A stretch of 64,000 nucleotides of DNA from an uncultured virus (IMG/VR IMGVR_UViG_3300005343_000007) (IMGVR_UViG_3300005343_000007); one strand, 5' to 3'. Positions 1-64,000 are shown, counted from the first letter of the stretch. Numbers and translations: made by a program. Notes: a model not told the origin generated them from the letters alone.

Positions 1-1006
1 GGGCGTTAAACGCTTCTATTTCCGCTTTCTTCTCGGGGCTGGCATTTGGCGGGATTTCCTTCGGTTGCGTCCAATCGTGGCCCTTGGCAAGCCCCAACAC
101 GGTCTTTTCTACTTCCCCGCCCCATTTCTTCCAATGCTCGATGGCCTTTTCTTCCTGCTCCTTGTAGTGCGATTGGCGGTTGGCGATAAATTCGGCTTTC
201 TTGGCTTCGCGCTCCTGCGCCACGCCCTTCCATGCGAGTACCGCGTTTTCAATCTCTCGGGCCTTGAACGGATCGACTTCGCCCACCTTGTCAAGAATGT
301 GCTGTTTCCACCATTGCGCGGAGTAGCTTTGCAGCCCCGTCTTCTTCATTGCCTCGGCGGATTCATCGGGCAATCCAGCCGATTTCAGGAGGTTAAAGAT
401 TCCCGCTTCGGCCTCGCTGGTCTTCTTGTCGAATGTCTCGTTTAGCTCGCGGTCGTCGGAGAATTGGATCTTGGCGCGAAAGTCCTCCAAGTCCTTCAGC
501 TTCTTCTGCAAGGCTTCGTCTACCTTGGGGGCTTTCTCCGCTTCCTCCAGCTTTACCTGAAGTTCCGCGAGCCGTTGGCGCTCGGCTTTGACCGCCTTCC
601 GCTCCCGTTCCGCGATGGCGCGTACCTTGGCAATGTCGGATTTGATCTTCTCCGGCGTGTTCGGCTTGAGCTTGATGGCGTCAAGTTCGGCCTTTAGGTC
701 AGGATCAATTTCCTCCTCTTTGGGGGGCTCTTTGGCTTTCTCGGGCTCGGGCTGCTCTTTGGGTGTCTCTACCTTCTTTTCGGGTTCCGAGGGCGTGGCG
801 GGCTTCGTGGGCGCTTCCTTGGCCGGTTCTGGCGCTTCCTTGGGTGCCTCTTTCGGTACATCTCCTTCCGTGGGAATGGAGGAGAAATCGGGGCGCACTT
901 CGTCCTCGGTCTGGAATTGCGCGGATTGATCGCTCGCCATCGGCAAGTCGGCGGCGTCAATGTTGCCTAGGTCAAAGGCGCGGGGGGAATCAACGGGGTC
1001 GGGCAT
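1..1006 (-). CDS. Scaffolding-like protein (Pro/Glu-rich N-terminus plus coiled coil), 3' end outside the window
   Basis: ATG at 1006 (MPDPVDSPRAFDLG...PKEAPKEAPEPAKE...AERERKAVKAERQRLAEL); frame open to the window edge, so absent from the ORF track; lies downstream of the portal. Confidence 0.55.
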   Translation of the reverse strand, partial: MPDPVDSPRAFDLGNIDAADLPMASDQSAQFQTEDEVRPDFSSIPTEGDVPKEAPKEAPEPAKEAPTKPATPSEPEKKVETPKEQPEPEKAKEPPKEEEIDPDLKAELDAIKLKPNTPEKIKSDIAKVRAIAERERKAVKAERQRLAELQVKLEEAEKAPKVDEALQKKLKDLEDFRAKIQFSDDRELNETFDKKTSEAEAGIFNLLKSAGLPDESAEAMKKTGLQSYSAQWWKQHILDKVGEVDPFKAREIENAVLAWKGVAQEREAKKAEFIANRQSHYKEQEEKAIEHWKKWGGEVEKTVLGLAKGHDWTQPKEIPPNASPEKKAEIEAFNA

Positions 1007-1027
1007 AAATGCAAAATTTGTTAATTT
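1006..1027. repeat. 22-bp palindromic site 1
   Basis: TAAATGCAAAATTTGTTAATTT; spans a stop-to-ATG junction. Confidence 0.8.
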
Positions 1028-1220
1028 ACAGTGCGGGAATCTTCTGCTCCCTCAAAACATCGAGCATCTCGCTCGCAACGTCCCTCCATTTGTCATCCAC
1101 TTCGTAAATCAGGCCCGTAATCACTTGAATCTCGCACCCTGATTTAAGTTGTCTTACTCCAATAATGTGACTGGCATTCAATGCGATAGCCTCACCCGTT
1201 TTGAGCGTCAGAAGCAGCAT
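1026..1220 (-). CDS. Small hypothetical protein, FlbD-like pattern
   Basis: MLLLTLKTGEAIALNASHIIGV...GLIYEVDD resembles the FlbD-family pattern. Confidence 0.4.
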   Translation of the reverse strand: MLLLTLKTGEAIALNASHIIGVRQLKSGCEIQVITGLIYEVDDKWRDVASEMLDVLREQKIPAL

Positions 1221-1225
1221 GGCAG

Positions 1226-1474
1226 TTAGTCCTTGTTCACTTCCACGAATCCCGTAGGGGCGAAGGGATCCGACACGTCCTCCATCATCCGCTCCAATTC
1301 CTCAATCGCCAGATCGAAGCCGTCACGGGTCTTGCTGTTGATCACGGATTCCTCAAACGTCTTTCCTTCCGCCTTGGGTTTCTTACTGCGGAGGACTTCG
1401 ATGATGTGGCGGTGATCGGCGTAGAAGGTCCGCAGGGCTACGGCGTCGTCTTGCGTCCAGTTGGGTTTATTCAT
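1226..1474 (-). CDS. Hypothetical protein
   Basis: 82-aa ORF tightly packed in the minus-strand gene run. Confidence 0.6.
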   Translation of the reverse strand: MNKPNWTQDDAVALRTFYADHRHIIEVLRSKKPKAEGKTFEESVINSKTRDGFDLAIEELERMMEDVSDPFAPTGFVEVNKD

Positions 1475-1844
1475 GGAATTCGTCTTTCTGGGTAAATTGC
1501 TCGATCTTGGCTTCTAGTTCCTGAACCTTATTTTCCAAGTTCGCGATGGAAAGCGCGTTCGGGCTGCCCAATTCCTTCCGCAATTCATCCTCAAATTGAC
1601 CAATAGTTATTCCTCGGCGCTCAAGAATCCGAGCCGCAACCCCGCGCTGGCGTAGGCAAGCCAAAATCATTATTTCGGTGCCGATGTAGCTCACGCCCAC
1701 GGATTCCGCCTCATACGCCAATCCTTGAATGGCCCGTTTTACGCGGGGCGTATATGACAGCAGGGTTTGTTTAGCTTCTTCCTGGCAAACGTATTCGTGA
1801 ATTTCCCGCACAAGATCGTGCGTCGTTTTTGATGGATCGCTCAT
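1467..1844 (-). CDS. Stand-alone Clp N-terminal (Clp repeat) domain protein with C-terminal coiled coil
   Basis: YTPRVKRAIQGLAYEAESVGVSYIGTEIMILACLRQRGVAARILERRGIT matches the ClpA/B/C N-domain repeat (FTPRAK..A..EA..LG..YIGTEHLLL.L..GVAA.VL..LG). Confidence 0.75.
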   Translation of the reverse strand: MSDPSKTTHDLVREIHEYVCQEEAKQTLLSYTPRVKRAIQGLAYEAESVGVSYIGTEIMILACLRQRGVAARILERRGITIGQFEDELRKELGSPNALSIANLENKVQELEAKIEQFTQKDEFHE

Positions 1845-1853
1845 GGTTCGGGA

Positions 1854-1882
1854 ATCCTATCGTTGGGATTCCGCTAGGGCAA
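1854..1882 (-). promoter_or_regulatory. Sigma-70-like promoter
   Basis: TTGCCC-17nt-TAGGAT, 9 nt before ATGAGC at 1844. Confidence 0.5.
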
Positions 1883-2030
1883 GCAGAAAAGGAGAGGGTT
1901 CCTCATCCGATAATTGACAAATTTTGCATTTATCGTGCGCGGCCTCCCATGCGGCCCGTGCGGCGGCTTCTTGGGTTCCGTATTCCTCGCGGCAGCCCTT
2001 TAGTTCCCACCATGCGTCAAAGTCACTCAT
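1857..2030 (-). CDS. 57-aa hypothetical protein (below the ORF-track cutoff)
   Basis: MSDFDAWWELKGCREEYGTQEAAARAAWEAAHDKCKICQLSDEE...; reads through the 1911 palindrome. Confidence 0.45.
   Translation of the reverse strand: MSDFDAWWELKGCREEYGTQEAAARAAWEAAHDKCKICQLSDEEPSPFLLALAESQR
1911..1932. repeat. 22-bp palindromic site 2
   Basis: TAATTGACAAATTTTGCATTTA. Confidence 0.85.
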
Positions 2031-2132
2031 AAATCCGTCTCGTGAGCGGAAATACAGGCTTCAAGCTTGGCTTGCCAAAGGGCAACACGGGCGGATCGCA
2101 AAGGCCGCAGATCGAGATCAACAAGGCGGCGA

Positions 2133-4637
2133 TCATTGCTTGGGGTTCGGCTGTTCTGCCATGCGTTGCGCTTCCAGTTGAATCTTCGCCACTTCCAAGC
2201 CTGATTTCATCAAGTCCTGATCGTTCTTCTCGGCGTTGGTCCGCATATTCGCTGCGTGCTGTTGCGCCTGAAGCTTTAGTTCCTGCTCGTGTAGATCGGC
2301 CTCGCGGTTACGAACGGCCAGTTCGGCGGTATCGGTCAGCGCGGAGAGGACTTCGGGCGGCGGCATTCCGTTGCCGTTCGGACCATTCGGCACCGGCAGG
2401 TTTTCGGGGCTGATACCGCCGTTGGCAAGTTGCTGTTCCTCCATCGCCTTTTGCGCGGTAGTTATGATCTTGCCGAAATCCTGAATCATTTTGGTTTCAA
2501 TCTGAAGCTGTTGCTTGTTGTCCTGTAATTCAAGATCGGCCTGGACGTGCGCGGCGTAGTGCTGGCGCATCAAGTCTGCCGTTCCCGCCAATTGTGGCGT
2601 AGGTGCGGCTTGCAGAGCCTTGGCAAGCGTGCCCATCGGCTTTGCCATTACCTCGCGGTGAATGGCGTGATTGTCGCGCGGGCTCACCGGCATCATGGTG
2701 CCGTCAAAGAATTCGCCATTCTCGACCGTCTGCTTCCAGACCGCTTCCGCTTTAATGGTCTGATCCATTTCCTCGTCAATAATGAGGCGGTGCAATCTAT
2801 CCTGCGGCACCTTCATCGCCTCACCGGCAATCCAAGTGGCCTCGTCTTTATTGATGCGGGGGTTTTGTATTTGCTGGTTGGCCGCGATGAAGTCCAGCGT
2901 GGCCCGGTCGGCATCGTCGGTGGCACTAAGGAGCCCCGCATCGGTCGCGGGCTGATTTGCGAGGTAGGCAATTTCCTCTGGCGTTAAGCCGTCGTTCAGC
3001 ATCTTCACCACGCACTCCACGGCCTCACGATCCGCGATCTTGGATTCGTAGGCAGACTCCACGGGGTTCTTCTGGTCGTTCGTGCCGCTGCCCACGGCTT
3101 TCTTGATCCAATCGAAGATTTGCTTGGCGACTACGCGGATTCCTTCCTTCTCTTTTTTCTTCCGCTCCTCCTGCACCTTGACGGCCTCGCGGATGACGAT
3201 GGGCGAACAAATCTTGCGCTGCATGATCCCGATGCACTCGCCCCATTGCTTGAAATTCCGCCCTAGTACGCCCTGACTGATCTTCTGCCGTGCCGCTGCC
3301 CGCTCGGCGTCCGCGATCTTGGTTGAGGGGGTTTGCTCGCGCACAATCTGCGGCGGGATGAAAGCCCCGGCGATGTCTTCCGCCGTCTCGCGCAAGGCTC
3401 CCCGGATGGCGAGGAATTCGGTGGGTTTGAATTGGATGGTTAATTTAGTAGGTTTGAACGTCTCATCCACCACCATGAAGGGATGAACGTGAACGGGCTT
3501 CATCTTGTTCAGATCCTTGGTAGGTGCCTGGAAGATCGGCATTCCTGACCATGTAAACATATCCAGCGCCATACAAAACGTCCGCTCGGCGGCGATATGG
3601 ATATTCACCAGTTGCCTGCCCTGTCCCTTTGATCCATAGAGCTTCCCGTTGCCCCGTTGCAACGTAAAGAGCATGGTGGCTTCTTCGATGCTCGGGTGTA
3701 GTTCCTCTACGTGCCTTAGCTCCCGCCCTTCGTTGCCATCCACCGTCCATAGTTCCACGGTGCCGTCATATTCCTGTACCACCAGATGATAAAGGCGGAT
3801 GGTCTTTGCGGTGCCGCCTGCGCCGTAGTTGTTCGCGTAAGCCCCCTCGCGAATATTGTCCACCTTATCCAATTCCGTTTCCTCCGATTTGCCCTGGGCC
3901 TTGTTGACGATGTAAACGCAATTCTTGATGTTGTACCCTGCTTCTTCGGCCTTATCCTCGCCAAAGCGTTCGATGAATTCGTGAACCATCAAATACTCCT
4001 CTACCGCGAAGTAGGGGACGCCCTTGCTGTTTTGCTTGGTGCCCTTGGGGAAGAAGATTTGATCGGAGCGGTAAAGCGTGGGTCGCCATTCGACCTCGCT
4101 TGAATCCAGCCATGCCGGGGTGGCATATCCGATTAGCGTATTTTCCCCGATGCTATCGGCCACGAAATCCGACCAACAAGGATCGGCGCGAATCGTGTCG
4201 CTTAGGTGCTTGCGGAATAGCTTGTTCTTTCGGGAGGCATCCGGCCAATCATCCGGCAGTTTGGAATAGGTGAGATATTCAACACGGTTGATCGCGTCCC
4301 GAAACTGCGGCTCAGTTCGGTCGGTAATGCCCGAAAGAAAGAAGTGGGTGAAGTTGTTCCGGTATCCCTGATTCGCCCGCTTGAGCAGCATCGAATTGAA
4401 CGGCGCTTCGCCCCCGTGCTTCGCGTAGATGGTCGCGTTCATCGGAATGCGGTTCTCTTCCGCTTCCTTCTTGAGCCCCTTGCAAATCTGCCACGCTTGG
4501 TCCGCCGTGGTCACCGCCTTGACCGTGGGCTTGCCCTTGCTGTCCAGTTGCGGGTTATTGAGCCGTGAGGAATCTTTGGGCTGATCCTCGGGTTTTACCT
4601 TCGGATCGGGGGGCGCTACGGTTTCGGCGGCTGGCAT
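2133..4637 (-). CDS. Portal protein (podovirus-type, long helical C-terminal tail)
   Basis: 834 aa; size, GKLYGSKGQGRQL segment, Q/A-rich C-terminal helix, position upstream of the scaffold-like gene. Confidence 0.65.
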   Translation of the reverse strand: MPAAETVAPPDPKVKPEDQPKDSSRLNNPQLDSKGKPTVKAVTTADQAWQICKGLKKEAEENRIPMNATIYAKHGGEAPFNSMLLKRANQGYRNNFTHFFLSGITDRTEPQFRDAINRVEYLTYSKLPDDWPDASRKNKLFRKHLSDTIRADPCWSDFVADSIGENTLIGYATPAWLDSSEVEWRPTLYRSDQIFFPKGTKQNSKGVPYFAVEEYLMVHEFIERFGEDKAEEAGYNIKNCVYIVNKAQGKSEETELDKVDNIREGAYANNYGAGGTAKTIRLYHLVVQEYDGTVELWTVDGNEGRELRHVEELHPSIEEATMLFTLQRGNGKLYGSKGQGRQLVNIHIAAERTFCMALDMFTWSGMPIFQAPTKDLNKMKPVHVHPFMVVDETFKPTKLTIQFKPTEFLAIRGALRETAEDIAGAFIPPQIVREQTPSTKIADAERAAARQKISQGVLGRNFKQWGECIGIMQRKICSPIVIREAVKVQEERKKKEKEGIRVVAKQIFDWIKKAVGSGTNDQKNPVESAYESKIADREAVECVVKMLNDGLTPEEIAYLANQPATDAGLLSATDDADRATLDFIAANQQIQNPRINKDEATWIAGEAMKVPQDRLHRLIIDEEMDQTIKAEAVWKQTVENGEFFDGTMMPVSPRDNHAIHREVMAKPMGTLAKALQAAPTPQLAGTADLMRQHYAAHVQADLELQDNKQQLQIETKMIQDFGKIITTAQKAMEEQQLANGGISPENLPVPNGPNGNGMPPPEVLSALTDTAELAVRNREADLHEQELKLQAQQHAANMRTNAEKNDQDLMKSGLEVAKIQLEAQRMAEQPNPKQ

Positions 4638-4656
4638 AAATTGTCCTTATACGCGG

Positions 4657-5058
4657 CTATGGTCGCTTTGGCAATGCGTCTCTGAATTCTTCAAAGTGAA
4701 GCAATTCCCCCACGATGACCCGCGAGACGGCCTTGGTGATCGCTTCCCAGATTCGTTCTTTGACGGCCTCGATCCGCTCAAACATCATATCGCCCAGCGG
4801 GATCGTGATCTTAATTTCCTGGCCGTTTAGGAGAAAGCGGGCGATGGCCGTGGTTTCCATGCGCATACTATCCCGCGTCACGTAAACCTCGCCCTTCAGG
4901 GTGTTATTTTCCAGCTTCGTGTAACCGATGATTTTGTTTAGCGCCGCTTCCTCCATTTCCTTGAGTAAGCGCACGGATTCATCGGTGGGCGCGCGGTGCT
5001 CGTGGGTTTCGTGGTAATGACTTGTTCCTCCGGTTCTTATGCTTATTGCGTCAAACAT
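4657..5058 (-). CDS. Hypothetical phage protein
   Basis: 133-aa ORF (HEHRAPTDESVRLLKEMEE). Confidence 0.65.
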   Translation of the reverse strand: MFDAISIRTGGTSHYHETHEHRAPTDESVRLLKEMEEAALNKIIGYTKLENNTLKGEVYVTRDSMRMETTAIARFLLNGQEIKITIPLGDMMFERIEAVKERIWEAITKAVSRVIVGELLHFEEFRDALPKRP

Positions 5059-5074
5059 GGCATCATTTTTGCTT
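5058..5074 (+). promoter_or_regulatory. Sigma-54-like -24/-12 element (antisense)
   Basis: TGGCATCATTTTTGCTT. Confidence 0.6.
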
Positions 5075-5088
5075 TGGTCACGGCCTGA

Positions 5089-5110
5089 TAATTGACAAAT
5101 TTGCTAATTA
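5089..5110. repeat. 22-bp palindromic site 3
   Basis: TAATTGACAAATTTGCTAATTA, extended by CTGA/TCAG. Confidence 0.95.
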
Positions 5111-5248
5111 TCAGTGAATTGAGAGGCGTACCACCCAAGCGTGCTTCCGCCATCGTAGCTGGCGCACGGCCATGGATAACCGCGAGAACGATACCACGCC
5201 TCTATTTCGCGCATCGTCAAATGACTAGGAAAGAAAACGGTGATCAAT

Positions 5249-5548
5249 TTATTTACTCTCCTTGGTGAAAGCCTGATTGAAGCAGATCGCCCCAGCGGAG
5301 AACGCCAGCCAGTAAAGCGGGGTTTCGATGGGCTCGATCATCCCGCGATACCAAAAGAAAGCCGTCACGGGCGCGCTCATCCAGACCGAAGCGCACCACA
5401 AGCAGCGAATCCCCTCGTGCGCCGATGATTTCTTGCTTGGAAGGTTGCGGAGCTTGCGGAATATCCAGGCGGGGCCGTCCTCGCGTGTCAGCAAGAGCGC
5501 AAGGCGAAACGTCGCGAGGCATCCAAGAATGAAGTAGAACCAAGTCAT
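5249..5548 (-). CDS. DUF1360-like membrane protein
   Basis: LATFRLALLLTREDGP..IFRKLR...CLWCASVW motif and hydrophobic segments. Confidence 0.65.
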   Translation of the reverse strand: MTWFYFILGCLATFRLALLLTREDGPAWIFRKLRNLPSKKSSAHEGIRCLWCASVWMSAPVTAFFWYRGMIEPIETPLYWLAFSAGAICFNQAFTKESK

Positions 5549-5687
5549 CCAGCAATCTCCATTGGCATAGCATCGTATCTAAACGGCGCATTTGGCGATG
5601 CGATTTTGGCGAATCCGCCAAGTTGCATGAGTGAATGCGCATCGGCCAGATTGGCCCATCGAATCCAATTGTTTATTTCTGCTTCGG

Positions 5688-6299
5688 TCATCGGATGGGG
5701 AGCCAACAATAAGCCGGTGCGGATTCTTTCTTCTCGGGCAGTTCCTCTTGATCCAGTAGAACCGCCGCTTGCAAGGCGAGATTGTGGAGACGGCAGGCGC
5801 GAAGCTTCTTATCCATCTGAAACTCTGTGCGCTGCCGTACCATATTGACCCGATAATCAATATCGCTGTTGCACTCGCCGCAGCTGGTACGCCATGGGAT
5901 GTTCTGCGGACATTGGGCGCAAATCTCCCCTCGGCGCACGGCCTCGAATTGATCGGTGAGCTTGGAAATCTTGCCCTGCTTGCTCACCAGCCATTCCTTG
6001 ATGCGCTCGATCAGCGGGGTAATGGGCTTGGCCTTGGGCTCCGAGTGGACGAGTTGCGCCGCGTGGCGGCGAAAGCGGTCGTTCTGAGGGCTAACTCGCT
6101 TGATGAATTCGGCCACATCCTGCTCGATGTTGCCCACGGCTACTCCTCTATCCAGGCGGTGCCGGAGGATCTTCTTGCACAAGCTCTCGGGTGAATCGGC
6201 GTAGATTATCTCCTCTAGTCCTTCCTGTTGATAGTGCCACTGCCCTCCTCCTCCGTGGGGGAGAATTCCGGTGCTTACTCCGTAGTCTTCGAGGCTCAT
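5688..6299 (-). CDS. Cys-rich hypothetical protein
   Basis: 203 aa with CxxC pairs and a YCW C-terminus. Confidence 0.65.
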   Translation of the reverse strand: MSLEDYGVSTGILPHGGGGQWHYQQEGLEEIIYADSPESLCKKILRHRLDRGVAVGNIEQDVAEFIKRVSPQNDRFRRHAAQLVHSEPKAKPITPLIERIKEWLVSKQGKISKLTDQFEAVRRGEICAQCPQNIPWRTSCGECNSDIDYRVNMVRQRTEFQMDKKLRACRLHNLALQAAVLLDQEELPEKKESAPAYCWLPIR

Positions 6300-6475
6300 T
6301 GCGCTAGCAATACTCCTCCCCAGATTACAAATCCAATGAATACCACAGCCTCTGCCGCTATCATGCCCGGCCCCTTCTCTGTAATTATCGGGAAATGATC
6401 TTTGGTTAAAGTGACAACCCTTCCGATCAGTTCCAATGAGAACATTGCCACGATTGTAATCAGGTATGCCTTCAT
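6296..6475 (-). CDS. Small two-TM membrane protein
   Basis: MKAYLITIVAMFSLE...; ATGA overlaps at both ends. Confidence 0.55.
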   Translation of the reverse strand: MKAYLITIVAMFSLELIGRVVTLTKDHFPIITEKGPGMIAAEAVVFIGFVIWGGVLLAQ

Positions 6476-6672
6476 GCGATTTCCTCTTCGTATTCCTTCA
6501 CCTGAAACGCAAGTTCCTCCTCGTCGTGCCGTGATCTCGGGGCACCGCAAATATCGCAGGTATCGCGGTATCCGTTGCGCAGCTTGAAGAAGTGTTGGCA
6601 AGGATTGCACTCGCATGGGTTTCCGCCGCAACCATCGTCGCGGGTGCATTGGCGTGGATCAATGGGTTTCAT
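6472..6672 (-). CDS. Small Cys-rich protein
   Basis: MKPIDPRQCTRDDGCGGNPCECNPC...; ATGA overlaps. Confidence 0.5.
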   Translation of the reverse strand: MKPIDPRQCTRDDGCGGNPCECNPCQHFFKLRNGYRDTCDICGAPRSRHDEEELAFQVKEYEEEIA

Positions 6673-6851
6673 GGGAATAGAAATCGGACGATGCGGCAGC
6701 CGTACCAAATGAGTATCCATGCAATCCAGAACACGGGTGCAACCAATGGGCTTGGAGTCGAGGGCCACGCGATCCAGAAAAGCAGCCCCGCGCTTGCGAA
6801 GCACGTCGCAGCGGCCACGGAACCAAGTGCAAAGATCATTCGCTCAGTCAT
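6669..6851 (-). CDS. Small membrane protein
   Basis: 60 aa with two hydrophobic segments. Confidence 0.5.
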   Translation of the reverse strand: MTERMIFALGSVAAATCFASAGLLFWIAWPSTPSPLVAPVFWIAWILIWYGCRIVRFLFP

Positions 6852-7041
6852 GGCCTAAAATGTTCCGAATGGCTTTCTGAGTCACGGGATTAACTCGTTG
6901 ATAAAGCATTGCCGCCATTTCATCGGGAATTCCATTGTCAGCGAGCAATCGCGTTTCGTCAGCCGCGTGCTGGCATTCCAGATTCGCCTCCTCCATGGCG
7001 ATTTCTTCCAATTCTTCCGTGGTGAGAGTGGATGCGTTCAT
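6844..7041 (-). CDS. Hypothetical protein
   Basis: MNASTLTT...; the ATG overlaps the end of the 7041 palindrome. Confidence 0.55.
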   Translation of the reverse strand: MNASTLTTEELEEIAMEEANLECQHAADETRLLADNGIPDEMAAMLYQRVNPVTQKAIRNILGHD

Positions 7042-7062
7042 AATTAGCAAATTTGTTAATTA
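7041..7062. repeat. 22-bp palindromic site 4
   Basis: TAATTAGCAAATTTGTTAATTA; runs from the ssb stop to the next ATG. Confidence 0.95.
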
Positions 7063-7536
7063 TTCATCAATGTCACCCCCGCCGTCCCAATCGGGATCGT
7101 CGCTCGGATCAGGGTCGGACGGCTTTGGGGCGCGCTTGGGTGGCTGCTTGCGCTGCGTTCTGGGTTCGGCGTCCTCCTGCTCATCCTCGGAGCCTCGGCG
7201 GGGATTTGGTAGCAAGGTCAGCTTTTCCACCACAAACTTGACCTTGGATCGCTTGGCTCCCGTGGCTCTATCCTCCCACGAATCCAGCTTCGCGCGGCAG
7301 CGGAAGTGGGCAAGCCTGCCTTTCTTCAGGTACTCGGCGGCAATCTCGGCTGTTTTACCCCACGCTTCAAGATCAAGAAAGGTGACGTTCTCTCGCTTCT
7401 GGCCGGTGTCGTCCGTCCAGACATCATTGATCGCAAGCCCTATTTGGGCGACGGCTTTGCCTTTCGGCGTGTAGGAAATATCGGGATCGCGGGTGCAATT
7501 CCCAAGGAAGAAACATTCATTAACGGATGCGCTCAT
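7060..7536 (-). CDS. ssb: Single-stranded DNA-binding protein
   Basis: SVNECFFLGNCTRDPDISYTPKG...TFLDLEAWGKTAEIAAEYLKKG...; acidic tail. Confidence 0.92.
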   Translation of the reverse strand: MSASVNECFFLGNCTRDPDISYTPKGKAVAQIGLAINDVWTDDTGQKRENVTFLDLEAWGKTAEIAAEYLKKGRLAHFRCRAKLDSWEDRATGAKRSKVKFVVEKLTLLPNPRRGSEDEQEDAEPRTQRKQPPKRAPKPSDPDPSDDPDWDGGGDIDE

Positions 7537-7545
7537 GGTTTTAGT

Positions 7546-7574
7546 ATTGAATCAGAACGATGGAATTGGAACAA
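7546..7574 (-). promoter_or_regulatory. Sigma-70-like promoter of ssb
   Basis: TTGTTC-17nt-TTCAAT, 9 nt before ATGAGC; degenerate palindrome (7579-7600) 4 nt upstream of the -35. Confidence 0.45.
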
Positions 7575-7576
7575 GG

Positions 7577-8200
7577 TTAAATTGAAGAATTTGTTAATTT
7601 CGCGAGCTCGCCCTTCACGCGCTCCAACTCTGCGCGGACGGCGTCGCGCTCGGCTCTGTACTCCACGACCTGCTCGGCGTAAGGGGAGAGTTCGTTCATT
7701 TCAACGAAGCTATGCCCATCGTAGCCGGTGTGATCGGAGATGCGTTGGCCGCAGTGGCAGACGGCTTCATTCCGCTTCGCCTCCTCCTTCGTCTTGGCGT
7801 GGGCGGCGCGCTCTTCGTCCCGGCTGTCACGCCATTGAAGCGCCTGCGTCTCCCATTGACCGGCCCGCTCTTCGGACGCTCGGACGGCGGTGGCGTGCTT
7901 TCCGACAATCTCAGACGCGCTACTTCCAAAGACGAGGAAACTCTTGGCTCCAATAACTATCTGACTGTAGCCGTTTTGCAGGGTTGATGCTGACCATTCC
8001 TCCCTCGCGACATCGACCGGAGCGGCGGGCTGGGGAGAGGCCTTATCCATCCCATTTCGTATGGCTGACACTACTTCCTCCCCGACCGTCTGAGCGGGCG
8101 CTGGGGCGGGATACGGTGTCTCGTCGGGCGATGCTCCACCAAAGCAACGAACAGACTTCTTCTCCTGCTCTGGCGGCAGGTTGCGGGCTTGGTCGTTCAT
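7577..8200 (-). CDS. Hypothetical coiled-coil protein
   Basis: MNDQARN...; ATGA overlap with the upstream ORF. Confidence 0.55.
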   Translation of the reverse strand: MNDQARNLPPEQEKKSVRCFGGASPDETPYPAPAPAQTVGEEVVSAIRNGMDKASPQPAAPVDVAREEWSASTLQNGYSQIVIGAKSFLVFGSSASEIVGKHATAVRASEERAGQWETQALQWRDSRDEERAAHAKTKEEAKRNEAVCHCGQRISDHTGYDGHSFVEMNELSPYAEQVVEYRAERDAVRAELERVKGELAKLTNSSI

Positions 8201-8436
8201 TTCCATCTCCTTTGTGAAAGTTCGAGCGAATGAATATTGGCGCACCGCACGCTCACTCGCTTTCCGTGCTTCTTGCCCCACTCGACTTCAACCTCTGCCG
8301 CCTCTTTCGAGTCGTAGAAGTTTCCGGTGTCTTCCTCCTGCCCATCGAATCGGACAGTGGTGTAATAGATTACAGGAGCGGCGCGAAAGTCCTTCTGCCA
8401 CGACATCAGGTCAGTTATCCGGTTGTGCTCGCTCAT
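8197..8436 (-). CDS. Hypothetical protein
   Basis: MSEHNRITD...; CCATGAGC start context, ATGA overlaps. Confidence 0.55.
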   Translation of the reverse strand: MSEHNRITDLMSWQKDFRAAPVIYYTTVRFDGQEEDTGNFYDSKEAAEVEVEWGKKHGKRVSVRCANIHSLELSQRRWK

Positions 8437-9104
8437 GGCTTTGCTCCTTTGAGGGTGGCGAATGCCGCGCAAATCTGGTCGTGTGCATCGAGGATGGTCG
8501 AAAGGGACGCCCCGTTGGCCGTGTAATACTGCCGCGCCAAGTCCCATATGTGGGCCGGGTCGAATGTCGGCAGCGCCTTCTCCAGCGCGTCGCAGTGGGC
8601 TTCTAACTCCTGCTTGGCCGACAGGGCGGCGTCTCGCTCGGCTCTGTATTTAGAGCAATAGTCGTCGCCCTGCATCGCGGTCTTGATGATTTTCGAATTT
8701 GCCTCATCCCGTTCCTTCCGGGCGGCGGCGAGGTCGGCGGTGAGCTTCTCCACTTTCACTTCCATGCCGATCCCTGCGGACCATTCGCGGGACATTCGCA
8801 TGAAGTCCGAGTCCTCAGTCCAATCGTGAGCTAGGTACGGCTCCGGCCTATCGCTGCTCTTCATCATGCCGAACCGAAGGCCCATAGAGTGAACGTATTC
8901 GAGCTTCTCTTTCGCCTGCGCCAACTCGGCGCGAAGGGCGGCGCCTGCGCGGGTGTTCCAGTCGGCCTCCAACATCCAAGCGATGCCGCAATCATGACAG
9001 CGACAGAATCGCCCCTTCTTGTCGCTTCGCATGGTCTGTGGTGGCATCCCGCAGAATGGGCAACTCAGCAACTCGCCCGGCTGATCGGCTGGGTTCATGC
9101 TCAT
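8433..9104 (-). CDS. Lar-like zinc-finger protein with coiled-coil extension
   Basis: LLSCPFCG...CRCHDCG...WNTRA pattern; likely start at 9104. Confidence 0.55.
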   Translation of the reverse strand: MSMNPADQPGELLSCPFCGMPPQTMRSDKKGRFCRCHDCGIAWMLEADWNTRAGAALRAELAQAKEKLEYVHSMGLRFGMMKSSDRPEPYLAHDWTEDSDFMRMSREWSAGIGMEVKVEKLTADLAAARKERDEANSKIIKTAMQGDDYCSKYRAERDAALSAKQELEAHCDALEKALPTFDPAHIWDLARQYYTANGASLSTILDAHDQICAAFATLKGAKP

Positions 9105-9125
9105 AATTAGCAAATTTGTCAATTT
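9104..9125. repeat. 22-bp palindromic site 5
   Basis: TAATTAGCAAATTTGTCAATTT. Confidence 0.95.
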
Positions 9126-9396
9126 ACCACTCGCATTGCCCTTGCGAGAGCGCGATGGCCGCGCCTTCCTTTTTGATTTCGCGGGCTTTCTGCATCGCCA
9201 GGTATTGCAGATCGTAGAGTTGATCCACGTCGAGCTTTCCCCGCAGGTTGCGTCCGTCAAGGTCGGTGATGTTGGACAGTTCGATTCTCTCCTGCCGTCC
9301 GTCGTGGTAGGTGAAGTCTGCAAAAACTTCCACTTCTTCACCGTCAATCAGGAAGGGGACGGCTTCTATTTCGTCTTGGATGGTGTGGGTGCTCAT
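9124..9396 (-). CDS. Hypothetical acidic protein
   Basis: 90-aa ORF, CCATGAGC start. Confidence 0.6.
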   Translation of the reverse strand: MSTHTIQDEIEAVPFLIDGEEVEVFADFTYHDGRQERIELSNITDLDGRNLRGKLDVDQLYDLQYLAMQKAREIKKEGAAIALSQGQCEW

Positions 9397-9413
9397 GGAT
9401 TTTTATGGAGAGA

Positions 9414-9725
9414 CTAATTGAATCGGAAGGCTACGTTCGCGCCCATTCGGTCGATCTGAAACCCGATGGCGTTGCGATTGCTAAGCCAAATTGACTTCAG
9501 TTGCGCGGCCACGTCCTGAATTTCCAACCCTGATTCCTTGCAGAGTTTTGAGAAAGTCACATATGCCTCAATTCCGGTGCCGCGCTTGATCCTTTCCCAA
9601 GTGGCACGAATTTCCCCTTCGATTCCCAAATCCAATGCCTCCACCAATGGGAGATTTATTGCGGCGAGCTTTCGGTTTCTACCGTGCTCGTAGGACGATG
9701 AAATATAAATTGCGGTTTTGCTCAT
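9414..9725 (-). CDS. Hypothetical protein
   Basis: 103 aa; promoter TTGGCA-17-CAAATT at 9735-9763. Confidence 0.6.
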   Translation of the reverse strand: MSKTAIYISSSYEHGRNRKLAAINLPLVEALDLGIEGEIRATWERIKRGTGIEAYVTFSKLCKESGLEIQDVAAQLKSIWLSNRNAIGFQIDRMGANVAFRFN

Positions 9726-9795
9726 GACCCCTCCAATTTGTGCCGCAAGCGTTCAAATGCCAAGAACTTTCTGCATTTTTCTTTGGTGGTGCCTC

Positions 9796-9812
9796 TGGCA
9801 TTCTTCCTGCTT
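9796..9812 (+). promoter_or_regulatory. Sigma-54-like -24/-12 element (antisense)
   Basis: TGGCATTCTTCCTGCTT. Confidence 0.6.
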
Positions 9813-9819
9813 ACGCAAA

Positions 9820-9841
9820 TAATTGACAAATTTTCTATTTA
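9820..9841. repeat. 22-bp palindromic site 6
   Basis: TAATTGACAAATTTTCTATTTA; overlaps the XRE gene stop. Confidence 0.85.
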
Positions 9842-10125
9842 ACAGGCTTATCTTTAACGCCGTTAACCTTTTCAGCTTGGCGGCTGTAAACGTCCTTCAC
9901 GCCGCTAAGCCCAAGCAGCTTGGCGATATTGTGCGCCAGCGAAATCCGGCACCGGCGCTTCCCGCACTCGATGTAGCACCAAGACCCCTGGCCCGCCCCG
10001 ATGGCCTTGGCGAAGCTCACCAGCGTATAACCAGCCTTTTCCCGTAGCTGCGCCAAGTCCTTGCGCACAAAGCCAAGCCTGCCATCCTTCGCCATGACTC
10101 TTCCGCAGGTAGGGCAGCAGTTCAT
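9835..10125 (-). CDS. XRE-family HTH transcriptional regulator
   Basis: LAQLREKAGYTLVSFAKAIGAGQGSWCYIECGKRR...IAKLLG. Confidence 0.8.
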   Translation of the reverse strand: MNCCPTCGRVMAKDGRLGFVRKDLAQLREKAGYTLVSFAKAIGAGQGSWCYIECGKRRCRISLAHNIAKLLGLSGVKDVYSRQAEKVNGVKDKPVK

Positions 10126-10727
10126 TTATCCATCCCCTCGATACCGGATTCCAGTTCCAGAATCGGCTTGGCTGATTTCAAGTCCTTCACTCCATCCCCT
10201 CCCGTGATCTGGTTCCGGATGAGTTGGGAGATTAACTCGGCGGTGAGTACCGCGCCTTCGTTGACGGGTTCTTTTTGGGCGTCCAAATCCATCAACCTTG
10301 CCTCTCGCTCCATGGCCTTGATCACAATCTCCGTGGCCTTCAGTTGCTCCTTGTAGCTGTTCTCGTCAATCACCGGCACCATCTCCCCTTTCTCCATCCG
10401 CATCCTCTGGACGTGCAAAGCCTCGGCTTCCAATACCGGCATCCACCGCTTGTAAATCCGCTGGATCATCCCGTGTTGGCGGTGGCGAAGGTGGGTCGTA
10501 TAGCCCTTAATATCTTCCTCAATGAATTCGTTGGCCTTTTGTAACCAGCGCCAGATGGAAGACGGGTCCGGTTTCAGGCACTTGAATTCCTTTCCGATAA
10601 CCTCGGAAATCTCGTAAATATTGAACCCCTCCAAGCTCAATTGTAGCGAGCGTTTCATCTTGTCACCCATGAGTTTTGCCGCTTCCAAGGTGCTCTTGGC
10701 TGGGTTTGATGATCGCTTGCGTGCCAT
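10122..10727 (-). CDS. Terminase small subunit-like HTH protein
   Basis: N-terminal HTH and KAMEREARLMDLDA motif; promoter TTGCAA-18-TATAAT at 10735-10764. Confidence 0.5.
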   Translation of the reverse strand: MARKRSSNPAKSTLEAAKLMGDKMKRSLQLSLEGFNIYEISEVIGKEFKCLKPDPSSIWRWLQKANEFIEEDIKGYTTHLRHRQHGMIQRIYKRWMPVLEAEALHVQRMRMEKGEMVPVIDENSYKEQLKATEIVIKAMEREARLMDLDAQKEPVNEGAVLTAELISQLIRNQITGGDGVKDLKSAKPILELESGIEGMDK

Positions 10728-10750
10728 TCCAGTAATTATAGCATTGCCCG

Positions 10751-11005
10751 CTATGGCATTGCAAGCCATTGAGCGTGCTCTCGGGTGTCTTCCTTCGTAA
10801 AAGCGAATCCACGGGCTTCCTGAAGCTCGCGATACACCTTGAGAACTTCTCTCTTAGCTGCCTTCCATGCTTGCTCGTGGGGCATTCCGGTAAGCTGCCT
10901 TTGCTGCTGGTAGTATCTGGCGATGTTTGGATCACCAACGCTCTGCCATTGCTTCTGACGCTGGCGCTTCTCTCTGGTGAGTTTCTTTCGGGTCTTGAGG
11001 GTCAT
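10751..11005 (-). CDS. Basic hypothetical protein
   Basis: MTLKTRKK...; ATGA overlap. Confidence 0.45.
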   Translation of the reverse strand: MTLKTRKKLTREKRQRQKQWQSVGDPNIARYYQQQRQLTGMPHEQAWKAAKREVLKVYRELQEARGFAFTKEDTREHAQWLAMP

Positions 11006-11412
11006 GGCTGGTCGGACGGTTGGGCTGCTACCTTTCGGCGCATCGGCCACAGCCGGCGCGGGTCATACACGCCTTGCCCGGTGGATTTGTGCCACGTCTT
11101 ACCGTCGATTGAATATTCGTCTCCCTCTTGGATATGCTCTCCCGGCTCCAGATTGCGATAGATTGGCGTCTTCATAGTCAGGCGGTCAGGCTTGCGGCTG
11201 GTCGTGCGAAGCTCCTTCAGTTTGGCGTCTCGCTCCGAACTGTTCGTGTAAATCAGCGGCGTTCCGTTGGACTGACAATGCAACCATCGCGGCATTTGCC
11301 CCAGAAGCCTGCCGGGAATTAGCGCCTGAATTCCGTACATCGGTCGATCCCTCACTATGTCGTACCACTCGTGCTTTCGGTATTTTATCGGTTCAGTGTT
11401 CTGGGATTTCAT
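11002..11412 (-). CDS. Hypothetical protein
   Basis: 136 aa (YRNLEPGEHIQEGDE). Confidence 0.55.
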   Translation of the reverse strand: MKSQNTEPIKYRKHEWYDIVRDRPMYGIQALIPGRLLGQMPRWLHCQSNGTPLIYTNSSERDAKLKELRTTSRKPDRLTMKTPIYRNLEPGEHIQEGDEYSIDGKTWHKSTGQGVYDPRRLWPMRRKVAAQPSDQP

Positions 11413-11747
11413 CGCGTTATCTCCTCTATTCTGATGATTAACGAAGGATCACTGGTGAAACGCAATGCTTGGTCGTAGGTGTCGAATACGGGGATGAAGC
11501 GTTGCGGGCCTTGGTCGGGCTCGATGGTTATGCTCATCCCTCCGAGTGCTGGAATCGTCAGGCTGCTCCATTGGTGGGCCTTCATCACCATCCACCCCTC
11601 CTTTGGCTGCGTCGGTTCGGTGGATTCGTGGCGGGGTTGAATCTCTTCCCGCTTCACGGGCGCAAGCTCGCTCCCCTTGTTTCCTCCCCTGATCGCCTCA
11701 ATGATCTTCCTGGCCTTGGGGCTCATTAATTTATCCTTGGTGCTCAT
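11409..11747 (-). CDS. Hypothetical protein
   Basis: MSTKDKL...; CCATGAGC start. Confidence 0.55.
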   Translation of the reverse strand: MSTKDKLMSPKARKIIEAIRGGNKGSELAPVKREEIQPRHESTEPTQPKEGWMVMKAHQWSSLTIPALGGMSITIEPDQGPQRFIPVFDTYDQALRFTSDPSLIIRIEEITR

Positions 11748-11755
11748 GGGTTTGA

Positions 11756-11777
11756 TAATTGACAAATTTTGCAATTA
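11756..11777. repeat. 22-bp palindromic site 7
   Basis: TAATTGACAAATTTTGCAATTA. Confidence 0.9.
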
Positions 11778-12026
11778 TCACCATCCCTCTTGCGGGCAGG
11801 ATGTCGCGGATGTTCCCGTGAGGCTCACGCGATTGGAACAGCATGTCGTAAACCTCAAATTGGTTTTCTCCCGGCTGTGGATTTCCTGTAGCACCGCCAC
11901 ATCCACGATCTGCTTCAGTTCGTGGTAATCGAGGAATACCGCCTCTCGGTGGATGGCCTGTAGTTCGGCGTAGCTGAGTGATTCGAGTGGGTTTGGCCCA
12001 CCTAGGTTTATTTTCATATTGCTCAT
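11778..12026 (-). CDS. Hypothetical protein
   Basis: 82 aa; stop abuts the 11756 palindrome. Confidence 0.55.
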   Translation of the reverse strand: MSNMKINLGGPNPLESLSYAELQAIHREAVFLDYHELKQIVDVAVLQEIHSREKTNLRFTTCCSNRVSLTGTSATSCPQEGW

Positions 12027-12179
12027 GGTTTCAGGGTTAAATCATCTTCCAAAGTACCACTAAAAGAAAGATCAAAGTGATCACTAAAACCGGCGTTAAG
12101 GCTCGGTTGAATCGCTCGTCTCTCTCGCGGTGGTAGCGGTGGAGTCTTTCTTCGGAGTGTCGGGATAATCTCATGGGAT

Positions 12180-12428
12180 TCATTCGCGGGATTCGGCAAG
12201 GGCTTCTTCGATGCGGGCGAGCGTCTGATTGCCAGTGCCCGTCTCCTGAAACTTGCTGTGCAGGTACTCAATTTGTAGCCGAGCTTCCTCCAGCGCCGCC
12301 CGCATCTTCGCGTAGGCCGGCGCGCGGTTGAGAGCTTCGGCTACTTTCTGCGCCTCGGGCGGATGGTAGAACGTCGCCACCGTCCTATCGAGAAAGAGCA
12401 GGTATTCGTCTACGCGATGCCAAGGCAT
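12180..12428 (-). CDS. Hypothetical protein (start may lie further upstream)
   Basis: PWHRV...APAYAKMRAALEEA pattern common in small phage proteins. Confidence 0.5.
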   Translation of the reverse strand: MPWHRVDEYLLFLDRTVATFYHPPEAQKVAEALNRAPAYAKMRAALEEARLQIEYLHSKFQETGTGNQTLARIEEALAESRE

Positions 12429-12482
12429 CGGACTGCGCGCCGGTTCGGGCCGGGGGAGTGGGTGCGGGTAGTTCTTCGGTCT

Positions 12483-12764
12483 TCATGGCGTCCTTTCGTT
12501 GGGTTGCGGTGCGGTCTTAGGTCTATTGGCCCTGATTTCGGCTGCCCTGCTTTCGACCGTCGTTCCGAGAGGCTGCCCGCACATCGCCGCAGACTTGCAC
12601 GACCCCACGTTATGGTAGCAGGTGAAGCAACTTGGGGTTCCTCCCTCGGCCCTTCCACGGCACGGCTTTCGGCAGTGATGGCACGGCTCCTCTTTATCGG
12701 CCACTCGCCATCCGCAATCCACGGATTCCAGCCATCCCTCAATGTCCCATTCTTGAGCGGTCAC
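12483..12764 (-). CDS. Cys-rich hypothetical protein
   Basis: 93 aa with CxxC pairs; GTGA overlap. Confidence 0.45.
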   Translation of the reverse strand: MTAQEWDIEGWLESVDCGWRVADKEEPCHHCRKPCRGRAEGGTPSCFTCYHNVGSCKSAAMCGQPLGTTVESRAAEIRANRPKTAPQPNERTP

Positions 12765-13054
12765 GCGCCCTCCTTCGTGAACGCTTCGGCGCGCGCGAGG
12801 GTTTCTCTTCCGGCGCGCAGTGTAGCGGCAACCTTCACGTCAAACGGCGCAATGTGATCGGCGGCTTGATTCAGCGCGCAATCCATTGCTGCGCACGAGT
12901 TCTTGAGCGCCCCAGCCAGCTCCCGCACGAGCGCCAGGGCGGCGGTCAGGCGGGCGGCGGTTTCCATTGGTTTGCGCGACTCCGCGAAGGTGGCCTCAGA
13001 TAAGGTGTCGCGATAAGGAGCACTCGCCCCCTCGGTCGTCGGTGTGGTGGTCAT
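12761..13054 (-). CDS. Hypothetical protein
   Basis: 97 aa; ATGA overlap. Confidence 0.5.
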   Translation of the reverse strand: MTTTPTTEGASAPYRDTLSEATFAESRKPMETAARLTAALALVRELAGALKNSCAAMDCALNQAADHIAPFDVKVAATLRAGRETLARAEAFTKEGA

Positions 13055-13335
13055 GGCTCGGTGGGTTGAGTTAGTGTGCGCGCGATATGAATGCCAAGAT
13101 CAGTGAGCACCGGAATTCCAGCATCGGTGATTAACTGACGCGTCCGAAGCGCATTCAGGACAGCCGATTGTGACGCCGCATGAAGTCCTCTCGTTGGACA
13201 GACGTGGTATGGTTCGCCGCGGGAAATGGCGTCAGAGATGCAGCGTTGCTGCGCGTCGGACAAAAGTACTCTCCAAAGAGTTCCGGGCGTCGGTGTGGTC
13301 GGGGTCATGGCTTCTTTACTTTCTTCTTTCCCCAT
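13051..13335 (-). CDS. Hypothetical protein
   Basis: 94-aa ORF. Confidence 0.45.
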   Translation of the reverse strand: MGKEESKEAMTPTTPTPGTLWRVLLSDAQQRCISDAISRGEPYHVCPTRGLHAASQSAVLNALRTRQLITDAGIPVLTDLGIHIARTLTQPTEP

Positions 13336-13463
13336 CTGGCCTCATGGGCCAAACGGGAGATGCGGCGGTAGTGGGCGGTGGTTCTCTTCTTGGCTTCTCC
13401 TGTGCCCTTGGAGCCTCCGATGGTTCCAAGGATCTGAGCGGGAGTCTTAGGGGTTGATGGCAT

Positions 13464-13709
13464 TTATTGGTTGAAATAAACCGTTTCGCCATCGCGAAGA
13501 TCGAGAATCAGCGCGAGATTTACGGGGCTTAGATTGACTCTGAACGGCATCCGATTCATCCATCCGCGAAAACGAAGAATCGCGCCATCGCGGTCACAAG
13601 TCCCTTCTTGGAAAGTTCCGTCGCTCATAAATGTCCGCGTCTTCACATGAAATTGCACCCCTTTGCGAGTAATGGATTCGATTGGATTTGGATTGGTATT
13701 TTTGCTCAT
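13464..13709 (-). CDS. Hypothetical protein
   Basis: MSKNTNPNP...; promoter TTGACG-17-CATTTT at 13719-13747. Confidence 0.6.
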   Translation of the reverse strand: MSKNTNPNPIESITRKGVQFHVKTRTFMSDGTFQEGTCDRDGAILRFRGWMNRMPFRVNLSPVNLALILDLRDGETVYFNQ

Positions 13710-13799
13710 GGCGATGTGAAAATGCCGCAAGCGTTTGGGTTCGTCAATGGGAAAACGCAAAATATTTCAGATTTATTTCTGGCGCGCTTTCGGGCGGTT

Positions 13800-13816
13800 T
13801 GGCATGGCGCGTGCTT
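13800..13816 (+). promoter_or_regulatory. Sigma-54-like -24/-12 element (antisense)
   Basis: TGGCATGGCGCGTGCTT. Confidence 0.6.
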
Positions 13817-13823
13817 GGGGTAT

Positions 13824-13845
13824 AAATTGACAAATTTGCTAATTT
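13824..13845. repeat. 22-bp palindromic site 8
   Basis: AAATTGACAAATTTGCTAATTT; at the terL stop. Confidence 0.9.
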
Positions 13846-15626
13846 CATATCCCCTCCACCCACGTTGCCTCATCCACGACTCCGTGCTGCGGGGTGAATT
13901 CCCGTTGTTCTGGTTCCCGCTTCTTGTCCTGCATCGAAATCCCTCCGTCCATGTTCGCACGGCAGGCGGCCAAAAAAAGGCATGCGCTGTCGAGCCGGTC
14001 AGGCGAGCGCCCCAAGCGAGACTTGTACTCCTTTTTGTCCTCGGCGCGCACTTTCTTCAGTTCCCCAAGCTTGTACTTCCGGCCCAAAAGTTCCTCAATG
14101 AACATTTGATGGCAGGCGGTCGGACTGATCGCGAAATAGCCGAAGTCCATCCACTTTTGCAGGGCGTAGAGAAGCTCCGTGTTCATCCGCTCGTATTCCT
14201 CGCACGGGGTCTTTTTGTCCTCCTCCAATATTTTCTTGTGGCTTGGCTCAGATCCGAAGTCCACCCCGATCACCGCATCGTCCCACTCGATTGAGACTAC
14301 ATCCGTGGGGGTTCTGCCGTTGCCGGTCGCATCCATCGCCACGTATCCACCCTTCACGCTCAATCGCTTGGCATTGCCGATCACCGATAGGGCCACGATT
14401 TTCGTACTCCCCTTTTCCAGTTCGATGAATTGATCCAGTTGCGCGCAAAAGCGCACGCTCTTGAATTTTGTTCGGTGGCCTGACTCGTGAACAAACTCCG
14501 ATGCCATCCCGCAGCGTCCAAAAGCTCCGATAGCTTCATCCCGCCCCTCAACTGCAATATCAACCCCAAAAGCTTTCTCGGTTCCAGCATAGAAAACGAA
14601 GTGACCCTTGCACTTCTCTACCATCTCGTTTGAGAAGATGCTATTGCTCGCACCCGATGGCGTATATACCCCGTGGAGGTAGGCGAATCGCTCAATGGAG
14701 TTGCCCCCGCCCTTACTCATGATCGCCGCGTAATTCTCCCAAGTGTGCAAGCCTGGAAAGACCATCTTCCGCTGTTGCACGTTCTCGGATTCCCGCGCGT
14801 CCAATCTCAGCACGTACCACCCCTCCTGCCCTTCCCATTCTTTCGGCCCGTCTGGTCCGACCATGCCGCCCGTCTTGGGTTGCGCCAACTGACCAACGGG
14901 GCTGCCGATGTCCTTCGGGTTGAATGGGGCGCAAACCTTGATCGTCTCCACCCCATCCATGGAGGAACGAAAGTTTGCCACGCCGCGCCAGATGTTTCTG
15001 GGGCAGTCCTCGGCTTCGTCAATGTAAAGCCGTTCGCGCGAGCTTTTGCCGAAGATGGGGTGTTCCGTGGGGCGGTTGATGGGGTGCAAACCTTGGACTA
15101 CGTTACCAGCCGATTCGCCGTCTGGAATCCGCACCAGCGTAAACCCCATGCGTTTATTTTCAGGGCTCAACAAAAGGGATTCCGTATTCAGCCTTCCCGC
15201 CATCGGTATCACGCAGGCTTTGTGGAACATTCCAAGGGTAGAGAAAGCATTCCTCTCGGCGTGTCCGCCTGTCACCGAGATTAGCTTCACGCTGGTAAAT
15301 TCGGGATCGCTCAACCAATCCATGTAGAGCGCCCCGATCAGCGTGAAGGTCTTAGCAAGGGAGCTTCCGGCCTGGATCAATAAAAGCCCGTGCTGGAAGT
15401 AGGCACTCCATACCCTCCTGACCACGGCTATCTCGAAGTTGAACACGTCCTGCCCGAGTAGCACCGTGGCCGCTATGTCCAAGCGGCGGGCCGCAAAGGC
15501 GCGTTCCACGTATATTCGTATGTGTGCGTCCGCTTCCTCCAAACTCTTGCACTTGTAGCCGCTTTGGCGCACGGCTTCGCACTTCCCTTTTTTCTCTATG
15601 ATCTGGCGAAACTCGCGGGCAGTCAC
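13845..15626 (-). CDS. terL: Terminase large subunit
   Basis: Variant Walker A QAGSSLAKT, Walker B LYIDEAED, FNP coupling motif, nuclease motifs GVDIA..GRD / MDATGNG / SPDRLDS. Confidence 0.85.
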   Translation of the reverse strand: MTAREFRQIIEKKGKCEAVRQSGYKCKSLEEADAHIRIYVERAFAARRLDIAATVLLGQDVFNFEIAVVRRVWSAYFQHGLLLIQAGSSLAKTFTLIGALYMDWLSDPEFTSVKLISVTGGHAERNAFSTLGMFHKACVIPMAGRLNTESLLLSPENKRMGFTLVRIPDGESAGNVVQGLHPINRPTEHPIFGKSSRERLYIDEAEDCPRNIWRGVANFRSSMDGVETIKVCAPFNPKDIGSPVGQLAQPKTGGMVGPDGPKEWEGQEGWYVLRLDARESENVQQRKMVFPGLHTWENYAAIMSKGGGNSIERFAYLHGVYTPSGASNSIFSNEMVEKCKGHFVFYAGTEKAFGVDIAVEGRDEAIGAFGRCGMASEFVHESGHRTKFKSVRFCAQLDQFIELEKGSTKIVALSVIGNAKRLSVKGGYVAMDATGNGRTPTDVVSIEWDDAVIGVDFGSEPSHKKILEEDKKTPCEEYERMNTELLYALQKWMDFGYFAISPTACHQMFIEELLGRKYKLGELKKVRAEDKKEYKSRLGRSPDRLDSACLFLAACRANMDGGISMQDKKREPEQREFTPQHGVVDEATWVEGI

Positions 15627-16018
15627 TTTTTGATTAGGTCGTAATCGAATGGGGGATTTTTGATCTTGAAGTTACCGTGCTTTCCTTCGCAATTTATGCA
15701 CCTAGATTTAATCTCACCCGATTTCGCTTTAGATACGATGGTGTTATTGAGCCCACTCCCAAGAGCACACTGAATTCCGCGTTCTGGGTGAACGATAAGG
15801 AAAACGCAGGTTTCTCGGCCTTTCCCCATTTTGCATACCTTGTCCCGATGTTCTTCGCTGGGAATATCAACGGGGTCGGCGTTAAAAACCTCGTTCATCA
15901 TGCACCTTTCGCAAAGCCCCGTCCCCGGCCCATCTTTATCGTCTTGGTAGAAATCAAAACGGAAGCTTGGAATAAACTCCCTTTTGCACTTCCGGCAAAC
16001 TACTTCGGTTGTTTCCAT
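15623..16018 (-). CDS. Cys-rich (zinc-binding) hypothetical protein
   Basis: Several CxxC motifs. Confidence 0.6.
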   Translation of the reverse strand: METTEVVCRKCKREFIPSFRFDFYQDDKDGPGTGLCERCMMNEVFNADPVDIPSEEHRDKVCKMGKGRETCVFLIVHPERGIQCALGSGLNNTIVSKAKSGEIKSRCINCEGKHGNFKIKNPPFDYDLIKK

Positions 16019-16040
16019 AAATTGACAAATTTGCTAATTA
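16019..16040. repeat. 22-bp palindromic site 9
   Basis: AAATTGACAAATTTGCTAATTA; clamp stop to next ATG. Confidence 0.95.
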
Positions 16041-17183
16041 TTCGGCTGTCTCGGCGGGGGCTTCCGCTTTGGCTTCCGCCGCGCGCGCATCTCGGATCGC
16101 CATCACGAGCAAAAAGCGGTCGTCGTCTTTGATGCAGATGGCCTCCGGTTGCGCTAGGTGCCTCAGGGTGACCTTTTCCGAGCCGTTACAGGCCGATAGG
16201 GCTTGCATGAAGTACGGGGCCGAAATTCGGGTTTGGGACTCGTTTTTGCCCTTTCCCTCCACGGATTGATTGCACTCCGCGCCTTTTTCGGTGTTCGCCT
16301 CGATTTCCAGTTCCCCCTTTCGTATGTTCAGGCCGATCACCTTGCTGACATTGAAGCCAAATGGGGTTGCGAGTTTCACAGCGGAAATCAGGGCCGCTTT
16401 GTTGATCGTGATTTCCGAGTCCGATTGAGACTCGATCATGGGGCGAAACTTCGTGTAATCGAACGGGGTCACTTCGGCTTTCGCGGAGCGAAACTCGCAC
16501 GTCGCGCCGTTGAAAAAGACCGCGTTCTCATTAAAGCCCAACATCACATCCGCCTGCGCCTCCAGGGCCGCAAGAATCTTGAGCAAGGCGTTACAAACCG
16601 AATCGGGAATCAGTTCGTGGATCTCCTCATCCAAGCCGGATTCCGCCAGATGGAAGCGGCGGGAGTCGGAGGAAATGAATTGCACGCCTTTTCCGTCCCC
16701 CAAGTTTTGCACGGTAACCCCTTGCGCGAAGGGGCGCTTTTGGGCCTCGGTGCCCATCGCGGGCGTGACCACTTCCAAGAGGGTTTTCAATTGCCCGGCT
16801 TTGAAGATCAGATCGCGGGCTGATTTGTCCTCGGCGGGGGCTTTGGTCAAAACCTCATCCGGCACGGTCTTGAATTTGCCCACGGCCTTCCCCGCCGTCA
16901 AAAACAGGATGTCGCCCTTGGCTTCCAGTTCGATTTCCTCGCTGGTGATTTCCTTGAGCATTTCGCCCATCGTTTTCGAGTCCACGTTGACCGCTCCTCC
17001 CTTCTTGGTTTTGGATTCGGCGTAGGCGTGAATCAGGGAGGTTTGATTCAACCTTGTGGCGGTGAGCTTTCCTTTCTCCGCTTGGAAGCGGATGATTTGC
17101 TCATCGGTGATCGCGCCCCCTGGCATGGCGGCGGCGAGCGTAAGGGCTTTGCGGAGGGATTCGGTTTTAATGGTCAGCTTCAT
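16038..17183 (-). CDS. dnaN: DNA polymerase III beta-clamp homologue
   Basis: 381 aa; MKLTIKTESLRKAL start, SSDSRRF (ATDGHRL equivalent), FDY..I, ISAPYFMQAL, LLVMAIR end. Confidence 0.8.
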   Translation of the reverse strand: MKLTIKTESLRKALTLAAAMPGGAITDEQIIRFQAEKGKLTATRLNQTSLIHAYAESKTKKGGAVNVDSKTMGEMLKEITSEEIELEAKGDILFLTAGKAVGKFKTVPDEVLTKAPAEDKSARDLIFKAGQLKTLLEVVTPAMGTEAQKRPFAQGVTVQNLGDGKGVQFISSDSRRFHLAESGLDEEIHELIPDSVCNALLKILAALEAQADVMLGFNENAVFFNGATCEFRSAKAEVTPFDYTKFRPMIESQSDSEITINKAALISAVKLATPFGFNVSKVIGLNIRKGELEIEANTEKGAECNQSVEGKGKNESQTRISAPYFMQALSACNGSEKVTLRHLAQPEAICIKDDDRFLLVMAIRDARAAEAKAEAPAETAE

Positions 17184-17204
17184 GGTGGTTGTTAAATTAA
17201 AGGG

Positions 17205-17813
17205 TTAGTTATCGAACCAAAATACAAGTCGCGCTTTATGCCCCTGCATTTCAAAGCACCGCATCGCGGCAAGGATTGCCCAGTATTCCGTTATGCACGA
17301 AAGTGCATAACCGGCATCGGTTCCCGGCAAAACCGAAAGCTTCGATGCCTCTGATGGGCCGTTTAGGCGAAGCGCTCCCACTTGGAATCCAGAGGCTTTT
17401 AGATAGGTCGCAATCGCCAACTCGAATTCATCAGAGGTATGCCATGACGCCGAATGCCAATCGCTATTTGTAACCCAGCGATCCTTGTGACCGTTGCGCT
17501 CGAAGTATTGGCAATAACCTTTGGCGACGTAAGCGGAGGCGTGTGCCTTTGAGTAATACGTTTCGCCATCGACATGCTTGTAATCTTCGGCTTGATCGTC
17601 GCTCACATAGATCGTCCAATCATTGAACGCATGATACGCAATATCGTTCGGGACGCCACGCGGATCAATGAAGGCGAGATCCTCTCGGCGAACCCCCGCC
17701 ATTGCGCCGAACATCCAATAATTTCGGCCAGGGTTGATCCTTCCTCCGAAGTCGCTCCAGTGCTCGGATTCAGCACGTTTGTACTCGATGTAACAGTGGA
17801 TGTCGCAGCCCAT
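17205..17813 (-). CDS. Conserved hypothetical phage protein
   Basis: MGCDIH...RNYWMFGAMAGVR...RLVFWFDN family signature. Confidence 0.75.
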   Translation of the reverse strand: MGCDIHCYIEYKRAESEHWSDFGGRINPGRNYWMFGAMAGVRREDLAFIDPRGVPNDIAYHAFNDWTIYVSDDQAEDYKHVDGETYYSKAHASAYVAKGYCQYFERNGHKDRWVTNSDWHSASWHTSDEFELAIATYLKASGFQVGALRLNGPSEASKLSVLPGTDAGYALSCITEYWAILAAMRCFEMQGHKARLVFWFDN

Positions 17814-17859
17814 AAATTAACGCTGCTCCTTTTTGGTGTTTTTGCTCATGGTGGCGGGA

Positions 17860-17887
17860 ATTGTGTCGCAAGCGTTGGAATTGTCAA
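17860..17887 (-). promoter_or_regulatory. Sigma-70-like promoter
   Basis: TTGACA-16-CACAAT with AACGCTTGCG in the spacer; precedes the 10-codon ORF MSKNTKKEQR (17817-17849). Confidence 0.55.
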
Positions 17888-17929
17888 CGATGGAGCGAAA
17901 GAATTATTCGCGCTGCTTTTTGGTGTGGT

Positions 17930-17946
17930 TGGCACTCTTTATGCTT
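17930..17946 (+). promoter_or_regulatory. Sigma-54-like -24/-12 element (antisense)
   Basis: TGGCACTCTTTATGCTT. Confidence 0.65.
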
Positions 17947-17960
17947 ACTCGAAGGGCCGA

Positions 17961-17982
17961 TAATTAGCAAATTTGTCAATTA
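17961..17982. repeat. 22-bp palindromic site 10
   Basis: TAATTAGCAAATTTGTCAATTA; contains the DnaC-like gene stop. Confidence 0.95.
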
Positions 17983-18738
17983 TCGGTTCCGCCAGCTTTT
18001 CCATTTGCACTCGATGATCTTCCCGTATTGCGAGATGCGGGAGAGGCAGCTTGGATTCAGGGTCTTGGTAAATTGCTCTCCGCTGTGGTTGGAAATGATG
18101 ACAGTGGGCACCTTGTTCCCGTAGCGCCGATCAAGCAGATCGGTCAAAAATCGGTAAGTGGTTTTAAGGTCGTCCACTTCGTGTAATTCATCAATCACCA
18201 GCAATGGCACGCGGGACCAATTCTCTAATAGTTCCGGCAGGACGGTTTGCGTGGTGCCAAAGTCCGCGAACATCGGCTTGAACATGGAGGATAGGCGAAG
18301 GAGCTTGATATACATTCCGCGATCCAATGGAGCTTCCCATCCTTGGCGCTCGGCGCTGGTGGCGTTGTAGAACTTGTGCCAATACTCCGCGCGCTCCCGC
18401 ATGATCTGAATGGGGATGGTGGTTTTGCCGGTGCCACGGTTCCCAACCAGGGCCACAATCGACCCCTGTTTAAGTTGGCAAATTCCCCGCACTTCCCGAA
18501 AGACCTTTTCCTGTGCGGTGTTCCCCCACTTCTCGATTTTCTTTCGGTGCTCGCTGGGAATGCCTAGGGTTTCCAATTCAGGCACGATGATCTTGTCCCA
18601 CGTCCGCTTTTGGTATTCCTCCTCTGACATTGGTTTGAAGCGGGCGCGCATTTCCGCCAGTTGCTTTTCCAGGCCGGAAAAGTCGCAGGCTTCTATTTCT
18701 TCCTCGGCTTTCTTTTGGGCGAATTGTTCGGGGGTCAT
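17980..18738 (-). CDS. DnaC/IstB-like AAA+ helicase loader
   Basis: GNRGTGKT, LLVIDE, LDRRY, TVIISN, SRI...WKSWR; start MTPEQF overlaps the initiator stop (ATGA). Confidence 0.88.
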   Translation of the reverse strand: MTPEQFAQKKAEEEIEACDFSGLEKQLAEMRARFKPMSEEEYQKRTWDKIIVPELETLGIPSEHRKKIEKWGNTAQEKVFREVRGICQLKQGSIVALVGNRGTGKTTIPIQIMRERAEYWHKFYNATSAERQGWEAPLDRGMYIKLLRLSSMFKPMFADFGTTQTVLPELLENWSRVPLLVIDELHEVDDLKTTYRFLTDLLDRRYGNKVPTVIISNHSGEQFTKTLNPSCLSRISQYGKIIECKWKSWRNR

Positions 18739-19574
18739 TCGTAAATCTCCACAAGTGGTATTTCTTCGTTTCTGAGCGGGACGCCTTGCGTAATCCCGTT
18801 GATTTTTCCGTTGGATAGCTCGGAGCGGATTTCGTTGAATTTGGAAGAGAAGCCTGCAATCGAAACGGCGAATTTGCATAGGGTGTATCCGTCTCCCTTG
18901 ATATCCGCTCTCTCCCATGCAGATATGGCGAGGTTGATGAGTTGTTGAGGGGTAAGGCCAGATTCGCCCACCAGCTTTAGTGCCGCTACGGCATCTTTGG
19001 CCCCTCCGTGAAGATATTGGCATTTGCGGTGCTTTTGAAAAGCTTCGATCCAAAGCTGGCGAAAAACCTTGGCGTCGGCCTTTGCCGCGCCATTTTTCTC
19101 TACTATGTTCTCTTCTTTTCTTTCTTCTATTATCTCTATTCCACCTGTGGGTGGAGGCAGCATCCATTCAGGAGTGGAGGCAGCATCCACTGGCGGGTGG
19201 AGTCTGCTTCCACCTGTGGGTGGAATCTGGTATTTATAAGTTTTCCTCTTTTGTACGCCGTTGGCCGCAGAGATTCGGATTTCCGTCTTCTCCTCTGGGG
19301 TGGTCGCGCGAATCCACCGCTTCCTTCCGTTGAATTTGATCGTTTTGATATACCCTCTTTCCGTCAGCTTGCAGAGTTGGTTTGAGATGCTTTTATCGGA
19401 TGAGGAAAACAACTGAGCGAAATACCCATTGGAGGCATAGCAGCCCTCGCCTTGATCCAGGGCTTGCACTTCCGCAAATAAACACTTCTCCATCCACGTC
19501 AATTCCTTGTCCTCCCAAACAACCCTCGGAATCCACACCCCCGTAAATACGCGTTTCGGTTCTTCGGCTTTCAT
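18735..19574 (-). CDS. Replication initiator (N-terminal winged HTH, lambda O-like layout)
   Basis: FTGVWIP...GCYASNGYFAQLF...ISNQLCKL..GYI; internal iterons; followed by the DnaC-like gene. Confidence 0.8.
   Translation of the reverse strand: MKAEEPKRVFTGVWIPRVVWEDKELTWMEKCLFAEVQALDQGEGCYASNGYFAQLFSSSDKSISNQLCKLTERGYIKTIKFNGRKRWIRATTPEEKTEIRISAANGVQKRKTYKYQIPPTGGSRLHPPVDAASTPEWMLPPPTGGIEIIEERKEENIVEKNGAAKADAKVFRQLWIEAFQKHRKCQYLHGGAKDAVAALKLVGESGLTPQQLINLAISAWERADIKGDGYTLCKFAVSIAGFSSKFNEIRSELSNGKINGITQGVPLRNEEIPLVEIYE
19092..19224. repeat. Replication origin: four iterons plus an A/T-rich tract
   Basis: TCCA(C/T)-N6-GTGGA units at 19140, 19163, 19186 and 19209 (23-bp period), next to a pyrimidine/AT-rich tract at 19092-19139, inside the initiator gene. 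Confidence 0.8.
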
Positions 19575-19923
19575 CTGTAAACACTTAGGCCGATCTTCAA
19601 CTCCAAGGTTGTCCCCGCCCAAGAAAATGCGGCAGTGGAGAGAAGACCGGCCTGAATGTTTATGATTGAATTCAATGTACTTGGACTTTATCGCCGGACA
19701 AAGGCGTTGCTTATGGTTCGCGTATTACACCCTATGCGGCGCGCATTGGCAATACCCTTTTGAAAGAAAGTTCCCGAGCCTCACAACGCGACTACACCCT
19801 CGCATTGGCCGCATGGTTTGCTGATCCACAAACCACCGATGCGAAACCCCAGATAGGACGTTCACTCCATTGCCATAGCAAGCCATTTGCAAGGGTTCCA
19901 GAGGACTCGGGAAGATGAAAAAG

Positions 19924-19969
19924 AAAGCCCACTCGATGAGTCTGAGCAAGAGGCAATCGAGTGGGCTTT
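19924..19969 (-). terminator. Long inverted repeat; possible terminator or attenuator upstream of the initiator
   Basis: AAAGCCCACTCGAT-N18-ATCGAGTGGGCTTT, followed by a T-rich run on the minus strand. Confidence 0.45.
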
Positions 19970-20084
19970 TATACCGGGCTTTCACCGAAAAGGCAACCCT
20001 GGCCCGTTCCGGCGCGCTTACCATGAGCAATGAGAAGCTTGCGTACTAGGGCCAAGGTCAGGGGAAGGATTGCAGAAGCCGTGC

Positions 20085-20603
20085 TTATTGGCAAGACATT
20101 ATTTCGGGAATGGTGTCTTGTGGAACATAAAGAGGGTGCTGCGGGCTTCCGTCTTTATTCCTACGAAGGGCGTAGAGGCTTGGGATCATACCCATGACGG
20201 CCTTATCCCTTCCCATAAAAGCGCCGTGATTACCCCATGCGGCCAGGATCATTCCAGCCTCCCGAGCGCATTTCATTAGCCATTGGTCGTTATCTGGTCC
20301 GATGGGGTCGGCTTGCGCCATCATGCCTGATGGTTGCGTGTCGCGATAGGCGAAAAGATTCGTCATGCATAGAGCGCCAAACCCCCATTGCTTTGCAAAA
20401 CTCACGCAACGCCTTATTGTGGGGTCGTCCAACTTCTCATCTGCCGTTGACGGATTGAGTCCTATCACCATTAAATATTCATCCAGCCGCTGCCCCCTTT
20501 CGCCATCGTTGCATCCGTCGAATAAATCTCCCGTTGATTCGATTGATCGCCAAAGCGTATAGCGGTATTTACGGCATTGGCTAAACTCGCATTGTTTTTT
20601 CAT
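20085..20603 (-). CDS. DUF1643 protein
   Basis: YRYTLWR...IGLNPSTAD..DDPTIRRC...NLFAYR...AAWG...PQHPLY. Confidence 0.88.
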   Translation of the reverse strand: MKKQCEFSQCRKYRYTLWRSIESTGDLFDGCNDGERGQRLDEYLMVIGLNPSTADEKLDDPTIRRCVSFAKQWGFGALCMTNLFAYRDTQPSGMMAQADPIGPDNDQWLMKCAREAGMILAAWGNHGAFMGRDKAVMGMIPSLYALRRNKDGSPQHPLYVPQDTIPEIMSCQ

Positions 20604-20605
20604 GG

Positions 20606-21124
20606 CTATCTTGTTATTTGCCAAACACCGTCAATCTTCTCCCAAAACTCAAAACGGAATAGGGGCCAATTGGCTTTGGCGGCTCGGTATTTCACCAAGT
20701 CCTGTTTCCAGCAATAGGCTCCCTTTACCTCAATCAGCAACAGACGGATGGCGGCTGCCAAGCCCGCGTGATCGTCGGATGACATTTCCACTTTTTGCAC
20801 CACGGTAAAATCCGGGGTATACCTCATTCCGTCCGCCCATCGGAGGGTGATTCCCTCATAATCGAAGCTAACGATTTCCCCGCGATTCACGCGCGCCTGA
20901 AGCAAAAAGGAGAATTCAGCCTCGATCTTGTTCATTTCCCGCCGTTTTTTGCCCTTCCTGCCCGTTGTGGGCGTTTTTACCCCGCTTGGGGCGCAATGCC
21001 CCTCCGATCCCGCCAAAGTGGCTACACGGGGCGCTGGTTGCGCCAAATGGGGGTTTAAGCGCCTCATTGTCTCCGATTTTTGCGCCATCATAAGCGCATC
21101 CGTTTCGGTGAGGGGCTGGCGCAT
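20606..21124 (-). CDS. PD-(D/E)XK endonuclease (DUF1064-like)
   Basis: MNKIEAEF...YTPDF...IEVKG. Confidence 0.7.
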   Translation of the reverse strand: MRQPLTETDALMMAQKSETMRRLNPHLAQPAPRVATLAGSEGHCAPSGVKTPTTGRKGKKRREMNKIEAEFSFLLQARVNRGEIVSFDYEGITLRWADGMRYTPDFTVVQKVEMSSDDHAGLAAAIRLLLIEVKGAYCWKQDLVKYRAAKANWPLFRFEFWEKIDGVWQITR

Positions 21125-21465
21125 CACCTCGGAAGGTAAATGAACACCACCAACCCGCGTTTGCGGGCCTCGGAAATCATATTGGCGGTCCCACGGCTTT
21201 TGCCGTCCCAAATCGCCACCAGGGCGTCCGCGTATTTTGCCATCTCAGCATTGCGCCTATGCCCCGCGCTTTTTCCGTAGGTATCCCAATCGGCAGGGAA
21301 TCGTTTAACCGGCCTGCCTTGCACGCTGGCCCAAAGCTCGCCTCCTTGATCGACGCCGCGAGCGGTGCCGGAAACTACCTCCGTTACTTCCTCGGCGTAT
21401 TCTCGCATGGCGCGACAAACTTCCTCGTATCCGTAACATCTTGAGCCCGCAATGATCGTCTTCAT
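21124..21465 (-). CDS. SLOG/YspA-like (DUF2493) protein
   Basis: MKTIIAGSR...VVSGTARGVD...FPADW..GKSAG.RRN...WDGKSRGT. Confidence 0.85.
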   Translation of the reverse strand: MKTIIAGSRCYGYEEVCRAMREYAEEVTEVVSGTARGVDQGGELWASVQGRPVKRFPADWDTYGKSAGHRRNAEMAKYADALVAIWDGKSRGTANMISEARKRGLVVFIYLPR

Positions 21466-21486
21466 AATTAACAAATTTTACAATTA
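21465..21486. repeat. 22-bp palindromic site 11
   Basis: TAATTAACAAATTTTACAATTA; stop-to-ATG junction. Confidence 0.88.
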
Positions 21487-21873
21487 TGTAAAGCGGCGCG
21501 TTATCCGGGGCATCAGGAAGGCAACGTACTCGATGGAGGCTATGCGCGGCGGTCCTCCCGTGAGCGGATCGAAGGTGCAAATAAATTGATCGCCCTCGCA
21601 TCGTCCAACCACGGCGTGATTTACCCCGCTCTCGGTGTGCCCAATCAGCAGGCACTCCACGGAATACGAGATCTGAAACCAGGGCATATTCTCGGGTAGG
21701 GACACCATCACGAATTGCAGTCCCATCGAGCAAAGCCAATCCTGTAAAGCTGCCCACCAGCTTGCATCGTCCATTTCGTGAAAGCGGGGAACGTCCTCGA
21801 TCTTGATTTCCAGCAAGCTCGACAAGCAGGCTGACAGGCATTCTTGGTTGTCTCGCTGTAGAGCCGGAATCAT
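21484..21873 (-). CDS. Hypothetical protein, papain/C39-like pattern
   Basis: Q...ECLSACLSSLL...HAVV...FDP. Confidence 0.5.
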   Translation of the reverse strand: MIPALQRDNQECLSACLSSLLEIKIEDVPRFHEMDDASWWAALQDWLCSMGLQFVMVSLPENMPWFQISYSVECLLIGHTESGVNHAVVGRCEGDQFICTFDPLTGGPPRIASIEYVAFLMPRITRRFT

Positions 21874-22493
21874 AAAAGGTGTTTCCAGTTTCGACCTATT
21901 TTAATAAGGCGAATGGCGGATTTATTAACTCCAAACTCTCTTGAGAGAGGAGCCATCCTCTCACCATTAGATATTCTACGCCGAATTTCTATCACTTGGG
22001 ACGGTGTTAGCTTGCACGTGTTAACCTCTTGTCCGCGAGGCACCGTATTGTACCGGCCCTTTTCCCATCTGTCTCTCATATTATCCGAGTTGTCGCCAAT
22101 AAATAAGTGATCCGGATTACAGCAAGCTCCGTTGTCGCAATGATGTAGCACGAACATACCCTCAGGGATTGGGCCTTTAAATAAAATCCAAGAAAGCCGA
22201 TTCCCCTTCACTTGCACTCCTCCAATCGAAATTGATGGGTAGTAATGGCTCTTTGTTAATGGGTGAATTAAGCACCCTCCATTCGGCCTGAGTCTTTTCA
22301 CAAATTTCTCTATGGCAATATTAATTGGCGTTGAGGTTGTTCCTCCGCTTGGTGGGCGCGTCCTTTTTTTGCTTCTTAGGTCTGCCTCCCATCGCCCCGT
22401 TCTTCCGCACGGCCTCCGCTTTTTTATCTGAGCGCACAGAGCCTCCAAGTCTGCCAAGGGCAACGGCGTGCGGATTTTTTCGAGTAGTTTCAT
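21870..22493 (-). CDS. HNH homing endonuclease
   Basis: VLHHCDNGACCNPDHLFIGDNSDNMRD plus C-terminal HTH; promoter TTGACA-17-TACAAT at 22500-22528. Confidence 0.88.
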   Translation of the reverse strand: MKLLEKIRTPLPLADLEALCAQIKKRRPCGRTGRWEADLRSKKRTRPPSGGTTSTPINIAIEKFVKRLRPNGGCLIHPLTKSHYYPSISIGGVQVKGNRLSWILFKGPIPEGMFVLHHCDNGACCNPDHLFIGDNSDNMRDRWEKGRYNTVPRGQEVNTCKLTPSQVIEIRRRISNGERMAPLSREFGVNKSAIRLIKIGRNWKHLL

Positions 22494-22574
22494 TCATGGA
22501 TTGTAACCAATTCGCTTTGGTTTGTCAACAAATGCAGTCGCCGCGCTCCGAGAGTACCGTCTGGAATTGCGGAA

Positions 22575-22799
22575 TCATTCGGCCACGGTAACCTGCGTCC
22601 TGAAGTCTTCCAGAATGTCGATCACGTCGAGCAGAATGTCCGCTGGAATGATGACCATGCCGGATTTACCGTAGCGGGAGACTTCGCGGATGCGCAGGTA
22701 CGTTCCCCGTTCGTTCTCGCACAGGTCGAAGTAGAATTTCTTCCCCTTTTCTTTGTGTACGATTTGTTCTGAGTCGATTTCGGTTGTTGCTAGTTTCAT
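22575..22799 (-). CDS. PUR-repeat (PurA/DUF3276-like) nucleic-acid-binding protein
   Basis: KKFYFDLCENERGTYLRIREVSR...MVIIPA matches the PUR-repeat pattern. Confidence 0.75.
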   Translation of the reverse strand: MKLATTEIDSEQIVHKEKGKKFYFDLCENERGTYLRIREVSRYGKSGMVIIPADILLDVIDILEDFRTQVTVAE

Positions 22800-22802
22800 T
22801 GG

Positions 22803-23012
22803 TTATTGGTTTTTAAGGATTTCTAACTCGGAATTCAAAACTTCGAATTCATCGAAAACGCAGCACGCAAATGGTAGTACGCATGAAATAGACGCCCCGC
22901 TTCGTACGGGGCATTCGTCGGAATGCTGGTTCTGAAGTAATAAATCTGCACACGCCATGGCGCGCGTTTGATCCATTAAGCCTAGCTTTGTTAAATCAAT
23001 TTGCCTGCTCAT
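22803..23012 (-). CDS. Hypothetical protein
   Basis: MSRQIDL...; ATGA overlap. Confidence 0.45.
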   Translation of the reverse strand: MSRQIDLTKLGLMDQTRAMACADLLLQNQHSDECPVRSGASISCVLPFACCVFDEFEVLNSELEILKNQ

Positions 23013-23287
23013 TGGCGCTTTCGGAATTTGCGTTCTTCGGATTTCTTCAGGCGGTAGATTCTGGCCTTTGGTTTGGTCTTCTTGGCTTCGCGCTCGCAGA
23101 GACGGCGGATATAATCGCAGCACCGCCGAAGATGCTTGCACGGGCGGTTTACATTGAAGACCCACGCGGGGCAGTTGCACCGGCTGCTGTGGGTTTCGTT
23201 CGGTTCAAGGTCGCAGACATACCAAATATCTTTTTTGCTCTCGCTGGAACATAGGAAGAACAACCGGCCCAATGGTTGAACGATCAC
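23009..23287 (-). CDS. SWIM zinc-finger protein
   Basis: CNCPAW...PCKH. Confidence 0.65.
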   Translation of the reverse strand: MIVQPLGRLFFLCSSESKKDIWYVCDLEPNETHSSRCNCPAWVFNVNRPCKHLRRCCDYIRRLCEREAKKTKPKARIYRLKKSEERKFRKRQ

Positions 23288-23496
23288 GGCTTATTCTCCT
23301 CAATTCCGTAACCCTCAAATAAGCCCCCACTAAGCTCTCTGTTTGTTATTCCGAGCCCTTGCAAAAGGTTTTTCACCTGACACGTTCCGCAAAACTGAGA
23401 ATACTTTTTCAGAGTATCATTCCACGGTGGCGCAAAAAGAATTCCGCACCTTTTGCAATTCCACTCATACCCCTTCTCTTCTTTGGTTTCGCTCAT
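23284..23496 (-). CDS. Small zinc-finger protein
   Basis: CKRC...CGTC; promoter GTGACA-16-CATAAT at 23506-23533. Confidence 0.55.
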   Translation of the reverse strand: MSETKEEKGYEWNCKRCGILFAPPWNDTLKKYSQFCGTCQVKNLLQGLGITNRELSGGLFEGYGIEENKP

Positions 23497-23537
23497 GGTT
23501 CCGAGATTATGCCACAACCGTTCCGATTGTCACCCAT

Positions 23538-23559
23538 TAAATGCAAAATTTGTCAATTA
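23538..23559. repeat. 22-bp palindromic site 12
   Basis: TAAATGCAAAATTTGTCAATTA; helicase stop. Confidence 0.88.
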
Positions 23560-25164
23560 TGCGGGCACCAATCCACCCGAACGGAGACGCTGGATTTCGG
23601 CGTTCACTTGTGAGAACGGAACCGTTTCCGGCGCGGTATGTCCAAGGCGCTTTAGGTATTCGGCTTGCTTGAACGTGCAAAGCCCGCGCGTCCTGCGGTC
23701 GATCAGTTCGCCAATCAAGACGCTGGCCGCGCCCTTTGTTTGGATGCCCTCGGGGTTGATTCCAAATCTATGCAAAAGCTGGGCCTGCGGCTGCGATACT
23801 TCCTTTTCCTCCCATTTGGAAACGGGCTCGTAATGGAGCAGCTTGCGGGAATGGAGCAACGCGCCAACGTGCTCGATGGAAAGCACCTTTCCGCCCGTCT
23901 GTGCGGTCGCCCGTTCCAGCCTGCGCACTAGCTGCTGTTCGCGATCCTCCAAAACGCGGCGCGCAATTTCCTGTAAATCCTCGGGGCTGCGAACTTTCTT
24001 GGTGGCTCCGTAAATCGTCTGTGCTTCTTCCTCGGAATTCGCCACGAGATGACCGGGGCGCATTACCCCTAGTTCCCCGTCCTGTAGCAACATATCCAGA
24101 ATGGTAGCGTAGGGCTTCTCACTGGCCGCAATGCATGCTTTCCTTTCCTCGGCTTGATCTTTCTCCGGTAGATGGTCAATGACGCCAGGAAGCACCCGCA
24201 TAACCCTGCCCACAAATTGCTGGTATTTGACCGCCGAACGGGTGGGGGAAAGGTTTAGGTAGCAATCCGCCGTTGGAATATCAACGCCGGTCGAGAGCAG
24301 ATCGGCGCAGCAAATAAGCTGGAAACGCTTCAGGGAGAAGGCGTGTATTATCTCGTGTCGATCCTCGCTTTTGCCGTCAACGTGCCTTGCGGTAATCCCC
24401 TTGGCGCGGCAGATGGTGGCGAAGTCTTTAGAGAGCGCTATCAGCGGAAGCGAGGCGATGATTTGGCTATTGGGAACGTGCTCTTTCAGCAAGTCCACGA
24501 TGGCCTCAAAATAGGGAGCCATCGTGCCCGCAAGGTCCGTGGGGTTGAAATCCTTTCCGTCCACGGAATAGCTCTGCTTGACACCGGAAATATCAATCTC
24601 CACCGGCAGCGTCAAAACCTTCATCGGGGGCGCAAATCCCTCCCCGATCAAATCCAGCATCGGCATCGCGTAAGCTACCGTTTCGTAATACTTGGAAAGG
24701 TCGCGCAAGCCCGCGCGAAAAGGCGTGGCCGTATAGGCGCACACCTTGGCGGAATCGAAGTATTGCACGATTTCCGCCGCCCCGTCCGAGTTGCGGTGCG
24801 CCTCGTCCACGAACAGGAACTTGAAATGATCGCGCGGGAACCGCTCGCGCCTGCCTTCCCGCTTCAGGGTTTGGAGTGATCCAACGACCACCTTGGCATT
24901 TAGGGATGCCTTGTCGCCTGCTTTTTCCAGTGCAGGTATCAACCCCGCAACACGATTGAACCGCTCCAGAGGTTGACGTAAAAGCTCGTCTCGATCCGCC
25001 AGGAACAGGCACTTGCCAATTTCCGCGCATTCCTCGATTTGCTTGGCCGCGATGGAGAGCTTTCCTGCCCCCGTCCCCATCGTCACTAGGACCGTGCGAA
25101 ACTCCTTCCACGCCTCACGGACGGCGTTCTGGGCGTCCCGCTGATAGAATCTCGGAATAAACAT
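23557..25164 (-). CDS. SF2 DEAH-box helicase
   Basis: GTGAGK, VDEAH, TATP, TGVDIP, QFVGRVMR. Confidence 0.9.
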   Translation of the reverse strand: MFIPRFYQRDAQNAVREAWKEFRTVLVTMGTGAGKLSIAAKQIEECAEIGKCLFLADRDELLRQPLERFNRVAGLIPALEKAGDKASLNAKVVVGSLQTLKREGRRERFPRDHFKFLFVDEAHRNSDGAAEIVQYFDSAKVCAYTATPFRAGLRDLSKYYETVAYAMPMLDLIGEGFAPPMKVLTLPVEIDISGVKQSYSVDGKDFNPTDLAGTMAPYFEAIVDLLKEHVPNSQIIASLPLIALSKDFATICRAKGITARHVDGKSEDRHEIIHAFSLKRFQLICCADLLSTGVDIPTADCYLNLSPTRSAVKYQQFVGRVMRVLPGVIDHLPEKDQAEERKACIAASEKPYATILDMLLQDGELGVMRPGHLVANSEEEAQTIYGATKKVRSPEDLQEIARRVLEDREQQLVRRLERATAQTGGKVLSIEHVGALLHSRKLLHYEPVSKWEEKEVSQPQAQLLHRFGINPEGIQTKGAASVLIGELIDRRTRGLCTFKQAEYLKRLGHTAPETVPFSQVNAEIQRLRSGGLVPA

Positions 25165-25378
25165 TGGTGCTCATGGATTTTGACTGATTTTCAGAAAAAG
25201 AAAAGAGTGTCGGTTTTACGTTCCGCCAAACGAACGGAGAGCCCGGCTATTGGATTTTACGTTGTTATCCGCATTTACGAATTCCGAGCTTTCGGGCCGT
25301 GCCTTCTCACGGGGTTGCGGCCATCCCTTTGCTTGTCGCCATCAGGTTTCCCTGAAAAAGCGCGATGGGAGAAATTGC

Positions 25379-25594
25379 TTAATAGTTTCTGCTGCCGATG
25401 GCCTTGCCGACAAGGTGGAGAATGTTGCTCAACTCGGGGTTTTTCTCCAATGCGGAGATGGCGTCGTTCACCTCACTCAGCGAGGATTCGAGGTTTTTGC
25501 GCCGTATGTAGAGATGCTCAATCGGGCTCAGTGGCTTGTGAGTTTCACACTGAGATAGCGTCGATCCGCAGATGTTTTGTGGTGTATCGTACAT
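25379..25594 (-). CDS. Hypothetical protein
   Basis: 71-aa ORF. Confidence 0.5.
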   Translation of the reverse strand: MYDTPQNICGSTLSQCETHKPLSPIEHLYIRRKNLESSLSEVNDAISALEKNPELSNILHLVGKAIGSRNY

Positions 25595-25597
25595 GGT

Positions 25598-25619
25598 AAA
25601 TTAGCAAATTTGTCAATTA
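25598..25619. repeat. 22-bp palindromic site 13
   Basis: AAATTAGCAAATTTGTCAATTA. Confidence 0.95.
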
Positions 25620-25627
25620 TCGGAAAA

Positions 25628-25779
25628 GGTGAAGCGGGCCGGGCGCTACTCCGGCGTAGGCTTTTTCTCCCATTCGTGCGTAATGGGATTAGGATGGTTA
25701 TCCTTGCAAGGTTTCGCACCCCAGCAAGGTATCCGCCTGCAAACCCTTATCGCGTGTCTGCTTCCACGCCGCCGCTTCA
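25628..25779 (-). ncRNA. tRNA-shaped RNA with an expanded central domain
   Basis: Acceptor-like stem TGAAGCGG/CCGCTTCA+CC, D-like arm GCGTG-GAAGCAGA-CACGC, T-like arm GCCGG-AGTAGCGC-CCGGC, ~95-nt multi-hairpin insert. Confidence 0.6.
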
Positions 25780-25791
25780 TTTTGGTAAAGA

Positions 25792-26865
25792 TCAGGTTTT
25801 GACAATCTGAACGTGGAACCCATCGAAATCCAACGAGAAGTTGCCAGCGTGCGCGAGGCAGCGGTTGGCGAGTTCCTCCTTGGTTTTGTCGGAAAGCGTG
25901 TCCTCCATGAATTCCACGGCTTTCTTCAAGCTCATCCGGTTCTGTATCACCAGCGGGGCAGCGCGTTTGATTTGTCCGTCATTGAGTTCCGCGAGCTTGC
26001 CAAGCTCGGAAGCGGAAATGTCAAGCGATCCGTCGAGGATGCCATCGTAAAAGGCTTTCCCCTCTTTTCCGCCGATCACGTTCTTGACGCGAGTGGCGGC
26101 GCGGTCGGCGGCGTCACTGATCGTCCGCGTGGGCTCGGTCGGAAAGGCTGTCTCGGTGGTGGTTGTCTCGCTCGCGGCGGCAGCGTCCAAATCGGGATCG
26201 GCGTCAGGGGCTTCGTAGTTCTCCGCATCGGGCGAAGTTACGGGCAGGTTGGACTTGCCCTTTCCGGCGCTCTTGGAGCCCTTGGCGGGCTTTTTGCCCT
26301 TCTTGGGCTGTGCGGGCGTGCCATCGGCGCGCGGGCGTCCACGGCCCTTCACGCTGGCCTTGGCGACGGGGCGGCACTTCTCCACGAACCACGGGGAAGT
26401 TTTGGTGAGCTTGGCGATGTCGTTGTTGCTCAGATCCTTGGAGCCGGGCAGCGCCAGAATCATCTCCACGGCGTGCTTCTTGTCGGCCTTCGACCGGCGC
26501 TCGCCGTGCTCGGCGTTGGCTCCGGCAGAGTGGCGGATGGCGTCCTCTTTCTCGCCTTCGAGGATTTGCAGCGGGAAGGCACTGAAGCCGTTCTCCACGG
26601 TGGATTCAAGGCGGGTGAACCCTTCGGCCAGGAACACCTTGCCGGAGCCATTGCGGTACGCCTTGCCGGGCGGGAGCGGGTTGTGATCGAGAAGGAAATC
26701 GTCTTCGTTCGCGCCGTCCTTGGCTTTCTCCATGTAGGCTTTCTGCGCCTCTTTCTGATCGTGGGCGTAGTCCTTGATCGCGCTGCTGCTCAGGGAGGCG
26801 CGCGATTGCAGGTCTTTGGTGATAATGTTCTTGATCGGGATTAGCTCGATGTTTTTCTTGCTCAT
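25792..26865 (-). CDS. ParB-family protein with HTH and AT-hook-like segment
   Basis: LQSR...PLPP...LAEGFTRL (ParB N-domain), ANAEHGERRSKADKK, HTH LSNNDIAKLTKTSPWFVEKCR, KGRGRPR. Confidence 0.75.
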   Translation of the reverse strand: MSKKNIELIPIKNIITKDLQSRASLSSSAIKDYAHDQKEAQKAYMEKAKDGANEDDFLLDHNPLPPGKAYRNGSGKVFLAEGFTRLESTVENGFSAFPLQILEGEKEDAIRHSAGANAEHGERRSKADKKHAVEMILALPGSKDLSNNDIAKLTKTSPWFVEKCRPVAKASVKGRGRPRADGTPAQPKKGKKPAKGSKSAGKGKSNLPVTSPDAENYEAPDADPDLDAAAASETTTTETAFPTEPTRTISDAADRAATRVKNVIGGKEGKAFYDGILDGSLDISASELGKLAELNDGQIKRAAPLVIQNRMSLKKAVEFMEDTLSDKTKEELANRCLAHAGNFSLDFDGFHVQIVKT

Positions 26866-26891
26866 GTTCGGGTTTGGTTTGGGTTTGGGTT

Positions 26892-26913
26892 AAATTGACA
26901 AATTTGCTAATTA
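26892..26913. repeat. 22-bp palindromic site 14
   Basis: AAATTGACAAATTTGCTAATTA; ERF stop, upstream of the ParB-like gene. Confidence 0.95.
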
Positions 26914-27759
26914 CGCCTGTTCGGGGCGGGCGAGTCCGGGGATTTGGTCGTCGTCTTCCTCGCGGAATTGCAGGGCGCGTTTTACTAGCGTGTATTCCAG
27001 CTTCATTTCCGCGTTGGTCGCCATTTCCTCCAGCTTCTTTTCCTCGAAAAACTTAATCATAGCCTTCAGTTGCGGCTTAACGAATTGATCGAGTGTTTTC
27101 CCGTGATACACAGGGCTCTTGACGAACTTGATGGCGTTCAGTTCGGTCGTCATCCAATCGGGAAGAGCGCCGTCTTTCTTGCGAACGGCTTCCTTTTTGA
27201 CGGGCGGTTTCTTCTCGGTGTACGCCGGTTCCGCGAGTTCGGGATCAAGCCCTTGGTCTTTGAGACGCTGGCGCTCTTTCTTGGTAATCGCATCGTCGGA
27301 ATAGCGATCATCGGGGGCAAGTTCGTGGGATTCGGCGTCGGGGTCTTTCTGCTCCTCCGTGGGGATGCAAAAGGCGGTAGTCAGTGCGTACTTTAGCGCG
27401 ATGGCGACGGACTTCGATTCCGACTTGTCGCCCGAATCCATGCCGCAGCCGATCATTTGCGATTCGACAGTTGACCCATCCTCCGCGATGAAGCTGTAGG
27501 TGACTTTGGAAACGGTGAAACGCATCTGCGTTCCCTTGTTGTTCGTGCGCTCCGTGGTCGCAGACTCGATGGCGCTGGCGATACAGAAAACTCCGTGTTT
27601 CGCAAACAGCCCGTGAAGCTCGTTCATCACGGCGTCAATGCTGCGGTAGTTGAATCCCTGCTGCTGGTTTCGGATGTCCTTTCCGATGGCCTCAACATCC
27701 CGAAGGATGCCAAGCATGGCGGAATAGATTTTGGGTCCGGTTTCTTTCGATGTGCTCAT
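26911..27759 (-). CDS. ERF-family single-strand annealing protein
   Basis: IGKD..NQQQGFNYRSID...GMDSGDK...ALKYAL...CIPT..DPD. Confidence 0.85.
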   Translation of the reverse strand: MSTSKETGPKIYSAMLGILRDVEAIGKDIRNQQQGFNYRSIDAVMNELHGLFAKHGVFCIASAIESATTERTNNKGTQMRFTVSKVTYSFIAEDGSTVESQMIGCGMDSGDKSESKSVAIALKYALTTAFCIPTEEQKDPDAESHELAPDDRYSDDAITKKERQRLKDQGLDPELAEPAYTEKKPPVKKEAVRKKDGALPDWMTTELNAIKFVKSPVYHGKTLDQFVKPQLKAMIKFFEEKKLEEMATNAEMKLEYTLVKRALQFREEDDDQIPGLARPEQA

Positions 27760-27763
27760 GGAT

Positions 27764-27955
27764 TTAAGAATTAACCAATTTTACCACCTTTTGTTTCCAC
27801 TCCGACATTTCCGAAACTTGCTTTTCCAGTTGCTCGATTCGTTGGCGATGGTCTTGATAGGTGCGTACTTCGATTTCAAGCTCTGCGATGCGCTGGGCCT
27901 TGTTGTCGTTGGCCTTGCGCAACTCGGCCACTTTAATTTGCAGCGTGTTCTTCAT
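27764..27955 (-). CDS. Small coiled-coil protein
   Basis: 63 aa with heptad pattern. Confidence 0.5.
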   Translation of the reverse strand: MKNTLQIKVAELRKANDNKAQRIAELEIEVRTYQDHRQRIEQLEKQVSEMSEWKQKVVKLVNS

Positions 27956-27973
27956 GGGTGCTCATGGATTTGG

Positions 27974-27995
27974 AAATTGACAAATTTGCTAATTA
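27974..27995. repeat. 22-bp palindromic site 15
   Basis: AAATTGACAAATTTGCTAATTA. Confidence 0.95.
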
Positions 27996-28778
27996 TTCGA
28001 GGGCGATGGAAGCGGGCACGGATCGAACGGCCACCTTCGTTACCTCCCTGATCTTGACGCCGGGGATTTCGATTTTCGCACCGCTGATTTGCTTGAATTC
28101 GATCAGGTTGCGTATGGCGCTTTTCTTCGGCTCCAGCTTCACGCAATCGGGATGCGCAGCGTAAAGTGCAGCCACGTCCAGAACGGTGAAATCGTAAGTT
28201 TGCCGCACCGAAGCGCCCTCGGCTTTCGGGGCTTCGATGACGCGATTGCTTTCGGCTTCGGCGCTCTCGATTTCGAGCTCGGCCCGCTGTTGCGCGAGTT
28301 CGGCCTGAAGCTTTAGGGCGGTCTGCCTTTGCTTTTCGGTGGTGGCTTCCATCGCCTTGCGGGAAGCCTCATCCTGCGCTTTCTGGATACGCAGAGCTTC
28401 CTGCTGCTCCGCAATCTGGCGCTTCAGACGTTCCGTGTTTTCAGCCTCCACGCGCCGCGCTTCCTGATTCTGGAAAGCGGCGATCAGCGTTTCCAGGCGG
28501 TTCACTTCGGCGTGCAGGGGCGAGCAGAAATCCACGGCCACGGAGTCGATCTGCTTCCCCCAATCGAGCAGTGGCGCTTTCACTTCCTTGCGGGATTGCT
28601 CCACGGATTTCATCAACCCCTTGGCGACGGCGACGGCGGCGATGGCTTGTTGCTGCGAGTGTTCGTCGATGACGATGGCAACCTTGCGCGTCTTCTGCAA
28701 GGCTTCCTCGCGGAGAGCCTGCCCGGTGGCGACAACCCGCACGTTATCAAGCCCTTGGAGTGCGATGTATTTGCTCAT
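27993..28778 (-). CDS. Coiled-coil phage protein (Gp157/Gam-like C-terminus)
   Basis: MSKYIAL...; C-terminal EIPGVKI motif. Confidence 0.6.
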   Translation of the reverse strand: MSKYIALQGLDNVRVVATGQALREEALQKTRKVAIVIDEHSQQQAIAAVAVAKGLMKSVEQSRKEVKAPLLDWGKQIDSVAVDFCSPLHAEVNRLETLIAAFQNQEARRVEAENTERLKRQIAEQQEALRIQKAQDEASRKAMEATTEKQRQTALKLQAELAQQRAELEIESAEAESNRVIEAPKAEGASVRQTYDFTVLDVAALYAAHPDCVKLEPKKSAIRNLIEFKQISGAKIEIPGVKIREVTKVAVRSVPASIALE

Positions 28779-28891
28779 TTCCGGCGAATCTCTCGGTTGA
28801 TTTTTGCGCAATCCTTGTTCCACTGCTCGCGCCCCTTTTGCTCCTTGGTCTTGGGGTTGCGCGTGCGGCGCGTTTTGATTTGTTTGCTCAT
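28775..28891 (-). CDS. 38-aa basic peptide
   Basis: MSKQIKTRRTRNPKTKEQKGREQWNKDCAKINREIRRK; promoter TTGACG-17-TAAAAC at 28902-28930; ATGA-coupled to the next gene. Confidence 0.5.
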   Translation of the reverse strand: MSKQIKTRRTRNPKTKEQKGREQWNKDCAKINREIRRK

Positions 28892-28934
28892 GGTGTTTTC
28901 GGTTTTATTCGAACGATGGGATTCCGTCAAACGA

Positions 28935-28956
28935 TAAATGCAAAATCTGCTAATTA
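28935..28956. repeat. 22-bp palindromic site 16
   Basis: TAAATGCAAAATCTGCTAATTA. Confidence 0.8.
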
Positions 28957-29454
28957 TTCTACGCCGTTCACCGCGTCCCGAATTTCACTCCACGCCTGCT
29001 CGCGCCATTCCTCTTCGTATTCCTCGGCGGATTGCTCTTCCGATTTGTTCTCAGGATCAAAAGAGCAATCCACGTTCTCAAGCTCGGAGATGGCGTTTTC
29101 CAGCGAGTCAATGCGGGTTTGCAGCATTTCGCCGGAGGATGAGGACTCGCGGAGTTGATCGGGCATGGAATCCAGCCGCTCTTGCTGCTCATCCAAGAAC
29201 CCTTGCAGTTCGTCGCGTAGGTTGTCACGCTCCCCCTCCATATCGGCAGCGGTGGGAGTCTCTCCCATGCCGTCCTGAAGATCGTACAGCGCGGAGAGGT
29301 AGGCCGATTGGGTGAGTTGCGAGCGTGGAGGGCGGGTCTTGCTCGTGTGCTTACCCCCGTGGCGGAACTTCCACCAGAAGTATGATTCCCCCGCCTTAAT
29401 GTCCGTATTCGGAACGTCTTTGCGGGCCTTTTTAACAAAGTTGAGTCTGGGCAT
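28954..29454 (-). CDS. Hypothetical protein (basic N-terminus, acidic helical C-terminus)
   Basis: VKKARKD...IKAGESYFWWKFR...PPRSQLTQS. Confidence 0.7.
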   Translation of the reverse strand: MPRLNFVKKARKDVPNTDIKAGESYFWWKFRHGGKHTSKTRPPRSQLTQSAYLSALYDLQDGMGETPTAADMEGERDNLRDELQGFLDEQQERLDSMPDQLRESSSSGEMLQTRIDSLENAISELENVDCSFDPENKSEEQSAEEYEEEWREQAWSEIRDAVNGVE

Positions 29455-29464
29455 GGGATCGGAG

Positions 29465-29486
29465 AAATTGACAAATTTTCTAATTA
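29465..29486. repeat. 22-bp palindromic site 17
   Basis: AAATTGACAAATTTTCTAATTA. Confidence 0.9.
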
Positions 29487-29720
29487 TTTCCGCCCCAGCG
29501 CGGCCAGCTTGGCGACGATCATTTCATCCGCAATGCGGTCCTGCGTCTCCCATCGTGAGAGGGTTTTGGCGAGAAGCACCTTGGCGGCTCCTATGCCTGC
29601 GTCGTTGGTCCCCTCCTCCATCTGAATGCGAGATAGGGTTTCGATCACGCGGCGGATGCGCCGGTATTTGCCGCCATTCTGCTTGGGGCGAAGCGTTTCG
29701 GATTTGGTGGGGTTGCTCAT
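29484..29720 (-). CDS. Hypothetical protein
   Basis: 78 aa, CCATGAGC start. Confidence 0.55.
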   Translation of the reverse strand: MSNPTKSETLRPKQNGGKYRRIRRVIETLSRIQMEEGTNDAGIGAAKVLLAKTLSRWETQDRIADEMIVAKLAALGRK

Positions 29721-29911
29721 GGTGAAATTTGGGGTTGGTCGTTTGGCCTATTCTCTCCACCAATACTCCCCGTCCTCAGACCGATACCGCTCGCCAACCG
29801 TATCGCCGTACATGACGAACGCCACACGGTTGGACTCAAACCAAATGGACGGAATTGCCTTGGCGATTTCCGCTCGTGAATAGTAGAAGGCTTTCATTTT
29901 CTCCTAGGGGT

Positions 29912-30223
29912 TCAGAAGCTACAGCACCCGCAGCACGGCGCATCCTCGCAACGGCCCCGCGAGTTTTGCGAGTAGGTTCCGTATGCGGTGCGAACGACCG
30001 TCAAGCCACTCCGCGCCAAGCGGCGATCATTGGCGAGCGTTCCGCGCTCGAATCCCGCCGCCTCGTCTTCGTCCACCATCTCCTCATCTTCGCCATCTCC
30101 GATGCACTTTTCGCACGAGACGCCCTGGCTGCGTCCGTGGTATTGAATGGTTTCGCCGCGCGAGATGCGGGAATGGCAATCGCGGCAGGTTCCGGGGAAT
30201 TTGGATTTCATTAGTTTGCTCAT
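29912..30223 (-). CDS. Cys-rich hypothetical protein
   Basis: KFPGTCRDC...GRCEDAPCCGCC; promoter TTGCGT-17-CATTCT at 30233-30261. Confidence 0.7.
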   Translation of the reverse strand: MSKLMKSKFPGTCRDCHSRISRGETIQYHGRSQGVSCEKCIGDGEDEEMVDEDEAAGFERGTLANDRRLARSGLTVVRTAYGTYSQNSRGRCEDAPCCGCCSF

Positions 30224-30274
30224 GGCGGTTGGAGAATGCCGCAAGCGTTGGATTCACGCAACAACTTTTTTCAA

Positions 30275-30640
30275 TTATTTTTGCGAGCGCCCAAATTCCA
30301 CCGGCCCCGCCAGCCATCCAAGCTCACGCGCTCGGTTCGAATTCGCGTGAATCCAATTGTGATGATCGCGACAAACCGCAGTGAAATACCGTGTATCAAA
30401 AAGCATCTCGCCAGCCCTGCCGTGGCGATGGTGAAGGTCTGATGACTGCGAGAATGGACCTGATCCAGCCTTCAGGCAAACCTCGCAAATCGGATGCGCC
30501 GCCAGATACGCATTTTTCACCCGCGCATAGACCGCATTCTGAATCCGGCGCTTGTCCGAAACGGGCTTGATTTTGGCGTACCGCTTCAGTTCCTTTTTCC
30601 GCCGCAGGGGCGTCTTACGCTTTAGGCTGCTTTTTCGCAC
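30275..30640 (-). CDS. HNH-type nuclease with zinc finger
   Basis: CEVC...DLHHRHGR...VCRDHHNWIH. Confidence 0.7.
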   Translation of the reverse strand: MRKSSLKRKTPLRRKKELKRYAKIKPVSDKRRIQNAVYARVKNAYLAAHPICEVCLKAGSGPFSQSSDLHHRHGRAGEMLFDTRYFTAVCRDHHNWIHANSNRARELGWLAGPVEFGRSQK

Positions 30641-30755
30641 GCGCGAGCCTCTTGATTGCGGCCACCGCCTTCTTTTGGTTGCGGCGCGCGGCCTCGATCT
30701 TCTTCGGGGTGCGCGCGCGTCCCATCATGCGGGCTGCTTCGGAAACTTTGTTCAT

Positions 30756-30772
30756 TGGCTTGGTTTGTGCTT
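30756..30772 (+). promoter_or_regulatory. Sigma-54-like -24/-12 element (antisense)
   Basis: TGGCTTGGTTTGTGCTT. Confidence 0.5.
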
Positions 30773-30777
30773 CACGA

Positions 30778-30799
30778 TAATTGACAAATTTGCTAATTA
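30778..30799. repeat. 22-bp palindromic site 18
   Basis: TAATTGACAAATTTGCTAATTA. Confidence 0.95.
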
Positions 30800-30803
30800 T
30801 TAT

Positions 30804-31832
30804 TTACGCGTTTTCCGTGACTTCCTCCGCTTCCTCCGTCTCGAAAGATGGCGCTTCCAAGGGCTCCGAATCGTGGAAAAGAAGTTCTTCCTGCTCGGCC
30901 TGCGGGATGAGCGCGAGGGGCAGATTCTTCTTCATCTGCTTGTAGTAGGCGGGCTTCAGTTCAGCCGCAATCGCGCGGCGTCCATTCACCACAGCCCCGA
31001 ACGGCTCCGATCCGACCCCGCCGAAGGGCGAGAACACGATTTCGCCAGGGTTGCTCCAGAGGATCACGCAACGCTCGATCACGTCCAGTTGCAGCGGGTG
31101 GACGTGGCGTTCGTCCTCGGGGTCGCGGGATTCCTTGTAGGGCAACACGCGATCAATGCGAATATCGTCCCAGATGGAAGAAGCGTATTGCCTCCAAATC
31201 CAATGGGAGAAGCGGTTCTCGGTCTGCTTGCCGGTATAGCCTCGGAACTTGAGCAGTTCATGCGGCACCTTGCGCGCTCCCGCGTAACCCATGAGCCCAT
31301 TTGGATGCGTGACGGGGATCTTGTTCTTCCCCTTCTTGCGAAATGGAATCAGGTAATCTGCCCCCGCGACGTTTGCCAAGGTGGAGTCCTCCACGATGGT
31401 CCGATGGGCCAGGGATTTCGCCATGGTACGGTTGCGCACGGCGAGCGGTTCCTTCCAGATGCAAATGCGGGGCAGCATCTCAAACCCGTGCTTTTCGTGA
31501 AGCTTGATGATGTCTCCGGGGAAATCGGTGTAACCGCAGATGTTGGCCCCATCCTTGGGGGTATCCATGCAATGAACGGCGGTCAGCCTGCCCGGCTTGG
31601 TAAGGCGGGCGATTTCCTGCACCACGAATTCGTAATGCGCGAAAAACTCTTCGTAGCTCCGGCAGTTGGAAAGGTCGCGCTCGGAACTTGAGTAGTTATA
31701 CAACCCGCAGAACGGCGGGGAGTAAATCGAAAGATCGATGGACTCTTTTGGCATCGCCCCCATGACGGAGATACAGTCTCCATTGTAGAGGGCGAACTTA
31801 TCGGTGATTTCTTGATCGATTACTAGGCTCAT
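30804..31832 (-). CDS. DNA N4-C/N6-A methyltransferase (beta class)
   Basis: IYSPPF catalytic motif precedes the SAM motif FSPFGGVGS. Confidence 0.9.
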   Translation of the reverse strand: MSLVIDQEITDKFALYNGDCISVMGAMPKESIDLSIYSPPFCGLYNYSSSERDLSNCRSYEEFFAHYEFVVQEIARLTKPGRLTAVHCMDTPKDGANICGYTDFPGDIIKLHEKHGFEMLPRICIWKEPLAVRNRTMAKSLAHRTIVEDSTLANVAGADYLIPFRKKGKNKIPVTHPNGLMGYAGARKVPHELLKFRGYTGKQTENRFSHWIWRQYASSIWDDIRIDRVLPYKESRDPEDERHVHPLQLDVIERCVILWSNPGEIVFSPFGGVGSEPFGAVVNGRRAIAAELKPAYYKQMKKNLPLALIPQAEQEELLFHDSEPLEAPSFETEEAEEVTENA

Positions 31833-31863
31833 GGATTTGGTGTGTTTCTAAAGTATAGCTATT

Positions 31864-33249
31864 TCAAATCCACTTGGGAAGCGCGGCCTTCTTGGTAAAT
31901 GGATTGGCTTTTTCGATCTTAAGCTCGTTGCACATAAGGGCTACGAGCATGGAAAACATCTCTTCCGCCGCGCGCGCCTTGCGTTGCAGGTTCTTCAAAA
32001 CGATTTCCTCGCCCTTGGATGTTACCACGTCAATCGTCACGGGGTTTTTCTGGCCGAAGCGCCAGGACCGGCGAATCGCCTGATACCATTGCTCAAAGCT
32101 ATGCGTGGGGAAAAAGGTCTGGTGGGCGCAATGCTGAAAGTTCAGCCCAAACCCACAGGCGGAAGGCTTGCCGATCAGCACGCGGGTTTTACGATCCACG
32201 AAATCACAAAGTATTTCCTCGCGCTCCTCATCTGTCTGACCGCGCGCGCCCGTAACTTGCCGTGAATCGGGAATCAGCTTTTCCAGCAAATCCCCTTCGT
32301 CGTTTAGGTTGCACCATGCGATCACTGGTCCCTCGCTGGCGTTGATTAGCTCGGCGGCTTTCTCGCACCGATAATCCAAGGTGGCGCGGCGTTCCTGCCG
32401 TTGCTCGGAAAGGTTTTGCGCGATGATCGGAAATAGTTCCCCGCTGGGGATAATCTCCATATTAATGACGTGATTGACAATATTCAGCGGTGGCAGATCA
32501 AACCCCGCGTCCTCAAATCCCAAGTCCGAAGGTTTGCGCACGGCCCGCGCCCATGAGCAAACCCAGCGCCAGAAGTCCCGTTCGGCGTGACCGCGAAAGC
32601 GAAACTTGTCTCCCTTGATTGCCCGCGTGTGGTGCATGGGATGCAGGCTGCCGTTGTTGGCCTTGAAGAACTTGCCGAGCATATCCATGTAGCCCATATC
32701 ACCCACGGCTTCGCTCGATGTACCTAGCTCGATATAATCATTTGGCGCGGCGCAGGCGGTGGCAAGCAGCCTGTATGGCAGAGTGCGCATAAACTCCGTG
32801 ATCGCCGCCTTGGTCTTGCCGTCGAAGTTCTTCAGGATTCCGCTTTCATCGCACACCACGGCCACGAAGTCTGACGGGCTGAATTTGTCCAACTGTTCGT
32901 AGTTCGTCACCACGATTTTACTCCCGTTCAATTTCCCGTCGCGGCATACATGGCACTCGATGCCAAACTTTTCTCCCTCGCGGGCGATTTGATGAGAGAC
33001 AGACAGGGGCGCTAAAACCAAAACTCGCCCGTTCGTTTTGCGCACCACGTTTTCCGCCCAAACCAATTGCATTGGCGATTTTCCGAGGCCGCAATCAGCG
33101 AAGATGGCCGAGCGTCCTTTCCTCACCGCCCAATCCACCAGCGCGGCCTGAAACGGGAAGAGAAAATCTGGCATCCAGATAGGATCGAATCCATGGAATC
33201 CACCCAACTGCGTCTTCTCCTGTAGAAATCCTTCGTAGCTATGGCTCAT
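31864..33249 (-). CDS. SNF2-like SF2 helicase
   Basis: DCGLGKS, CDESG, GFGLNFQ, QAIRRSWRFGQ. Confidence 0.88.
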   Translation of the reverse strand: MSHSYEGFLQEKTQLGGFHGFDPIWMPDFLFPFQAALVDWAVRKGRSAIFADCGLGKSPMQLVWAENVVRKTNGRVLVLAPLSVSHQIAREGEKFGIECHVCRDGKLNGSKIVVTNYEQLDKFSPSDFVAVVCDESGILKNFDGKTKAAITEFMRTLPYRLLATACAAPNDYIELGTSSEAVGDMGYMDMLGKFFKANNGSLHPMHHTRAIKGDKFRFRGHAERDFWRWVCSWARAVRKPSDLGFEDAGFDLPPLNIVNHVINMEIIPSGELFPIIAQNLSEQRQERRATLDYRCEKAAELINASEGPVIAWCNLNDEGDLLEKLIPDSRQVTGARGQTDEEREEILCDFVDRKTRVLIGKPSACGFGLNFQHCAHQTFFPTHSFEQWYQAIRRSWRFGQKNPVTIDVVTSKGEEIVLKNLQRKARAAEEMFSMLVALMCNELKIEKANPFTKKAALPKWI

Positions 33250-33270
33250 AATTAGCAAATTTGTCAATTA
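33249..33270. repeat. 22-bp palindromic site 19
   Basis: TAATTAGCAAATTTGTCAATTA; stop-to-ATG junction. Confidence 0.95.
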
Positions 33271-33516
33271 TGCCTTCCGACGCGATCCCGTGGTGAATCG
33301 TTCCTCAAGCCACCCACGAAAAACTCCACCGCCATCCGTTACCTTCCACGCCTTAGAGTGGAATAATGCCCTCGTTTCCTCTTCCTCGGAAAGCTCAATC
33401 TCTCCCTCGCAGTTGATATTCTCTAAAGCTGACGCGCGGGAAGTCCATCCGCATGGGGTTGATCCACGGGGATCGAATGATCTAAACTTCTTATCTTCAG
33501 GGATTGCTTTGCTCAT
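33268..33516 (-). CDS. Hypothetical protein
   Basis: 82 aa; promoter TTGCGG-17-TAAAAG at 33526-33554. Confidence 0.6.
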   Translation of the reverse strand: MSKAIPEDKKFRSFDPRGSTPCGWTSRASALENINCEGEIELSEEEETRALFHSKAWKVTDGGGVFRGWLEERFTTGSRRKA

Positions 33517-33564
33517 GGTTCACCCCTTTTACATTCCAACGATGGAATCCGCAAGCCTTTTTCT

Positions 33565-36500
33565 TTACCGCGCGAGCGAAAGCCCCGCCAGCGGCCCTTT
33601 CTCCTCTTTGGCTACATCGTCCCGCCTGAGGCCGGAAAGTGGCGCTACGGGCAACCTGAGGCGTTCTACGGGTGGTTTGGGAGGGTTGATCGCGGGCGCT
33701 TCGCCCTTTCCTTCCGGCAGGAACATCGGCTGTCCTTGCATGACTGCTTCACGCATTTCAGGGGTGATCGTGACGCTCCAAACGGAAGTTGATATATCTC
33801 TTTCGCGAGGCTGCTCCACAATGTCTCCACCGTAGTATTCAAGGCTGGATTTGAGCCTGCTTTCCGCCTCTGCTCTGGTGTTGTATTGCGGCCCCGCCAC
33901 TCCGAATCTATCTCTTACCACGAACTTCTCGGGAGATCCCTTTGCCTGCATTACATTTCCTTCCTCGACTTTCCCTCCCCATTTCTTGACATACTTCCGC
34001 ACGAAGTCAGGGAGGATTTTGTCGTAAAACCCTTTCATCCCCTCGCCGCCAACTTTCAAATCCACGCCAGAAAACGATTGAACGGATGTATCTTCCGCAA
34101 GCAAGTCGTTGAATTTCCTGCGAGCCTCCTTGAATGCAATTTCGCTTTCGTTGCTGCCGTCATCGCGCCACTTTTTCCTAGCTTCATCATACTCCTCCTT
34201 GGCGTCCAAGATTTGCTCCTTGGTTGGCCGTGGTGGGCGATTGATGATCTTTTCGGCCAATTCCTTGCCTAGTACATCTGGAAGCTTTTCCGCCGCGTAG
34301 GTTTCCTTAAAATACTCACCGCCCTTGCCACGGGCTTCGATCACATACTTTCCATCCCCAAGATTCTCGGCATCGATGGTTTCGTAAACTTTGCTTAGAT
34401 CGTAGCGTTCGGCCTGCTTTTCACCGGGCGTCCAGGCAATCACCTCGGCCCCGTCTTCTACTGCTTGGCGTAGGGCTCGCTTGAAGGCTAGTTCTGCCCA
34501 AGTCTTTTTGAAGGGGGCGTCTGGCACGCCTTTTTCTTTATAATCACGCTCAAAGAACCGCTTGGCATATTCATCGCTGCCACGATGAGACTCTATCGGG
34601 AAATAGTTGCTCTCTACCTCTCCGCGCTCGTTCTTCAAAACAAAGTGATCATCTGTCAGCTTTTCAATCTTGTATCCATCTGGAATCCCGTCACTCGCAT
34701 ACCCCTCTTTCCGCCCCTTCTGATGCCAATCAGATTGAATCTCCTCAATCAAGCGGACCTTTCTCCCTTGTGTGTCTACGTGGTCTGCTTGTCTGATGTG
34801 GGCGAGCACGTTGGGTTCGTCCCAATGGGAGGATTTGAAACCTTCCTTTGGCGAGTACGCTCTGTGCCACTGCCGCAGGGTTTCTTCGTTAGTAATGCCT
34901 TCTTTAGCTTTCTCGGCTTTGAACTGATCGAAGCTCATCGGCCTACTTGGCAGCGTCAAAAGCACTTCCTTGTAGTTCGTTCCTCCGGGGAGTTGGTATT
35001 GAGAGAATTTGGGTGGCTCAACTTTTCCACTCCCGCTCTCTCCGGTAACTATTCCAGACAGCTCCTTGGCCTTCGGGATATATTGCTCCAATTCTTTCGG
35101 AATATCAGCAGGCTTTCCGGTGTATGGGTCCGTAACCGTTATGTCATCCCACGACTTCCCGACCCCTAATCGAAATTCTTTTTCGCGAAACTTATCGGCA
35201 ATATCCTGAAAATCCTTAGTCGCTTTCTTGCGAATATCCATTCCCTTCGCAACTTCCACGAGTTGCACCCCGCCTGCCTTCACGAAGTCCTGAAGCTCCT
35301 GCTTGGTGACAGGGCCATCTTTGGTCTTCAGGAATTCCGCCAAACCTAGCATGTCGATTTCCTCTTCTCGGATTCCCTCTTGCTTGCCTTGAAACTTTAC
35401 TCTGCCACCCTCTTTGCTCGCGAGAGCATCCGCCCCATCTTTATTTAAGAGAGAAAACTTCCCGAGAGTCTGCACCTTATCCTTACCGTTTTCGTCCTTC
35501 GTGACCTTTTCAACGATGTACTCCCCGAGTGAGCCCGCGATTTGATCGGCGCTGGCGCGGTTGGGGATCTTCTCTTTGACGATCTTTCCCAAGCCGGAGT
35601 AGAAGCCTAGCTTGTCTGTTTCTTCGGGGAGGAAGCGGATGTCTGGATTCGTGGGATCGAATGCGCCCGTGTTTTCGGTTGCGCTTTTGATTTGAGTAGG
35701 ATCAAAGGCGATTACCGCTCTATCACCCTCTTTTCCCTCACCTACATTCTCGTAAATTATCCCGTCGTACCCCTTGGACTTCAAGGCGTCAACGATGATT
35801 TGATCGCGCTTCGGGCTGTTATATTTCTCGCTCAGATTCTCTGGAATGTTAAGGCCCGTTTTGTCGTTTATCTCTCGAATTACCACATCCCGAGTCCATC
35901 CACCCCTGTCCTTTAATTCGAGGGGATTCTTAACGGATACATACACCTCCATGACTCCGCCTTTTTCCTTTCTCCTACCCAGCCTTCCAGAAGCCTGCCG
36001 CTTGGTCAGTCCAAAATGGAACCCAAGCGAATCACGCACGAATCTATTGTTGAAAGCGTTAAACTTATTTGGCGTCCCGTGATAGACAATTAATGGATCG
36101 CCCTTTTTGTCTACAATCTTGGAATCCCCAAACCATTCCTTGAATTCCTTGGAATTGGTTGCGCCAGCCTCCTCGGGTAGAAACCCGGCTGCCGTGAACT
36201 TGGCGTTTGGCGTCCCTTCGCTCACAATCTCGCCACGGTTCACGTCGAATCCCGATGGGCGAACGGTTATATCTGCTTCGTTCGGATCGCTCCTGATTTC
36301 GGTAATTAGGTCGGGTCGAAGCTGCTCGATTACGGGCTCCAAAACATTCTCGGGCTCAAAACCATTCTTCACCAAGGCATCGCGCAAGGGATTCGTTTCG
36401 CCTGTCTCGGGGTTTACATAGCCTTCATTCTCTCCCGCGAGGGCTTGGGCTTCCTGTTCTTGCGCGCGGGCTTTCTCAGTTAGCTCGGAGGGCTTGCGTG

Positions 36501-39500
36501 GCTTCTTGGGTTTCTCGCCCCTGGCAATCGCGGCCTCATAATCGGCTATCGCTTGCTCGTATCTAGCTTGGGCTTGGCTCTTTTTATAAGTTGCGGTGGC
36601 GGGATTGTAGTTTTCCGCCGCGTTCAAGGTTAGCATCCTGGCCTTGGCTTGCTCGGGTGCTGCGCCTTGGAATGACTCACCCACCGCATCTGGATTCTTG
36701 GGCGTGCCGGTGTCTGGGAAAGTTCTGATCGGCTCCCCGTTCGCCTTGTAGCCGTTGCGATGATTGCGCGCACGGGTTTGCACGTCCCTTAGAATCGCGG
36801 CGTCTAGTTCGGGGCCGGTCAATCCTTCGTATCCCGTAAGCAAGCCGTTCTCTTTCGCGGCATCCAGAACGTGACGGGTGTTGGACAGGAATTTATCCAC
36901 CGAATAGCCGAAGAGATTCGGCCTGCCATCGTTGGTCAGCTTGGTGAACAGGTAGAGGAAGCCCTTGTTTTTCTGCTCCGTGGCTTTGCCGACTCCCGCC
37001 GCCCTTTCCTCGGGCGTGGAGGCTTCGTATTCCTTCCGGCGCTGCTCGGCGGTGAAGTCTAAATCCCTGCCTTCCCCGACTACGCCCTCTTTCTCGGCGG
37101 AAAGATAATCGACATAGCCGATCTTGCCTTTGAGGTTTTGGAATTGCTGAACCTTGGAAATGGCCTCGGGGCTCAAGCCGCTTTCGGTGAGGATGGCTTG
37201 ATGGATGGGGTTCGATGGATCGACTTCCCCGATCACTTGCGTCTCGCCGTATGGGTCTGTGACACGACGCAATCCAGCGGCGTCCTCTGGAATGGCGTCC
37301 AGAAGGGCGTTTAGTCGGGCTTGGCGGGCTATTCTCGCCCTTCCAGTATCGGTGCGTGCTCTTTGGTACTCGGGACTCGCTACGGCCACTTGCTCTGCCT
37401 GCGCTGCAATATTTTGCACTTCTTCCGGCGTAGGAAGAATGGGAGAGTTCCGTCTAGTTTCTGGAGCCTGCGGACTAGCAAGAGTATCGAGTGGTGCTGC
37501 TTCAGGAGCGAGCGGTAGAGGAGTTTCCGCGCTTTTGATCGCAACATCGGTTTTCGTGAGTGGCCCTAACGCTTCCACGGCTGGCGTGACACTCGCCAAG
37601 GGTTGTGCCGTGGGAGCGGGAGTCGGTTCAATGGGCACGCCTTGCGCAAGCGGGACGGGAGCTTGCGTGGGGACTTTTTGGCTGGCACGTTGCGCAAGGG
37701 CGTTGGCTACCGCATCCGAGAGCGTATCCCCTTGTGCTTGCGCCGCCCAAAGATCGGCTTCCTTCTTGGGTATGCCAACGGCCTGCATCGCCTTGGAGAT
37801 GTCAGCCTGTGAAATTGACAAATTTGCTAATTTCGTCTCGGAAGGTGCTGGGGTTGAGGGGGTTACGGTTTCGGGAACCGGGGTTTCTGGCGCTTCCGCC
37901 CTTTCCACGCGTGGCAATTGCGAGACTTGGCGCAACGTCTCCCGCATCGCTTCCGTTACGCTGCCGATTTCGTCCTTGTTTAGATAGCTGGTCTGCTTTC
38001 CGACCTTGCGCGTGTCGATCCCAAGGAACTTGGCGGCGAATCTGCCTGCGCTTTGCTCTATCTTTTCCGCGAGGCTTTGTGGTAGCGCGAAATCCAATCC
38101 CTCGCCCGCGATGATTCTGCCCGATTGCTCGGCCAAGAATTCTTCCAGCGCCAGCGGATCGTCTGCTTTCAGAATTTCCGTTTGGCCGGATTTGTCGAAG
38201 TTCCGATTATAGGTTTCGATGAAGTTCCTAAACTCTTCGGTCGGCTTCCCGTCTTCGAAGAGTCCTTTCTTGGCTTCACTTAGCAACCCTTCGTGAATTG
38301 CCCCGCCTTTCGCTCCTGCCGCGTTGAGGATCGCGGAAACTACGTGTCCGCCTTCGTGTCCCATCGTATGCGCCAAATCCTCGGAGCCTTGGTGAATATC
38401 GGCATTGAGGATCGCGCGACCGTTCGAGTCAATGAAGTAGCCTCGGCCCCTCGGCCCGTCTCCACCTAGGGCATCTCGCGCGGCGTTATAGTCAGCTTCG
38501 CCCAGCGGGTAAAATTGTGAAACGCCCTCTTCGCCTTTGACTCCCTTGGTCTTGATTCCCTGTAAAACTCCCATCACTTCAAAGATTCGATCCTGCGCCT
38601 CAGGCGAAAGTGATTGAATGTAGGAAAGGGATTTCTTGCCTACCTCGGAGCTAGTATCAAGCGTTCTGCGTCCTTCATCTCGCCAGACGGGTCGGGATGC
38701 CTCAACTAGTATAGGACGATTGGATTTGAGCGCGGCAAAGGTTCCACCAAAAGCCGCTGCCCCCATCGTGGACTCCATGAACTCCTGCGGATCGCCTTCT
38801 GATAGGGCGGCATTCAAGGGCGCAAAGCCCACGGCGGTAGCAGCGCCCGTGGCGGCGGTGTTCCCAATCTTCATTCCCGCCAGCGCCCTTAGATCGGTTT
38901 CTCCGGCCAAGCGGCCAGCCGCTACGCGCGAGGTAAGTTCGCTGGGTGCCCCCGTTATCATTTCCTTGCCTTGGGCTTCCAGTGCTTGCCCGATCTTCTG
39001 TGCGCCCTTAAGCGTAAGTCCAACGGCAGCGGCTTTGGCCGCAAGTGGCAGATGGTTAATTAAATGCGGGGCTGCTTCAGCCAATCCAACGCCAGTTGCC
39101 GCACCGCCTGCTACTTTTGTAAAAAGTCCAGCGGAACCCGCTTTTCTACCAATTATCTCGGTCGCCTTTTCCAATCCCATCATGGGGACTTGCAAAGCTT
39201 TGCCGGTAAGGGTTGTTAGCGCCCCGCCTGCTTTGGCTGCCCCTGGCAACCCCGGCGCTGCCGCCAAGGCCAAATTCACAGGGTTCGCAAAGGTGCGTAC
39301 ATTCTCGACGGTCGAAAGATCGGCTGGCGCGGCCCCAACTTCCCTCAAAGCTTCGGGCGAGTATTCCTCGGTAAGATTCGACCCTTCCCCCGCCATATCA
39401 CCCAGCCCTTTATATAGGGTGTTCACCACCCCGCTATCTACGGGCCTGCCTTGCGATAGGCTAAGATTGGTTCGAGCATTTTCCACCCTGCGCTGAAAAT

Positions 39501-40101
39501 CACGTCGCGCGGCAGCATCCTGAATCCGCTTCACTTCGGCCTGATCTATTTTTCCAGATCCTCCCGCCAAGGCATTGAGTTGCGCTTCTTCCTCCAATCC
39601 GCGCAACGCCGATTCGTCTTGCATTGCGCCTGAAGCCTTCCCTGCGGTGGCCTCCAATAGCTCGCGGGTATCCTGTTCCGCCCCTTGTGCGGCCAAGGCG
39701 ACTTCTCCGCGCTTGGTGGCTAAATCTGGATTTCCCGTGGCTCCATAATATCCCTGCTGGACGATGTTCGCTCCAAGGCTCGGCAGCCCCTTGATGAATC
39801 TCCAGACCCCTCCCAACGCGTGCCCGGTGGCGTCAATCGGGTGCATCGCGGCTACCTTCTCAGAGAAGGGGCGGTTCTTTAGTGATTGGTCTACATTGAA
39901 AGCGTATTCGTACTCCTCATCTCCGGGCTCAAATTGCGCGGCGTGAAGCTCGGGATTGAAGCTTTGATCCTTGGCGGCTTCCGAGACGCTCAGAGGCTTT
40001 GGGGTAGCATTACCCTCCATCGCCAGCAGGGCATCAAACGCATCGGTTTTCTTTACCGTTCCGCCCTCCATTTCCAACAAGGCATCAAATGCGTCGGGCA
40101 T
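33565..40101 (-). CDS. Large polyvalent internal-virion/ejection protein (zincin-like peptidase, ART-like domain, LPD-type C-terminal region)
   Basis: HTMGHEGGH...EEFLAE; FKEWFGDSK..YHGT..GFHFG..KNPL..GYDGIIYEN..QIKS..PDIRF; SSHWDEPNVLAHIR..IEEIQSDWHQ. Confidence 0.75.
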   Translation of the reverse strand: MPDAFDALLEMEGGTVKKTDAFDALLAMEGNATPKPLSVSEAAKDQSFNPELHAAQFEPGDEEYEYAFNVDQSLKNRPFSEKVAAMHPIDATGHALGGVWRFIKGLPSLGANIVQQGYYGATGNPDLATKRGEVALAAQGAEQDTRELLEATAGKASGAMQDESALRGLEEEAQLNALAGGSGKIDQAEVKRIQDAAARRDFQRRVENARTNLSLSQGRPVDSGVVNTLYKGLGDMAGEGSNLTEEYSPEALREVGAAPADLSTVENVRTFANPVNLALAAAPGLPGAAKAGGALTTLTGKALQVPMMGLEKATEIIGRKAGSAGLFTKVAGGAATGVGLAEAAPHLINHLPLAAKAAAVGLTLKGAQKIGQALEAQGKEMITGAPSELTSRVAAGRLAGETDLRALAGMKIGNTAATGAATAVGFAPLNAALSEGDPQEFMESTMGAAAFGGTFAALKSNRPILVEASRPVWRDEGRRTLDTSSEVGKKSLSYIQSLSPEAQDRIFEVMGVLQGIKTKGVKGEEGVSQFYPLGEADYNAARDALGGDGPRGRGYFIDSNGRAILNADIHQGSEDLAHTMGHEGGHVVSAILNAAGAKGGAIHEGLLSEAKKGLFEDGKPTEEFRNFIETYNRNFDKSGQTEILKADDPLALEEFLAEQSGRIIAGEGLDFALPQSLAEKIEQSAGRFAAKFLGIDTRKVGKQTSYLNKDEIGSVTEAMRETLRQVSQLPRVERAEAPETPVPETVTPSTPAPSETKLANLSISQADISKAMQAVGIPKKEADLWAAQAQGDTLSDAVANALAQRASQKVPTQAPVPLAQGVPIEPTPAPTAQPLASVTPAVEALGPLTKTDVAIKSAETPLPLAPEAAPLDTLASPQAPETRRNSPILPTPEEVQNIAAQAEQVAVASPEYQRARTDTGRARIARQARLNALLDAIPEDAAGLRRVTDPYGETQVIGEVDPSNPIHQAILTESGLSPEAISKVQQFQNLKGKIGYVDYLSAEKEGVVGEGRDLDFTAEQRRKEYEASTPEERAAGVGKATEQKNKGFLYLFTKLTNDGRPNLFGYSVDKFLSNTRHVLDAAKENGLLTGYEGLTGPELDAAILRDVQTRARNHRNGYKANGEPIRTFPDTGTPKNPDAVGESFQGAAPEQAKARMLTLNAAENYNPATATYKKSQAQARYEQAIADYEAAIARGEKPKKPRKPSELTEKARAQEQEAQALAGENEGYVNPETGETNPLRDALVKNGFEPENVLEPVIEQLRPDLITEIRSDPNEADITVRPSGFDVNRGEIVSEGTPNAKFTAAGFLPEEAGATNSKEFKEWFGDSKIVDKKGDPLIVYHGTPNKFNAFNNRFVRDSLGFHFGLTKRQASGRLGRRKEKGGVMEVYVSVKNPLELKDRGGWTRDVVIREINDKTGLNIPENLSEKYNSPKRDQIIVDALKSKGYDGIIYENVGEGKEGDRAVIAFDPTQIKSATENTGAFDPTNPDIRFLPEETDKLGFYSGLGKIVKEKIPNRASADQIAGSLGEYIVEKVTKDENGKDKVQTLGKFSLLNKDGADALASKEGGRVKFQGKQEGIREEEIDMLGLAEFLKTKDGPVTKQELQDFVKAGGVQLVEVAKGMDIRKKATKDFQDIADKFREKEFRLGVGKSWDDITVTDPYTGKPADIPKELEQYIPKAKELSGIVTGESGSGKVEPPKFSQYQLPGGTNYKEVLLTLPSRPMSFDQFKAEKAKEGITNEETLRQWHRAYSPKEGFKSSHWDEPNVLAHIRQADHVDTQGRKVRLIEEIQSDWHQKGRKEGYASDGIPDGYKIEKLTDDHFVLKNERGEVESNYFPIESHRGSDEYAKRFFERDYKEKGVPDAPFKKTWAELAFKRALRQAVEDGAEVIAWTPGEKQAERYDLSKVYETIDAENLGDGKYVIEARGKGGEYFKETYAAEKLPDVLGKELAEKIINRPPRPTKEQILDAKEEYDEARKKWRDDGSNESEIAFKEARRKFNDLLAEDTSVQSFSGVDLKVGGEGMKGFYDKILPDFVRKYVKKWGGKVEEGNVMQAKGSPEKFVVRDRFGVAGPQYNTRAEAESRLKSSLEYYGGDIVEQPRERDISTSVWSVTITPEMREAVMQGQPMFLPEGKGEAPAINPPKPPVERLRLPVAPLSGLRRDDVAKEEKGPLAGLSLAR
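37812..37833. repeat. 22-bp palindromic site 20 (intragenic)
   Basis: AAATTGACAAATTTGCTAATTT; read as KLANLSI inside the 2178-aa gene. Confidence 0.9.
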
Positions 40102-40106
40102 TGTCT

Positions 40107-42287
40107 TTATTGGATAAGACCGTACTTGCGCAACCGTGCCTCAACGGCAGCTTTCCGAGACGGGTCGGAATCATAGGCACCAGCTTCATATTCCTTTTTA
40201 ACTTCGGCCACTTGCTTTAGGAAAACCGCGCTAGGAGAAGCTGATTGGGTGGCTGCCGCTGTTGTAGGTCCGCCCGATTTGGGTTGAATAGATTTTGGCA
40301 AGATGCCCCGCAATTCTTCAATCGCGCGCTCGCGTGCCACCCTTTTCTGTTCAAGGATTTCCTTGCTGTCTCCAGCCATCGGAATCCAAGTAGCATTCGC
40401 AATCGCCTCTTCGTTTGCTGTGATGGTAGCGCCTGAGTCCTTACGCAGAATGGCAGAGGTAAACTCTAATGCGGCCTGCCTGAATTTCTGTGCCTCTGGC
40501 GTGGAAAAATAGTTAGTCACCGGATTTTTCGAGGCAGCTACGCGGGCGGCATTCTGCGGGGTGGTTGGATCGAATGATTTGAGCACTTGCTCAAGATTCT
40601 GATTCGCGCCCTCTGATCTGCCTAAGTAAATTTGCGTCTTGCCCTGATCTTGCGTTGGATTTCTGGTGGCTATTTCCGCCAGCGCCTCCCTCTTTTGCTC
40701 TGGCGTCATGTTCGCGTAATCCGCACCCGTCAAGGCCAGCTTCTCGTCTACCTTTTCCGCAATCTGATCGCCGCCATGCGCAGGCGCGTCTCCGGGCCGG
40801 GTGTAAACCGTGCTTCCGGTCGCGGGGTCGAATCCCTCCAAGACGGTACTACCGTCCGCTTTCTTGATTTCGCGCACCATCGGCGTTGCTGGTTTCGGTG
40901 GGGAAATATCCTTGGCGATGCCCTTTCCCTTGAGCCCCGGCAGAAAGGCCGTGGCTTCCGTTGGACTCGGGGAATAGATCATCGCGCCCGTGCGCGAATC
41001 GTGCCCCATGTTTCCGATGGGTCTGCGCACAGGTAATGTCGTGTCGAATTGAGGGTTCTCCAACGGCGCTGCGGGCATGGTCGTTACGGTTCGTGCGGCC
41101 ACGGCGGGAGCCACCCCTGCGAGCGGCGCGGCGCGCATCACGGGCGCGTCTGCCTGAAATGGAACCATCGTCAAATCGGGCGCGTCGGGCTTGTATGGGG
41201 CCACTAGGTTCCCGTTTTCGTCGTACACGGAACGCGCTAGGGCCGAATTGTAGGCGTTTTGATCCAATCCGGCTACCGCAGTACCAAAATCCGCCAGAGG
41301 GGCCACGGCGGGCGTTATAGAGACATTGGCGGGCATTCCTGCGCCATTCGTGGAGGCGGTCAGACTCTCGGATGGAATGTTGATGATTCGCCCGTCATCC
41401 ATCGGGATTTGAACCTCGTTTAGCGGCCCCTCGATATTTTGGGCCGTTGGGACCACGATGTTATTTGTGGATGGGGTGGTCGGAATGATCCGATAACGCA
41501 ACCCTTCGATTGATCCCCGTGGGTGATCTGGTCCGCCAAGTTCCCTCAGGAGCGGGCCGGTAAGATCAACTTTTCCCGGCGTTCCGAGTTTATCCACAAT
41601 CGGAACGCGCATGGTCTTTCCGTTCGCACTCACTTCCACCAAAGCTTTCGGGTCATCGGGATTAAGTCCCGCCGCTTTCATTTCGGCGGGACTAAGTGCC
41701 ACCCCCATTAGTTCTGGGTCTTTGATGTTGTGGCCGTAAGCTCCCTTATTCCGATCAAATCCGGGGATGCCTTTGGCGGCGTCAATCGGATCTTGTGGAT
41801 CGTCCATGAACCCGCCCTTGCCATCGCGTACAAGCCCGAATTGCGTTCCCTGCGTCTCACGCCATTCGCCGTCACCAACAGCCAAGCCTCCCGAAACTCC
41901 ACCCGTGGGCAATTCTGGTTCTACAGCGGGAATAATGGCAGGCGAAACCGGCGTATCTTTCGTCCACGCGTTCTCTAGCGCCTGCCTCGTAGCCTCGGCG
42001 GCGTTGGGTTGATTCTCCTTGGCGGTAGCGGCTTGGATTTGCTGCTCGCGAATCCGCAATGCCTCTTTCTTTAGCGCCAATTCATCTTGCGCCGATTTGC
42101 TCTTTTGATATGCGCCAATCCCCGAGCCAATTCCCGCCGCAATCGCCCCCATCATGTGCGCCCGTGCGGCTGCGCGCAAATCAGGCGTGATCGCGGGAGG
42201 GGTGGTGCTAATGTCTCCCGCTAGCCCCCATTGGATTTGTGGGACCGCAATGGAGTAATCGCGGGGAAGTAGGCCAAGTTCGGGCAT
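40107..42287 (-). CDS. Internal virion/ejection protein with putative RlpA-like (DPBB) domain
   Basis: GVALSP...VEVSANGKTMRVPIVDKLG..GKVDLT; C-terminal LRKDSGATI. Confidence 0.55.
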   Translation of the reverse strand: MPELGLLPRDYSIAVPQIQWGLAGDISTTPPAITPDLRAAARAHMMGAIAAGIGSGIGAYQKSKSAQDELALKKEALRIREQQIQAATAKENQPNAAEATRQALENAWTKDTPVSPAIIPAVEPELPTGGVSGGLAVGDGEWRETQGTQFGLVRDGKGGFMDDPQDPIDAAKGIPGFDRNKGAYGHNIKDPELMGVALSPAEMKAAGLNPDDPKALVEVSANGKTMRVPIVDKLGTPGKVDLTGPLLRELGGPDHPRGSIEGLRYRIIPTTPSTNNIVVPTAQNIEGPLNEVQIPMDDGRIINIPSESLTASTNGAGMPANVSITPAVAPLADFGTAVAGLDQNAYNSALARSVYDENGNLVAPYKPDAPDLTMVPFQADAPVMRAAPLAGVAPAVAARTVTTMPAAPLENPQFDTTLPVRRPIGNMGHDSRTGAMIYSPSPTEATAFLPGLKGKGIAKDISPPKPATPMVREIKKADGSTVLEGFDPATGSTVYTRPGDAPAHGGDQIAEKVDEKLALTGADYANMTPEQKREALAEIATRNPTQDQGKTQIYLGRSEGANQNLEQVLKSFDPTTPQNAARVAASKNPVTNYFSTPEAQKFRQAALEFTSAILRKDSGATITANEEAIANATWIPMAGDSKEILEQKRVARERAIEELRGILPKSIQPKSGGPTTAAATQSASPSAVFLKQVAEVKKEYEAGAYDSDPSRKAAVEARLRKYGLIQ

Positions 42288-42292
42288 GGAAT

Positions 42293-42634
42293 TTAGGCTC
42301 TGGTTTTCTTGTGAATCGCCTTATGATCGTCTCTTGAAAGCACGAGCATATGATCGGTGTTTACGCACCTTCGATTTAAGCAAGTGTGATGAATTTCCAT
42401 TCCCTTTGCGATTGGCTGGATAGTAGCCTCATACACCACCCGATGCGCGAGTTTATTTTTCTTTCCCGCTGAAACTTGCCCGTATCCGTTTCGCAAGATA
42501 GCACCACTAAATTCCCAGCATCCACAAATCCCATTGGGAAACCTGCAATTAAATAAAACCCTTACAACTGGCAGACAGTTTCTCGTGAGGCTGCGGATGT
42601 GGGATTTTCTATCCATACGGGGTGATATGGGCAA
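42293..42634 (-). CDS. HNH endonuclease
   Basis: CWEF..GYG..LAHRVVY..IHHTCLNRRCVNTDH. Confidence 0.85.
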   Translation of the reverse strand: MPISPRMDRKSHIRSLTRNCLPVVRVLFNCRFPNGICGCWEFSGAILRNGYGQVSAGKKNKLAHRVVYEATIQPIAKGMEIHHTCLNRRCVNTDHMLVLSRDDHKAIHKKTRA

Positions 42635-42977
42635 ACTGAATCGGCGGGGGCGCGTAACGCAAGGGGGTTGCCAGAGTTACCTCGGGCGGTCCTGAAGCCT
42701 GCGGGGTTCGCGGCGCACTTGATGCCACCGCGCCACCAAGCCCTTGACCTAGCTGCCCAATAATGCTGCCGATGCCGCCCGCTGTCTTCTTCGTTTGCGC
42801 GCTCACCGTGCCGGAGGGAACGCCGGATTGCTGTTCAGCGGAAAGCCCCGGCGAAACGCCAAGTCCCTGATTCACGGGAGAGGCAATGGCCTGCGCTTGG
42901 TACACTGGCACGTTGGCGTAGGTGTACGCGTAGGGCGTGGCAAGTTGCGGGGAGTATTGGGTGCCAGCGGTGAACAT
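42609..42977 (-). CDS. Small Gly/Ala/Pro-rich probable virion protein
   Basis: MFTAGTQYSP...; composition and position. Confidence 0.5.
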   Translation of the reverse strand: MFTAGTQYSPQLATPYAYTYANVPVYQAQAIASPVNQGLGVSPGLSAEQQSGVPSGTVSAQTKKTAGGIGSIIGQLGQGLGGAVASSAPRTPQASGPPEVTLATPLRYAPPPIQFAHITPYG

Positions 42978-42981
42978 GGAA

Positions 42982-43003
42982 TAATTGACAAATTTGCTAA
43001 TTT
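42982..43003. repeat. 22-bp palindromic site 21
   Basis: TAATTGACAAATTTGCTAATTT. Confidence 0.95.
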
Positions 43004-43854
43004 CACGCCGTAACTGCCTCAGAATCAACGGTTGAGGGTGCTTTGGGCGTGCAATAGGCGGGCTTGGTGTTGTCGCGGTAGTCGATTCGCTCCGAGGTGT
43101 TCCAGATACTTGCCTTGATCTTCGGGCAGTAAACCACTCGGCCCCTTTGGCGAATATCTACGCAGGCGGTGCAGGCATGGAAGTATTCCGAGTTGTTGCG
43201 CTTGTCCTCCAATTCGGTGCGGGTGAAAGGGTTGTACCGATCCAGTTGAATCTCCAGACCCTTAGCCTCTATATAATCCCAAACGTCTTTATCCGTCCAT
43301 CCGCGCAAAGGGAAAGCCAGGGTGATTCCGATTTCCGTTTCGGTGAAGTTATCCGAAATGGGATTCGCGCCGAAATTGTAATCCTCGTCGCTTTCCTTGT
43401 GGCCGTGAATAATCATATCCCACGGGTAATTGAAGAAGCCTGTGGGGCGCGCAAGGATGTCGTCACGGGCGCAAAGGAAATCCTCTCCCTCTGGTTCCAA
43501 GATATTCTTCGGCTTGCTCATGCACGCAATCCGACCATCGGAAAAGCGGCCAATCTGTTGATGGTTCACAAAGGCCAAGCCGTTCAGCCCTAGGTGCATC
43601 GAGATATGCGTGGGGGGCCAATCGTAGGCTGTAAGACCGTGGCGCGCGATCTGCCGAAGCCCGAATTGGTATTTGTGGACGCTGAACGGCTCGCGGTGGA
43701 ACACCACGGGAAGCTTCAATCCCATCTCTAAAAGTAGATGCAGGATCACCGATGAATCCTTGCCTCCAGAGTAGTAGAAAACGGGATTCTCGGCGCGGTC
43801 TACCGCCTCTTTAATGATCGCCCTGGCGTTCTCTTCGTGGGGATTAGTTTTCAC
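43003..43854 (-). CDS. PAPS-reductase/PP-loop family protein
   Basis: YSGGKDS...FPLRGWTDKDVWDYI...CTAC. Confidence 0.8.
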   Translation of the reverse strand: MKTNPHEENARAIIKEAVDRAENPVFYYSGGKDSSVILHLLLEMGLKLPVVFHREPFSVHKYQFGLRQIARHGLTAYDWPPTHISMHLGLNGLAFVNHQQIGRFSDGRIACMSKPKNILEPEGEDFLCARDDILARPTGFFNYPWDMIIHGHKESDEDYNFGANPISDNFTETEIGITLAFPLRGWTDKDVWDYIEAKGLEIQLDRYNPFTRTELEDKRNNSEYFHACTACVDIRQRGRVVYCPKIKASIWNTSERIDYRDNTKPAYCTPKAPSTVDSEAVTA

Positions 43855-44026
43855 AGAAGGTAGCGAAGACGTTTCCGACTTCCCGCGTTAGATCACAGTC
43901 TGAAAAGAAGATCATCCGCGCCCGCAATTGCATCTGTAGCGGGCAGTCGAAAACATCCACCGTCATTGCGCAAACCTGCTCATGGCATACGAATAATTGC
44001 GGTGCCTGCTTCATGGTAGTTTTCAA
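43844..44026 (-). CDS. Small hypothetical protein
   Basis: 60 aa overlapping both neighbours. Confidence 0.4.
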   Translation of the reverse strand: MKTTMKQAPQLFVCHEQVCAMTVDVFDCPLQMQLRARMIFFSDCDLTREVGNVFATFCEN

Positions 44027-44715
44027 TACGCCGCCGCGACGGTTCCGATCACACTTGCAACCGTGGAAATGATTTGTCCCGTGGAGTCTGCTTCCGCCTG
44101 CGCGCTCGCGTTTCCCGCAGCTGTACCCGCCGAGTTATTTTGTGCTTCATTCCGCCAGTTTAACTCTTGAAGTTGTATTTGTGAATTATAGTCCGCGAGT
44201 TCGTGATTCTCGCGTCCCGCCCAATCCGCGAGCCCGAGTTGGGTATACACGTCACCCCCAAAGCCAAAGGTGCGCCGGGGAAAGATCGTCTCGGCTTGGC
44301 TGAGTGATTGCGCGCGGTTCGCTCGGTTGCGGTCCTGAAAGCCCATGATGCCAAGGCCCAATTGCCGCGCCACAGATGCCTCTCCTGCCCCTCCTGGCGT
44401 CAAAGTGGGGGCAGTATCCCCGAAAGCCGATCCAGCGCCTTGTAGGCCCGCCCGCGTCAATTCTGCCTGAATCTGTGGGGATAGGGTGGAATCGCCTTGC
44501 TGGTCTTTTAGGACTTGGTTCTGGAATAGCCTTTCGGCCTGCACAATCGGGCGATGGCGCTGCCGGAAGTCCTGATCGCTGCGCTGGTAGGCTTCCTCGT
44601 CAAGATGGATGCTGTTCCGCAGTAGGTCGAAGATCGGAATAGGGGTGTATTCCGGGAATTCCTGATTCGGTTGAAAGGGTGGATTTCTAGGGGAGCTTCC
44701 CCCGCCGCCGGTCAT
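44023..44715 (-). CDS. Probable internal virion (ejection) protein
   Basis: MTGGGGSS start, Q/N/A-rich, hydrophobic Ala-rich C-terminus. Confidence 0.55.
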   Translation of the reverse strand: MTGGGGSSPRNPPFQPNQEFPEYTPIPIFDLLRNSIHLDEEAYQRSDQDFRQRHRPIVQAERLFQNQVLKDQQGDSTLSPQIQAELTRAGLQGAGSAFGDTAPTLTPGGAGEASVARQLGLGIMGFQDRNRANRAQSLSQAETIFPRRTFGFGGDVYTQLGLADWAGRENHELADYNSQIQLQELNWRNEAQNNSAGTAAGNASAQAEADSTGQIISTVASVIGTVAAAY

Positions 44716-45083
44716 AAGGTGTAAAGTAAGAGGTTAGTGGGCGTGAAGCCGAGCTTTTGCATAACTTCGGGCGTGAAGGTGGGGGAGTCTTTGGGCACCA
44801 CGGCAGCGGGGTTACCGCATAGGTTAGCACGTCGCTTAACCATTTCTATGATTTCCTTTGTCTCGCGCGGGGAGCACTCATGGGACAAGGCAGGCCAAAT
44901 CAGGACGGGGTTGGCGATGTAGAAATAACCCTTGGGCTGCCCGTCCTTCGTTACCATGAAAAGCGGCCACGGGGATTCGGTAATTTCGTGATCGAAGCTT
45001 TGGGCAAAAGCCTGCGCCTCTTTCATTTCTTCCTCCGTGGTTACTTCCTCGATGTGTAGACCGGGGTTCACGTTAATTGACAA
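44712..45083 (-). CDS. GNAT-like small protein
   Basis: FMVTKDGQPKGY...MQKLGF; position typical of the podoviral acetyltransferase-like gene. Confidence 0.45.
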   Translation of the reverse strand: MSINVNPGLHIEEVTTEEEMKEAQAFAQSFDHEITESPWPLFMVTKDGQPKGYFYIANPVLIWPALSHECSPRETKEIIEMVKRRANLCGNPAAVVPKDSPTFTPEVMQKLGFTPTNLLLYTL

Positions 45084-45095
45084 ATTTGCTAATTA
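45074..45095. repeat. 22-bp palindromic site 22
   Basis: TAATTGACAAATTTGCTAATTA. Confidence 0.95.
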
Positions 45096-45791
45096 TCGCA
45101 CGCGGATGATGAAATTAAGGACCGTGGTGGCGGGTAGTCCGGTCGTGTAGGTGGTCCCTGGCACGAGTCCACCTACAGACTGATTGGCGGGCGTCGTGGG
45201 GCCATTGGGAGCCTTGGGGACGTTGGAAACGAAGTCGTGCCCTTGGTAGCCTGAAGTCATGCCAATGGTCCGCTCGATAAGGGCTTTGCTGGCCGAGAGA
45301 TAGTCCACGCCGATACCAGCTCCCAATGGGATGCGCCCGCGCAAATCCGGCACCTTGAACGAAACCCCTAGCGATCCACCCCAGAGGATTCCGATCTTGG
45401 AATAAAGTTCGGGAAACTCTGCTACCAAATATTCATGGCCGTTGCAGAGGATGTAATTGGGTTCTACCTCCCCGATGGTTTCGGGATTCGCGCTCGCCGC
45501 GTACATGATGATTGAGCCCACGGGGGCACTGTAGATTGGCAGATACTTGGATGCGGTGGCGCTCCACGTCAAAAGCTGCCCGTGGCCGTCTGTGGTGCCA
45601 GCGGAGGAGACGAAAAGCCCTTGGTCTGAAGTGGGCGTGGTGCCGCCCGAAACGCCGATCAGGAAATTACCAGAGCCGTAGCCGTGCAACCTTTCCGCGA
45701 TGGCTTCCGCGAATTCCTGCGGCGTTCCGCTCCATCCCTCGGGCAGAGAGTCAACGGTAAAGGAAATGGCAAGTGGAAGGTTGGTTGGCAT
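45093..45791 (-). CDS. Tail collar domain protein
   Basis: PVGSIIMYA...YILCNG...FPELYSKIG..WGG...FKVPDLRGR...LNFII. Confidence 0.85.
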   Translation of the reverse strand: MPTNLPLAISFTVDSLPEGWSGTPQEFAEAIAERLHGYGSGNFLIGVSGGTTPTSDQGLFVSSAGTTDGHGQLLTWSATASKYLPIYSAPVGSIIMYAASANPETIGEVEPNYILCNGHEYLVAEFPELYSKIGILWGGSLGVSFKVPDLRGRIPLGAGIGVDYLSASKALIERTIGMTSGYQGHDFVSNVPKAPNGPTTPANQSVGGLVPGTTYTTGLPATTVLNFIIRVR

Positions 45792-45802
45792 CTTTTATGC
45801 TT
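45786..45802 (+). promoter_or_regulatory. Sigma-54-like -24/-12 element (antisense)
   Basis: TGGCATCTTTTATGCTT. Confidence 0.6.
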
Positions 45803-45808
45803 TCGTAA

Positions 45809-45830
45809 TAATTAGCAAATTTGTCAATTA
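45809..45830. repeat. 22-bp palindromic site 23
   Basis: TAATTAGCAAATTTGTCAATTA. Confidence 0.95.
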
Positions 45831-45835
45831 ACGCC

Positions 45836-47089
45836 TCACAAACCGGAGAAATCATGATTCCATGTTTTCCTCCAGACGACATTTAAACTATGATTTTGAT
45901 CCTTTGCCTGCACCGTGGTAAACAAGAAACAGAATATGGAATAGCCTCCAGTTGGGTCGAATAACATTAGGCTTTTCAGGTCGGATCGGTTGGCGTCGTT
46001 CAGATCAAAAACGCCCTGAAAGTCCCGATAGAAAGTCCCGTTGGTGTAAGCGGACAGGAAGGTAAGCGGAACGTAGGAAACATTCGTCGTTCGCTGACTT
46101 GAGCCCACGATTGGAACCAAGGCTTCCGTGTTGGAGCTAAAGCCCATGAATCCTTCGTAAGCGGGCTCAAGCTCCGGCGTTGTGGTGTCGGTCAAGCCCT
46201 GTGAGTTTACGGCGCTGGTGGCGAATTTCTCGATGACGTAGCTGCCGCTTTTATCGAGGGAGAGCAGGTTCAAATCCGTAATCGGCACTGATCCAGCGGT
46301 GATCGCGGAGGGGGTGGGGGTGATCGAAAACGAGTAGGTGACACGCAACCGCTGATTCAGCAGGACCGAAATGTTATTCGAGGGATTGAGGTTGATCCTG
46401 ATATTGAGATTGCTTCCCACGGCCCCAAGATTGGAGAAGCCGATTTCCTTGTACGTAATCGGGGCGGTTTCGGCGGGGAAAAGGAACGTGCGCTTTAACG
46501 TCTTAGCAAAGGGTGCCGTGGCGGCAGTGGTGGTGCCGTTTTCGGCCACATTGCCAGATACGGTATCGGTCCTATTGGCTTCCGTGGTGAGCCCCGTTTG
46601 GTTGACATAGAAAACCTTGAATGTGCCGGAGGAGATAATTTCCAGCGCAATAGTTGTGGCCTCTACGTGCGTGGAATCGGTATAGCTGGCGATCCTGAAT
46701 TCCTTCCCCGAGTCCGCTCCCGAAGTCCACCGGATAAGCCTGCCCACATCCGCTGCCTCAAAGGCTGCCGCGCTCGCGGTGATCGTGGCGCTTCCGAGCG
46801 TCATGGAGGCCGTTACCGCCGTGTTGCCACCCACCGCCCCCGTGCGCTGCGTGATCTGGATTCCGGTGCCTACCGCGCAGTATTTGAAAAGGTCCGCGTA
46901 GTAAACCGAGGCCAGCCTATCCAATCCCTGATCCAAAATGAGGTTTTTAATCCACTGGGATTCGTAGGCCACGGAACCATCTGGATTATCCACGAAAAGC
47001 TTGACCATGCCGCCGATGGTCGTTTCAAGCCCTTGGCGTTCCACCGTCCACATTCCTTTTTCACGGTCCCATTTGAGATGAAGCGGCAT
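45836..47089 (-). CDS. Tail structural protein
   Basis: WIKNLILDQGLD..YCAVGTG; Thr/Ser-rich beta protein. Confidence 0.65.
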   Translation of the reverse strand: MPLHLKWDREKGMWTVERQGLETTIGGMVKLFVDNPDGSVAYESQWIKNLILDQGLDRLASVYYADLFKYCAVGTGIQITQRTGAVGGNTAVTASMTLGSATITASAAAFEAADVGRLIRWTSGADSGKEFRIASYTDSTHVEATTIALEIISSGTFKVFYVNQTGLTTEANRTDTVSGNVAENGTTTAATAPFAKTLKRTFLFPAETAPITYKEIGFSNLGAVGSNLNIRINLNPSNNISVLLNQRLRVTYSFSITPTPSAITAGSVPITDLNLLSLDKSGSYVIEKFATSAVNSQGLTDTTTPELEPAYEGFMGFSSNTEALVPIVGSSQRTTNVSYVPLTFLSAYTNGTFYRDFQGVFDLNDANRSDLKSLMLFDPTGGYSIFCFLFTTVQAKDQNHSLNVVWRKTWNHDFSGL

Positions 47090-47091
47090 CG

Positions 47092-47113
47092 TAATTGACA
47101 AATTTGCTAATTT
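47092..47113. repeat. 22-bp palindromic site 24
   Basis: TAATTGACAAATTTGCTAATTT. Confidence 0.95.
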
Positions 47114-47951
47114 AGGAGTATGTCCCTTGGATAATCGAAACGTCCAAGGTGGTTTTCTCCAAAGCGGGCGAGACGGGGAAAACGGTATTCTTGGTGATCG
47201 CGTCGGTGATCCGCAAAAGCGACGGCGTAATGGTCGCTTTGTCTTGGAGGGTTATAGTGGCATTCACGGCACTAAGGAAGTAATTACCAGATTCGATGCT
47301 CAATGCCAAGCTTGTTCTGTCGCTGGCGATGATTCCGTAAAGGTCGCTCGTGATCGTCACGTTATCCCCGATTTCCGATTTCGCTAAAAGCACCTGCTTG
47401 TTATTCGCGGCGTAGGTGCGAATCAAGTAGTTCAGGTTCACCGGCAGCCCTGCGTTGATCACGTATTCCGTGGCAAAGTTCTCGCCTTGAAAGCGAGCGA
47501 ATATGACGTTGCGCGGATTGGTCTTCAGGTAGAAGCAAACCGAATCCGTTTCGTCGTCATCCTCACCGAAATAGGTCAGCCAATTGCAGAAAAGCAGGGG
47601 CGAGATTCCGTTGAAAGTCACCGTGGCGATTTGGCTCGGATCGCCCGCATCGGTGTACCGCTTTATCTCGATCTGCGTCGCCGTCTTCTGAATCGCGATG
47701 GAGAGCAGGGCGTCCTTATCGAAAGAGAGGCTTAGGTGGGTGGGCTTGGTGGTGGGATAGAGGGAGCTTTTGGAACCCGTGGTGTTTGCGGGTGGCGTGA
47801 TGTTCTCTGATTTGCCCACCCTGATTCCAGCATCGCTCACCCATGCCGCCCAAGTAACCGAGAATCGGTCGTCCTCGGGGGTTCCTGGCGTCACCGGCCC
47901 CGCGCAGAAGTCGAGCGTCTGCGGCTTGTTGAAATCAAAGGGCGTGCTCAC
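47112..47951 (-). CDS. Tail structural protein
   Basis: 279 aa in the tail module. Confidence 0.55.
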   Translation of the reverse strand: MSTPFDFNKPQTLDFCAGPVTPGTPEDDRFSVTWAAWVSDAGIRVGKSENITPPANTTGSKSSLYPTTKPTHLSLSFDKDALLSIAIQKTATQIEIKRYTDAGDPSQIATVTFNGISPLLFCNWLTYFGEDDDETDSVCFYLKTNPRNVIFARFQGENFATEYVINAGLPVNLNYLIRTYAANNKQVLLAKSEIGDNVTITSDLYGIIASDRTSLALSIESGNYFLSAVNATITLQDKATITPSLLRITDAITKNTVFPVSPALEKTTLDVSIIQGTYS

Positions 47952-47954
47952 CGT

Positions 47955-47976
47955 TAATTGACAAATTTGCTAATTA
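47955..47976. repeat. 22-bp palindromic site 25
   Basis: TAATTGACAAATTTGCTAATTA. Confidence 0.95.
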
Positions 47977-48130
47977 TCAGGTCGCGTCCGACACGCACAG
48001 CAAAACAAAAGCATTCGTGGCAAAAACATTCGTGCCGCTGATGCTCTGGCAGCCGATGGTTGAGCGTAGGGCGTCGTAGTTCAGGGGCTTGGCCCTTGGG
48101 GTATAGGTGGCGAGCGCGCGGGTCATGGCG

Positions 48131-48271
48131 TTATCCTACCTTTCTGGCAATGGTCTTCCAATACTCAAATCTCTTGCGAAGAATCGGCGCGCATTTCGTT
48201 ACCCTGCCATTCTCGATCACAAAGCCCGCACAAAGGTTGCGATTTACCACGATGTAAAGCCCATCGCTCAC
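48131..48271 (-). CDS. 46-aa hypothetical protein
   Basis: MSDGLYIVVNRNLCAGFVIENGRVTKCAPILRK...; GTGA overlap with the nozzle stop. Confidence 0.45.
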   Translation of the reverse strand: MSDGLYIVVNRNLCAGFVIENGRVTKCAPILRKRFEYWKTIARKVG

Positions 48272-50007
48272 GCGGCCACCCCCTGCCCGGTTTCAAGTAC
48301 AATTTGATGCGATCCGGTTTCGTCCCCGTGCTCGCACTCGCCCTGCTCGGATTCCTCCACGGGTTCACACACGATCCTGATGCCACGAATCCCCATTCGG
48401 CCTTCCCACTCGCACAGAATCGAAAAGGATTTGTCCACATTGGACGGCCTTTCGGATTCCACGCACACTTCCCCTTCTGGCGAATCGCTGCCCACGTCCT
48501 TTGTCTTGATGGTGCGGGTCTGCGGCTTGTAGGCTTGCAGCATCGTATCGAGGTTGATGATCTGCTGATTCACCGAGCCAATGGAGCCTTTCTCGGCCTG
48601 GAAATAGTATTCTCCAATTAGCTCGTATGGGCCTTTAAGTCCCGCGTAGTAAACCCGCAAATTCACGTCGCCCAGCACTTCCACCAGATCCAACTCCGCA
48701 TATCGGAACTTCACCAAGCGGGAGCTGATTAGCTCGCTGCGGGTTTCCCATTGGCATTGAATCCGATTCATCCGGTCCTCGCGATCATCCTGAAACGCTT
48801 CCCAGATATGGATATAGCTTTGGTTGTAGGCGGTTTGATCGAAACCAGCACAAAACACCCGATTCCTCCCCATCACGGAAACCGTAGTCCACTCCACCGG
48901 CCTAAAGCCCGTCCAGATGGACGCCCACGCGGGCGGTGAGTCTTGGGTGAGCTGATCGGCTATAGATTGATCGAAAACCCACGTATGAGCATTGTAGGCG
49001 TCCCCAGAGGGCACTGAGACTAGGACAATATTTTCAAACCACCCCGAGCAGATGCGTTGCAGTTGGCTGCCGAGGTTCCGCTTGCTGCGCATCATTTCCG
49101 TGTCCCGCGTAGTGAGTTGAGAATCCCGGAGCGTAAACAAAGCCGAGTTGAGGTCTATCCACCCCTCCTCTGAGAACCACCACGTGAGTCCAAACGCGTT
49201 GATAGGAGAGCGTCCAGAAACACATCCTACCTTGGGGATTAGTACCTGTTGGAATTGGGGGGTTGTTTGCCATTGCCTTCTGTCTCGGATGGAGGATTGG
49301 AAGCTGGTAGTAGTGCGGCGAGTAAACGCGAGTAGGTTTCTCTCATCACTTGTTTCGATGAGCCCCGTGCATTCATCAGGGAGGTCAAAATTACTTCGCT
49401 CTGCAATAATTGTGTTTTCATTGAAGGTTAATGGATCGGCGTAGTCTGAGACAAAGATTTGACTCCCCCTCGCCACCCATAGGCGGGAGCTAGTCCATTT
49501 CATCCAAAGCCCCGTGGGGGTGCCGTAGTAAGGTGGTTGCGGGTCGAGCGTATTGGCCTTGCTGCCATCCCAATATCCCGCCCTTGATACCCCGTCCTGA
49601 ATTACTAGCACTCGATAGGGGTTGATGACTTTCAAGCTCCCATCTGGATTCCGCAGAACCGATTTCACGCAATCCGCAAAGGTCACAATCTCGGAGTCGG
49701 GGTCGAAGCTAATGCCTTGGATTTGCACGAAGTCCGCATAGGGGTAGCTGGCCGTGTAAATCAACCCATCTATCGCCACCACTAATTGCGGGCTGCCGCT
49801 GATTTGCTGGAAATGGGTAAAGCCTTGCAGCTTCGATCCTGGCAAGTACGCCCTGAGTCTCAAGCCCGGCCTAGTCTGCGGGATGCCACCACGGCACAAG
49901 ATGTTCTCCCCGTAGTGATATTGCGCGGGTGCGATATTGGTTGGATAAAGCAGCGTGTTCATGCCGCCAGTCCAAAACTCCATGTATTTAGAAACGGGAT
50001 CAGGCAT
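48268..50007 (-). CDS. Tail nozzle/stabilisation protein (tail tubular B-like)
   Basis: GGMN...ENILCRGG.PQTRPG N-terminus, beta-propeller-like, follows the adaptor gene. Confidence 0.65.
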   Translation of the reverse strand: MPDPVSKYMEFWTGGMNTLLYPTNIAPAQYHYGENILCRGGIPQTRPGLRLRAYLPGSKLQGFTHFQQISGSPQLVVAIDGLIYTASYPYADFVQIQGISFDPDSEIVTFADCVKSVLRNPDGSLKVINPYRVLVIQDGVSRAGYWDGSKANTLDPQPPYYGTPTGLWMKWTSSRLWVARGSQIFVSDYADPLTFNENTIIAERSNFDLPDECTGLIETSDERNLLAFTRRTTTSFQSSIRDRRQWQTTPQFQQVLIPKVGCVSGRSPINAFGLTWWFSEEGWIDLNSALFTLRDSQLTTRDTEMMRSKRNLGSQLQRICSGWFENIVLVSVPSGDAYNAHTWVFDQSIADQLTQDSPPAWASIWTGFRPVEWTTVSVMGRNRVFCAGFDQTAYNQSYIHIWEAFQDDREDRMNRIQCQWETRSELISSRLVKFRYAELDLVEVLGDVNLRVYYAGLKGPYELIGEYYFQAEKGSIGSVNQQIINLDTMLQAYKPQTRTIKTKDVGSDSPEGEVCVESERPSNVDKSFSILCEWEGRMGIRGIRIVCEPVEESEQGECEHGDETGSHQIVLETGQGVAA

Positions 50008-50157
50008 ATTATCCCCCAATCATCATCCATTCACTTGCGACGTATATTACCCCTCGCTCGTATTTATCCCTAGACACAAAAACGCACTCGCCCTGAGTGA
50101 CCCTTGATTCAATATACATCGGGAGCAATATCAACTTTTGAAAAAGACTCCAATTAA

Positions 50158-50616
50158 TCATACCAAAATCCCTCCCTCTTCTTCACTTGGTTGCACCACG
50201 GGTTCCAGTACCCCGCAATCACAGCGCGCAAATGTCGTTACAGTTATGGTGGTGGTTCCCGAGACTGCCTCGGCTTCCAGCTTTAGCTTTCCGGCGACCG
50301 GCATAATCCATTCTTCGCCTGCCGCTAGTCGGTAAATCAAGGCGTCGTCTTCGTAGATAAACGCCGCGTTCGCACCCGTGTTGCGCAGGATGGTTTGCAC
50401 CGCGTAGTAATATGCCTCGCGGATAGTGCCGCCAACGACATCAACAGTTGTTTCAATGGTTGGAGTTGTGCCTAGGCAAGTTGCCACGCAGTTGATCGCA
50501 TCCAGCCTTGCCAGAATCCTCCGATACCACACTCCGCAGTTCTCCGCGCGCGCCGCCGAGGCCAGCCGTTGCACTAGCTGGATCACCGGCTTTCCAATGG
50601 ATGGGCGACAGATCAT
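50158..50616 (-). CDS. Small structural protein (paralogue of 55947-56564)
   Basis: NTGANAAFIYEDDAL...; promoter TTGAAC-17-TAGGAT at 50653-50681. Confidence 0.55.
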   Translation of the reverse strand: MICRPSIGKPVIQLVQRLASAARAENCGVWYRRILARLDAINCVATCLGTTPTIETTVDVVGGTIREAYYYAVQTILRNTGANAAFIYEDDALIYRLAAGEEWIMPVAGKLKLEAEAVSGTTTITVTTFARCDCGVLEPVVQPSEEEGGILV

Positions 50617-50617
50617 T

Positions 50618-50639
50618 TAATTAACAAATTCGCTAATTA
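50618..50639. repeat. 22-bp palindromic site 26
   Basis: TAATTAACAAATTCGCTAATTA; lies between a promoter and its ATG. Confidence 0.88.
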
Positions 50640-50677
50640 TCAGGTCGCTGGAATCCTATCGTTGGAATGTGAGCGGT

Positions 50678-52621
50678 TCAAGCAAAATTAAAGGCGTGGT
50701 TCGGGATGGTTCCTTCGTCCACCTGTAATCCCATGGAATCGTGAGGATTAAGCGCCGATTGCTCCTCCTCTAAATAGCGAATCGCCATCGCTTCGTAGAT
50801 TGCGCCGTTGGTCGGATCGCCCTTGGCTTGGTATTGCATTGAGCGCAACATATTCTCTATCGCCATGCGGGAGCGAAGGTGAAGCGGATCGTAGAGCGAA
50901 GAGACGCGTTGCGAGCGTTTGCGGTAAAGCACGCGAATCCTAGTCTCGCAACAGTTCGGCACGCGAATCAGGCGGTACTTGGGTTCAACTTCGTCTGGAT
51001 ACCAATAACCGAGTAAGAGTGGCGTTTCGGTGTTGGTGGAACTTGGGGGATTCTCCCATCCATAGAGGCGAACGAAGGAACGCGAGGCTTGTTTTACAAT
51101 GCGTGTAAATCGTGCAATCGGGCCAATGTTGCCATTGCCGTAGTTATCGGTACGCCGACAAGGCACCTCAAATCCCGGTAGTGCATTTTCGCCAAGCTCC
51201 CGTCCATCAAGATCATATCCGTAGACCTTAATTGAGATGCCTTCGTCAAGCGGGTCATCGGGGACCGCCGTGAGATAACGAGGAATCGGCTTTCGGTGCG
51301 CATCGAGAGTTAAGGGGTTGATGATCACTGACTCGCCAAGTTCTTCCCATGAACCACAGGGGGCGCAATCGCGGTTATGCAAGCCGTTAAGATGAAACTC
51401 GGCCCATTGGTTGCGGGGCATCGCTTTTTGCAACCAGCTTCCCCAAATCGAATTAGGTGAGCAGGAATAGGTAAGCGCCAAGACCGTATCTACATAGCGA
51501 GGGAGGACAAATAGCCCCGTCCCGTGGAATCTGCCGTTAGGTAGCTCGATAAATTCACAATTGGCTGGCTTCCATATATCCACCACGCCAAGCAGGGAGT
51601 CCCATTGCGATTTGTTTGCAAGGGCTTCGATGGCCGAGGTAATCCGATCAAATAGTTTCTCCCGGCCCACGGGGCCAAAGACTTCCGCCGCAGTGTCGTA
51701 AACATCCGCGCAGATAACAGCATCGCGCACAAAGATATTCGCATTGATCGCGGATTGCGCTTCCTGACTTGCGGCCAAGGTTTCATTTTCGGTACTGGTT
51801 CCTTGTTCGTCCTTGAGGTATTTGATCGCCTTCTCTTCGAACTTGCTGGCCTCTTCCGGCTTGCCGTCCATATCAAGCTGGATGGCCTTGCACATCAGGA
51901 TCACCGCCATCTCGCTATTGAGCGGAATATAGTCGTCCTGGCTCTTGATGGCAAAGACGTGCTTGCGGTACATTATCCGCACCGCCACGCCAGTTTGACT
52001 CAGCTTGATTACGCGATAATTCGGCTCCGTCTCGAAAGGGTAATAGCGGGAAAGGGTTTCATTTCCGCATTTCAGGTAAATCTCACCCAGCAAATCCGAG
52101 GGATTCAGGACCCAGATAATCTCGGCGGCATCGTGGGTCGATTCGGCAGGGGCGGAAAGGCTTAAGGTCAAGTCTTCCGTCCATTCCAGCCCATCCGCAT
52201 CCTTGAACTTCACCTTGACCACTTTGCCCGCGTCCCCAGATGCCACGCAAACGCACGAGATTGGCCCTGGAAGCCCGTATTCGCTCAGGACGGGTGAATA
52301 CCCCCGATCTGCCCACTGAGTCCCTCTCTCGGCGTTTTCGGTCGTTCCGTCGCTATTTTGCGCGAATTCGTAAATCCGGCTGCGGGCGAACGCCGGGGAG
52401 TTGTTGATGTTGAGGCGCAGAGGGGTCTTTACGTCATAGGGGAGGGAGACGAAATAGTTCCCGTCCACCGCAATATCGAGGTAGCCGATCAGCGGATCAA
52501 AAAGCCCCGTGGTGGCGAGTCTCTGCACGGCGCGCGTCACCAATCGAAAAAGCTTGGTGGTATCACCTTCGCATTTTCCGTTTATTAGTGCAACTTCTGG
52601 CAGAATACTCGAAACTCTCAT
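50678..52621 (-). CDS. Head-tail adaptor-like protein with internal tandem duplication
   Basis: Two ~300-aa homologous halves; upstream of the nozzle gene. Confidence 0.6.
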   Translation of the reverse strand: MRVSSILPEVALINGKCEGDTTKLFRLVTRAVQRLATTGLFDPLIGYLDIAVDGNYFVSLPYDVKTPLRLNINNSPAFARSRIYEFAQNSDGTTENAERGTQWADRGYSPVLSEYGLPGPISCVCVASGDAGKVVKVKFKDADGLEWTEDLTLSLSAPAESTHDAAEIIWVLNPSDLLGEIYLKCGNETLSRYYPFETEPNYRVIKLSQTGVAVRIMYRKHVFAIKSQDDYIPLNSEMAVILMCKAIQLDMDGKPEEASKFEEKAIKYLKDEQGTSTENETLAASQEAQSAINANIFVRDAVICADVYDTAAEVFGPVGREKLFDRITSAIEALANKSQWDSLLGVVDIWKPANCEFIELPNGRFHGTGLFVLPRYVDTVLALTYSCSPNSIWGSWLQKAMPRNQWAEFHLNGLHNRDCAPCGSWEELGESVIINPLTLDAHRKPIPRYLTAVPDDPLDEGISIKVYGYDLDGRELGENALPGFEVPCRRTDNYGNGNIGPIARFTRIVKQASRSFVRLYGWENPPSSTNTETPLLLGYWYPDEVEPKYRLIRVPNCCETRIRVLYRKRSQRVSSLYDPLHLRSRMAIENMLRSMQYQAKGDPTNGAIYEAMAIRYLEEEQSALNPHDSMGLQVDEGTIPNHAFNFA

Positions 52622-52631
52622 TTATGGGAAT

Positions 52632-52653
52632 TAAATGCAAAATTTGTCAATTA
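52632..52653. repeat. 22-bp palindromic site 27
   Basis: TAAATGCAAAATTTGTCAATTA. Confidence 0.88.
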
Positions 52654-53322
52654 TCATACGTAGGTACCATTCGACCGTTGCAAGCGGTATTCAACACCGT
52701 CCACGTTGGCGGGAACACCCGGCCAGCACTCATAGCGAATAATCGGCTCCTCCACGCCGCCAGTTCGCGGGCTCGGGTTGAGCCCTAGGCGCCTCGCCAT
52801 TTCAATGCTCAGTTCTCCCACCTTGTTACGGGGTCCGCCGTCTGCCACAAGTCCTTCTGCGGAAAGCCCTGTTTTGAGATTGGTGGCCCTCGCCTTACAC
52901 CCCATCACGGCCCCCTTTGTGCCGCTAATCACGGAGGGCGGGACGACAATATAGGGAACAGTCTCGGAATCCACGTAGGCCGCAGGATCGTTAGCGTCTT
53001 TGCCTGGGAATCGATAGGAGGTTTTGGAGGCGATGATTCCACCCGGAAACTCGCGCGGGTTTCCTTGGCCGTCGAGAATCACGATGTCATCAAACCATGA
53101 TGTATTCCCAACCACCTTGCCGTCTCGCATGGTCATGCCGCCATTGCCCAAAAGTTCCGAGCCTTTGTTATCCACCATGTAAGCGGGACGTTTTCCGTTC
53201 TGGCCGTTAGCGCCATCGGCATCAATGTCAGCATCGGCTTTCGGCATCTCTACTCGCCCGTCGTCGTGCTCGATGATCTGGCAGGTAAAGCCTTCGTTGT
53301 GAATAGTAGCTAGAATTCTCAT
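52654..53322 (-). CDS. GH75 (fungal chitosanase-like) hydrolase; putative endolysin
   Basis: DIDADG...VDSETVPYIVVP...VADGGP..KVGELSI.MA..LG. Confidence 0.75.
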   Translation of the reverse strand: MRILATIHNEGFTCQIIEHDDGRVEMPKADADIDADGANGQNGKRPAYMVDNKGSELLGNGGMTMRDGKVVGNTSWFDDIVILDGQGNPREFPGGIIASKTSYRFPGKDANDPAAYVDSETVPYIVVPPSVISGTKGAVMGCKARATNLKTGLSAEGLVADGGPRNKVGELSIEMARRLGLNPSPRTGGVEEPIIRYECWPGVPANVDGVEYRLQRSNGTYV

Positions 53323-53350
53323 TTTTTGAAATTATCGCAAAACAGAAGCC

Positions 53351-53677
53351 TCACTCCCTTTCCTCCATGAACTTATCGAAGCGGGTTCCGGCGTCCTCTG
53401 ATTCGTCCATGGTTTCCAGCTTCGGGCCACCCGTGGGCTTGATGCTCATAATTTCCAATTCCATCCGATTTCCCCGATCACCCTTCGTCATTTCCTTGAT
53501 GCTGTAGTGAATCGTGGCCGTGCCTTCATCGGGCATATTCAGAAGCTCATCCGGCGCGCGGTCGATATACATACACGGGTAGATGATTTCCGTTTCCTTC
53601 TCCTCTTCCATGACTGGCCTTGGGTTCATGGGAATATCGTATTCCTCGCGCTCGCGGCCTAGGTTGATTTCTTTCAT
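53351..53677 (-). CDS. Acidic hypothetical protein
   Basis: MKEINLG...; ATGA overlap. Confidence 0.6.
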   Translation of the reverse strand: MKEINLGREREEYDIPMNPRPVMEEEKETEIIYPCMYIDRAPDELLNMPDEGTATIHYSIKEMTKGDRGNRMELEIMSIKPTGGPKLETMDESEDAGTRFDKFMEERE

Positions 53678-53916
53678 AGCGACATCCCCAAGGCCCCGAA
53701 AATGAAAACGATCAACAGGATCGCCACCGCCACCCAGATAATCCATCGGAACGGCTCGGGAATATTCGGCGCGCCTGCAAATTTAGTCACCAGCCAAATC
53801 ACAAACCAAACCACGGCAGCAATAACAACCAAGGTGATAATCCACCCCAAGAGCACGGAAAGCGTCCCTCCTGAACCGATGGTGAAAAATGGGCGAAGTA
53901 CAAGAGTGGCTGTCAT
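53674..53916 (-). CDS. Two-TM membrane protein, holin candidate
   Basis: Two long hydrophobic helices; near the lysin gene. Confidence 0.55.
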   Translation of the reverse strand: MTATLVLRPFFTIGSGGTLSVLLGWIITLVVIAAVVWFVIWLVTKFAGAPNIPEPFRWIIWVAVAILLIVFIFGALGMSL

Positions 53917-53959
53917 GGTTTTGATAGTTTAGGGGTTAAGCTGGCGTTTGACTACTGTT

Positions 53960-54187
53960 TTATTTTCGGACAAACCAAAGGACTAGGCCAACCATCAAGC
54001 TCCCGCAGGTTGAGCCGAGAAAGCCGAATCCCGCCGCAATGTAGAATACCTTGGTTTCAATGATCGCCAGCCGCTCGGAGTGGGCGTTCAGTTGATCGAA
54101 GACCTTGCCGTTAAGCGCGGTCTGCGTATGCCAACGCTCCTGCATCTGATCGTGAAGTATTTCAGCAAGGTTACGTTGGGGAGGCAT
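53960..54187 (-). CDS. Coiled coil plus C-terminal TM protein (XhlA/holin-like)
   Basis: HSERLAIIETK followed by a TM helix. Confidence 0.55.
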   Translation of the reverse strand: MPPQRNLAEILHDQMQERWHTQTALNGKVFDQLNAHSERLAIIETKVFYIAAGFGFLGSTCGSLMVGLVLWFVRK

Positions 54188-54644
54188 TTTGCACGAGTTC
54201 CTTTAGATATTTATCTAACTCACTTATTTCGGACAGTCGATGCGCGTCCTTCCAACGCACAATTTCCTTCGCCATCGCCGAAACGAGCTTTTTCATCATG
54301 CCCGGTTCCTTGTGGACGATCTGCATTCCTTGCTCCTGAAGTAGTGGGCGTACCTGCTCCTCTGTGTATCCCGTGACAATTACCGTGGGCGAGCGGGCCT
54401 CAAACCTTTGCACCTGATCGCGCGCGGATTCCTGCCATCGGCTATCCGGTAAGCCTAAATCCATGATCGTCATATCCTGCGCGGGGTCTTCGTAGGCAAT
54501 CTTAATCGCCTCCTCCATTCTTCCAACTATGCGCGGGGTGCAACGCGGAAACTTGTCGCGGAGGATTTCCAGCAATCCCCCTTGGATTGCAGTCGCCATC
54601 GCGTCTTGGTCTTCTACGATTAGAATTCGCGGCGAATTAGGCAT
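54171..54644 (-). CDS. Single-domain response regulator (receiver)
   Basis: RILIVEDQ, MDLGLPD (phospho-Asp), IVTG, HKEP. Confidence 0.8.
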   Translation of the reverse strand: MPNSPRILIVEDQDAMATAIQGGLLEILRDKFPRCTPRIVGRMEEAIKIAYEDPAQDMTIMDLGLPDSRWQESARDQVQRFEARSPTVIVTGYTEEQVRPLLQEQGMQIVHKEPGMMKKLVSAMAKEIVRWKDAHRLSEISELDKYLKELVQNASPT

Positions 54645-54645
54645 A

Positions 54646-55899
54646 CTAAGCAACAACTACTCCATTGTTCGAGGTAATCTGCCACTTGGAAAGAAGGTAC
54701 TGGAGATCCACAGAGTCTCCGGCGTCACTAAATGTAAGTGTGGTTCCGCCTTGTAGATTTGTCACCGTCACCACCAAATCACCGCCGTCCGTATTGAGAT
54801 TGATACGTTTGCAAAGCCCGGTTGCTCCTGCCGCTAGTTGCGCCGTAGCTGCTCCGGTGGTTTGAACGGTGGTAACAAATTGGGTTAGAGACAATGCCCC
54901 TAAATCGCCATTTCCAGCCATCGTCTCTGGAACCATGCTGATTATGCCAGAGTAAGAAACATCTACGGCGGTTAATACCTCAATCACCGCATCTCCACCA
55001 TTGTATAGCACCTGACCGCCGCCACCTAAATCAATAATCGAGCCATCGGCGGCAATCAACTGCATCGTATTGGATACAGTGAAAGTTTTCCCTGCCCCAA
55101 TACTTAATCCTGCTCCGGCATTATTAACAATCGTGATTCCATTGATCGTCCCAAAACAGGCAAGGTCCGGCAGGAAGGAGATTTGGTTAGAATCGAAATT
55201 GAAGCTAACTTGCGTAACCCCGGAGTCGTCCTTGAGATTAAACCCACTGGCGTGCGTCGTGATGGTCACGAATCCGCCCGTTACCTCGAAAACCCCGGTT
55301 CCACTGCCACCCGACTGCTTAACGGTCAGGGGCGTGAAAGTGGCTGCGGCTGGCGTTACGCCGCCGATCACCACTCCGTTAATGGTGCCGCTCGTGAATG
55401 CCGCCGCCACGGTCGGTGCCTGCCATTGCGGCACGCCGGAGCTAACACCTAGGATTTGCCCGCTTGATCCGATGCCAAGGCGCGTCAGGGCTCCCGAGTT
55501 GGCGCGGTAGTAGATGTCCCCCTGTGCGTCCGATCCCAGCGCCATTACACTTCCACCAAAGACCGTAGCTGGCCCGATGGCGTTGCCAGTGGTGAAAATC
55601 TTGTTGGTGACGGTGGCCGATCCAGTCGGGGAGAGATAATCGGTGCCAGGAGTGGCAACGACAAAGCCTGAGCCGTTGCCCTTTAGCATCCCTGAGAGCG
55701 TCGTGGTGACCGCCAAAGTACCAGAGCCAGTGATTGGCCCTCCCGAGACGGAAAGGCCCGTAGGGACGCTTAGGTTGACGCTGGTGACGGTTCCTTGGCC
55801 CGTGGCTGCCACCAAGATTGCCCCCACTTCCGCGAGGTTGCTCACGCCCGATATGTCCATGTCCCCCGTAAAGATGGGGTTCTTAATGGGGACGCTCAT
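54646..55899 (-). CDS. Tail fibre protein
   Basis: GTVTSV..SGGPITGSGTL, GDIYY..LTRLGIGSSGQIL repeats. Confidence 0.75.
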   Translation of the reverse strand: MSVPIKNPIFTGDMDISGVSNLAEVGAILVAATGQGTVTSVNLSVPTGLSVSGGPITGSGTLAVTTTLSGMLKGNGSGFVVATPGTDYLSPTGSATVTNKIFTTGNAIGPATVFGGSVMALGSDAQGDIYYRANSGALTRLGIGSSGQILGVSSGVPQWQAPTVAAAFTSGTINGVVIGGVTPAAATFTPLTVKQSGGSGTGVFEVTGGFVTITTHASGFNLKDDSGVTQVSFNFDSNQISFLPDLACFGTINGITIVNNAGAGLSIGAGKTFTVSNTMQLIAADGSIIDLGGGGQVLYNGGDAVIEVLTAVDVSYSGIISMVPETMAGNGDLGALSLTQFVTTVQTTGAATAQLAAGATGLCKRINLNTDGGDLVVTVTNLQGGTTLTFSDAGDSVDLQYLLSKWQITSNNGVVVA

Positions 55900-55927
55900 A
55901 TATTTAGGATGGTTGACGATCAACCAT

Positions 55928-55949
55928 AAATTGTAAAATTTGTTAATTA
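55928..55949. repeat. 22-bp palindromic site 28
   Basis: AAATTGTAAAATTTGTTAATTA. Confidence 0.82.
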
Positions 55950-56564
55950 TTTCGCGGAGAGCCACGGCATACGGTACGCGGCCACTGTCACGGAAGCGAG
56001 TTGGAAGGTAAAGCCGTAACGCGTCGAGCTTGTCATGGTCTGGATCGCCGGAGGATCGGCATCCGCAGGACTCAGCTTTTGCAGGGGTTGCGGCACCACC
56101 ACGGAAGGCGCGGATTCAAAGGGTTCCGCGTACACCACTGAAACCGTATCCACACCCACACCCACATCGGCTTGTCCTTTTTTCACGTCTCCAATATCTG
56201 GCGGGAGAAGGATGTAGGTCGAGACGATGGCGGATGAAGTGGAGGAAGCTGTTTTGGCCGAGATTGGCAGCCTGCCAGCGCCCTCTGAAACCCAAGAGGC
56301 ATTTGCGGCCAGGGCTTTCTTCACCAAGGCTCCCCCTTCGTAAATATCAATCGCCTGCGCCCCCGTATTGGTGACGATGGTTTTATAAGCGGTGGGGTCC
56401 GCCGCCCTTAGTGCCGTGTCGCTGGTAGTGATCGAGGCAATGGTGGTTGTCTCCACGCTGGAATACTGCCCCGAGAGCAAAGATAGGTACACATCCAGTG
56501 CGGCGACGATTCTCCGCAACGCCTCGTTATCTGACATTGGCTCGGCAATTAGATCGTCGCTCAT
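55947..56564 (-). CDS. Structural protein with H-lectin-like C-terminus
   Basis: VVYAEPFESAPSVVV...TRYGFTF...W. Confidence 0.55.
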   Translation of the reverse strand: MSDDLIAEPMSDNEALRRIVAALDVYLSLLSGQYSSVETTTIASITTSDTALRAADPTAYKTIVTNTGAQAIDIYEGGALVKKALAANASWVSEGAGRLPISAKTASSTSSAIVSTYILLPPDIGDVKKGQADVGVGVDTVSVVYAEPFESAPSVVVPQPLQKLSPADADPPAIQTMTSSTRYGFTFQLASVTVAAYRMPWLSAK

Positions 56565-57928
56565 ACTATTTTCAGCGTGTTGGAATCGCTCCACACGTCG
56601 CCAGAAGAGAGCCCGGCGGATGATGTTGGCGCGGCCTGAATATTCAAAACTCCGCTCGCCTTCAGCGTCATGATCTTTGTCTCGCTCGGATAGGCGGCGT
56701 CGCGCCGATAGAAAACAATGTCTCCTCCGGGTTCTACGTCGATGCGCCGGAAGTTTCCGTCTGTCGTCGTCTGAATGATGCGCGCGGCTTTCGCGGTTGC
56801 GCTGCCGCTATCGTATGCCTCCATGTAGGCGACGTTGCGAAAAACCTGCGGGGATGCGCTCGTATTACCCCATCCGAAAGCCGCTCCATAGCTGGAAACC
56901 CCCAGAGAATCTACATCATGCCCGACGCCGAAAACCGTTGAGAACCCCTCGGCGTTCGTATTCTGCATCTTGAGCACGTCATGGCCCACGCTACTCGTTG
57001 CTAGGTAATGATCGGCACCAGAAGTCGAGACGCCGTAGAGCGTACGCCCGTAGAAACCAATGTCGGTACCGTTATCGTACAGGGACGAGCGTACGGAAAG
57101 CCCGGCGGAATTGTGGTAAGCCAGGAAATTTGAGCCGCCGCCAGCCACGGCGATGCCGTAAGTCACTTCGACGTAACCCCGAATACGGTTCAGTGTCTCG
57201 GCGGTTGGCGCGGAGCCGATAAACCCAGCAAGCGCCATATCTCCCGCAAATGGCGCGGAGTCATCTGCGCCGCTGCCTAAGCTTAGTATCGCAGATGTGA
57301 ACGCCAGAAACGACAGCGCAGCCGTGGCGAGCTTGACGCCGTTGACGAAAAGGCTCACTTGCCCACTAACACTTGAGCACTCGATGAAATAGGCTGTTCC
57401 AGCAACCAGAACAGGGCCATCCAAATTGGAATCAAAGGCATTATTGAAAACAATCCGGTTGCTATCATCCATGAATAGCAAGCCACGCTGCCTCTTGGCC
57501 GTGTCTTGATCTCCGAAATGGAGAAGCCACATATACTGCGTAAGGTTGGCGAGCTTCGCCACGCAGCACATATACCAATCTCCGCCGAGGGACGCGCCTC
57601 CCGCCGCCGTGTGCATGGAATCGTTTACCCCATCGAAACGCACGATTGGCTGACTGTTAATTCCACTGGCGGCAGCCTTAAATGTGGGGCGCTTCGTGAG
57701 CGTCTGTGTAGCATTGCGTGCATTACCGCTAGCATCCGTCCACGTAGAAACGGGATCAGCGTCGCTCAGTCCCGTGAGCCGATTCGCCTCAAATAGTGCA
57801 ACCCAAGACGCAATGGATGGAAGATCTAACGCGAGTCCGGTATTCGTAATTGCCGTCAGCGAAGCCGGTAGCGTTCCACCCGCTAGTTGCGCCGCTGAAA
57901 TTCCTCCACCGCCTGTAAAGATCGTCAT
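56561..57928 (-). CDS. Fibre/spike protein with LamG-like domain
   Basis: VSTWTDASGNARNATQ..RPT..IN..FDGVND; C-terminal PTSSAGL..GDVWSD. Confidence 0.7.
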   Translation of the reverse strand: MTIFTGGGGISAAQLAGGTLPASLTAITNTGLALDLPSIASWVALFEANRLTGLSDADPVSTWTDASGNARNATQTLTKRPTFKAAASGINSQPIVRFDGVNDSMHTAAGGASLGGDWYMCCVAKLANLTQYMWLLHFGDQDTAKRQRGLLFMDDSNRIVFNNAFDSNLDGPVLVAGTAYFIECSSVSGQVSLFVNGVKLATAALSFLAFTSAILSLGSGADDSAPFAGDMALAGFIGSAPTAETLNRIRGYVEVTYGIAVAGGGSNFLAYHNSAGLSVRSSLYDNGTDIGFYGRTLYGVSTSGADHYLATSSVGHDVLKMQNTNAEGFSTVFGVGHDVDSLGVSSYGAAFGWGNTSASPQVFRNVAYMEAYDSGSATAKAARIIQTTTDGNFRRIDVEPGGDIVFYRRDAAYPSETKIMTLKASGVLNIQAAPTSSAGLSSGDVWSDSNTLKIV

Positions 57929-58038
57929 ACGGGTGAAATTTGAAATTGACCAATAAGTACAACGAGATCAAAGTGATCGCGCCCAAAAAGTGTATTCAGC
58001 ACTTGGTGGGCGCTAACCTTCACACGAAAGAGACTCGC

Positions 58039-58551
58039 ATGAAAGCTTTTAGAGAAATCCCGAATCTTACCGAAAAAGACAAGTCCCGATTTTGGAGTTA
58101 CGTTAAAATTGGAGTCCCAGATGAATGCTGGGAGTGGCAAGGTGGAAAGCGGTATTTCGGATATGGCAATTTCCATATTGGGAAAATTATCATCGCAAGC
58201 CATCGTGTCTCTTGGTTTATTGCCAACGGTGGTGAATTTGAAAATTGGGAGTGCCTTCACAAATGCGATAACCCGCCATGTTGCAATCCATCCCATCTTT
58301 TCCTTGGAACACATACTGACAATATGCGCGATTGCGCGGAAAAACGCAGAAGTGGCTCGATAGCTAAACGCGCATCCAGACCACGAGGAGAAGGCCACGA
58401 AATGCACAAACTTACAGAGGAAGAAGTTAAGGCAATTCGTTCGCGATACATTTTCGGAATCGTAGGAGCGCAGCAATTGGCGAATGAATTCGAGGTAGCC
58501 AAGCCCACAATATTTCGAATCGTGAAACGAAGGAATTGGACACATATTTAA
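58039..58551 (+). CDS. HNH homing endonuclease (only plus-strand gene)
   Basis: RFWSYV..DECWEWQG..GYG..ASHRVSW..CLHKCDNPPCCNPSHLFLGTHTDNMRD. Confidence 0.9.
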   Translation: MKAFREIPNLTEKDKSRFWSYVKIGVPDECWEWQGGKRYFGYGNFHIGKIIIASHRVSWFIANGGEFENWECLHKCDNPPCCNPSHLFLGTHTDNMRDCAEKRRSGSIAKRASRPRGEGHEMHKLTEEEVKAIRSRYIFGIVGAQQLANEFEVAKPTIFRIVKRRNWTHI

Positions 58552-58907
58552 GTCAAACTTCCAATATAAAGCGTTCCGGCAGAACGGGTGTAGGCAATGG
58601 CAGAAAGGGTATCCGATCCGTCTGCCTCGAATGAGATTGCCTTGCCTGCTGGTAGCGTACCACCGGCCACCGTGCCCACAAAATCATCCGAGGCCAGAAA
58701 CGCCACGCTTTTCTTCCCTGCGGTCACAGACCCCGAAGCGGTTACGGAGGTCAAGGCGGGCGTCCTCGTGGCCCCAGCGCCCGCTTCCGTGTCCACGATC
58801 AAGGGCGAAGTGCCATCCCTTGCACCCCCCAAAATAGCCACCAGCTTTCGAAGTAGCTGCGTCTCCGTATCCCCGAGTGTGTCAGCGTCAAGTGCGATGG
58901 TACTCAT
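58548..58907 (-). CDS. Small structural (decoration-like) protein
   Basis: Ala/Thr/Gly-rich; near the capsid gene. Confidence 0.55.
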   Translation of the reverse strand: MSTIALDADTLGDTETQLLRKLVAILGGARDGTSPLIVDTEAGAGATRTPALTSVTASGSVTAGKKSVAFLASDDFVGTVAGGTLPAGKAISFEADGSDTLSAIAYTRSAGTLYIGSLT

Positions 58908-58911
58908 GCGT

Positions 58912-58933
58912 TAATTGACAAATTTGCTAATTA
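58912..58933. repeat. 22-bp palindromic site 29
   Basis: TAATTGACAAATTTGCTAATTA; supplies the GIY-YIG stop. Confidence 0.95.
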
Positions 58934-59823
58934 TTCAGCGTGATGGGTTGAGGGGTGGGGTGCTGGGTGCATTCGTCAGTATATTTCCAGACGTAGCCGT
59001 AAGCCATTTGGGTTCGTCCCTTCAGGTTGCAGCAAATATTCGCGGTGCATCCGTTGATCGCTTTTGCCGCCAGTGTCACCGATGGGTGAACCGCGATCAG
59101 GGCTCCCGTTCTGGTATCAAATTGAGAAATCGAACGCCAATATATCTTGCGGGTTTCGGTACGCCTCGCAATGGCTTCTTGGCTCATTGGCTTGCGATGG
59201 CACTTCACGCCACTCGCCCTTCGCTGCGCCTTCTTGGAATTGGCGTATCGCCGCTGCGCCGCTGCGCGCATTTTGGCCTTAGTCTCTTCTGTCTTCGGAA
59301 TCCCTCTTGCTCCCTGCGAGTTTTTGATTCGGTGCTCTAGGGTTTGCGTTTTTCCGGTAAGCGCCTTTTTTACCGCCTCTGCCACATGAGGAGGGCGCGG
59401 CACGCCCTTCTTGAGCGCACTCATCCTAGCCTTGTGCTCCTCGGTATGGTGTCGCCCCAGAAAAGACTGCGTGGGGTGCAGGCAGATATTGAATCCGTCC
59501 TCTACCGCCTTTAGGGATCGGATGTAGTAAAGTTCCAACTCGCAAAGATGGCAGGCATCCGCGAAAGCTAGCACCGTTAACTCGAATGCCTCTTCCCCAT
59601 ATTTCCGAATGGCATTGTATAACTTCGGGCTCGATCTGGGTCGAACGCGGGCGCAGGTCCGATGCTCTCCAATTCTCTTCCGCAGGCAGGTTGTTTGACC
59701 AACGTAAAATCTACCCGTCCCGATAAGTCTAAGCGCGTAGATGCACGGCTTGCGCGCAACCACCGAAAGATCGAGTTGGGTAGTGAACATGGCGACAATT
59801 CTAGGCTGAATCGGGTAGAACAA
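58927..59823 (-). CDS. GIY-YIG homing endonuclease with NUMOD3/NUMOD1 repeats
   Basis: CIYAL...FYVGQT..LRKRI..H; HHTEEHKARMS, KTEETKAKM; AYGYVWKY. Confidence 0.88.
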   Translation of the reverse strand: MFYPIQPRIVAMFTTQLDLSVVARKPCIYALRLIGTGRFYVGQTTCLRKRIGEHRTCARVRPRSSPKLYNAIRKYGEEAFELTVLAFADACHLCELELYYIRSLKAVEDGFNICLHPTQSFLGRHHTEEHKARMSALKKGVPRPPHVAEAVKKALTGKTQTLEHRIKNSQGARGIPKTEETKAKMRAAAQRRYANSKKAQRRASGVKCHRKPMSQEAIARRTETRKIYWRSISQFDTRTGALIAVHPSVTLAAKAINGCTANICCNLKGRTQMAYGYVWKYTDECTQHPTPQPITLNN

Positions 59824-59851
59824 TCCAGCCTAGTTTTGTTTAAACAACCGA

Positions 59852-61126
59852 TCAGAGGCTGCTCGTGTCGGAGTACCCGCTGTAATCGCTGCACGTCGCC
59901 AGCCCGAAGTCGCTGATGCAACGCTTGAAGGCAATCGCCATCACGTGATGCGGGCGCTCCGGCTTATAGGAGCGGCTGATCTGATAGCGGTGCTGGCCGA
60001 AGTCCTCGAAGAAGTTGCAATCGTTGTCCGCGATCACCTTGAAATCGAGTTGACCACCGGCAAGCTGCGCGGGCCAGCGGAAGGAGCCTTCGCCCGTGTA
60101 CTCTTCCGGCACGCGGCGGCGAAAAGAGCCCTGGCCCATCAGGAGCATGACCTCGTAGCGGGCGCGCGCCCATGCGGGGTTGATGCGAGCACCGACGCCG
60201 TTGGTCACGGGGGCCGCGTATTCGGGCTCGATGAAGTTCGGCTGCCCAGATGCGTTGAGGGTCGAGAACCGGAGCGGCTGCGGGTCAATGCCAAGGGCGA
60301 AGCCGCGATACGGCCCCTCCCAAGTGTACCCCTTGATGAACTTCTCGCCCGCGCGAAACTGCCCAGCGGCGAGGTAGCGGTGGTCTTCCTTCACGTCCAA
60401 TTCCGTGCGGAGTTGCTCGATGGCCTGCTGTGAGGCCATGATCTTAAAGACGGGCTCCATGTTCTCACCCTCCCACGGTTCGGCCAAGAGATCCTCGCGC
60501 ATGAAATCGCGCGCGAAGATCAGGAGCTTCATCGTCGGGAACGCGGTCGGCACGGCGTTGACGAACGGGGTGTCAATCGCCTGCTGTTCGCCCTGGAACA
60601 TCGTCTCGAACACCTGACCGGCGAGGACGGTCAGCTTGAGTCCGGAGCGGTCAACCAGCGTGGAGCGAACGTCCGCGTTCATGGTCTGGACGATCTGCTT
60701 CTTCATCGCGTCCTCTGCGGCCATGTACGAGCCCTTAAAGGCCGTGCGGGTGGTCTTGACGCAGACGCGGGGGCCACGGCCACGCAAGCTCTGGAGGCGC
60801 TCGGTGTATTCCGTGGTGCCAACCTGCGCCACTTCGCCGCCCGTACCGCAAAGGGTGATGTCGTTCTGAAAGGCGGGGCGCACAAGGCTATGGCCGAGCA
60901 CGGCGCGCTCTTCCACGATGGATCGGGTGACTTCACCCACGCCGGAGGGCAGGGTGCCGCCATCGAGAACGTTGACGAACGGGGAGCGGCGGGCCACCAC
61001 ATAGGCGATATTGCCGAGGATGCGGTTGCTATCGCGGGAGGCGAAGTCTACGGCTTCGCTAAGGTCGATGCAGTCGCCGTAAGGCTTCTGAGGGATGCTG
61101 AAATGCGGAGTTTTGAAGGTTTTCAC
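59852..61126 (-). CDS. Major capsid protein
   Basis: 424 aa, strong codon bias, own promoter, heads the structural operon. Confidence 0.7.
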   Translation of the reverse strand: MKTFKTPHFSIPQKPYGDCIDLSEAVDFASRDSNRILGNIAYVVARRSPFVNVLDGGTLPSGVGEVTRSIVEERAVLGHSLVRPAFQNDITLCGTGGEVAQVGTTEYTERLQSLRGRGPRVCVKTTRTAFKGSYMAAEDAMKKQIVQTMNADVRSTLVDRSGLKLTVLAGQVFETMFQGEQQAIDTPFVNAVPTAFPTMKLLIFARDFMREDLLAEPWEGENMEPVFKIMASQQAIEQLRTELDVKEDHRYLAAGQFRAGEKFIKGYTWEGPYRGFALGIDPQPLRFSTLNASGQPNFIEPEYAAPVTNGVGARINPAWARARYEVMLLMGQGSFRRRVPEEYTGEGSFRWPAQLAGGQLDFKVIADNDCNFFEDFGQHRYQISRSYKPERPHHVMAIAFKRCISDFGLATCSDYSGYSDTSSL

Positions 61127-61254
61127 TGCGAGAAATGGGAGTTGTGGAACCCGAGTGGGCTCCGGTTTGGATCAACTCCCGCAGTGAAAACTGTCTGGCG
61201 TTCGGGGCTTGCGAGTCCGTTTCTTTAAGCAGCACGGAACCGGCTACGGTTTAC

Positions 61255-61283
61255 CTTTTAGTACGTTAACGAATGAGGCGCAA
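61255..61283 (-). promoter_or_regulatory. Capsid-operon promoter
   Basis: TTGCGC-17-TAAAAG; palindrome 4 nt upstream of the -35. Confidence 0.55.
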
Positions 61284-61287
61284 GCGT

Positions 61288-61309
61288 TAATTGCAAAATT
61301 TGCTAATTA
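61288..61309. repeat. 22-bp palindromic site 30
   Basis: TAATTGCAAAATTTGCTAATTA. Confidence 0.9.
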
Positions 61310-61320
61310 TTTTCGGACGC

Positions 61321-61354
61321 AAAAGACCCCGCTCAGATTGCTCCAAGCGGGGTC
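61321..61354 (-). terminator. Rho-independent terminator
   Basis: GACCCCGCT-N12-AGCGGGGTC-TTTT. Confidence 0.8.
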
Positions 61355-61578
61355 CAAGGTTTGTTCATATTCGCCCATTTGACGGATCGGGCTTACGGCT
61401 TGATCCGCTCTCTCGGTATCACGCCCGAGTGCTATGGGTTTAGCCTACTCCCCAATACCCATCGGGGGTGCTGGTTTTTAGCCAGCGCGGCACATCAGTA
61501 GAAAACGGAAGGGGTTTCATATTTGAGCCAATGTACTTTCGCGCATCCCACTCGGGAGCAGCGGTTTTTCAGTGGAGG
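61321..61578 (-). ncRNA. Candidate ~255-nt structured RNA
   Basis: Bounded by promoter TTGCGG-18-CATGAT (61583-61612) and the terminator; serial hairpins. Confidence 0.4.
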
Positions 61579-61625
61579 CTGAATCATGCCACAAGCGTTC
61601 CGTGCGCCGCAAGCACTTTTTCGGA

Positions 61626-61967
61626 TTATTTTTCGGTAGGCTGCTGCTTGTCGCCTGCACCGCTCATGGATTCCTTGCGCTGGCGATCCACGGGCTCAAT
61701 CGGATCGGGCAAGCCGGAAGTACCAGCGGCCACCACTTCGGGATGAAGCTCCCCATCCTGGCCGTGGAGGTTGCGGTTGGGTTCATGGACGAAGGTGCGT
61801 CCCTCGGTTTCCTGCCCCGTCATCACGCTGTTGTTTTGGTTCGGCTGGCGAATCTTCTGCTTCTTGGTGCCAGCGGGTGCTTCGCCGGTTTGGCGTTCGA
61901 TTTCCTGCGCTTCGGCGGATGCGCCCTCAAGATTCGGATCAAGGCCGGGGGTATGTTCTAGTTTCAT
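61626..61967 (-). CDS. Hydrophilic hypothetical protein
   Basis: 113 aa. Confidence 0.6.
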   Translation of the reverse strand: MKLEHTPGLDPNLEGASAEAQEIERQTGEAPAGTKKQKIRQPNQNNSVMTGQETEGRTFVHEPNRNLHGQDGELHPEVVAAGTSGLPDPIEPVDRQRKESMSGAGDKQQPTEK

Positions 61968-62003
61968 GCTCCTGATTCGTTTTCTGGCCTCCCATCGGTC
62001 TTA

Positions 62004-62020
62004 TGGCACACTATTTGCTT
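62004..62020 (+). promoter_or_regulatory. Sigma-54-like -24/-12 element (antisense)
   Basis: TGGCACACTATTTGCTT. Confidence 0.7.
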
Positions 62021-62034
62021 ACTCGCCAAGCCGA

Positions 62035-62056
62035 TAATTAGCAAATTTGTCAATTA
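62035..62056. repeat. 22-bp palindromic site 31
   Basis: TAATTAGCAAATTTGTCAATTA. Confidence 0.95.
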
Positions 62057-62260
62057 TCACGGTTCCTCCATGACGGCGTATTCCCCGCCTTCCGGTTCGG
62101 TTCCAAACGGATTGTGCTCGTAGATCAAATCCGCATCATCAATCTCCGATTCCACTTCCTCTAATCTTTCCTGTTCTACGTGCATCGGGACGCAGATGCA
62201 ATCCCCGTCAAGATCGTGCAAGTCTTCTTCTCCCTTGGGAACTAGGTGAACGGTTTTCAT
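62057..62260 (-). CDS. Small acidic protein
   Basis: HLVP..H..CICVP...YEHN. Confidence 0.55.
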   Translation of the reverse strand: MKTVHLVPKGEEDLHDLDGDCICVPMHVEQERLEEVESEIDDADLIYEHNPFGTEPEGGEYAVMEEP

Positions 62261-62922
62261 GGTCGGCAAAGTATATCGTAGATTTCTGATTCTGGGGTTT
62301 GTTGGGGTTGCAAAATCGTCCTGTTGGCCTCGGGGTAGCCAAGCTCATCCAAGATGGCAAAAAGGCTCTCGCGGCTCTCGCGCGCTCGCAATAGGGCTCC
62401 CTGGTTCACTTCGCAGATGATGAAGGGGTGATACTTGCGGATCGTCTCATAACCACCACGCAGGGCTTTGGGCTCCCATCCTTCGCAATCGAGCTTGATG
62501 AAACCGGGGGCAAAGTGCCCATAGGAATCCATCGTCATAGATTGCACCCTGATTTCGCCTTCCGTTTCGCTTACGTGCGATGCCCCCACATTCACATCCG
62601 AAATAAGGGACACCTTGCGATTGCACCCAGACAGCGCGCATTCGTAAACCACGGCTTCGGGGCAGTTTTTTCGCAAGCACGCAACGCAATCGTGATTTGG
62701 CTCAAAGGCGAATACTCCACAACCCTCATCCAGCATTACTCGGGTTAGTGTGCCGATATTGGCTCCGGCATCTATGCAGGTTTTGATTCCATGCTCTCGG
62801 ATCAAGCCCCTGATTATCCCGCTCATATGGGCGTCATGGATCAACCCTTTCTCGCGCACCCATTTTCCGATGTGGGTATCACCAGAAACCACCCATGCGC
62901 CATTGGGGCATTGCTCGATCAT
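62257..62922 (-). CDS. FkbM-family methyltransferase
   Basis: IDAGANIG, AFEP, IKLDCEGWE..ALRG. Confidence 0.88.
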   Translation of the reverse strand: MIEQCPNGAWVVSGDTHIGKWVREKGLIHDAHMSGIIRGLIREHGIKTCIDAGANIGTLTRVMLDEGCGVFAFEPNHDCVACLRKNCPEAVVYECALSGCNRKVSLISDVNVGASHVSETEGEIRVQSMTMDSYGHFAPGFIKLDCEGWEPKALRGGYETIRKYHPFIICEVNQGALLRARESRESLFAILDELGYPEANRTILQPQQTPESEIYDILCRP

Positions 62923-63332
62923 TGCAGCATCCCCGATCCCTTCATGTATTCGATGCCATTGGTAAAAATGCCCCTGAACCGTTCGTCCAATGTTTGCATA
63001 ACACATCCGGCAATCCCCGCCTTCATGGCCGACTCCACCGCCTTCTCTACTACCTCCTTATTCTCACCAAGCCAATTATCCACCGCCTGCCTTACCTTGC
63101 TCTCGAAATGTTTCGACACAATCTCATCAACTAAGGACGGGCCTTGCTCGAATTGGCTGCCATAGGAATTCCGAGACGGAACCAATCGCTTATCAAAGAG
63201 AGCCTTCTCAATACCTCGCTCCACAATCTTCTTTAGATCGTCGTCGGTCATTAAGTCTCCAATGCCGTCCTTGATGCGCTCCATCAACTTCTGCTCGAAA
63301 CTAAGGGCTTGCTGGATTTGGTCGGTGCTCAT
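62919..63332 (-). CDS. Hypothetical protein
   Basis: 137 aa, CCATGAGC start. Confidence 0.65.
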   Translation of the reverse strand: MSTDQIQQALSFEQKLMERIKDGIGDLMTDDDLKKIVERGIEKALFDKRLVPSRNSYGSQFEQGPSLVDEIVSKHFESKVRQAVDNWLGENKEVVEKAVESAMKAGIAGCVMQTLDERFRGIFTNGIEYMKGSGMLQ

Positions 63333-63337
63333 GGTGT

Positions 63338-64000
63338 TTATGGTAGGAAGATGCTCTTGATTCTCGGATTGATGTAAAGCACGGCGGTTGAAATGTTGCT
63401 CACGGGGTGAATGAAGGCGCGGCCCATCGAGAGAATTAGCGCCTCGGACAATACTTGTCTTGCGTCGTCTATGCCCTGCGGTTCCGCTAGATGGCGCTGT
63501 ACGTCCCGCGATTGGCTGCGCTTGGTGCCTGGATGGTAGATGATCGGGAAGCGGCCATCAAACCAATGTAGGCTCTCCATGTCTTGCGAGGCGACGTAGA
63601 TTTTTGCCTCTGGATTGTCCCTTAGTTCCAAATCCAAGGCCCGCGCGTATTCGTCAAAGGTCTGCGCCTTGTTGGTGATCTGCTCTCCGGCGTGTTCGTT
63701 GCCTCGAATGAGAATGGAGATATGATTGAACCGATCAACCCTATCAAATAGCCAGCAAGCCAATTCCCACGCCTCCCTTCTTATCTCGTCTTTTATCCGT
63801 ATCTGATTCCATAGTTTATTCAACTCGGCTCTCCAAGATGGATTCCCTTGGTAAAGCTCGGCGGCGTGCTTGTAGGTAAGTCGCTGGTTTGGATATTCGG
63901 TGATTAGGTCAACCGATCCCTCTGGCGCTGGCCGTGGCGCGAATAGCTCATCCCACAAGTTACTCTCGGGCGAGTAGATCGAGCCTGTCCAATCCACGGA
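63338..64000 (-). CDS. NodZ/alpha-1,6-fucosyltransferase-like protein (5' end probably outside the window)
   Basis: ILIRGNEH, KIYVASQD, EALILS..FI..SNIS resemble fucosyltransferase motifs I-III. Confidence 0.6.
   Translation of the reverse strand, partial: SVDWTGSIYSPESNLWDELFAPRPAPEGSVDLITEYPNQRLTYKHAAELYQGNPSWRAELNKLWNQIRIKDEIRREAWELACWLFDRVDRFNHISILIRGNEHAGEQITNKAQTFDEYARALDLELRDNPEAKIYVASQDMESLHWFDGRFPIIYHPGTKRSQSRDVQRHLAEPQGIDDARQVLSEALILSMGRAFIHPVSNISTAVLYINPRIKSIFLP

Follow-up and report, generated by a model that had tools for sequence, protein, structure and literature searches.

The 68,254-bp contig of this uncultured phage, of which 64 kb were analysed here (the window), carries the 22-bp word TAATTGACAAATTTGCTAATTA at many of its gene junctions, raising the question of which protein, if any, reads these sites. 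In the explanation considered best, to which a probability of about 0.45 is assigned, they are putative docking or loading sites of a phage-encoded, partner-less protein of the ParB/Noc/KorB family, P0011, and together form a KorB-like lattice.

Each of the 31 positions listed in the original prediction carries a copy of TAATTGACAAATTTGCTAATTA with zero to five mismatches, nine copies being exact (Table 1). A scan allowing three mismatches returns 26 matches at 25 positions, against none in 100 dinucleotide-preserving shuffles, so that the chance expectation is none. When up to six mismatches are allowed, exactly 32 positions are found, namely the 31 listed ones and a degenerate copy at 7579 (five mismatches), and the family is therefore sharply set apart from the background. 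A second proposed degenerate copy near 27768 is weak, with 9–10 mismatches in its stated register. The predicted genome-wide spread extends to the remaining 4 kb beyond the window, where two further copies bring the total to about 33 sites. As had been noted, the word is very AT-rich in a GC-richer genome (four G/C in 22 letters, i.e., 82% A/T, in a window of about 50–60% GC), and its copies account for about half of the window's 61 AT-rich islands. Its description as a palindrome holds for the overall symmetry, which is nevertheless imperfect, being broken at positions 6–7 and 16–17, and this asymmetry is itself conserved. Information content is zero outside positions −1 to 23, where conservation ends with a T or A, which delimits a self-contained element of 22–24 bp. 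No second conserved box was detected within 60 nt on either side, and neither flanking conservation nor target duplications were found at the copies. Logan's independent assembly of the sole phage-bearing DNA run reproduces window positions 1–20000 with zero differences; since it derives from identical reads processed by another assembler, it argues only against a single-assembler artefact.

Table 1. Motif copies and candidate reader genes in the window (mismatches are counted against TAATTGACAAATTTGCTAATTA).
Feature	Position	Strand	Remarks
Motif copy	1006..1027	+	5 mismatches, orientation ambiguous; next ATG begins with its last A
Motif copy	1911..1932	+	4 mismatches, variant ...AAATTTTGCATTTA
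Motif copy	5089..5110	+	exact
Motif copy	7041..7062	-	1 mismatch; occupies entire stop-to-ATG gap
Degenerate motif copy	7579..7600	+	5 mismatches
Motif copy	9104..9125	-	1 mismatch; end overlapped by ATG
Motif copy	9820..9841	+	2 mismatches; overlaps HTH_31 gene stop
Alternative candidate reader, Xre-type HTH_31 protein, 96 aa	9835..10125	-	HTH_31 profile
Motif copy	11756..11777	+	3 mismatches
Motif copy	13824..13845	+	2 mismatches; adjoins large terminase gene stop
Motif copy	16019..16040	+	1 mismatch; occupies entire gap (TAA ... ATG)
Motif copy	17961..17982	-	exact
Motif copy	21465..21486	-	3 mismatches; occupies entire gap
Motif copy	23538..23559	-	4 mismatches, variant
Motif copy	25598..25619	-	1 mismatch
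Candidate reader P0011, 357 aa	25792..26865	-	fold match, sequence family, dimer prediction
Motif copy	26892..26913	+	1 mismatch; 26 nt upstream of ParB-like gene
Motif copy	27974..27995	+	1 mismatch
Motif copy	28935..28956	+	4 mismatches
Motif copy	29465..29486	+	2 mismatches
Motif copy	30778..30799	+	exact
Motif copy	33249..33270	-	exact; occupies entire gap
Motif copy	37812..37833	+	2 mismatches; in frame (KLANLSI), variable linker of 2178-aa ORF
Motif copy	42982..43003	+	1 mismatch
Motif copy	45074..45095	+	exact
Motif copy	45809..45830	-	exact
Motif copy	47092..47113	+	1 mismatch
Motif copy	47955..47976	+	exact
Motif copy	50618..50639	+	2 mismatches
Motif copy	52632..52653	-	4 mismatches, variant
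Motif copy	55928..55949	+	4 mismatches
Motif copy	58912..58933	+	exact
Motif copy	61288..61309	+	2 mismatches; 15 nt past only strong intrinsic terminator
Motif copy	62035..62056	-	exact

The copies are intergenic in 30 of the 31 listed cases. As originally described, they overlap stop and start codons: in 24 of 32 cases the upstream stop ends within motif positions 0–7, and at 7041, 21465, 33249, 9104, and 1006 the next ATG takes its A from the motif's last base. The distance to the next start ranges from −1 to 161 nt and lies between −1 and +4 nt at 12 of 31 sites. Motif copies are present at each of the 31 junctions with a real gap, while the 50 motif-free junctions mostly overlap or nearly touch, and every site heads a translationally coupled gene block. 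This placement can be traced to the motif itself, whose sense strand contains stops in two of three frames and which can therefore stand nowhere but between genes or, once its first base is altered, in a tolerant linker. The latter is seen in the 6.5-kb gene, the only one too long to leave a junction, where the in-frame copy (37812) lies in a poorly conserved linker, 23 nt before an in-frame ATG. All genes lie on one strand (greedy ORF picking yields 18,187 aa on one strand and 2,110 aa on the other). The claim that both orientations occur also stands, as 10 copies read “TTGACA” and 21 “TTAGCA” in the gene sense, or 7 and 17 without the seven ambiguous copies, a hand-counted ratio compatible with a possible bias (two-sided p about 0.06). 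Both orientations on a one-strand genome fit two-fold symmetric recognition and not a directional signal. The spacing is even, with a mean of 2034 bp and a coefficient of variation (CV) of 0.55, compared to 0.97 under uniform placement (P = 5e-5) and 1.03 under random choice of gene junctions, where 0 of 20,000 draws were as even. The largest gap measures 5.2 kb, 10 of 30 intervals fall within 1936–2195 bp, and site density is highest near the P0011 gene (six sites in 25.6–30.8 kb).

Among the candidates, P0011 is the most likely reader, its binding to the motifs being putative. The protein comprises a ParB/Srx-like N-terminal domain, a helix-turn-helix (HTH), an AT-hook (GRGRPR), a disordered linker and a predicted C-terminal dimerisation domain. 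The top Foldseek matches of its AlphaFold model (residues 1–~165) are Noc (7nfu_B, E 5.5e-5), ParB (6sdk) and KorB (8qa9), aligned over about 160–167 columns. Neither Pfam nor PHROG gave a match for P0011 itself, and its match to the sulfiredoxin profile is weak (E 0.46); its homologues P0012 and P0018 match PHROG 1033, “ParB-like partition protein” (5e-10 and 4e-7). The AT-hook follows the HTH in four of five family members. At the position of Box II, P0011 has EGFTR, and the family EGF(T/H)R, in place of the canonical GERRxRA, which makes CTP-clamp behaviour of P0011 uncertain. ParB folds are described as able to bind CTP, ATP or GTP (excerpts of PMC12704722). The C-terminus is predicted to dimerise, with a homodimer score of 0.67 (best control 0.00), contact agreement between runs of at least 98% and a partner pLDDT of at least 89. 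Among proteins of solved structure, 20 of 30 pairs and 1 of 23 single chains attain that mark, and since ParB-family dimers have already been solved, the pass of P0011 may reflect its likeness to them.

Pfam and PHROG scans of 57 + 57 + 9 ORFs revealed no ParA/CbiA-type ATPase, no integrase and, in agreement with the original prediction, no recombinase; a KorA-type partner, an immunity repressor, an RNA polymerase and a sigma factor were likewise not found among these ORFs. The ParA-contact motif (L/F/I)G(K/R)G(L/F/I) is absent from the printed P0011 sequence, and two unknown proteins of 834 and 726 aa have no PDB sequence match. The Xre-type HTH_31 protein could read the sites instead of P0011. 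The phage also encodes a beta clamp, an Erf-type annealing protein, three homing endonucleases and a PUR-like protein. Co-occurrence was considered in five genomes, this phage included. Of the two others with a P0011 homologue, MW202545.1 carries eight dispersed copies of a palindrome, two of them within its parB-like gene, and G411 carries six, each followed by a T-run and hence terminator-like, so that only two of the three positive cases are clean. In G412 and G413, complete relatives without a P0011 homologue, no palindrome exceeds three copies. Phage ParB-fold proteins are frequently accompanied by methyltransferases (parts of PMC12704722), and one neighbours the parB-like gene in MW202545.1; given this association, P0011 may have another job.

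The KorB-OB system of the IncP plasmid RK2, and similarly Noc-NBS and ParB-parS, share with the phage a replicon-encoded protein that combines the ParB fold with an HTH and a C-terminus for dimerisation (here predicted), as well as many copies of one palindromic site at variable distance to gene starts on a replicon of 60–70 kb. RK2 has 12 OB operators and known ParB-family sites measure 13–16 bp and contain G/C, whereas about 33 sites of 22–24 bp, AT-rich and imperfectly symmetric, are present here. Furthermore, P0011 deviates in Box II and has an AT-hook, the ORF scans turned up neither a ParA/IncC nor a KorA-like partner, and the replicon is a phage without sign of lysogeny. KorB acts over kilobases and can slide as far as 1.5 kb away from where it loads (PMC11790492), which is the right scale for a 2-kb motif spacing.

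The closest analogue in print is the 17-bp dyad repeat TGTTCGGNNNCCGAACA of the Cluster O mycobacteriophages (Corndog and relatives), of which more than 30 copies are spread over a ~70-kb genome, mostly off predicted promoters and without meaningful orientation (portions of PMC4351075). In the same portions, these phages are described as lacking an integrase and parAB while encoding a beta clamp and a protein with a ParB-like domain, and a dimeric binding protein is predicted for the repeat, the ParB-like protein being held unlikely to serve genome stability (PMC4351075). The present phage likewise has a ParB-like protein and a beta clamp, no integrase was found among its scanned ORFs, and more than 30 orientation-free copies of a dyad-symmetric word lie off predicted promoters in a non-temperate phage. 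However, the repeat sequences are unrelated, the Cluster O host is GC-rich, and many Corndog copies lie within ORFs (portions of PMC4351075), in contrast to the copies here, of which 30 of 31 are intergenic. With P0011 as the query, tblastn retrieved no Cluster O phage at E ≤ 1e-3; the resemblance is one of kind, not of homology. The stoperators of L5 and other Cluster A phages, to which a temperate phage's immunity repressor binds, are similar in that dozens of copies of a short site occupy short intergenic gaps genome-wide, with silencing proposed. As stoperators are asymmetric and follow the direction of transcription (PMC4351075, in part), an L5-type identity was rejected for a near-symmetric site found in 10 versus 21 orientations in a phage with no integrase or repressor among the scanned ORFs.

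Since each site heads a coupled gene block, the arrangement suits an expression signal too. The motif might be a compact promoter, recognised either by the host's RNA polymerase together with a phage factor or through a phage-encoded sigma factor, which starts transcription at its 3' edge and provides each block with a short-leader or leaderless mRNA in a host not using Shine-Dalgarno (SD) sequences. This is unlikely, despite the occupation of all real-gap junctions, the nearby starts at 12 sites and the ATG beyond the in-ORF copy, SD-like words at background before 58 ATG starts (14/58 versus 24.5%), the sole strong terminator directly upstream of one copy, and the resemblance of the motif core CAAATTTG to the Bacteroidota −7 box TAnnTTTG (PMC6847099, in part). 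A promoter would have no need of even spacing or an in-ORF copy, is hard to reconcile with mixed orientations on a one-strand genome and with starts up to 161 nt away, and finds no −33/−35 partner or −10/−7 box conserved at any spacing and no RNA polymerase or sigma factor among the scanned ORFs. The T-12 of the Bacteroidota −7 box is nearly invariant (excerpts of PMC6847099), but at the equivalent place 26 of the 31 copies have C and the other 5 have A, none having T; together with the lack of TAnnTTTG after the motif's TTTG anywhere, this led to rejection of a Bacteroidota sigma-A promoter. On the sense strand, TTG-N17-21-TAnnTTTG has only three matches, all within coding regions when coordinates are compared with the ORFs. 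Sigma-70 promoters were rejected as no −35 or −10 box is conserved around the motif, and T7-type promoters on account of mixed orientation and no RNA polymerase family match among the scanned ORFs. A Bacteroidota host factor, such as RNA polymerase sigma or alpha or a nucleoid protein, is an improbable reader; its normal targets would be AATT-phased octamer arrays that precede host promoters, and the phage would recruit or titrate it. Exact copies of a 20-mer from the motif were found in about 130 metagenome stretches and at 31 species-genome loci (25 in Bacteroidota), and 401 Bacteroidota genomes yielded 26 matches versus 0 for a reversed control. There it belongs to arrays of AATTGACA/AATTTGCT-type units, with its TTTG 19–20 nt before TAnnTTTG at 21/66 loci in one orientation and 1/66 in the other, while further loci place it 2–14 nt before an ATG or directly after a stop. 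In Bacteroidota genomes it provides both the −33 TTTG and the AATT tracts in what look like real sigma-A promoters (−33 TTTG/−7 TAnnTTTG), and as a promoter-upstream element could allow a host factor to read the phage sites. Proteins of the PUR-like family are common in Bacteroidota, and this SD-free phage encodes a protein resembling them. AT-rich motifs at −18 and −28 are reported for Bacteroidota promoters (parts of PMC6847099). However, AT-rich octamer arrays could yield the 20-mer without a common reader, all motif-bearing bacterial loci have 27–46% GC compared to about 55% in the phage, and neither the bacterial orientation rule nor a −7 box after any site, nor a canonical Bacteroidota promoter in intergenic DNA, is found in the phage. 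The bacterial copies are also too rare for a general signal: at up to two mismatches, 12 of the 401 genomes contain any copy and none more than five, i.e., at most about 1 per Mb, while the phage has 0.5 per kb. A host chromosome as densely occupied as the phage, which was to indicate a host-factor site, is thus not observed in these sampled Bacteroidota, which may exclude the actual host.

A role at the RNA level, be it as a site of processing or as a termination-reinitiation spacer that passes ribosomes from stop to next start, is very unlikely. The motif often provides or begins at the stop codon and ends at an ATG, and an A/U-rich, nearly unstructured sequence favours SD-free initiation (PMC6847099, in part), but 22 conserved letters far exceed the needs of an unstructured spacer, the RNAs differ between the two orientations, terminal variation follows stop and start codons and not pairing, and starts 60–160 nt distant and the even spacing are left unaccounted for. 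An Rfam search of the motif gave no match. The hairpins are weak (−0.5 to −5.5 kcal/mol in four of five folded copies, z-score below −2 in two of five), and with no T-run an intrinsic terminator was rejected as well. Least credible are recombination or mobility boundaries, whether through module exchange at short identical sequences, likened to the PeSL cassettes of T4-type phages, or through a tiny mobile element. The conserved asymmetry, nine identical copies and lack of mixed half-site combinations resemble copying by descent, the sites bound gene blocks, and the annealing protein and homing endonucleases are at hand; yet the only inter-site joints in the independent assembly are 23–24-nt cross-matches of the motif itself, target duplications, flanking conservation and a recombinase or integrase among the scanned ORFs are missing, and 21 direct copies would invite lethal deletions. 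The analogous Cluster O repeats are not at rearrangement points (portions of PMC4351075).

For a lattice of P0011 sites, the conserved asymmetry and the possible orientation bias are unexpected if the dimer is perfectly symmetric. The original proposal of one dimeric protein acting on the whole chromosome, for which KorB operators and Noc sites were named among the analogues, gains indirect support from the ParB/Noc/KorB fold, predicted dimer and AT-hook of P0011 and from orientation-independent, self-contained, evenly spaced sites; binding, coating and silencing are putative. A P0011 dimer would recognise the inner part of each site through its two HTH domains, while its two AT-hooks might lodge in the minor grooves of the outer AATT stretches. 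Acting from about 33 sites ~2 kb apart, P0011 may cover, organise or transcriptionally modulate the 68-kb phage chromosome, much as KorB acts from the OB sites of plasmid RK2.

The 22-mer TAATTGACAAATTTGCTAATTA recurs at 25 positions of the window with at most three mismatches, and none of 100 dinucleotide-preserving shuffles contained a match to it. When up to six mismatches are allowed, exactly 32 positions are returned, which comprise all 31 starts of the original prediction between 1006 and 62035 (0–5 mismatches, nine exact) as well as the degenerate copy at 7579; a second degenerate copy claimed at 27768 is doubtful. As the relaxed scan returns just these positions, the motif family stands cleanly apart from background. 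Of the 68,254-bp contig the window covers 64 kb, and the other 4 kb hold two further copies. Logan's separate assembly of the one DNA run holding the phage reproduces positions 1–20000 of the window with zero differences, which speaks against an artefact of one assembler. Two supposed relatives (G001 and G005) were rejected as identical pieces of the same phage, and exact and degenerate pattern scans of IMG/VR returned multi-copy contigs of this phage only. As predicted, the motif is very AT-rich in a GC-richer genome, with four G/C among its 22 letters against about 50–60% GC in the window, and motif copies make up roughly half of the window's 61 AT-rich islands. With the copies aligned both by motif and by gene direction, conservation is limited to motif positions −1 to 23 and is zero beyond, out to 60 nt. 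The A/T tracts TAATT, AAATTT and AATTA are nearly invariant and the triplets bearing G/C more variable; the break from perfect symmetry (GA at 6–7, CT at 16–17) is conserved too. Read in gene sense, 10 copies carry TTGACA and 21 TTAGCA, or 7 and 17 when the seven copies of ambiguous orientation are left aside.

Virtually every gene lies on the minus strand, and the encoded functions include a large terminase, sliding clamp, DnaC-like loader, helicases, SSB, an Erf-type annealing protein, tail fibres, three homing endonucleases and a 2178-aa polyvalent protein. The expected placement of the copies on gene junctions holds, with the stop of the upstream ORF ending in motif positions 0–7 at 24 of the 32 sites. 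The next start follows −1 to 161 nt downstream of the motif (−1 to +4 nt at 12 sites). The motif is present in 31 junctions with a gap of at least 17 nt, and most of the 50 motif-free junctions overlap or almost touch. In either orientation, sense-frame stops fill two of the three frames (TAA at 1–3; TGA or TAG at 5–7), so that the motif fits only between genes, or in frame with a T1-to-A change. The copy at 37812 is the in-frame case, whose reading, KLANLSI, falls in a linker of low conservation in the 2178-aa protein; homologues of this region were found in one distant relative only, where the linker is unalignable. It is proposed that the placement at junctions, the supply of stops and the contexts of starts result from genome compaction and from a motif that is incompatible with coding; a role in expression is not required to account for them. 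None of the three homing endonuclease genes is specifically bracketed by motif copies. Two small ORFs that are very basic (Lys/Arg-rich) may encode nucleic-acid-binding peptides, and the 834-aa and 726-aa proteins of the phage have no family or PDB match.

The sites are spaced more evenly than chance would have it. The intervals between the 31 sites average 2034 bp with a CV of 0.55, against 0.97 for uniform random placement (P = 5e-5 for the observed evenness) and 1.03 for random picks among gene junctions, none of 20,000 of which was as even. The widest gap is 5.2 kb; under uniform placement the widest gap averages 8.1 kb (P = 0.025). Ten of the 30 intervals fall within 1936–2195 bp (P about 0.01, for a band picked after seeing the data).

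A candidate reader of the motif is P0011, the phage's own ParB-like protein (see table), whose family has five members among 5.8 billion proteins. An AlphaFold model built from these five rows has a mean pLDDT of 68, with residues 60–165 at 76–91, and its best PDB matches are Noc, ParB and KorB (E 5.5e-5 to 2e-4, probability 1.00, about 160–167 columns). Sulfiredoxins come next among the PDB matches, and the family profile matches sulfiredoxin weakly (E 0.46). Two homologues, P0012 and P0018, match PHROG 1033, 'ParB-like partition protein', and one GenBank phage match carries the annotation of a parB-like nuclease domain. Box II reads EGFTR, not GERRxRA. Four of the five family members carry an AT-hook (GRGRPR/SRGRPKK) behind the HTH, beyond which P0011 has a disordered linker and then a helical C-terminal domain. 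This domain is predicted to form a homodimer (0.67 versus 0.00 for the best control; contacts agreeing to at least 98%; pLDDT at least 89), at a mark that, among proteins of solved structure, 20 of 30 pairs and 1 of 23 single chains attained. Resemblance to the ParB dimers already solved may account for the pass. The phage ORFs scanned yielded no ParA and no integrase or repressor.

Coordinates of the candidate reader, side features and dispersed repeats
Feature	Position (strand)	Remark
P0011, ParB-like protein, 357 aa	25792–26865 (−)	gene 26 nt downstream of the 26892 motif copy
PAPS-reductase-domain protein	43003–43854 (−)	
74-aa protein, PurA ssDNA/RNA-binding (PUR) family	22575–22799 (−)	E 6.6e-9
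Free-standing homing endonuclease genes	21870–22493, 42293–42634, 58927–59823 (−)	two HNH, one GIY-YIG
Basic ORFs, 46 aa and 38 aa	30640–30777, 28824–28934 (−)	begin 22 and 43 nt past two motif copies
GGAATCC...GGATTCC repeat	about 33538–33560, 28908–28935, 7550–7575, 1855–1880, 50650–50675	both orientations
AACGCTTGCGGCA, exact	9741, 13723, 30237 (−)	minus strand only
AACGCTTGCGGCA, 1 mismatch	17864, 61587 (−)	
AACGCTTGCGGCA, 2 mismatches	23510, 61276 (−)	
TCAACTGCGTTTWAAACGCAGTTGA in the relative G411	2362, 18645, 30223, 37205, 44875, 62260	loci L396–L399
TACTAGTCWGACTAGTA in phage MW202545.1	66, 10176, 10203, 27597, 34033, 43566, 49119, 49148	locus L400

In the proposed mechanism, a P0011 dimer would dock on the near-palindrome with its HTHs on the inner part and, we infer, its AT-hooks in the minor grooves of the outer AATT, and would act on the entire chromosome from about 33 sites roughly 2 kb apart. 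From its sites KorB, the relative studied best, slides as far as 1.5 kb (PMC11790492), and other ParB-family proteins have been described to activate or counter-silence transcription (PMC13768133). The original prediction of one dimeric protein coating or silencing the whole chromosome is partly supported; the outcome may be silencing, activation, compaction or something else. Neither the conserved asymmetry nor the possible orientation bias of 17:7 is explained by the docking model. The broader reading, to which we tentatively give a probability of about 0.3, is that in this virulent phage a partner-less ParB-family protein with an acquired AT-hook loads at some 33 evenly spaced AT-rich sites and coats or compacts the entire chromosome or globally gates its transcription. 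The lattice would then have shaped the gene map, because the site is untranslatable in two of three frames, and the sites would serve as spacers giving stops and start contexts.

Readings of the motif as a transcription or RNA signal have to be weighed against this. A sigma-70-like promoter, in which TTGACA would be followed by a −10 box at 17 nt, was rejected, as positions 27–32 lack conservation; nor do the flanks, out to 60 nt, hold a conserved −10, −35, −7 or −33 partner. In the −7 box of Flavobacterium johnsoniae, T-12, A-11, T-8, T-7, T-6 and G-5 are nearly invariant and transcription starts 4–5 nt downstream (PMC6847099); in the motif core CAAATTTG, T is absent from the T-12 place in every copy. 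On the sense strand, TTG-N17-21-TAnnTTTG has just three matches, all within coding regions when coordinates are compared with the ORFs. As a terminator, the motif would form a weak RNA hairpin (−0.5 to −5.5 kcal/mol in four of five copies folded) that is not followed by a U-run, and the only strong intrinsic terminator lies 15 nt ahead of the 61288 copy. The phage contains neither tRNA genes nor Rfam matches. SD-like words precede 14 of 58 ATG starts against a background of 24.5%, and this lack of enrichment makes it probable that the host does without Shine-Dalgarno sequences. AGC stands as the second codon in 15 of the 58 ATG-start genes.

Other readings act on the DNA itself. For the alternative offered at the outset, recombination sites, the assembly comparison gave no support: its joints and loose ends were rejected as motif cross-matches with a side of 23–24 nt. 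AATT restriction avoidance was likewise rejected, as AATT is present 243 times outside the motif where 295 occurrences would be expected. P0011 might instead serve in DNA modification together with the PAPS-reductase-domain protein of the same genome: ParB-like/PAPS-reductase pairs of the IbrA/IbrB type are proposed DNA-modification systems.

Beyond this phage, single copies of the exact 20-mer are found in about 130 metagenome stretches and at 31 loci in species genomes, 25 of them Bacteroidota, where the 20-mer belongs to arrays in which units such as AATTGACA and AATTTGCT are repeated in tandem. Its TTTG stands 19–20 nt ahead of a TAnnTTTG box at 21 of 66 distinct loci, compared with 1 of 66 in the opposite orientation; other loci lie 2–14 nt ahead of the ATGs of housekeeping genes or right behind a stop. 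Among 401 Bacteroidota genomes sampled, 12 have any copy at up to two mismatches (at most five per genome), and the reversed control gave no match. On the strength of these loci, arrays, box placement and control, the motif is a real Bacteroidota promoter-region word, at a density about 500 times higher in the phage. The arrays of 8-bp units (AATTGACA, AATTTGCT, AATTGGCA and others; loci L121–L279) occur in Bacteroidota genomes and metagenome contigs, just upstream of Bacteroidota promoters or of the start codons of unrelated housekeeping genes such as lpxD, hemW, hisF, ffh, mreB and purE. One literature search by the letters of arrays and motif found no description of either. The ESM Atlas, consulted for a host clue, returned viral clusters only. 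A relative with a 76% identical terminase lies on a 69.7-kb Logan contig, which also encodes the P0011 homologue P0012; the IMG/VR terminase search gave nothing above 37% identity, GenBank phages gave no terminase match, and relatives of 30–37% terminase identity have no comparable repeat.

The window holds further repeats. A 7-bp inverted repeat, GGAATCC...GGATTCC, with a conserved CAACGAT/ATCGTTG loop is found in about five copies, mostly 15–30 nt ahead of an ATG. A third repeat, AACGCTTGCGGCA, lies 60–90 nt downstream of the 22-mer in several long gaps and looks like a leader-plus-start cassette: ATGAGC follows 13–15 nt after the copies at 9741, 13723, 17864, 30237 and 23510, and ATGAGCAAA is present in four. 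Six-letter palindromes are strongly avoided (observed/expected: CGATCG 0/38, CGGCCG 0/27, TGGCCA 0/24, CTCGAG 0/15, CCGCGG 1/32), which suggests heavy restriction pressure from the host.

In a small sample, dispersed palindromes accompany P0011 homologues. G411, a complete 74-kb relative whose homologue lacks the AT-hook, carries the 25-bp palindrome TCAACTGCGTTTWAAACGCAGTTGA in six exact copies, with a T- or A-run next to each. The copies resemble a set of identical bidirectional terminators and, given the T-run after each, may be nothing more than terminators. The genome is also rich in GCGATC-type words. In MW202545.1, the sole GenBank phage with a domain like that of P0011, the 17-bp palindrome TACTAGTCWGACTAGTA is present in eight exact copies, of which two lie within the parB-like gene and two immediately upstream of the gene for the large terminase. 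Two complete relatives lacking a P0011 homologue have no palindrome exceeding three copies.

That non-temperate phages can carry dispersed palindromes has been known at least since the Cluster O mycobacteriophages were described in 2015, with no function assigned (PMC4351075), and ParB-fold proteins are frequent in phages and mostly uncharacterised (PMC12704722). Our literature search found no ParB-type site lattice in lytic phages, two Cluster O papers were the only ones on a dispersed dyad repeat in a phage among the matches listed, and 'palindrom' is absent from the text of the ParB-fold survey. The repeats reported here are of a known kind whose function is unexplained, now with a concrete candidate protein-site pairing that is open to test, and the combination of AT-hook and AT-rich site amounts to a built-in specificity prediction. 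The case illustrates how a DNA-level signal can dictate the positions of gene boundaries. If the phage's ParB-like protein indeed loads at this lattice, the puzzles of dispersed palindromes and phage ParB proteins would be joined, and the Cluster O repeats, without an assigned function since 2015, could be explained too. KorB-type long-range control would then reach beyond plasmids into virulent phages, as an undescribed mode of phage chromosome organisation.
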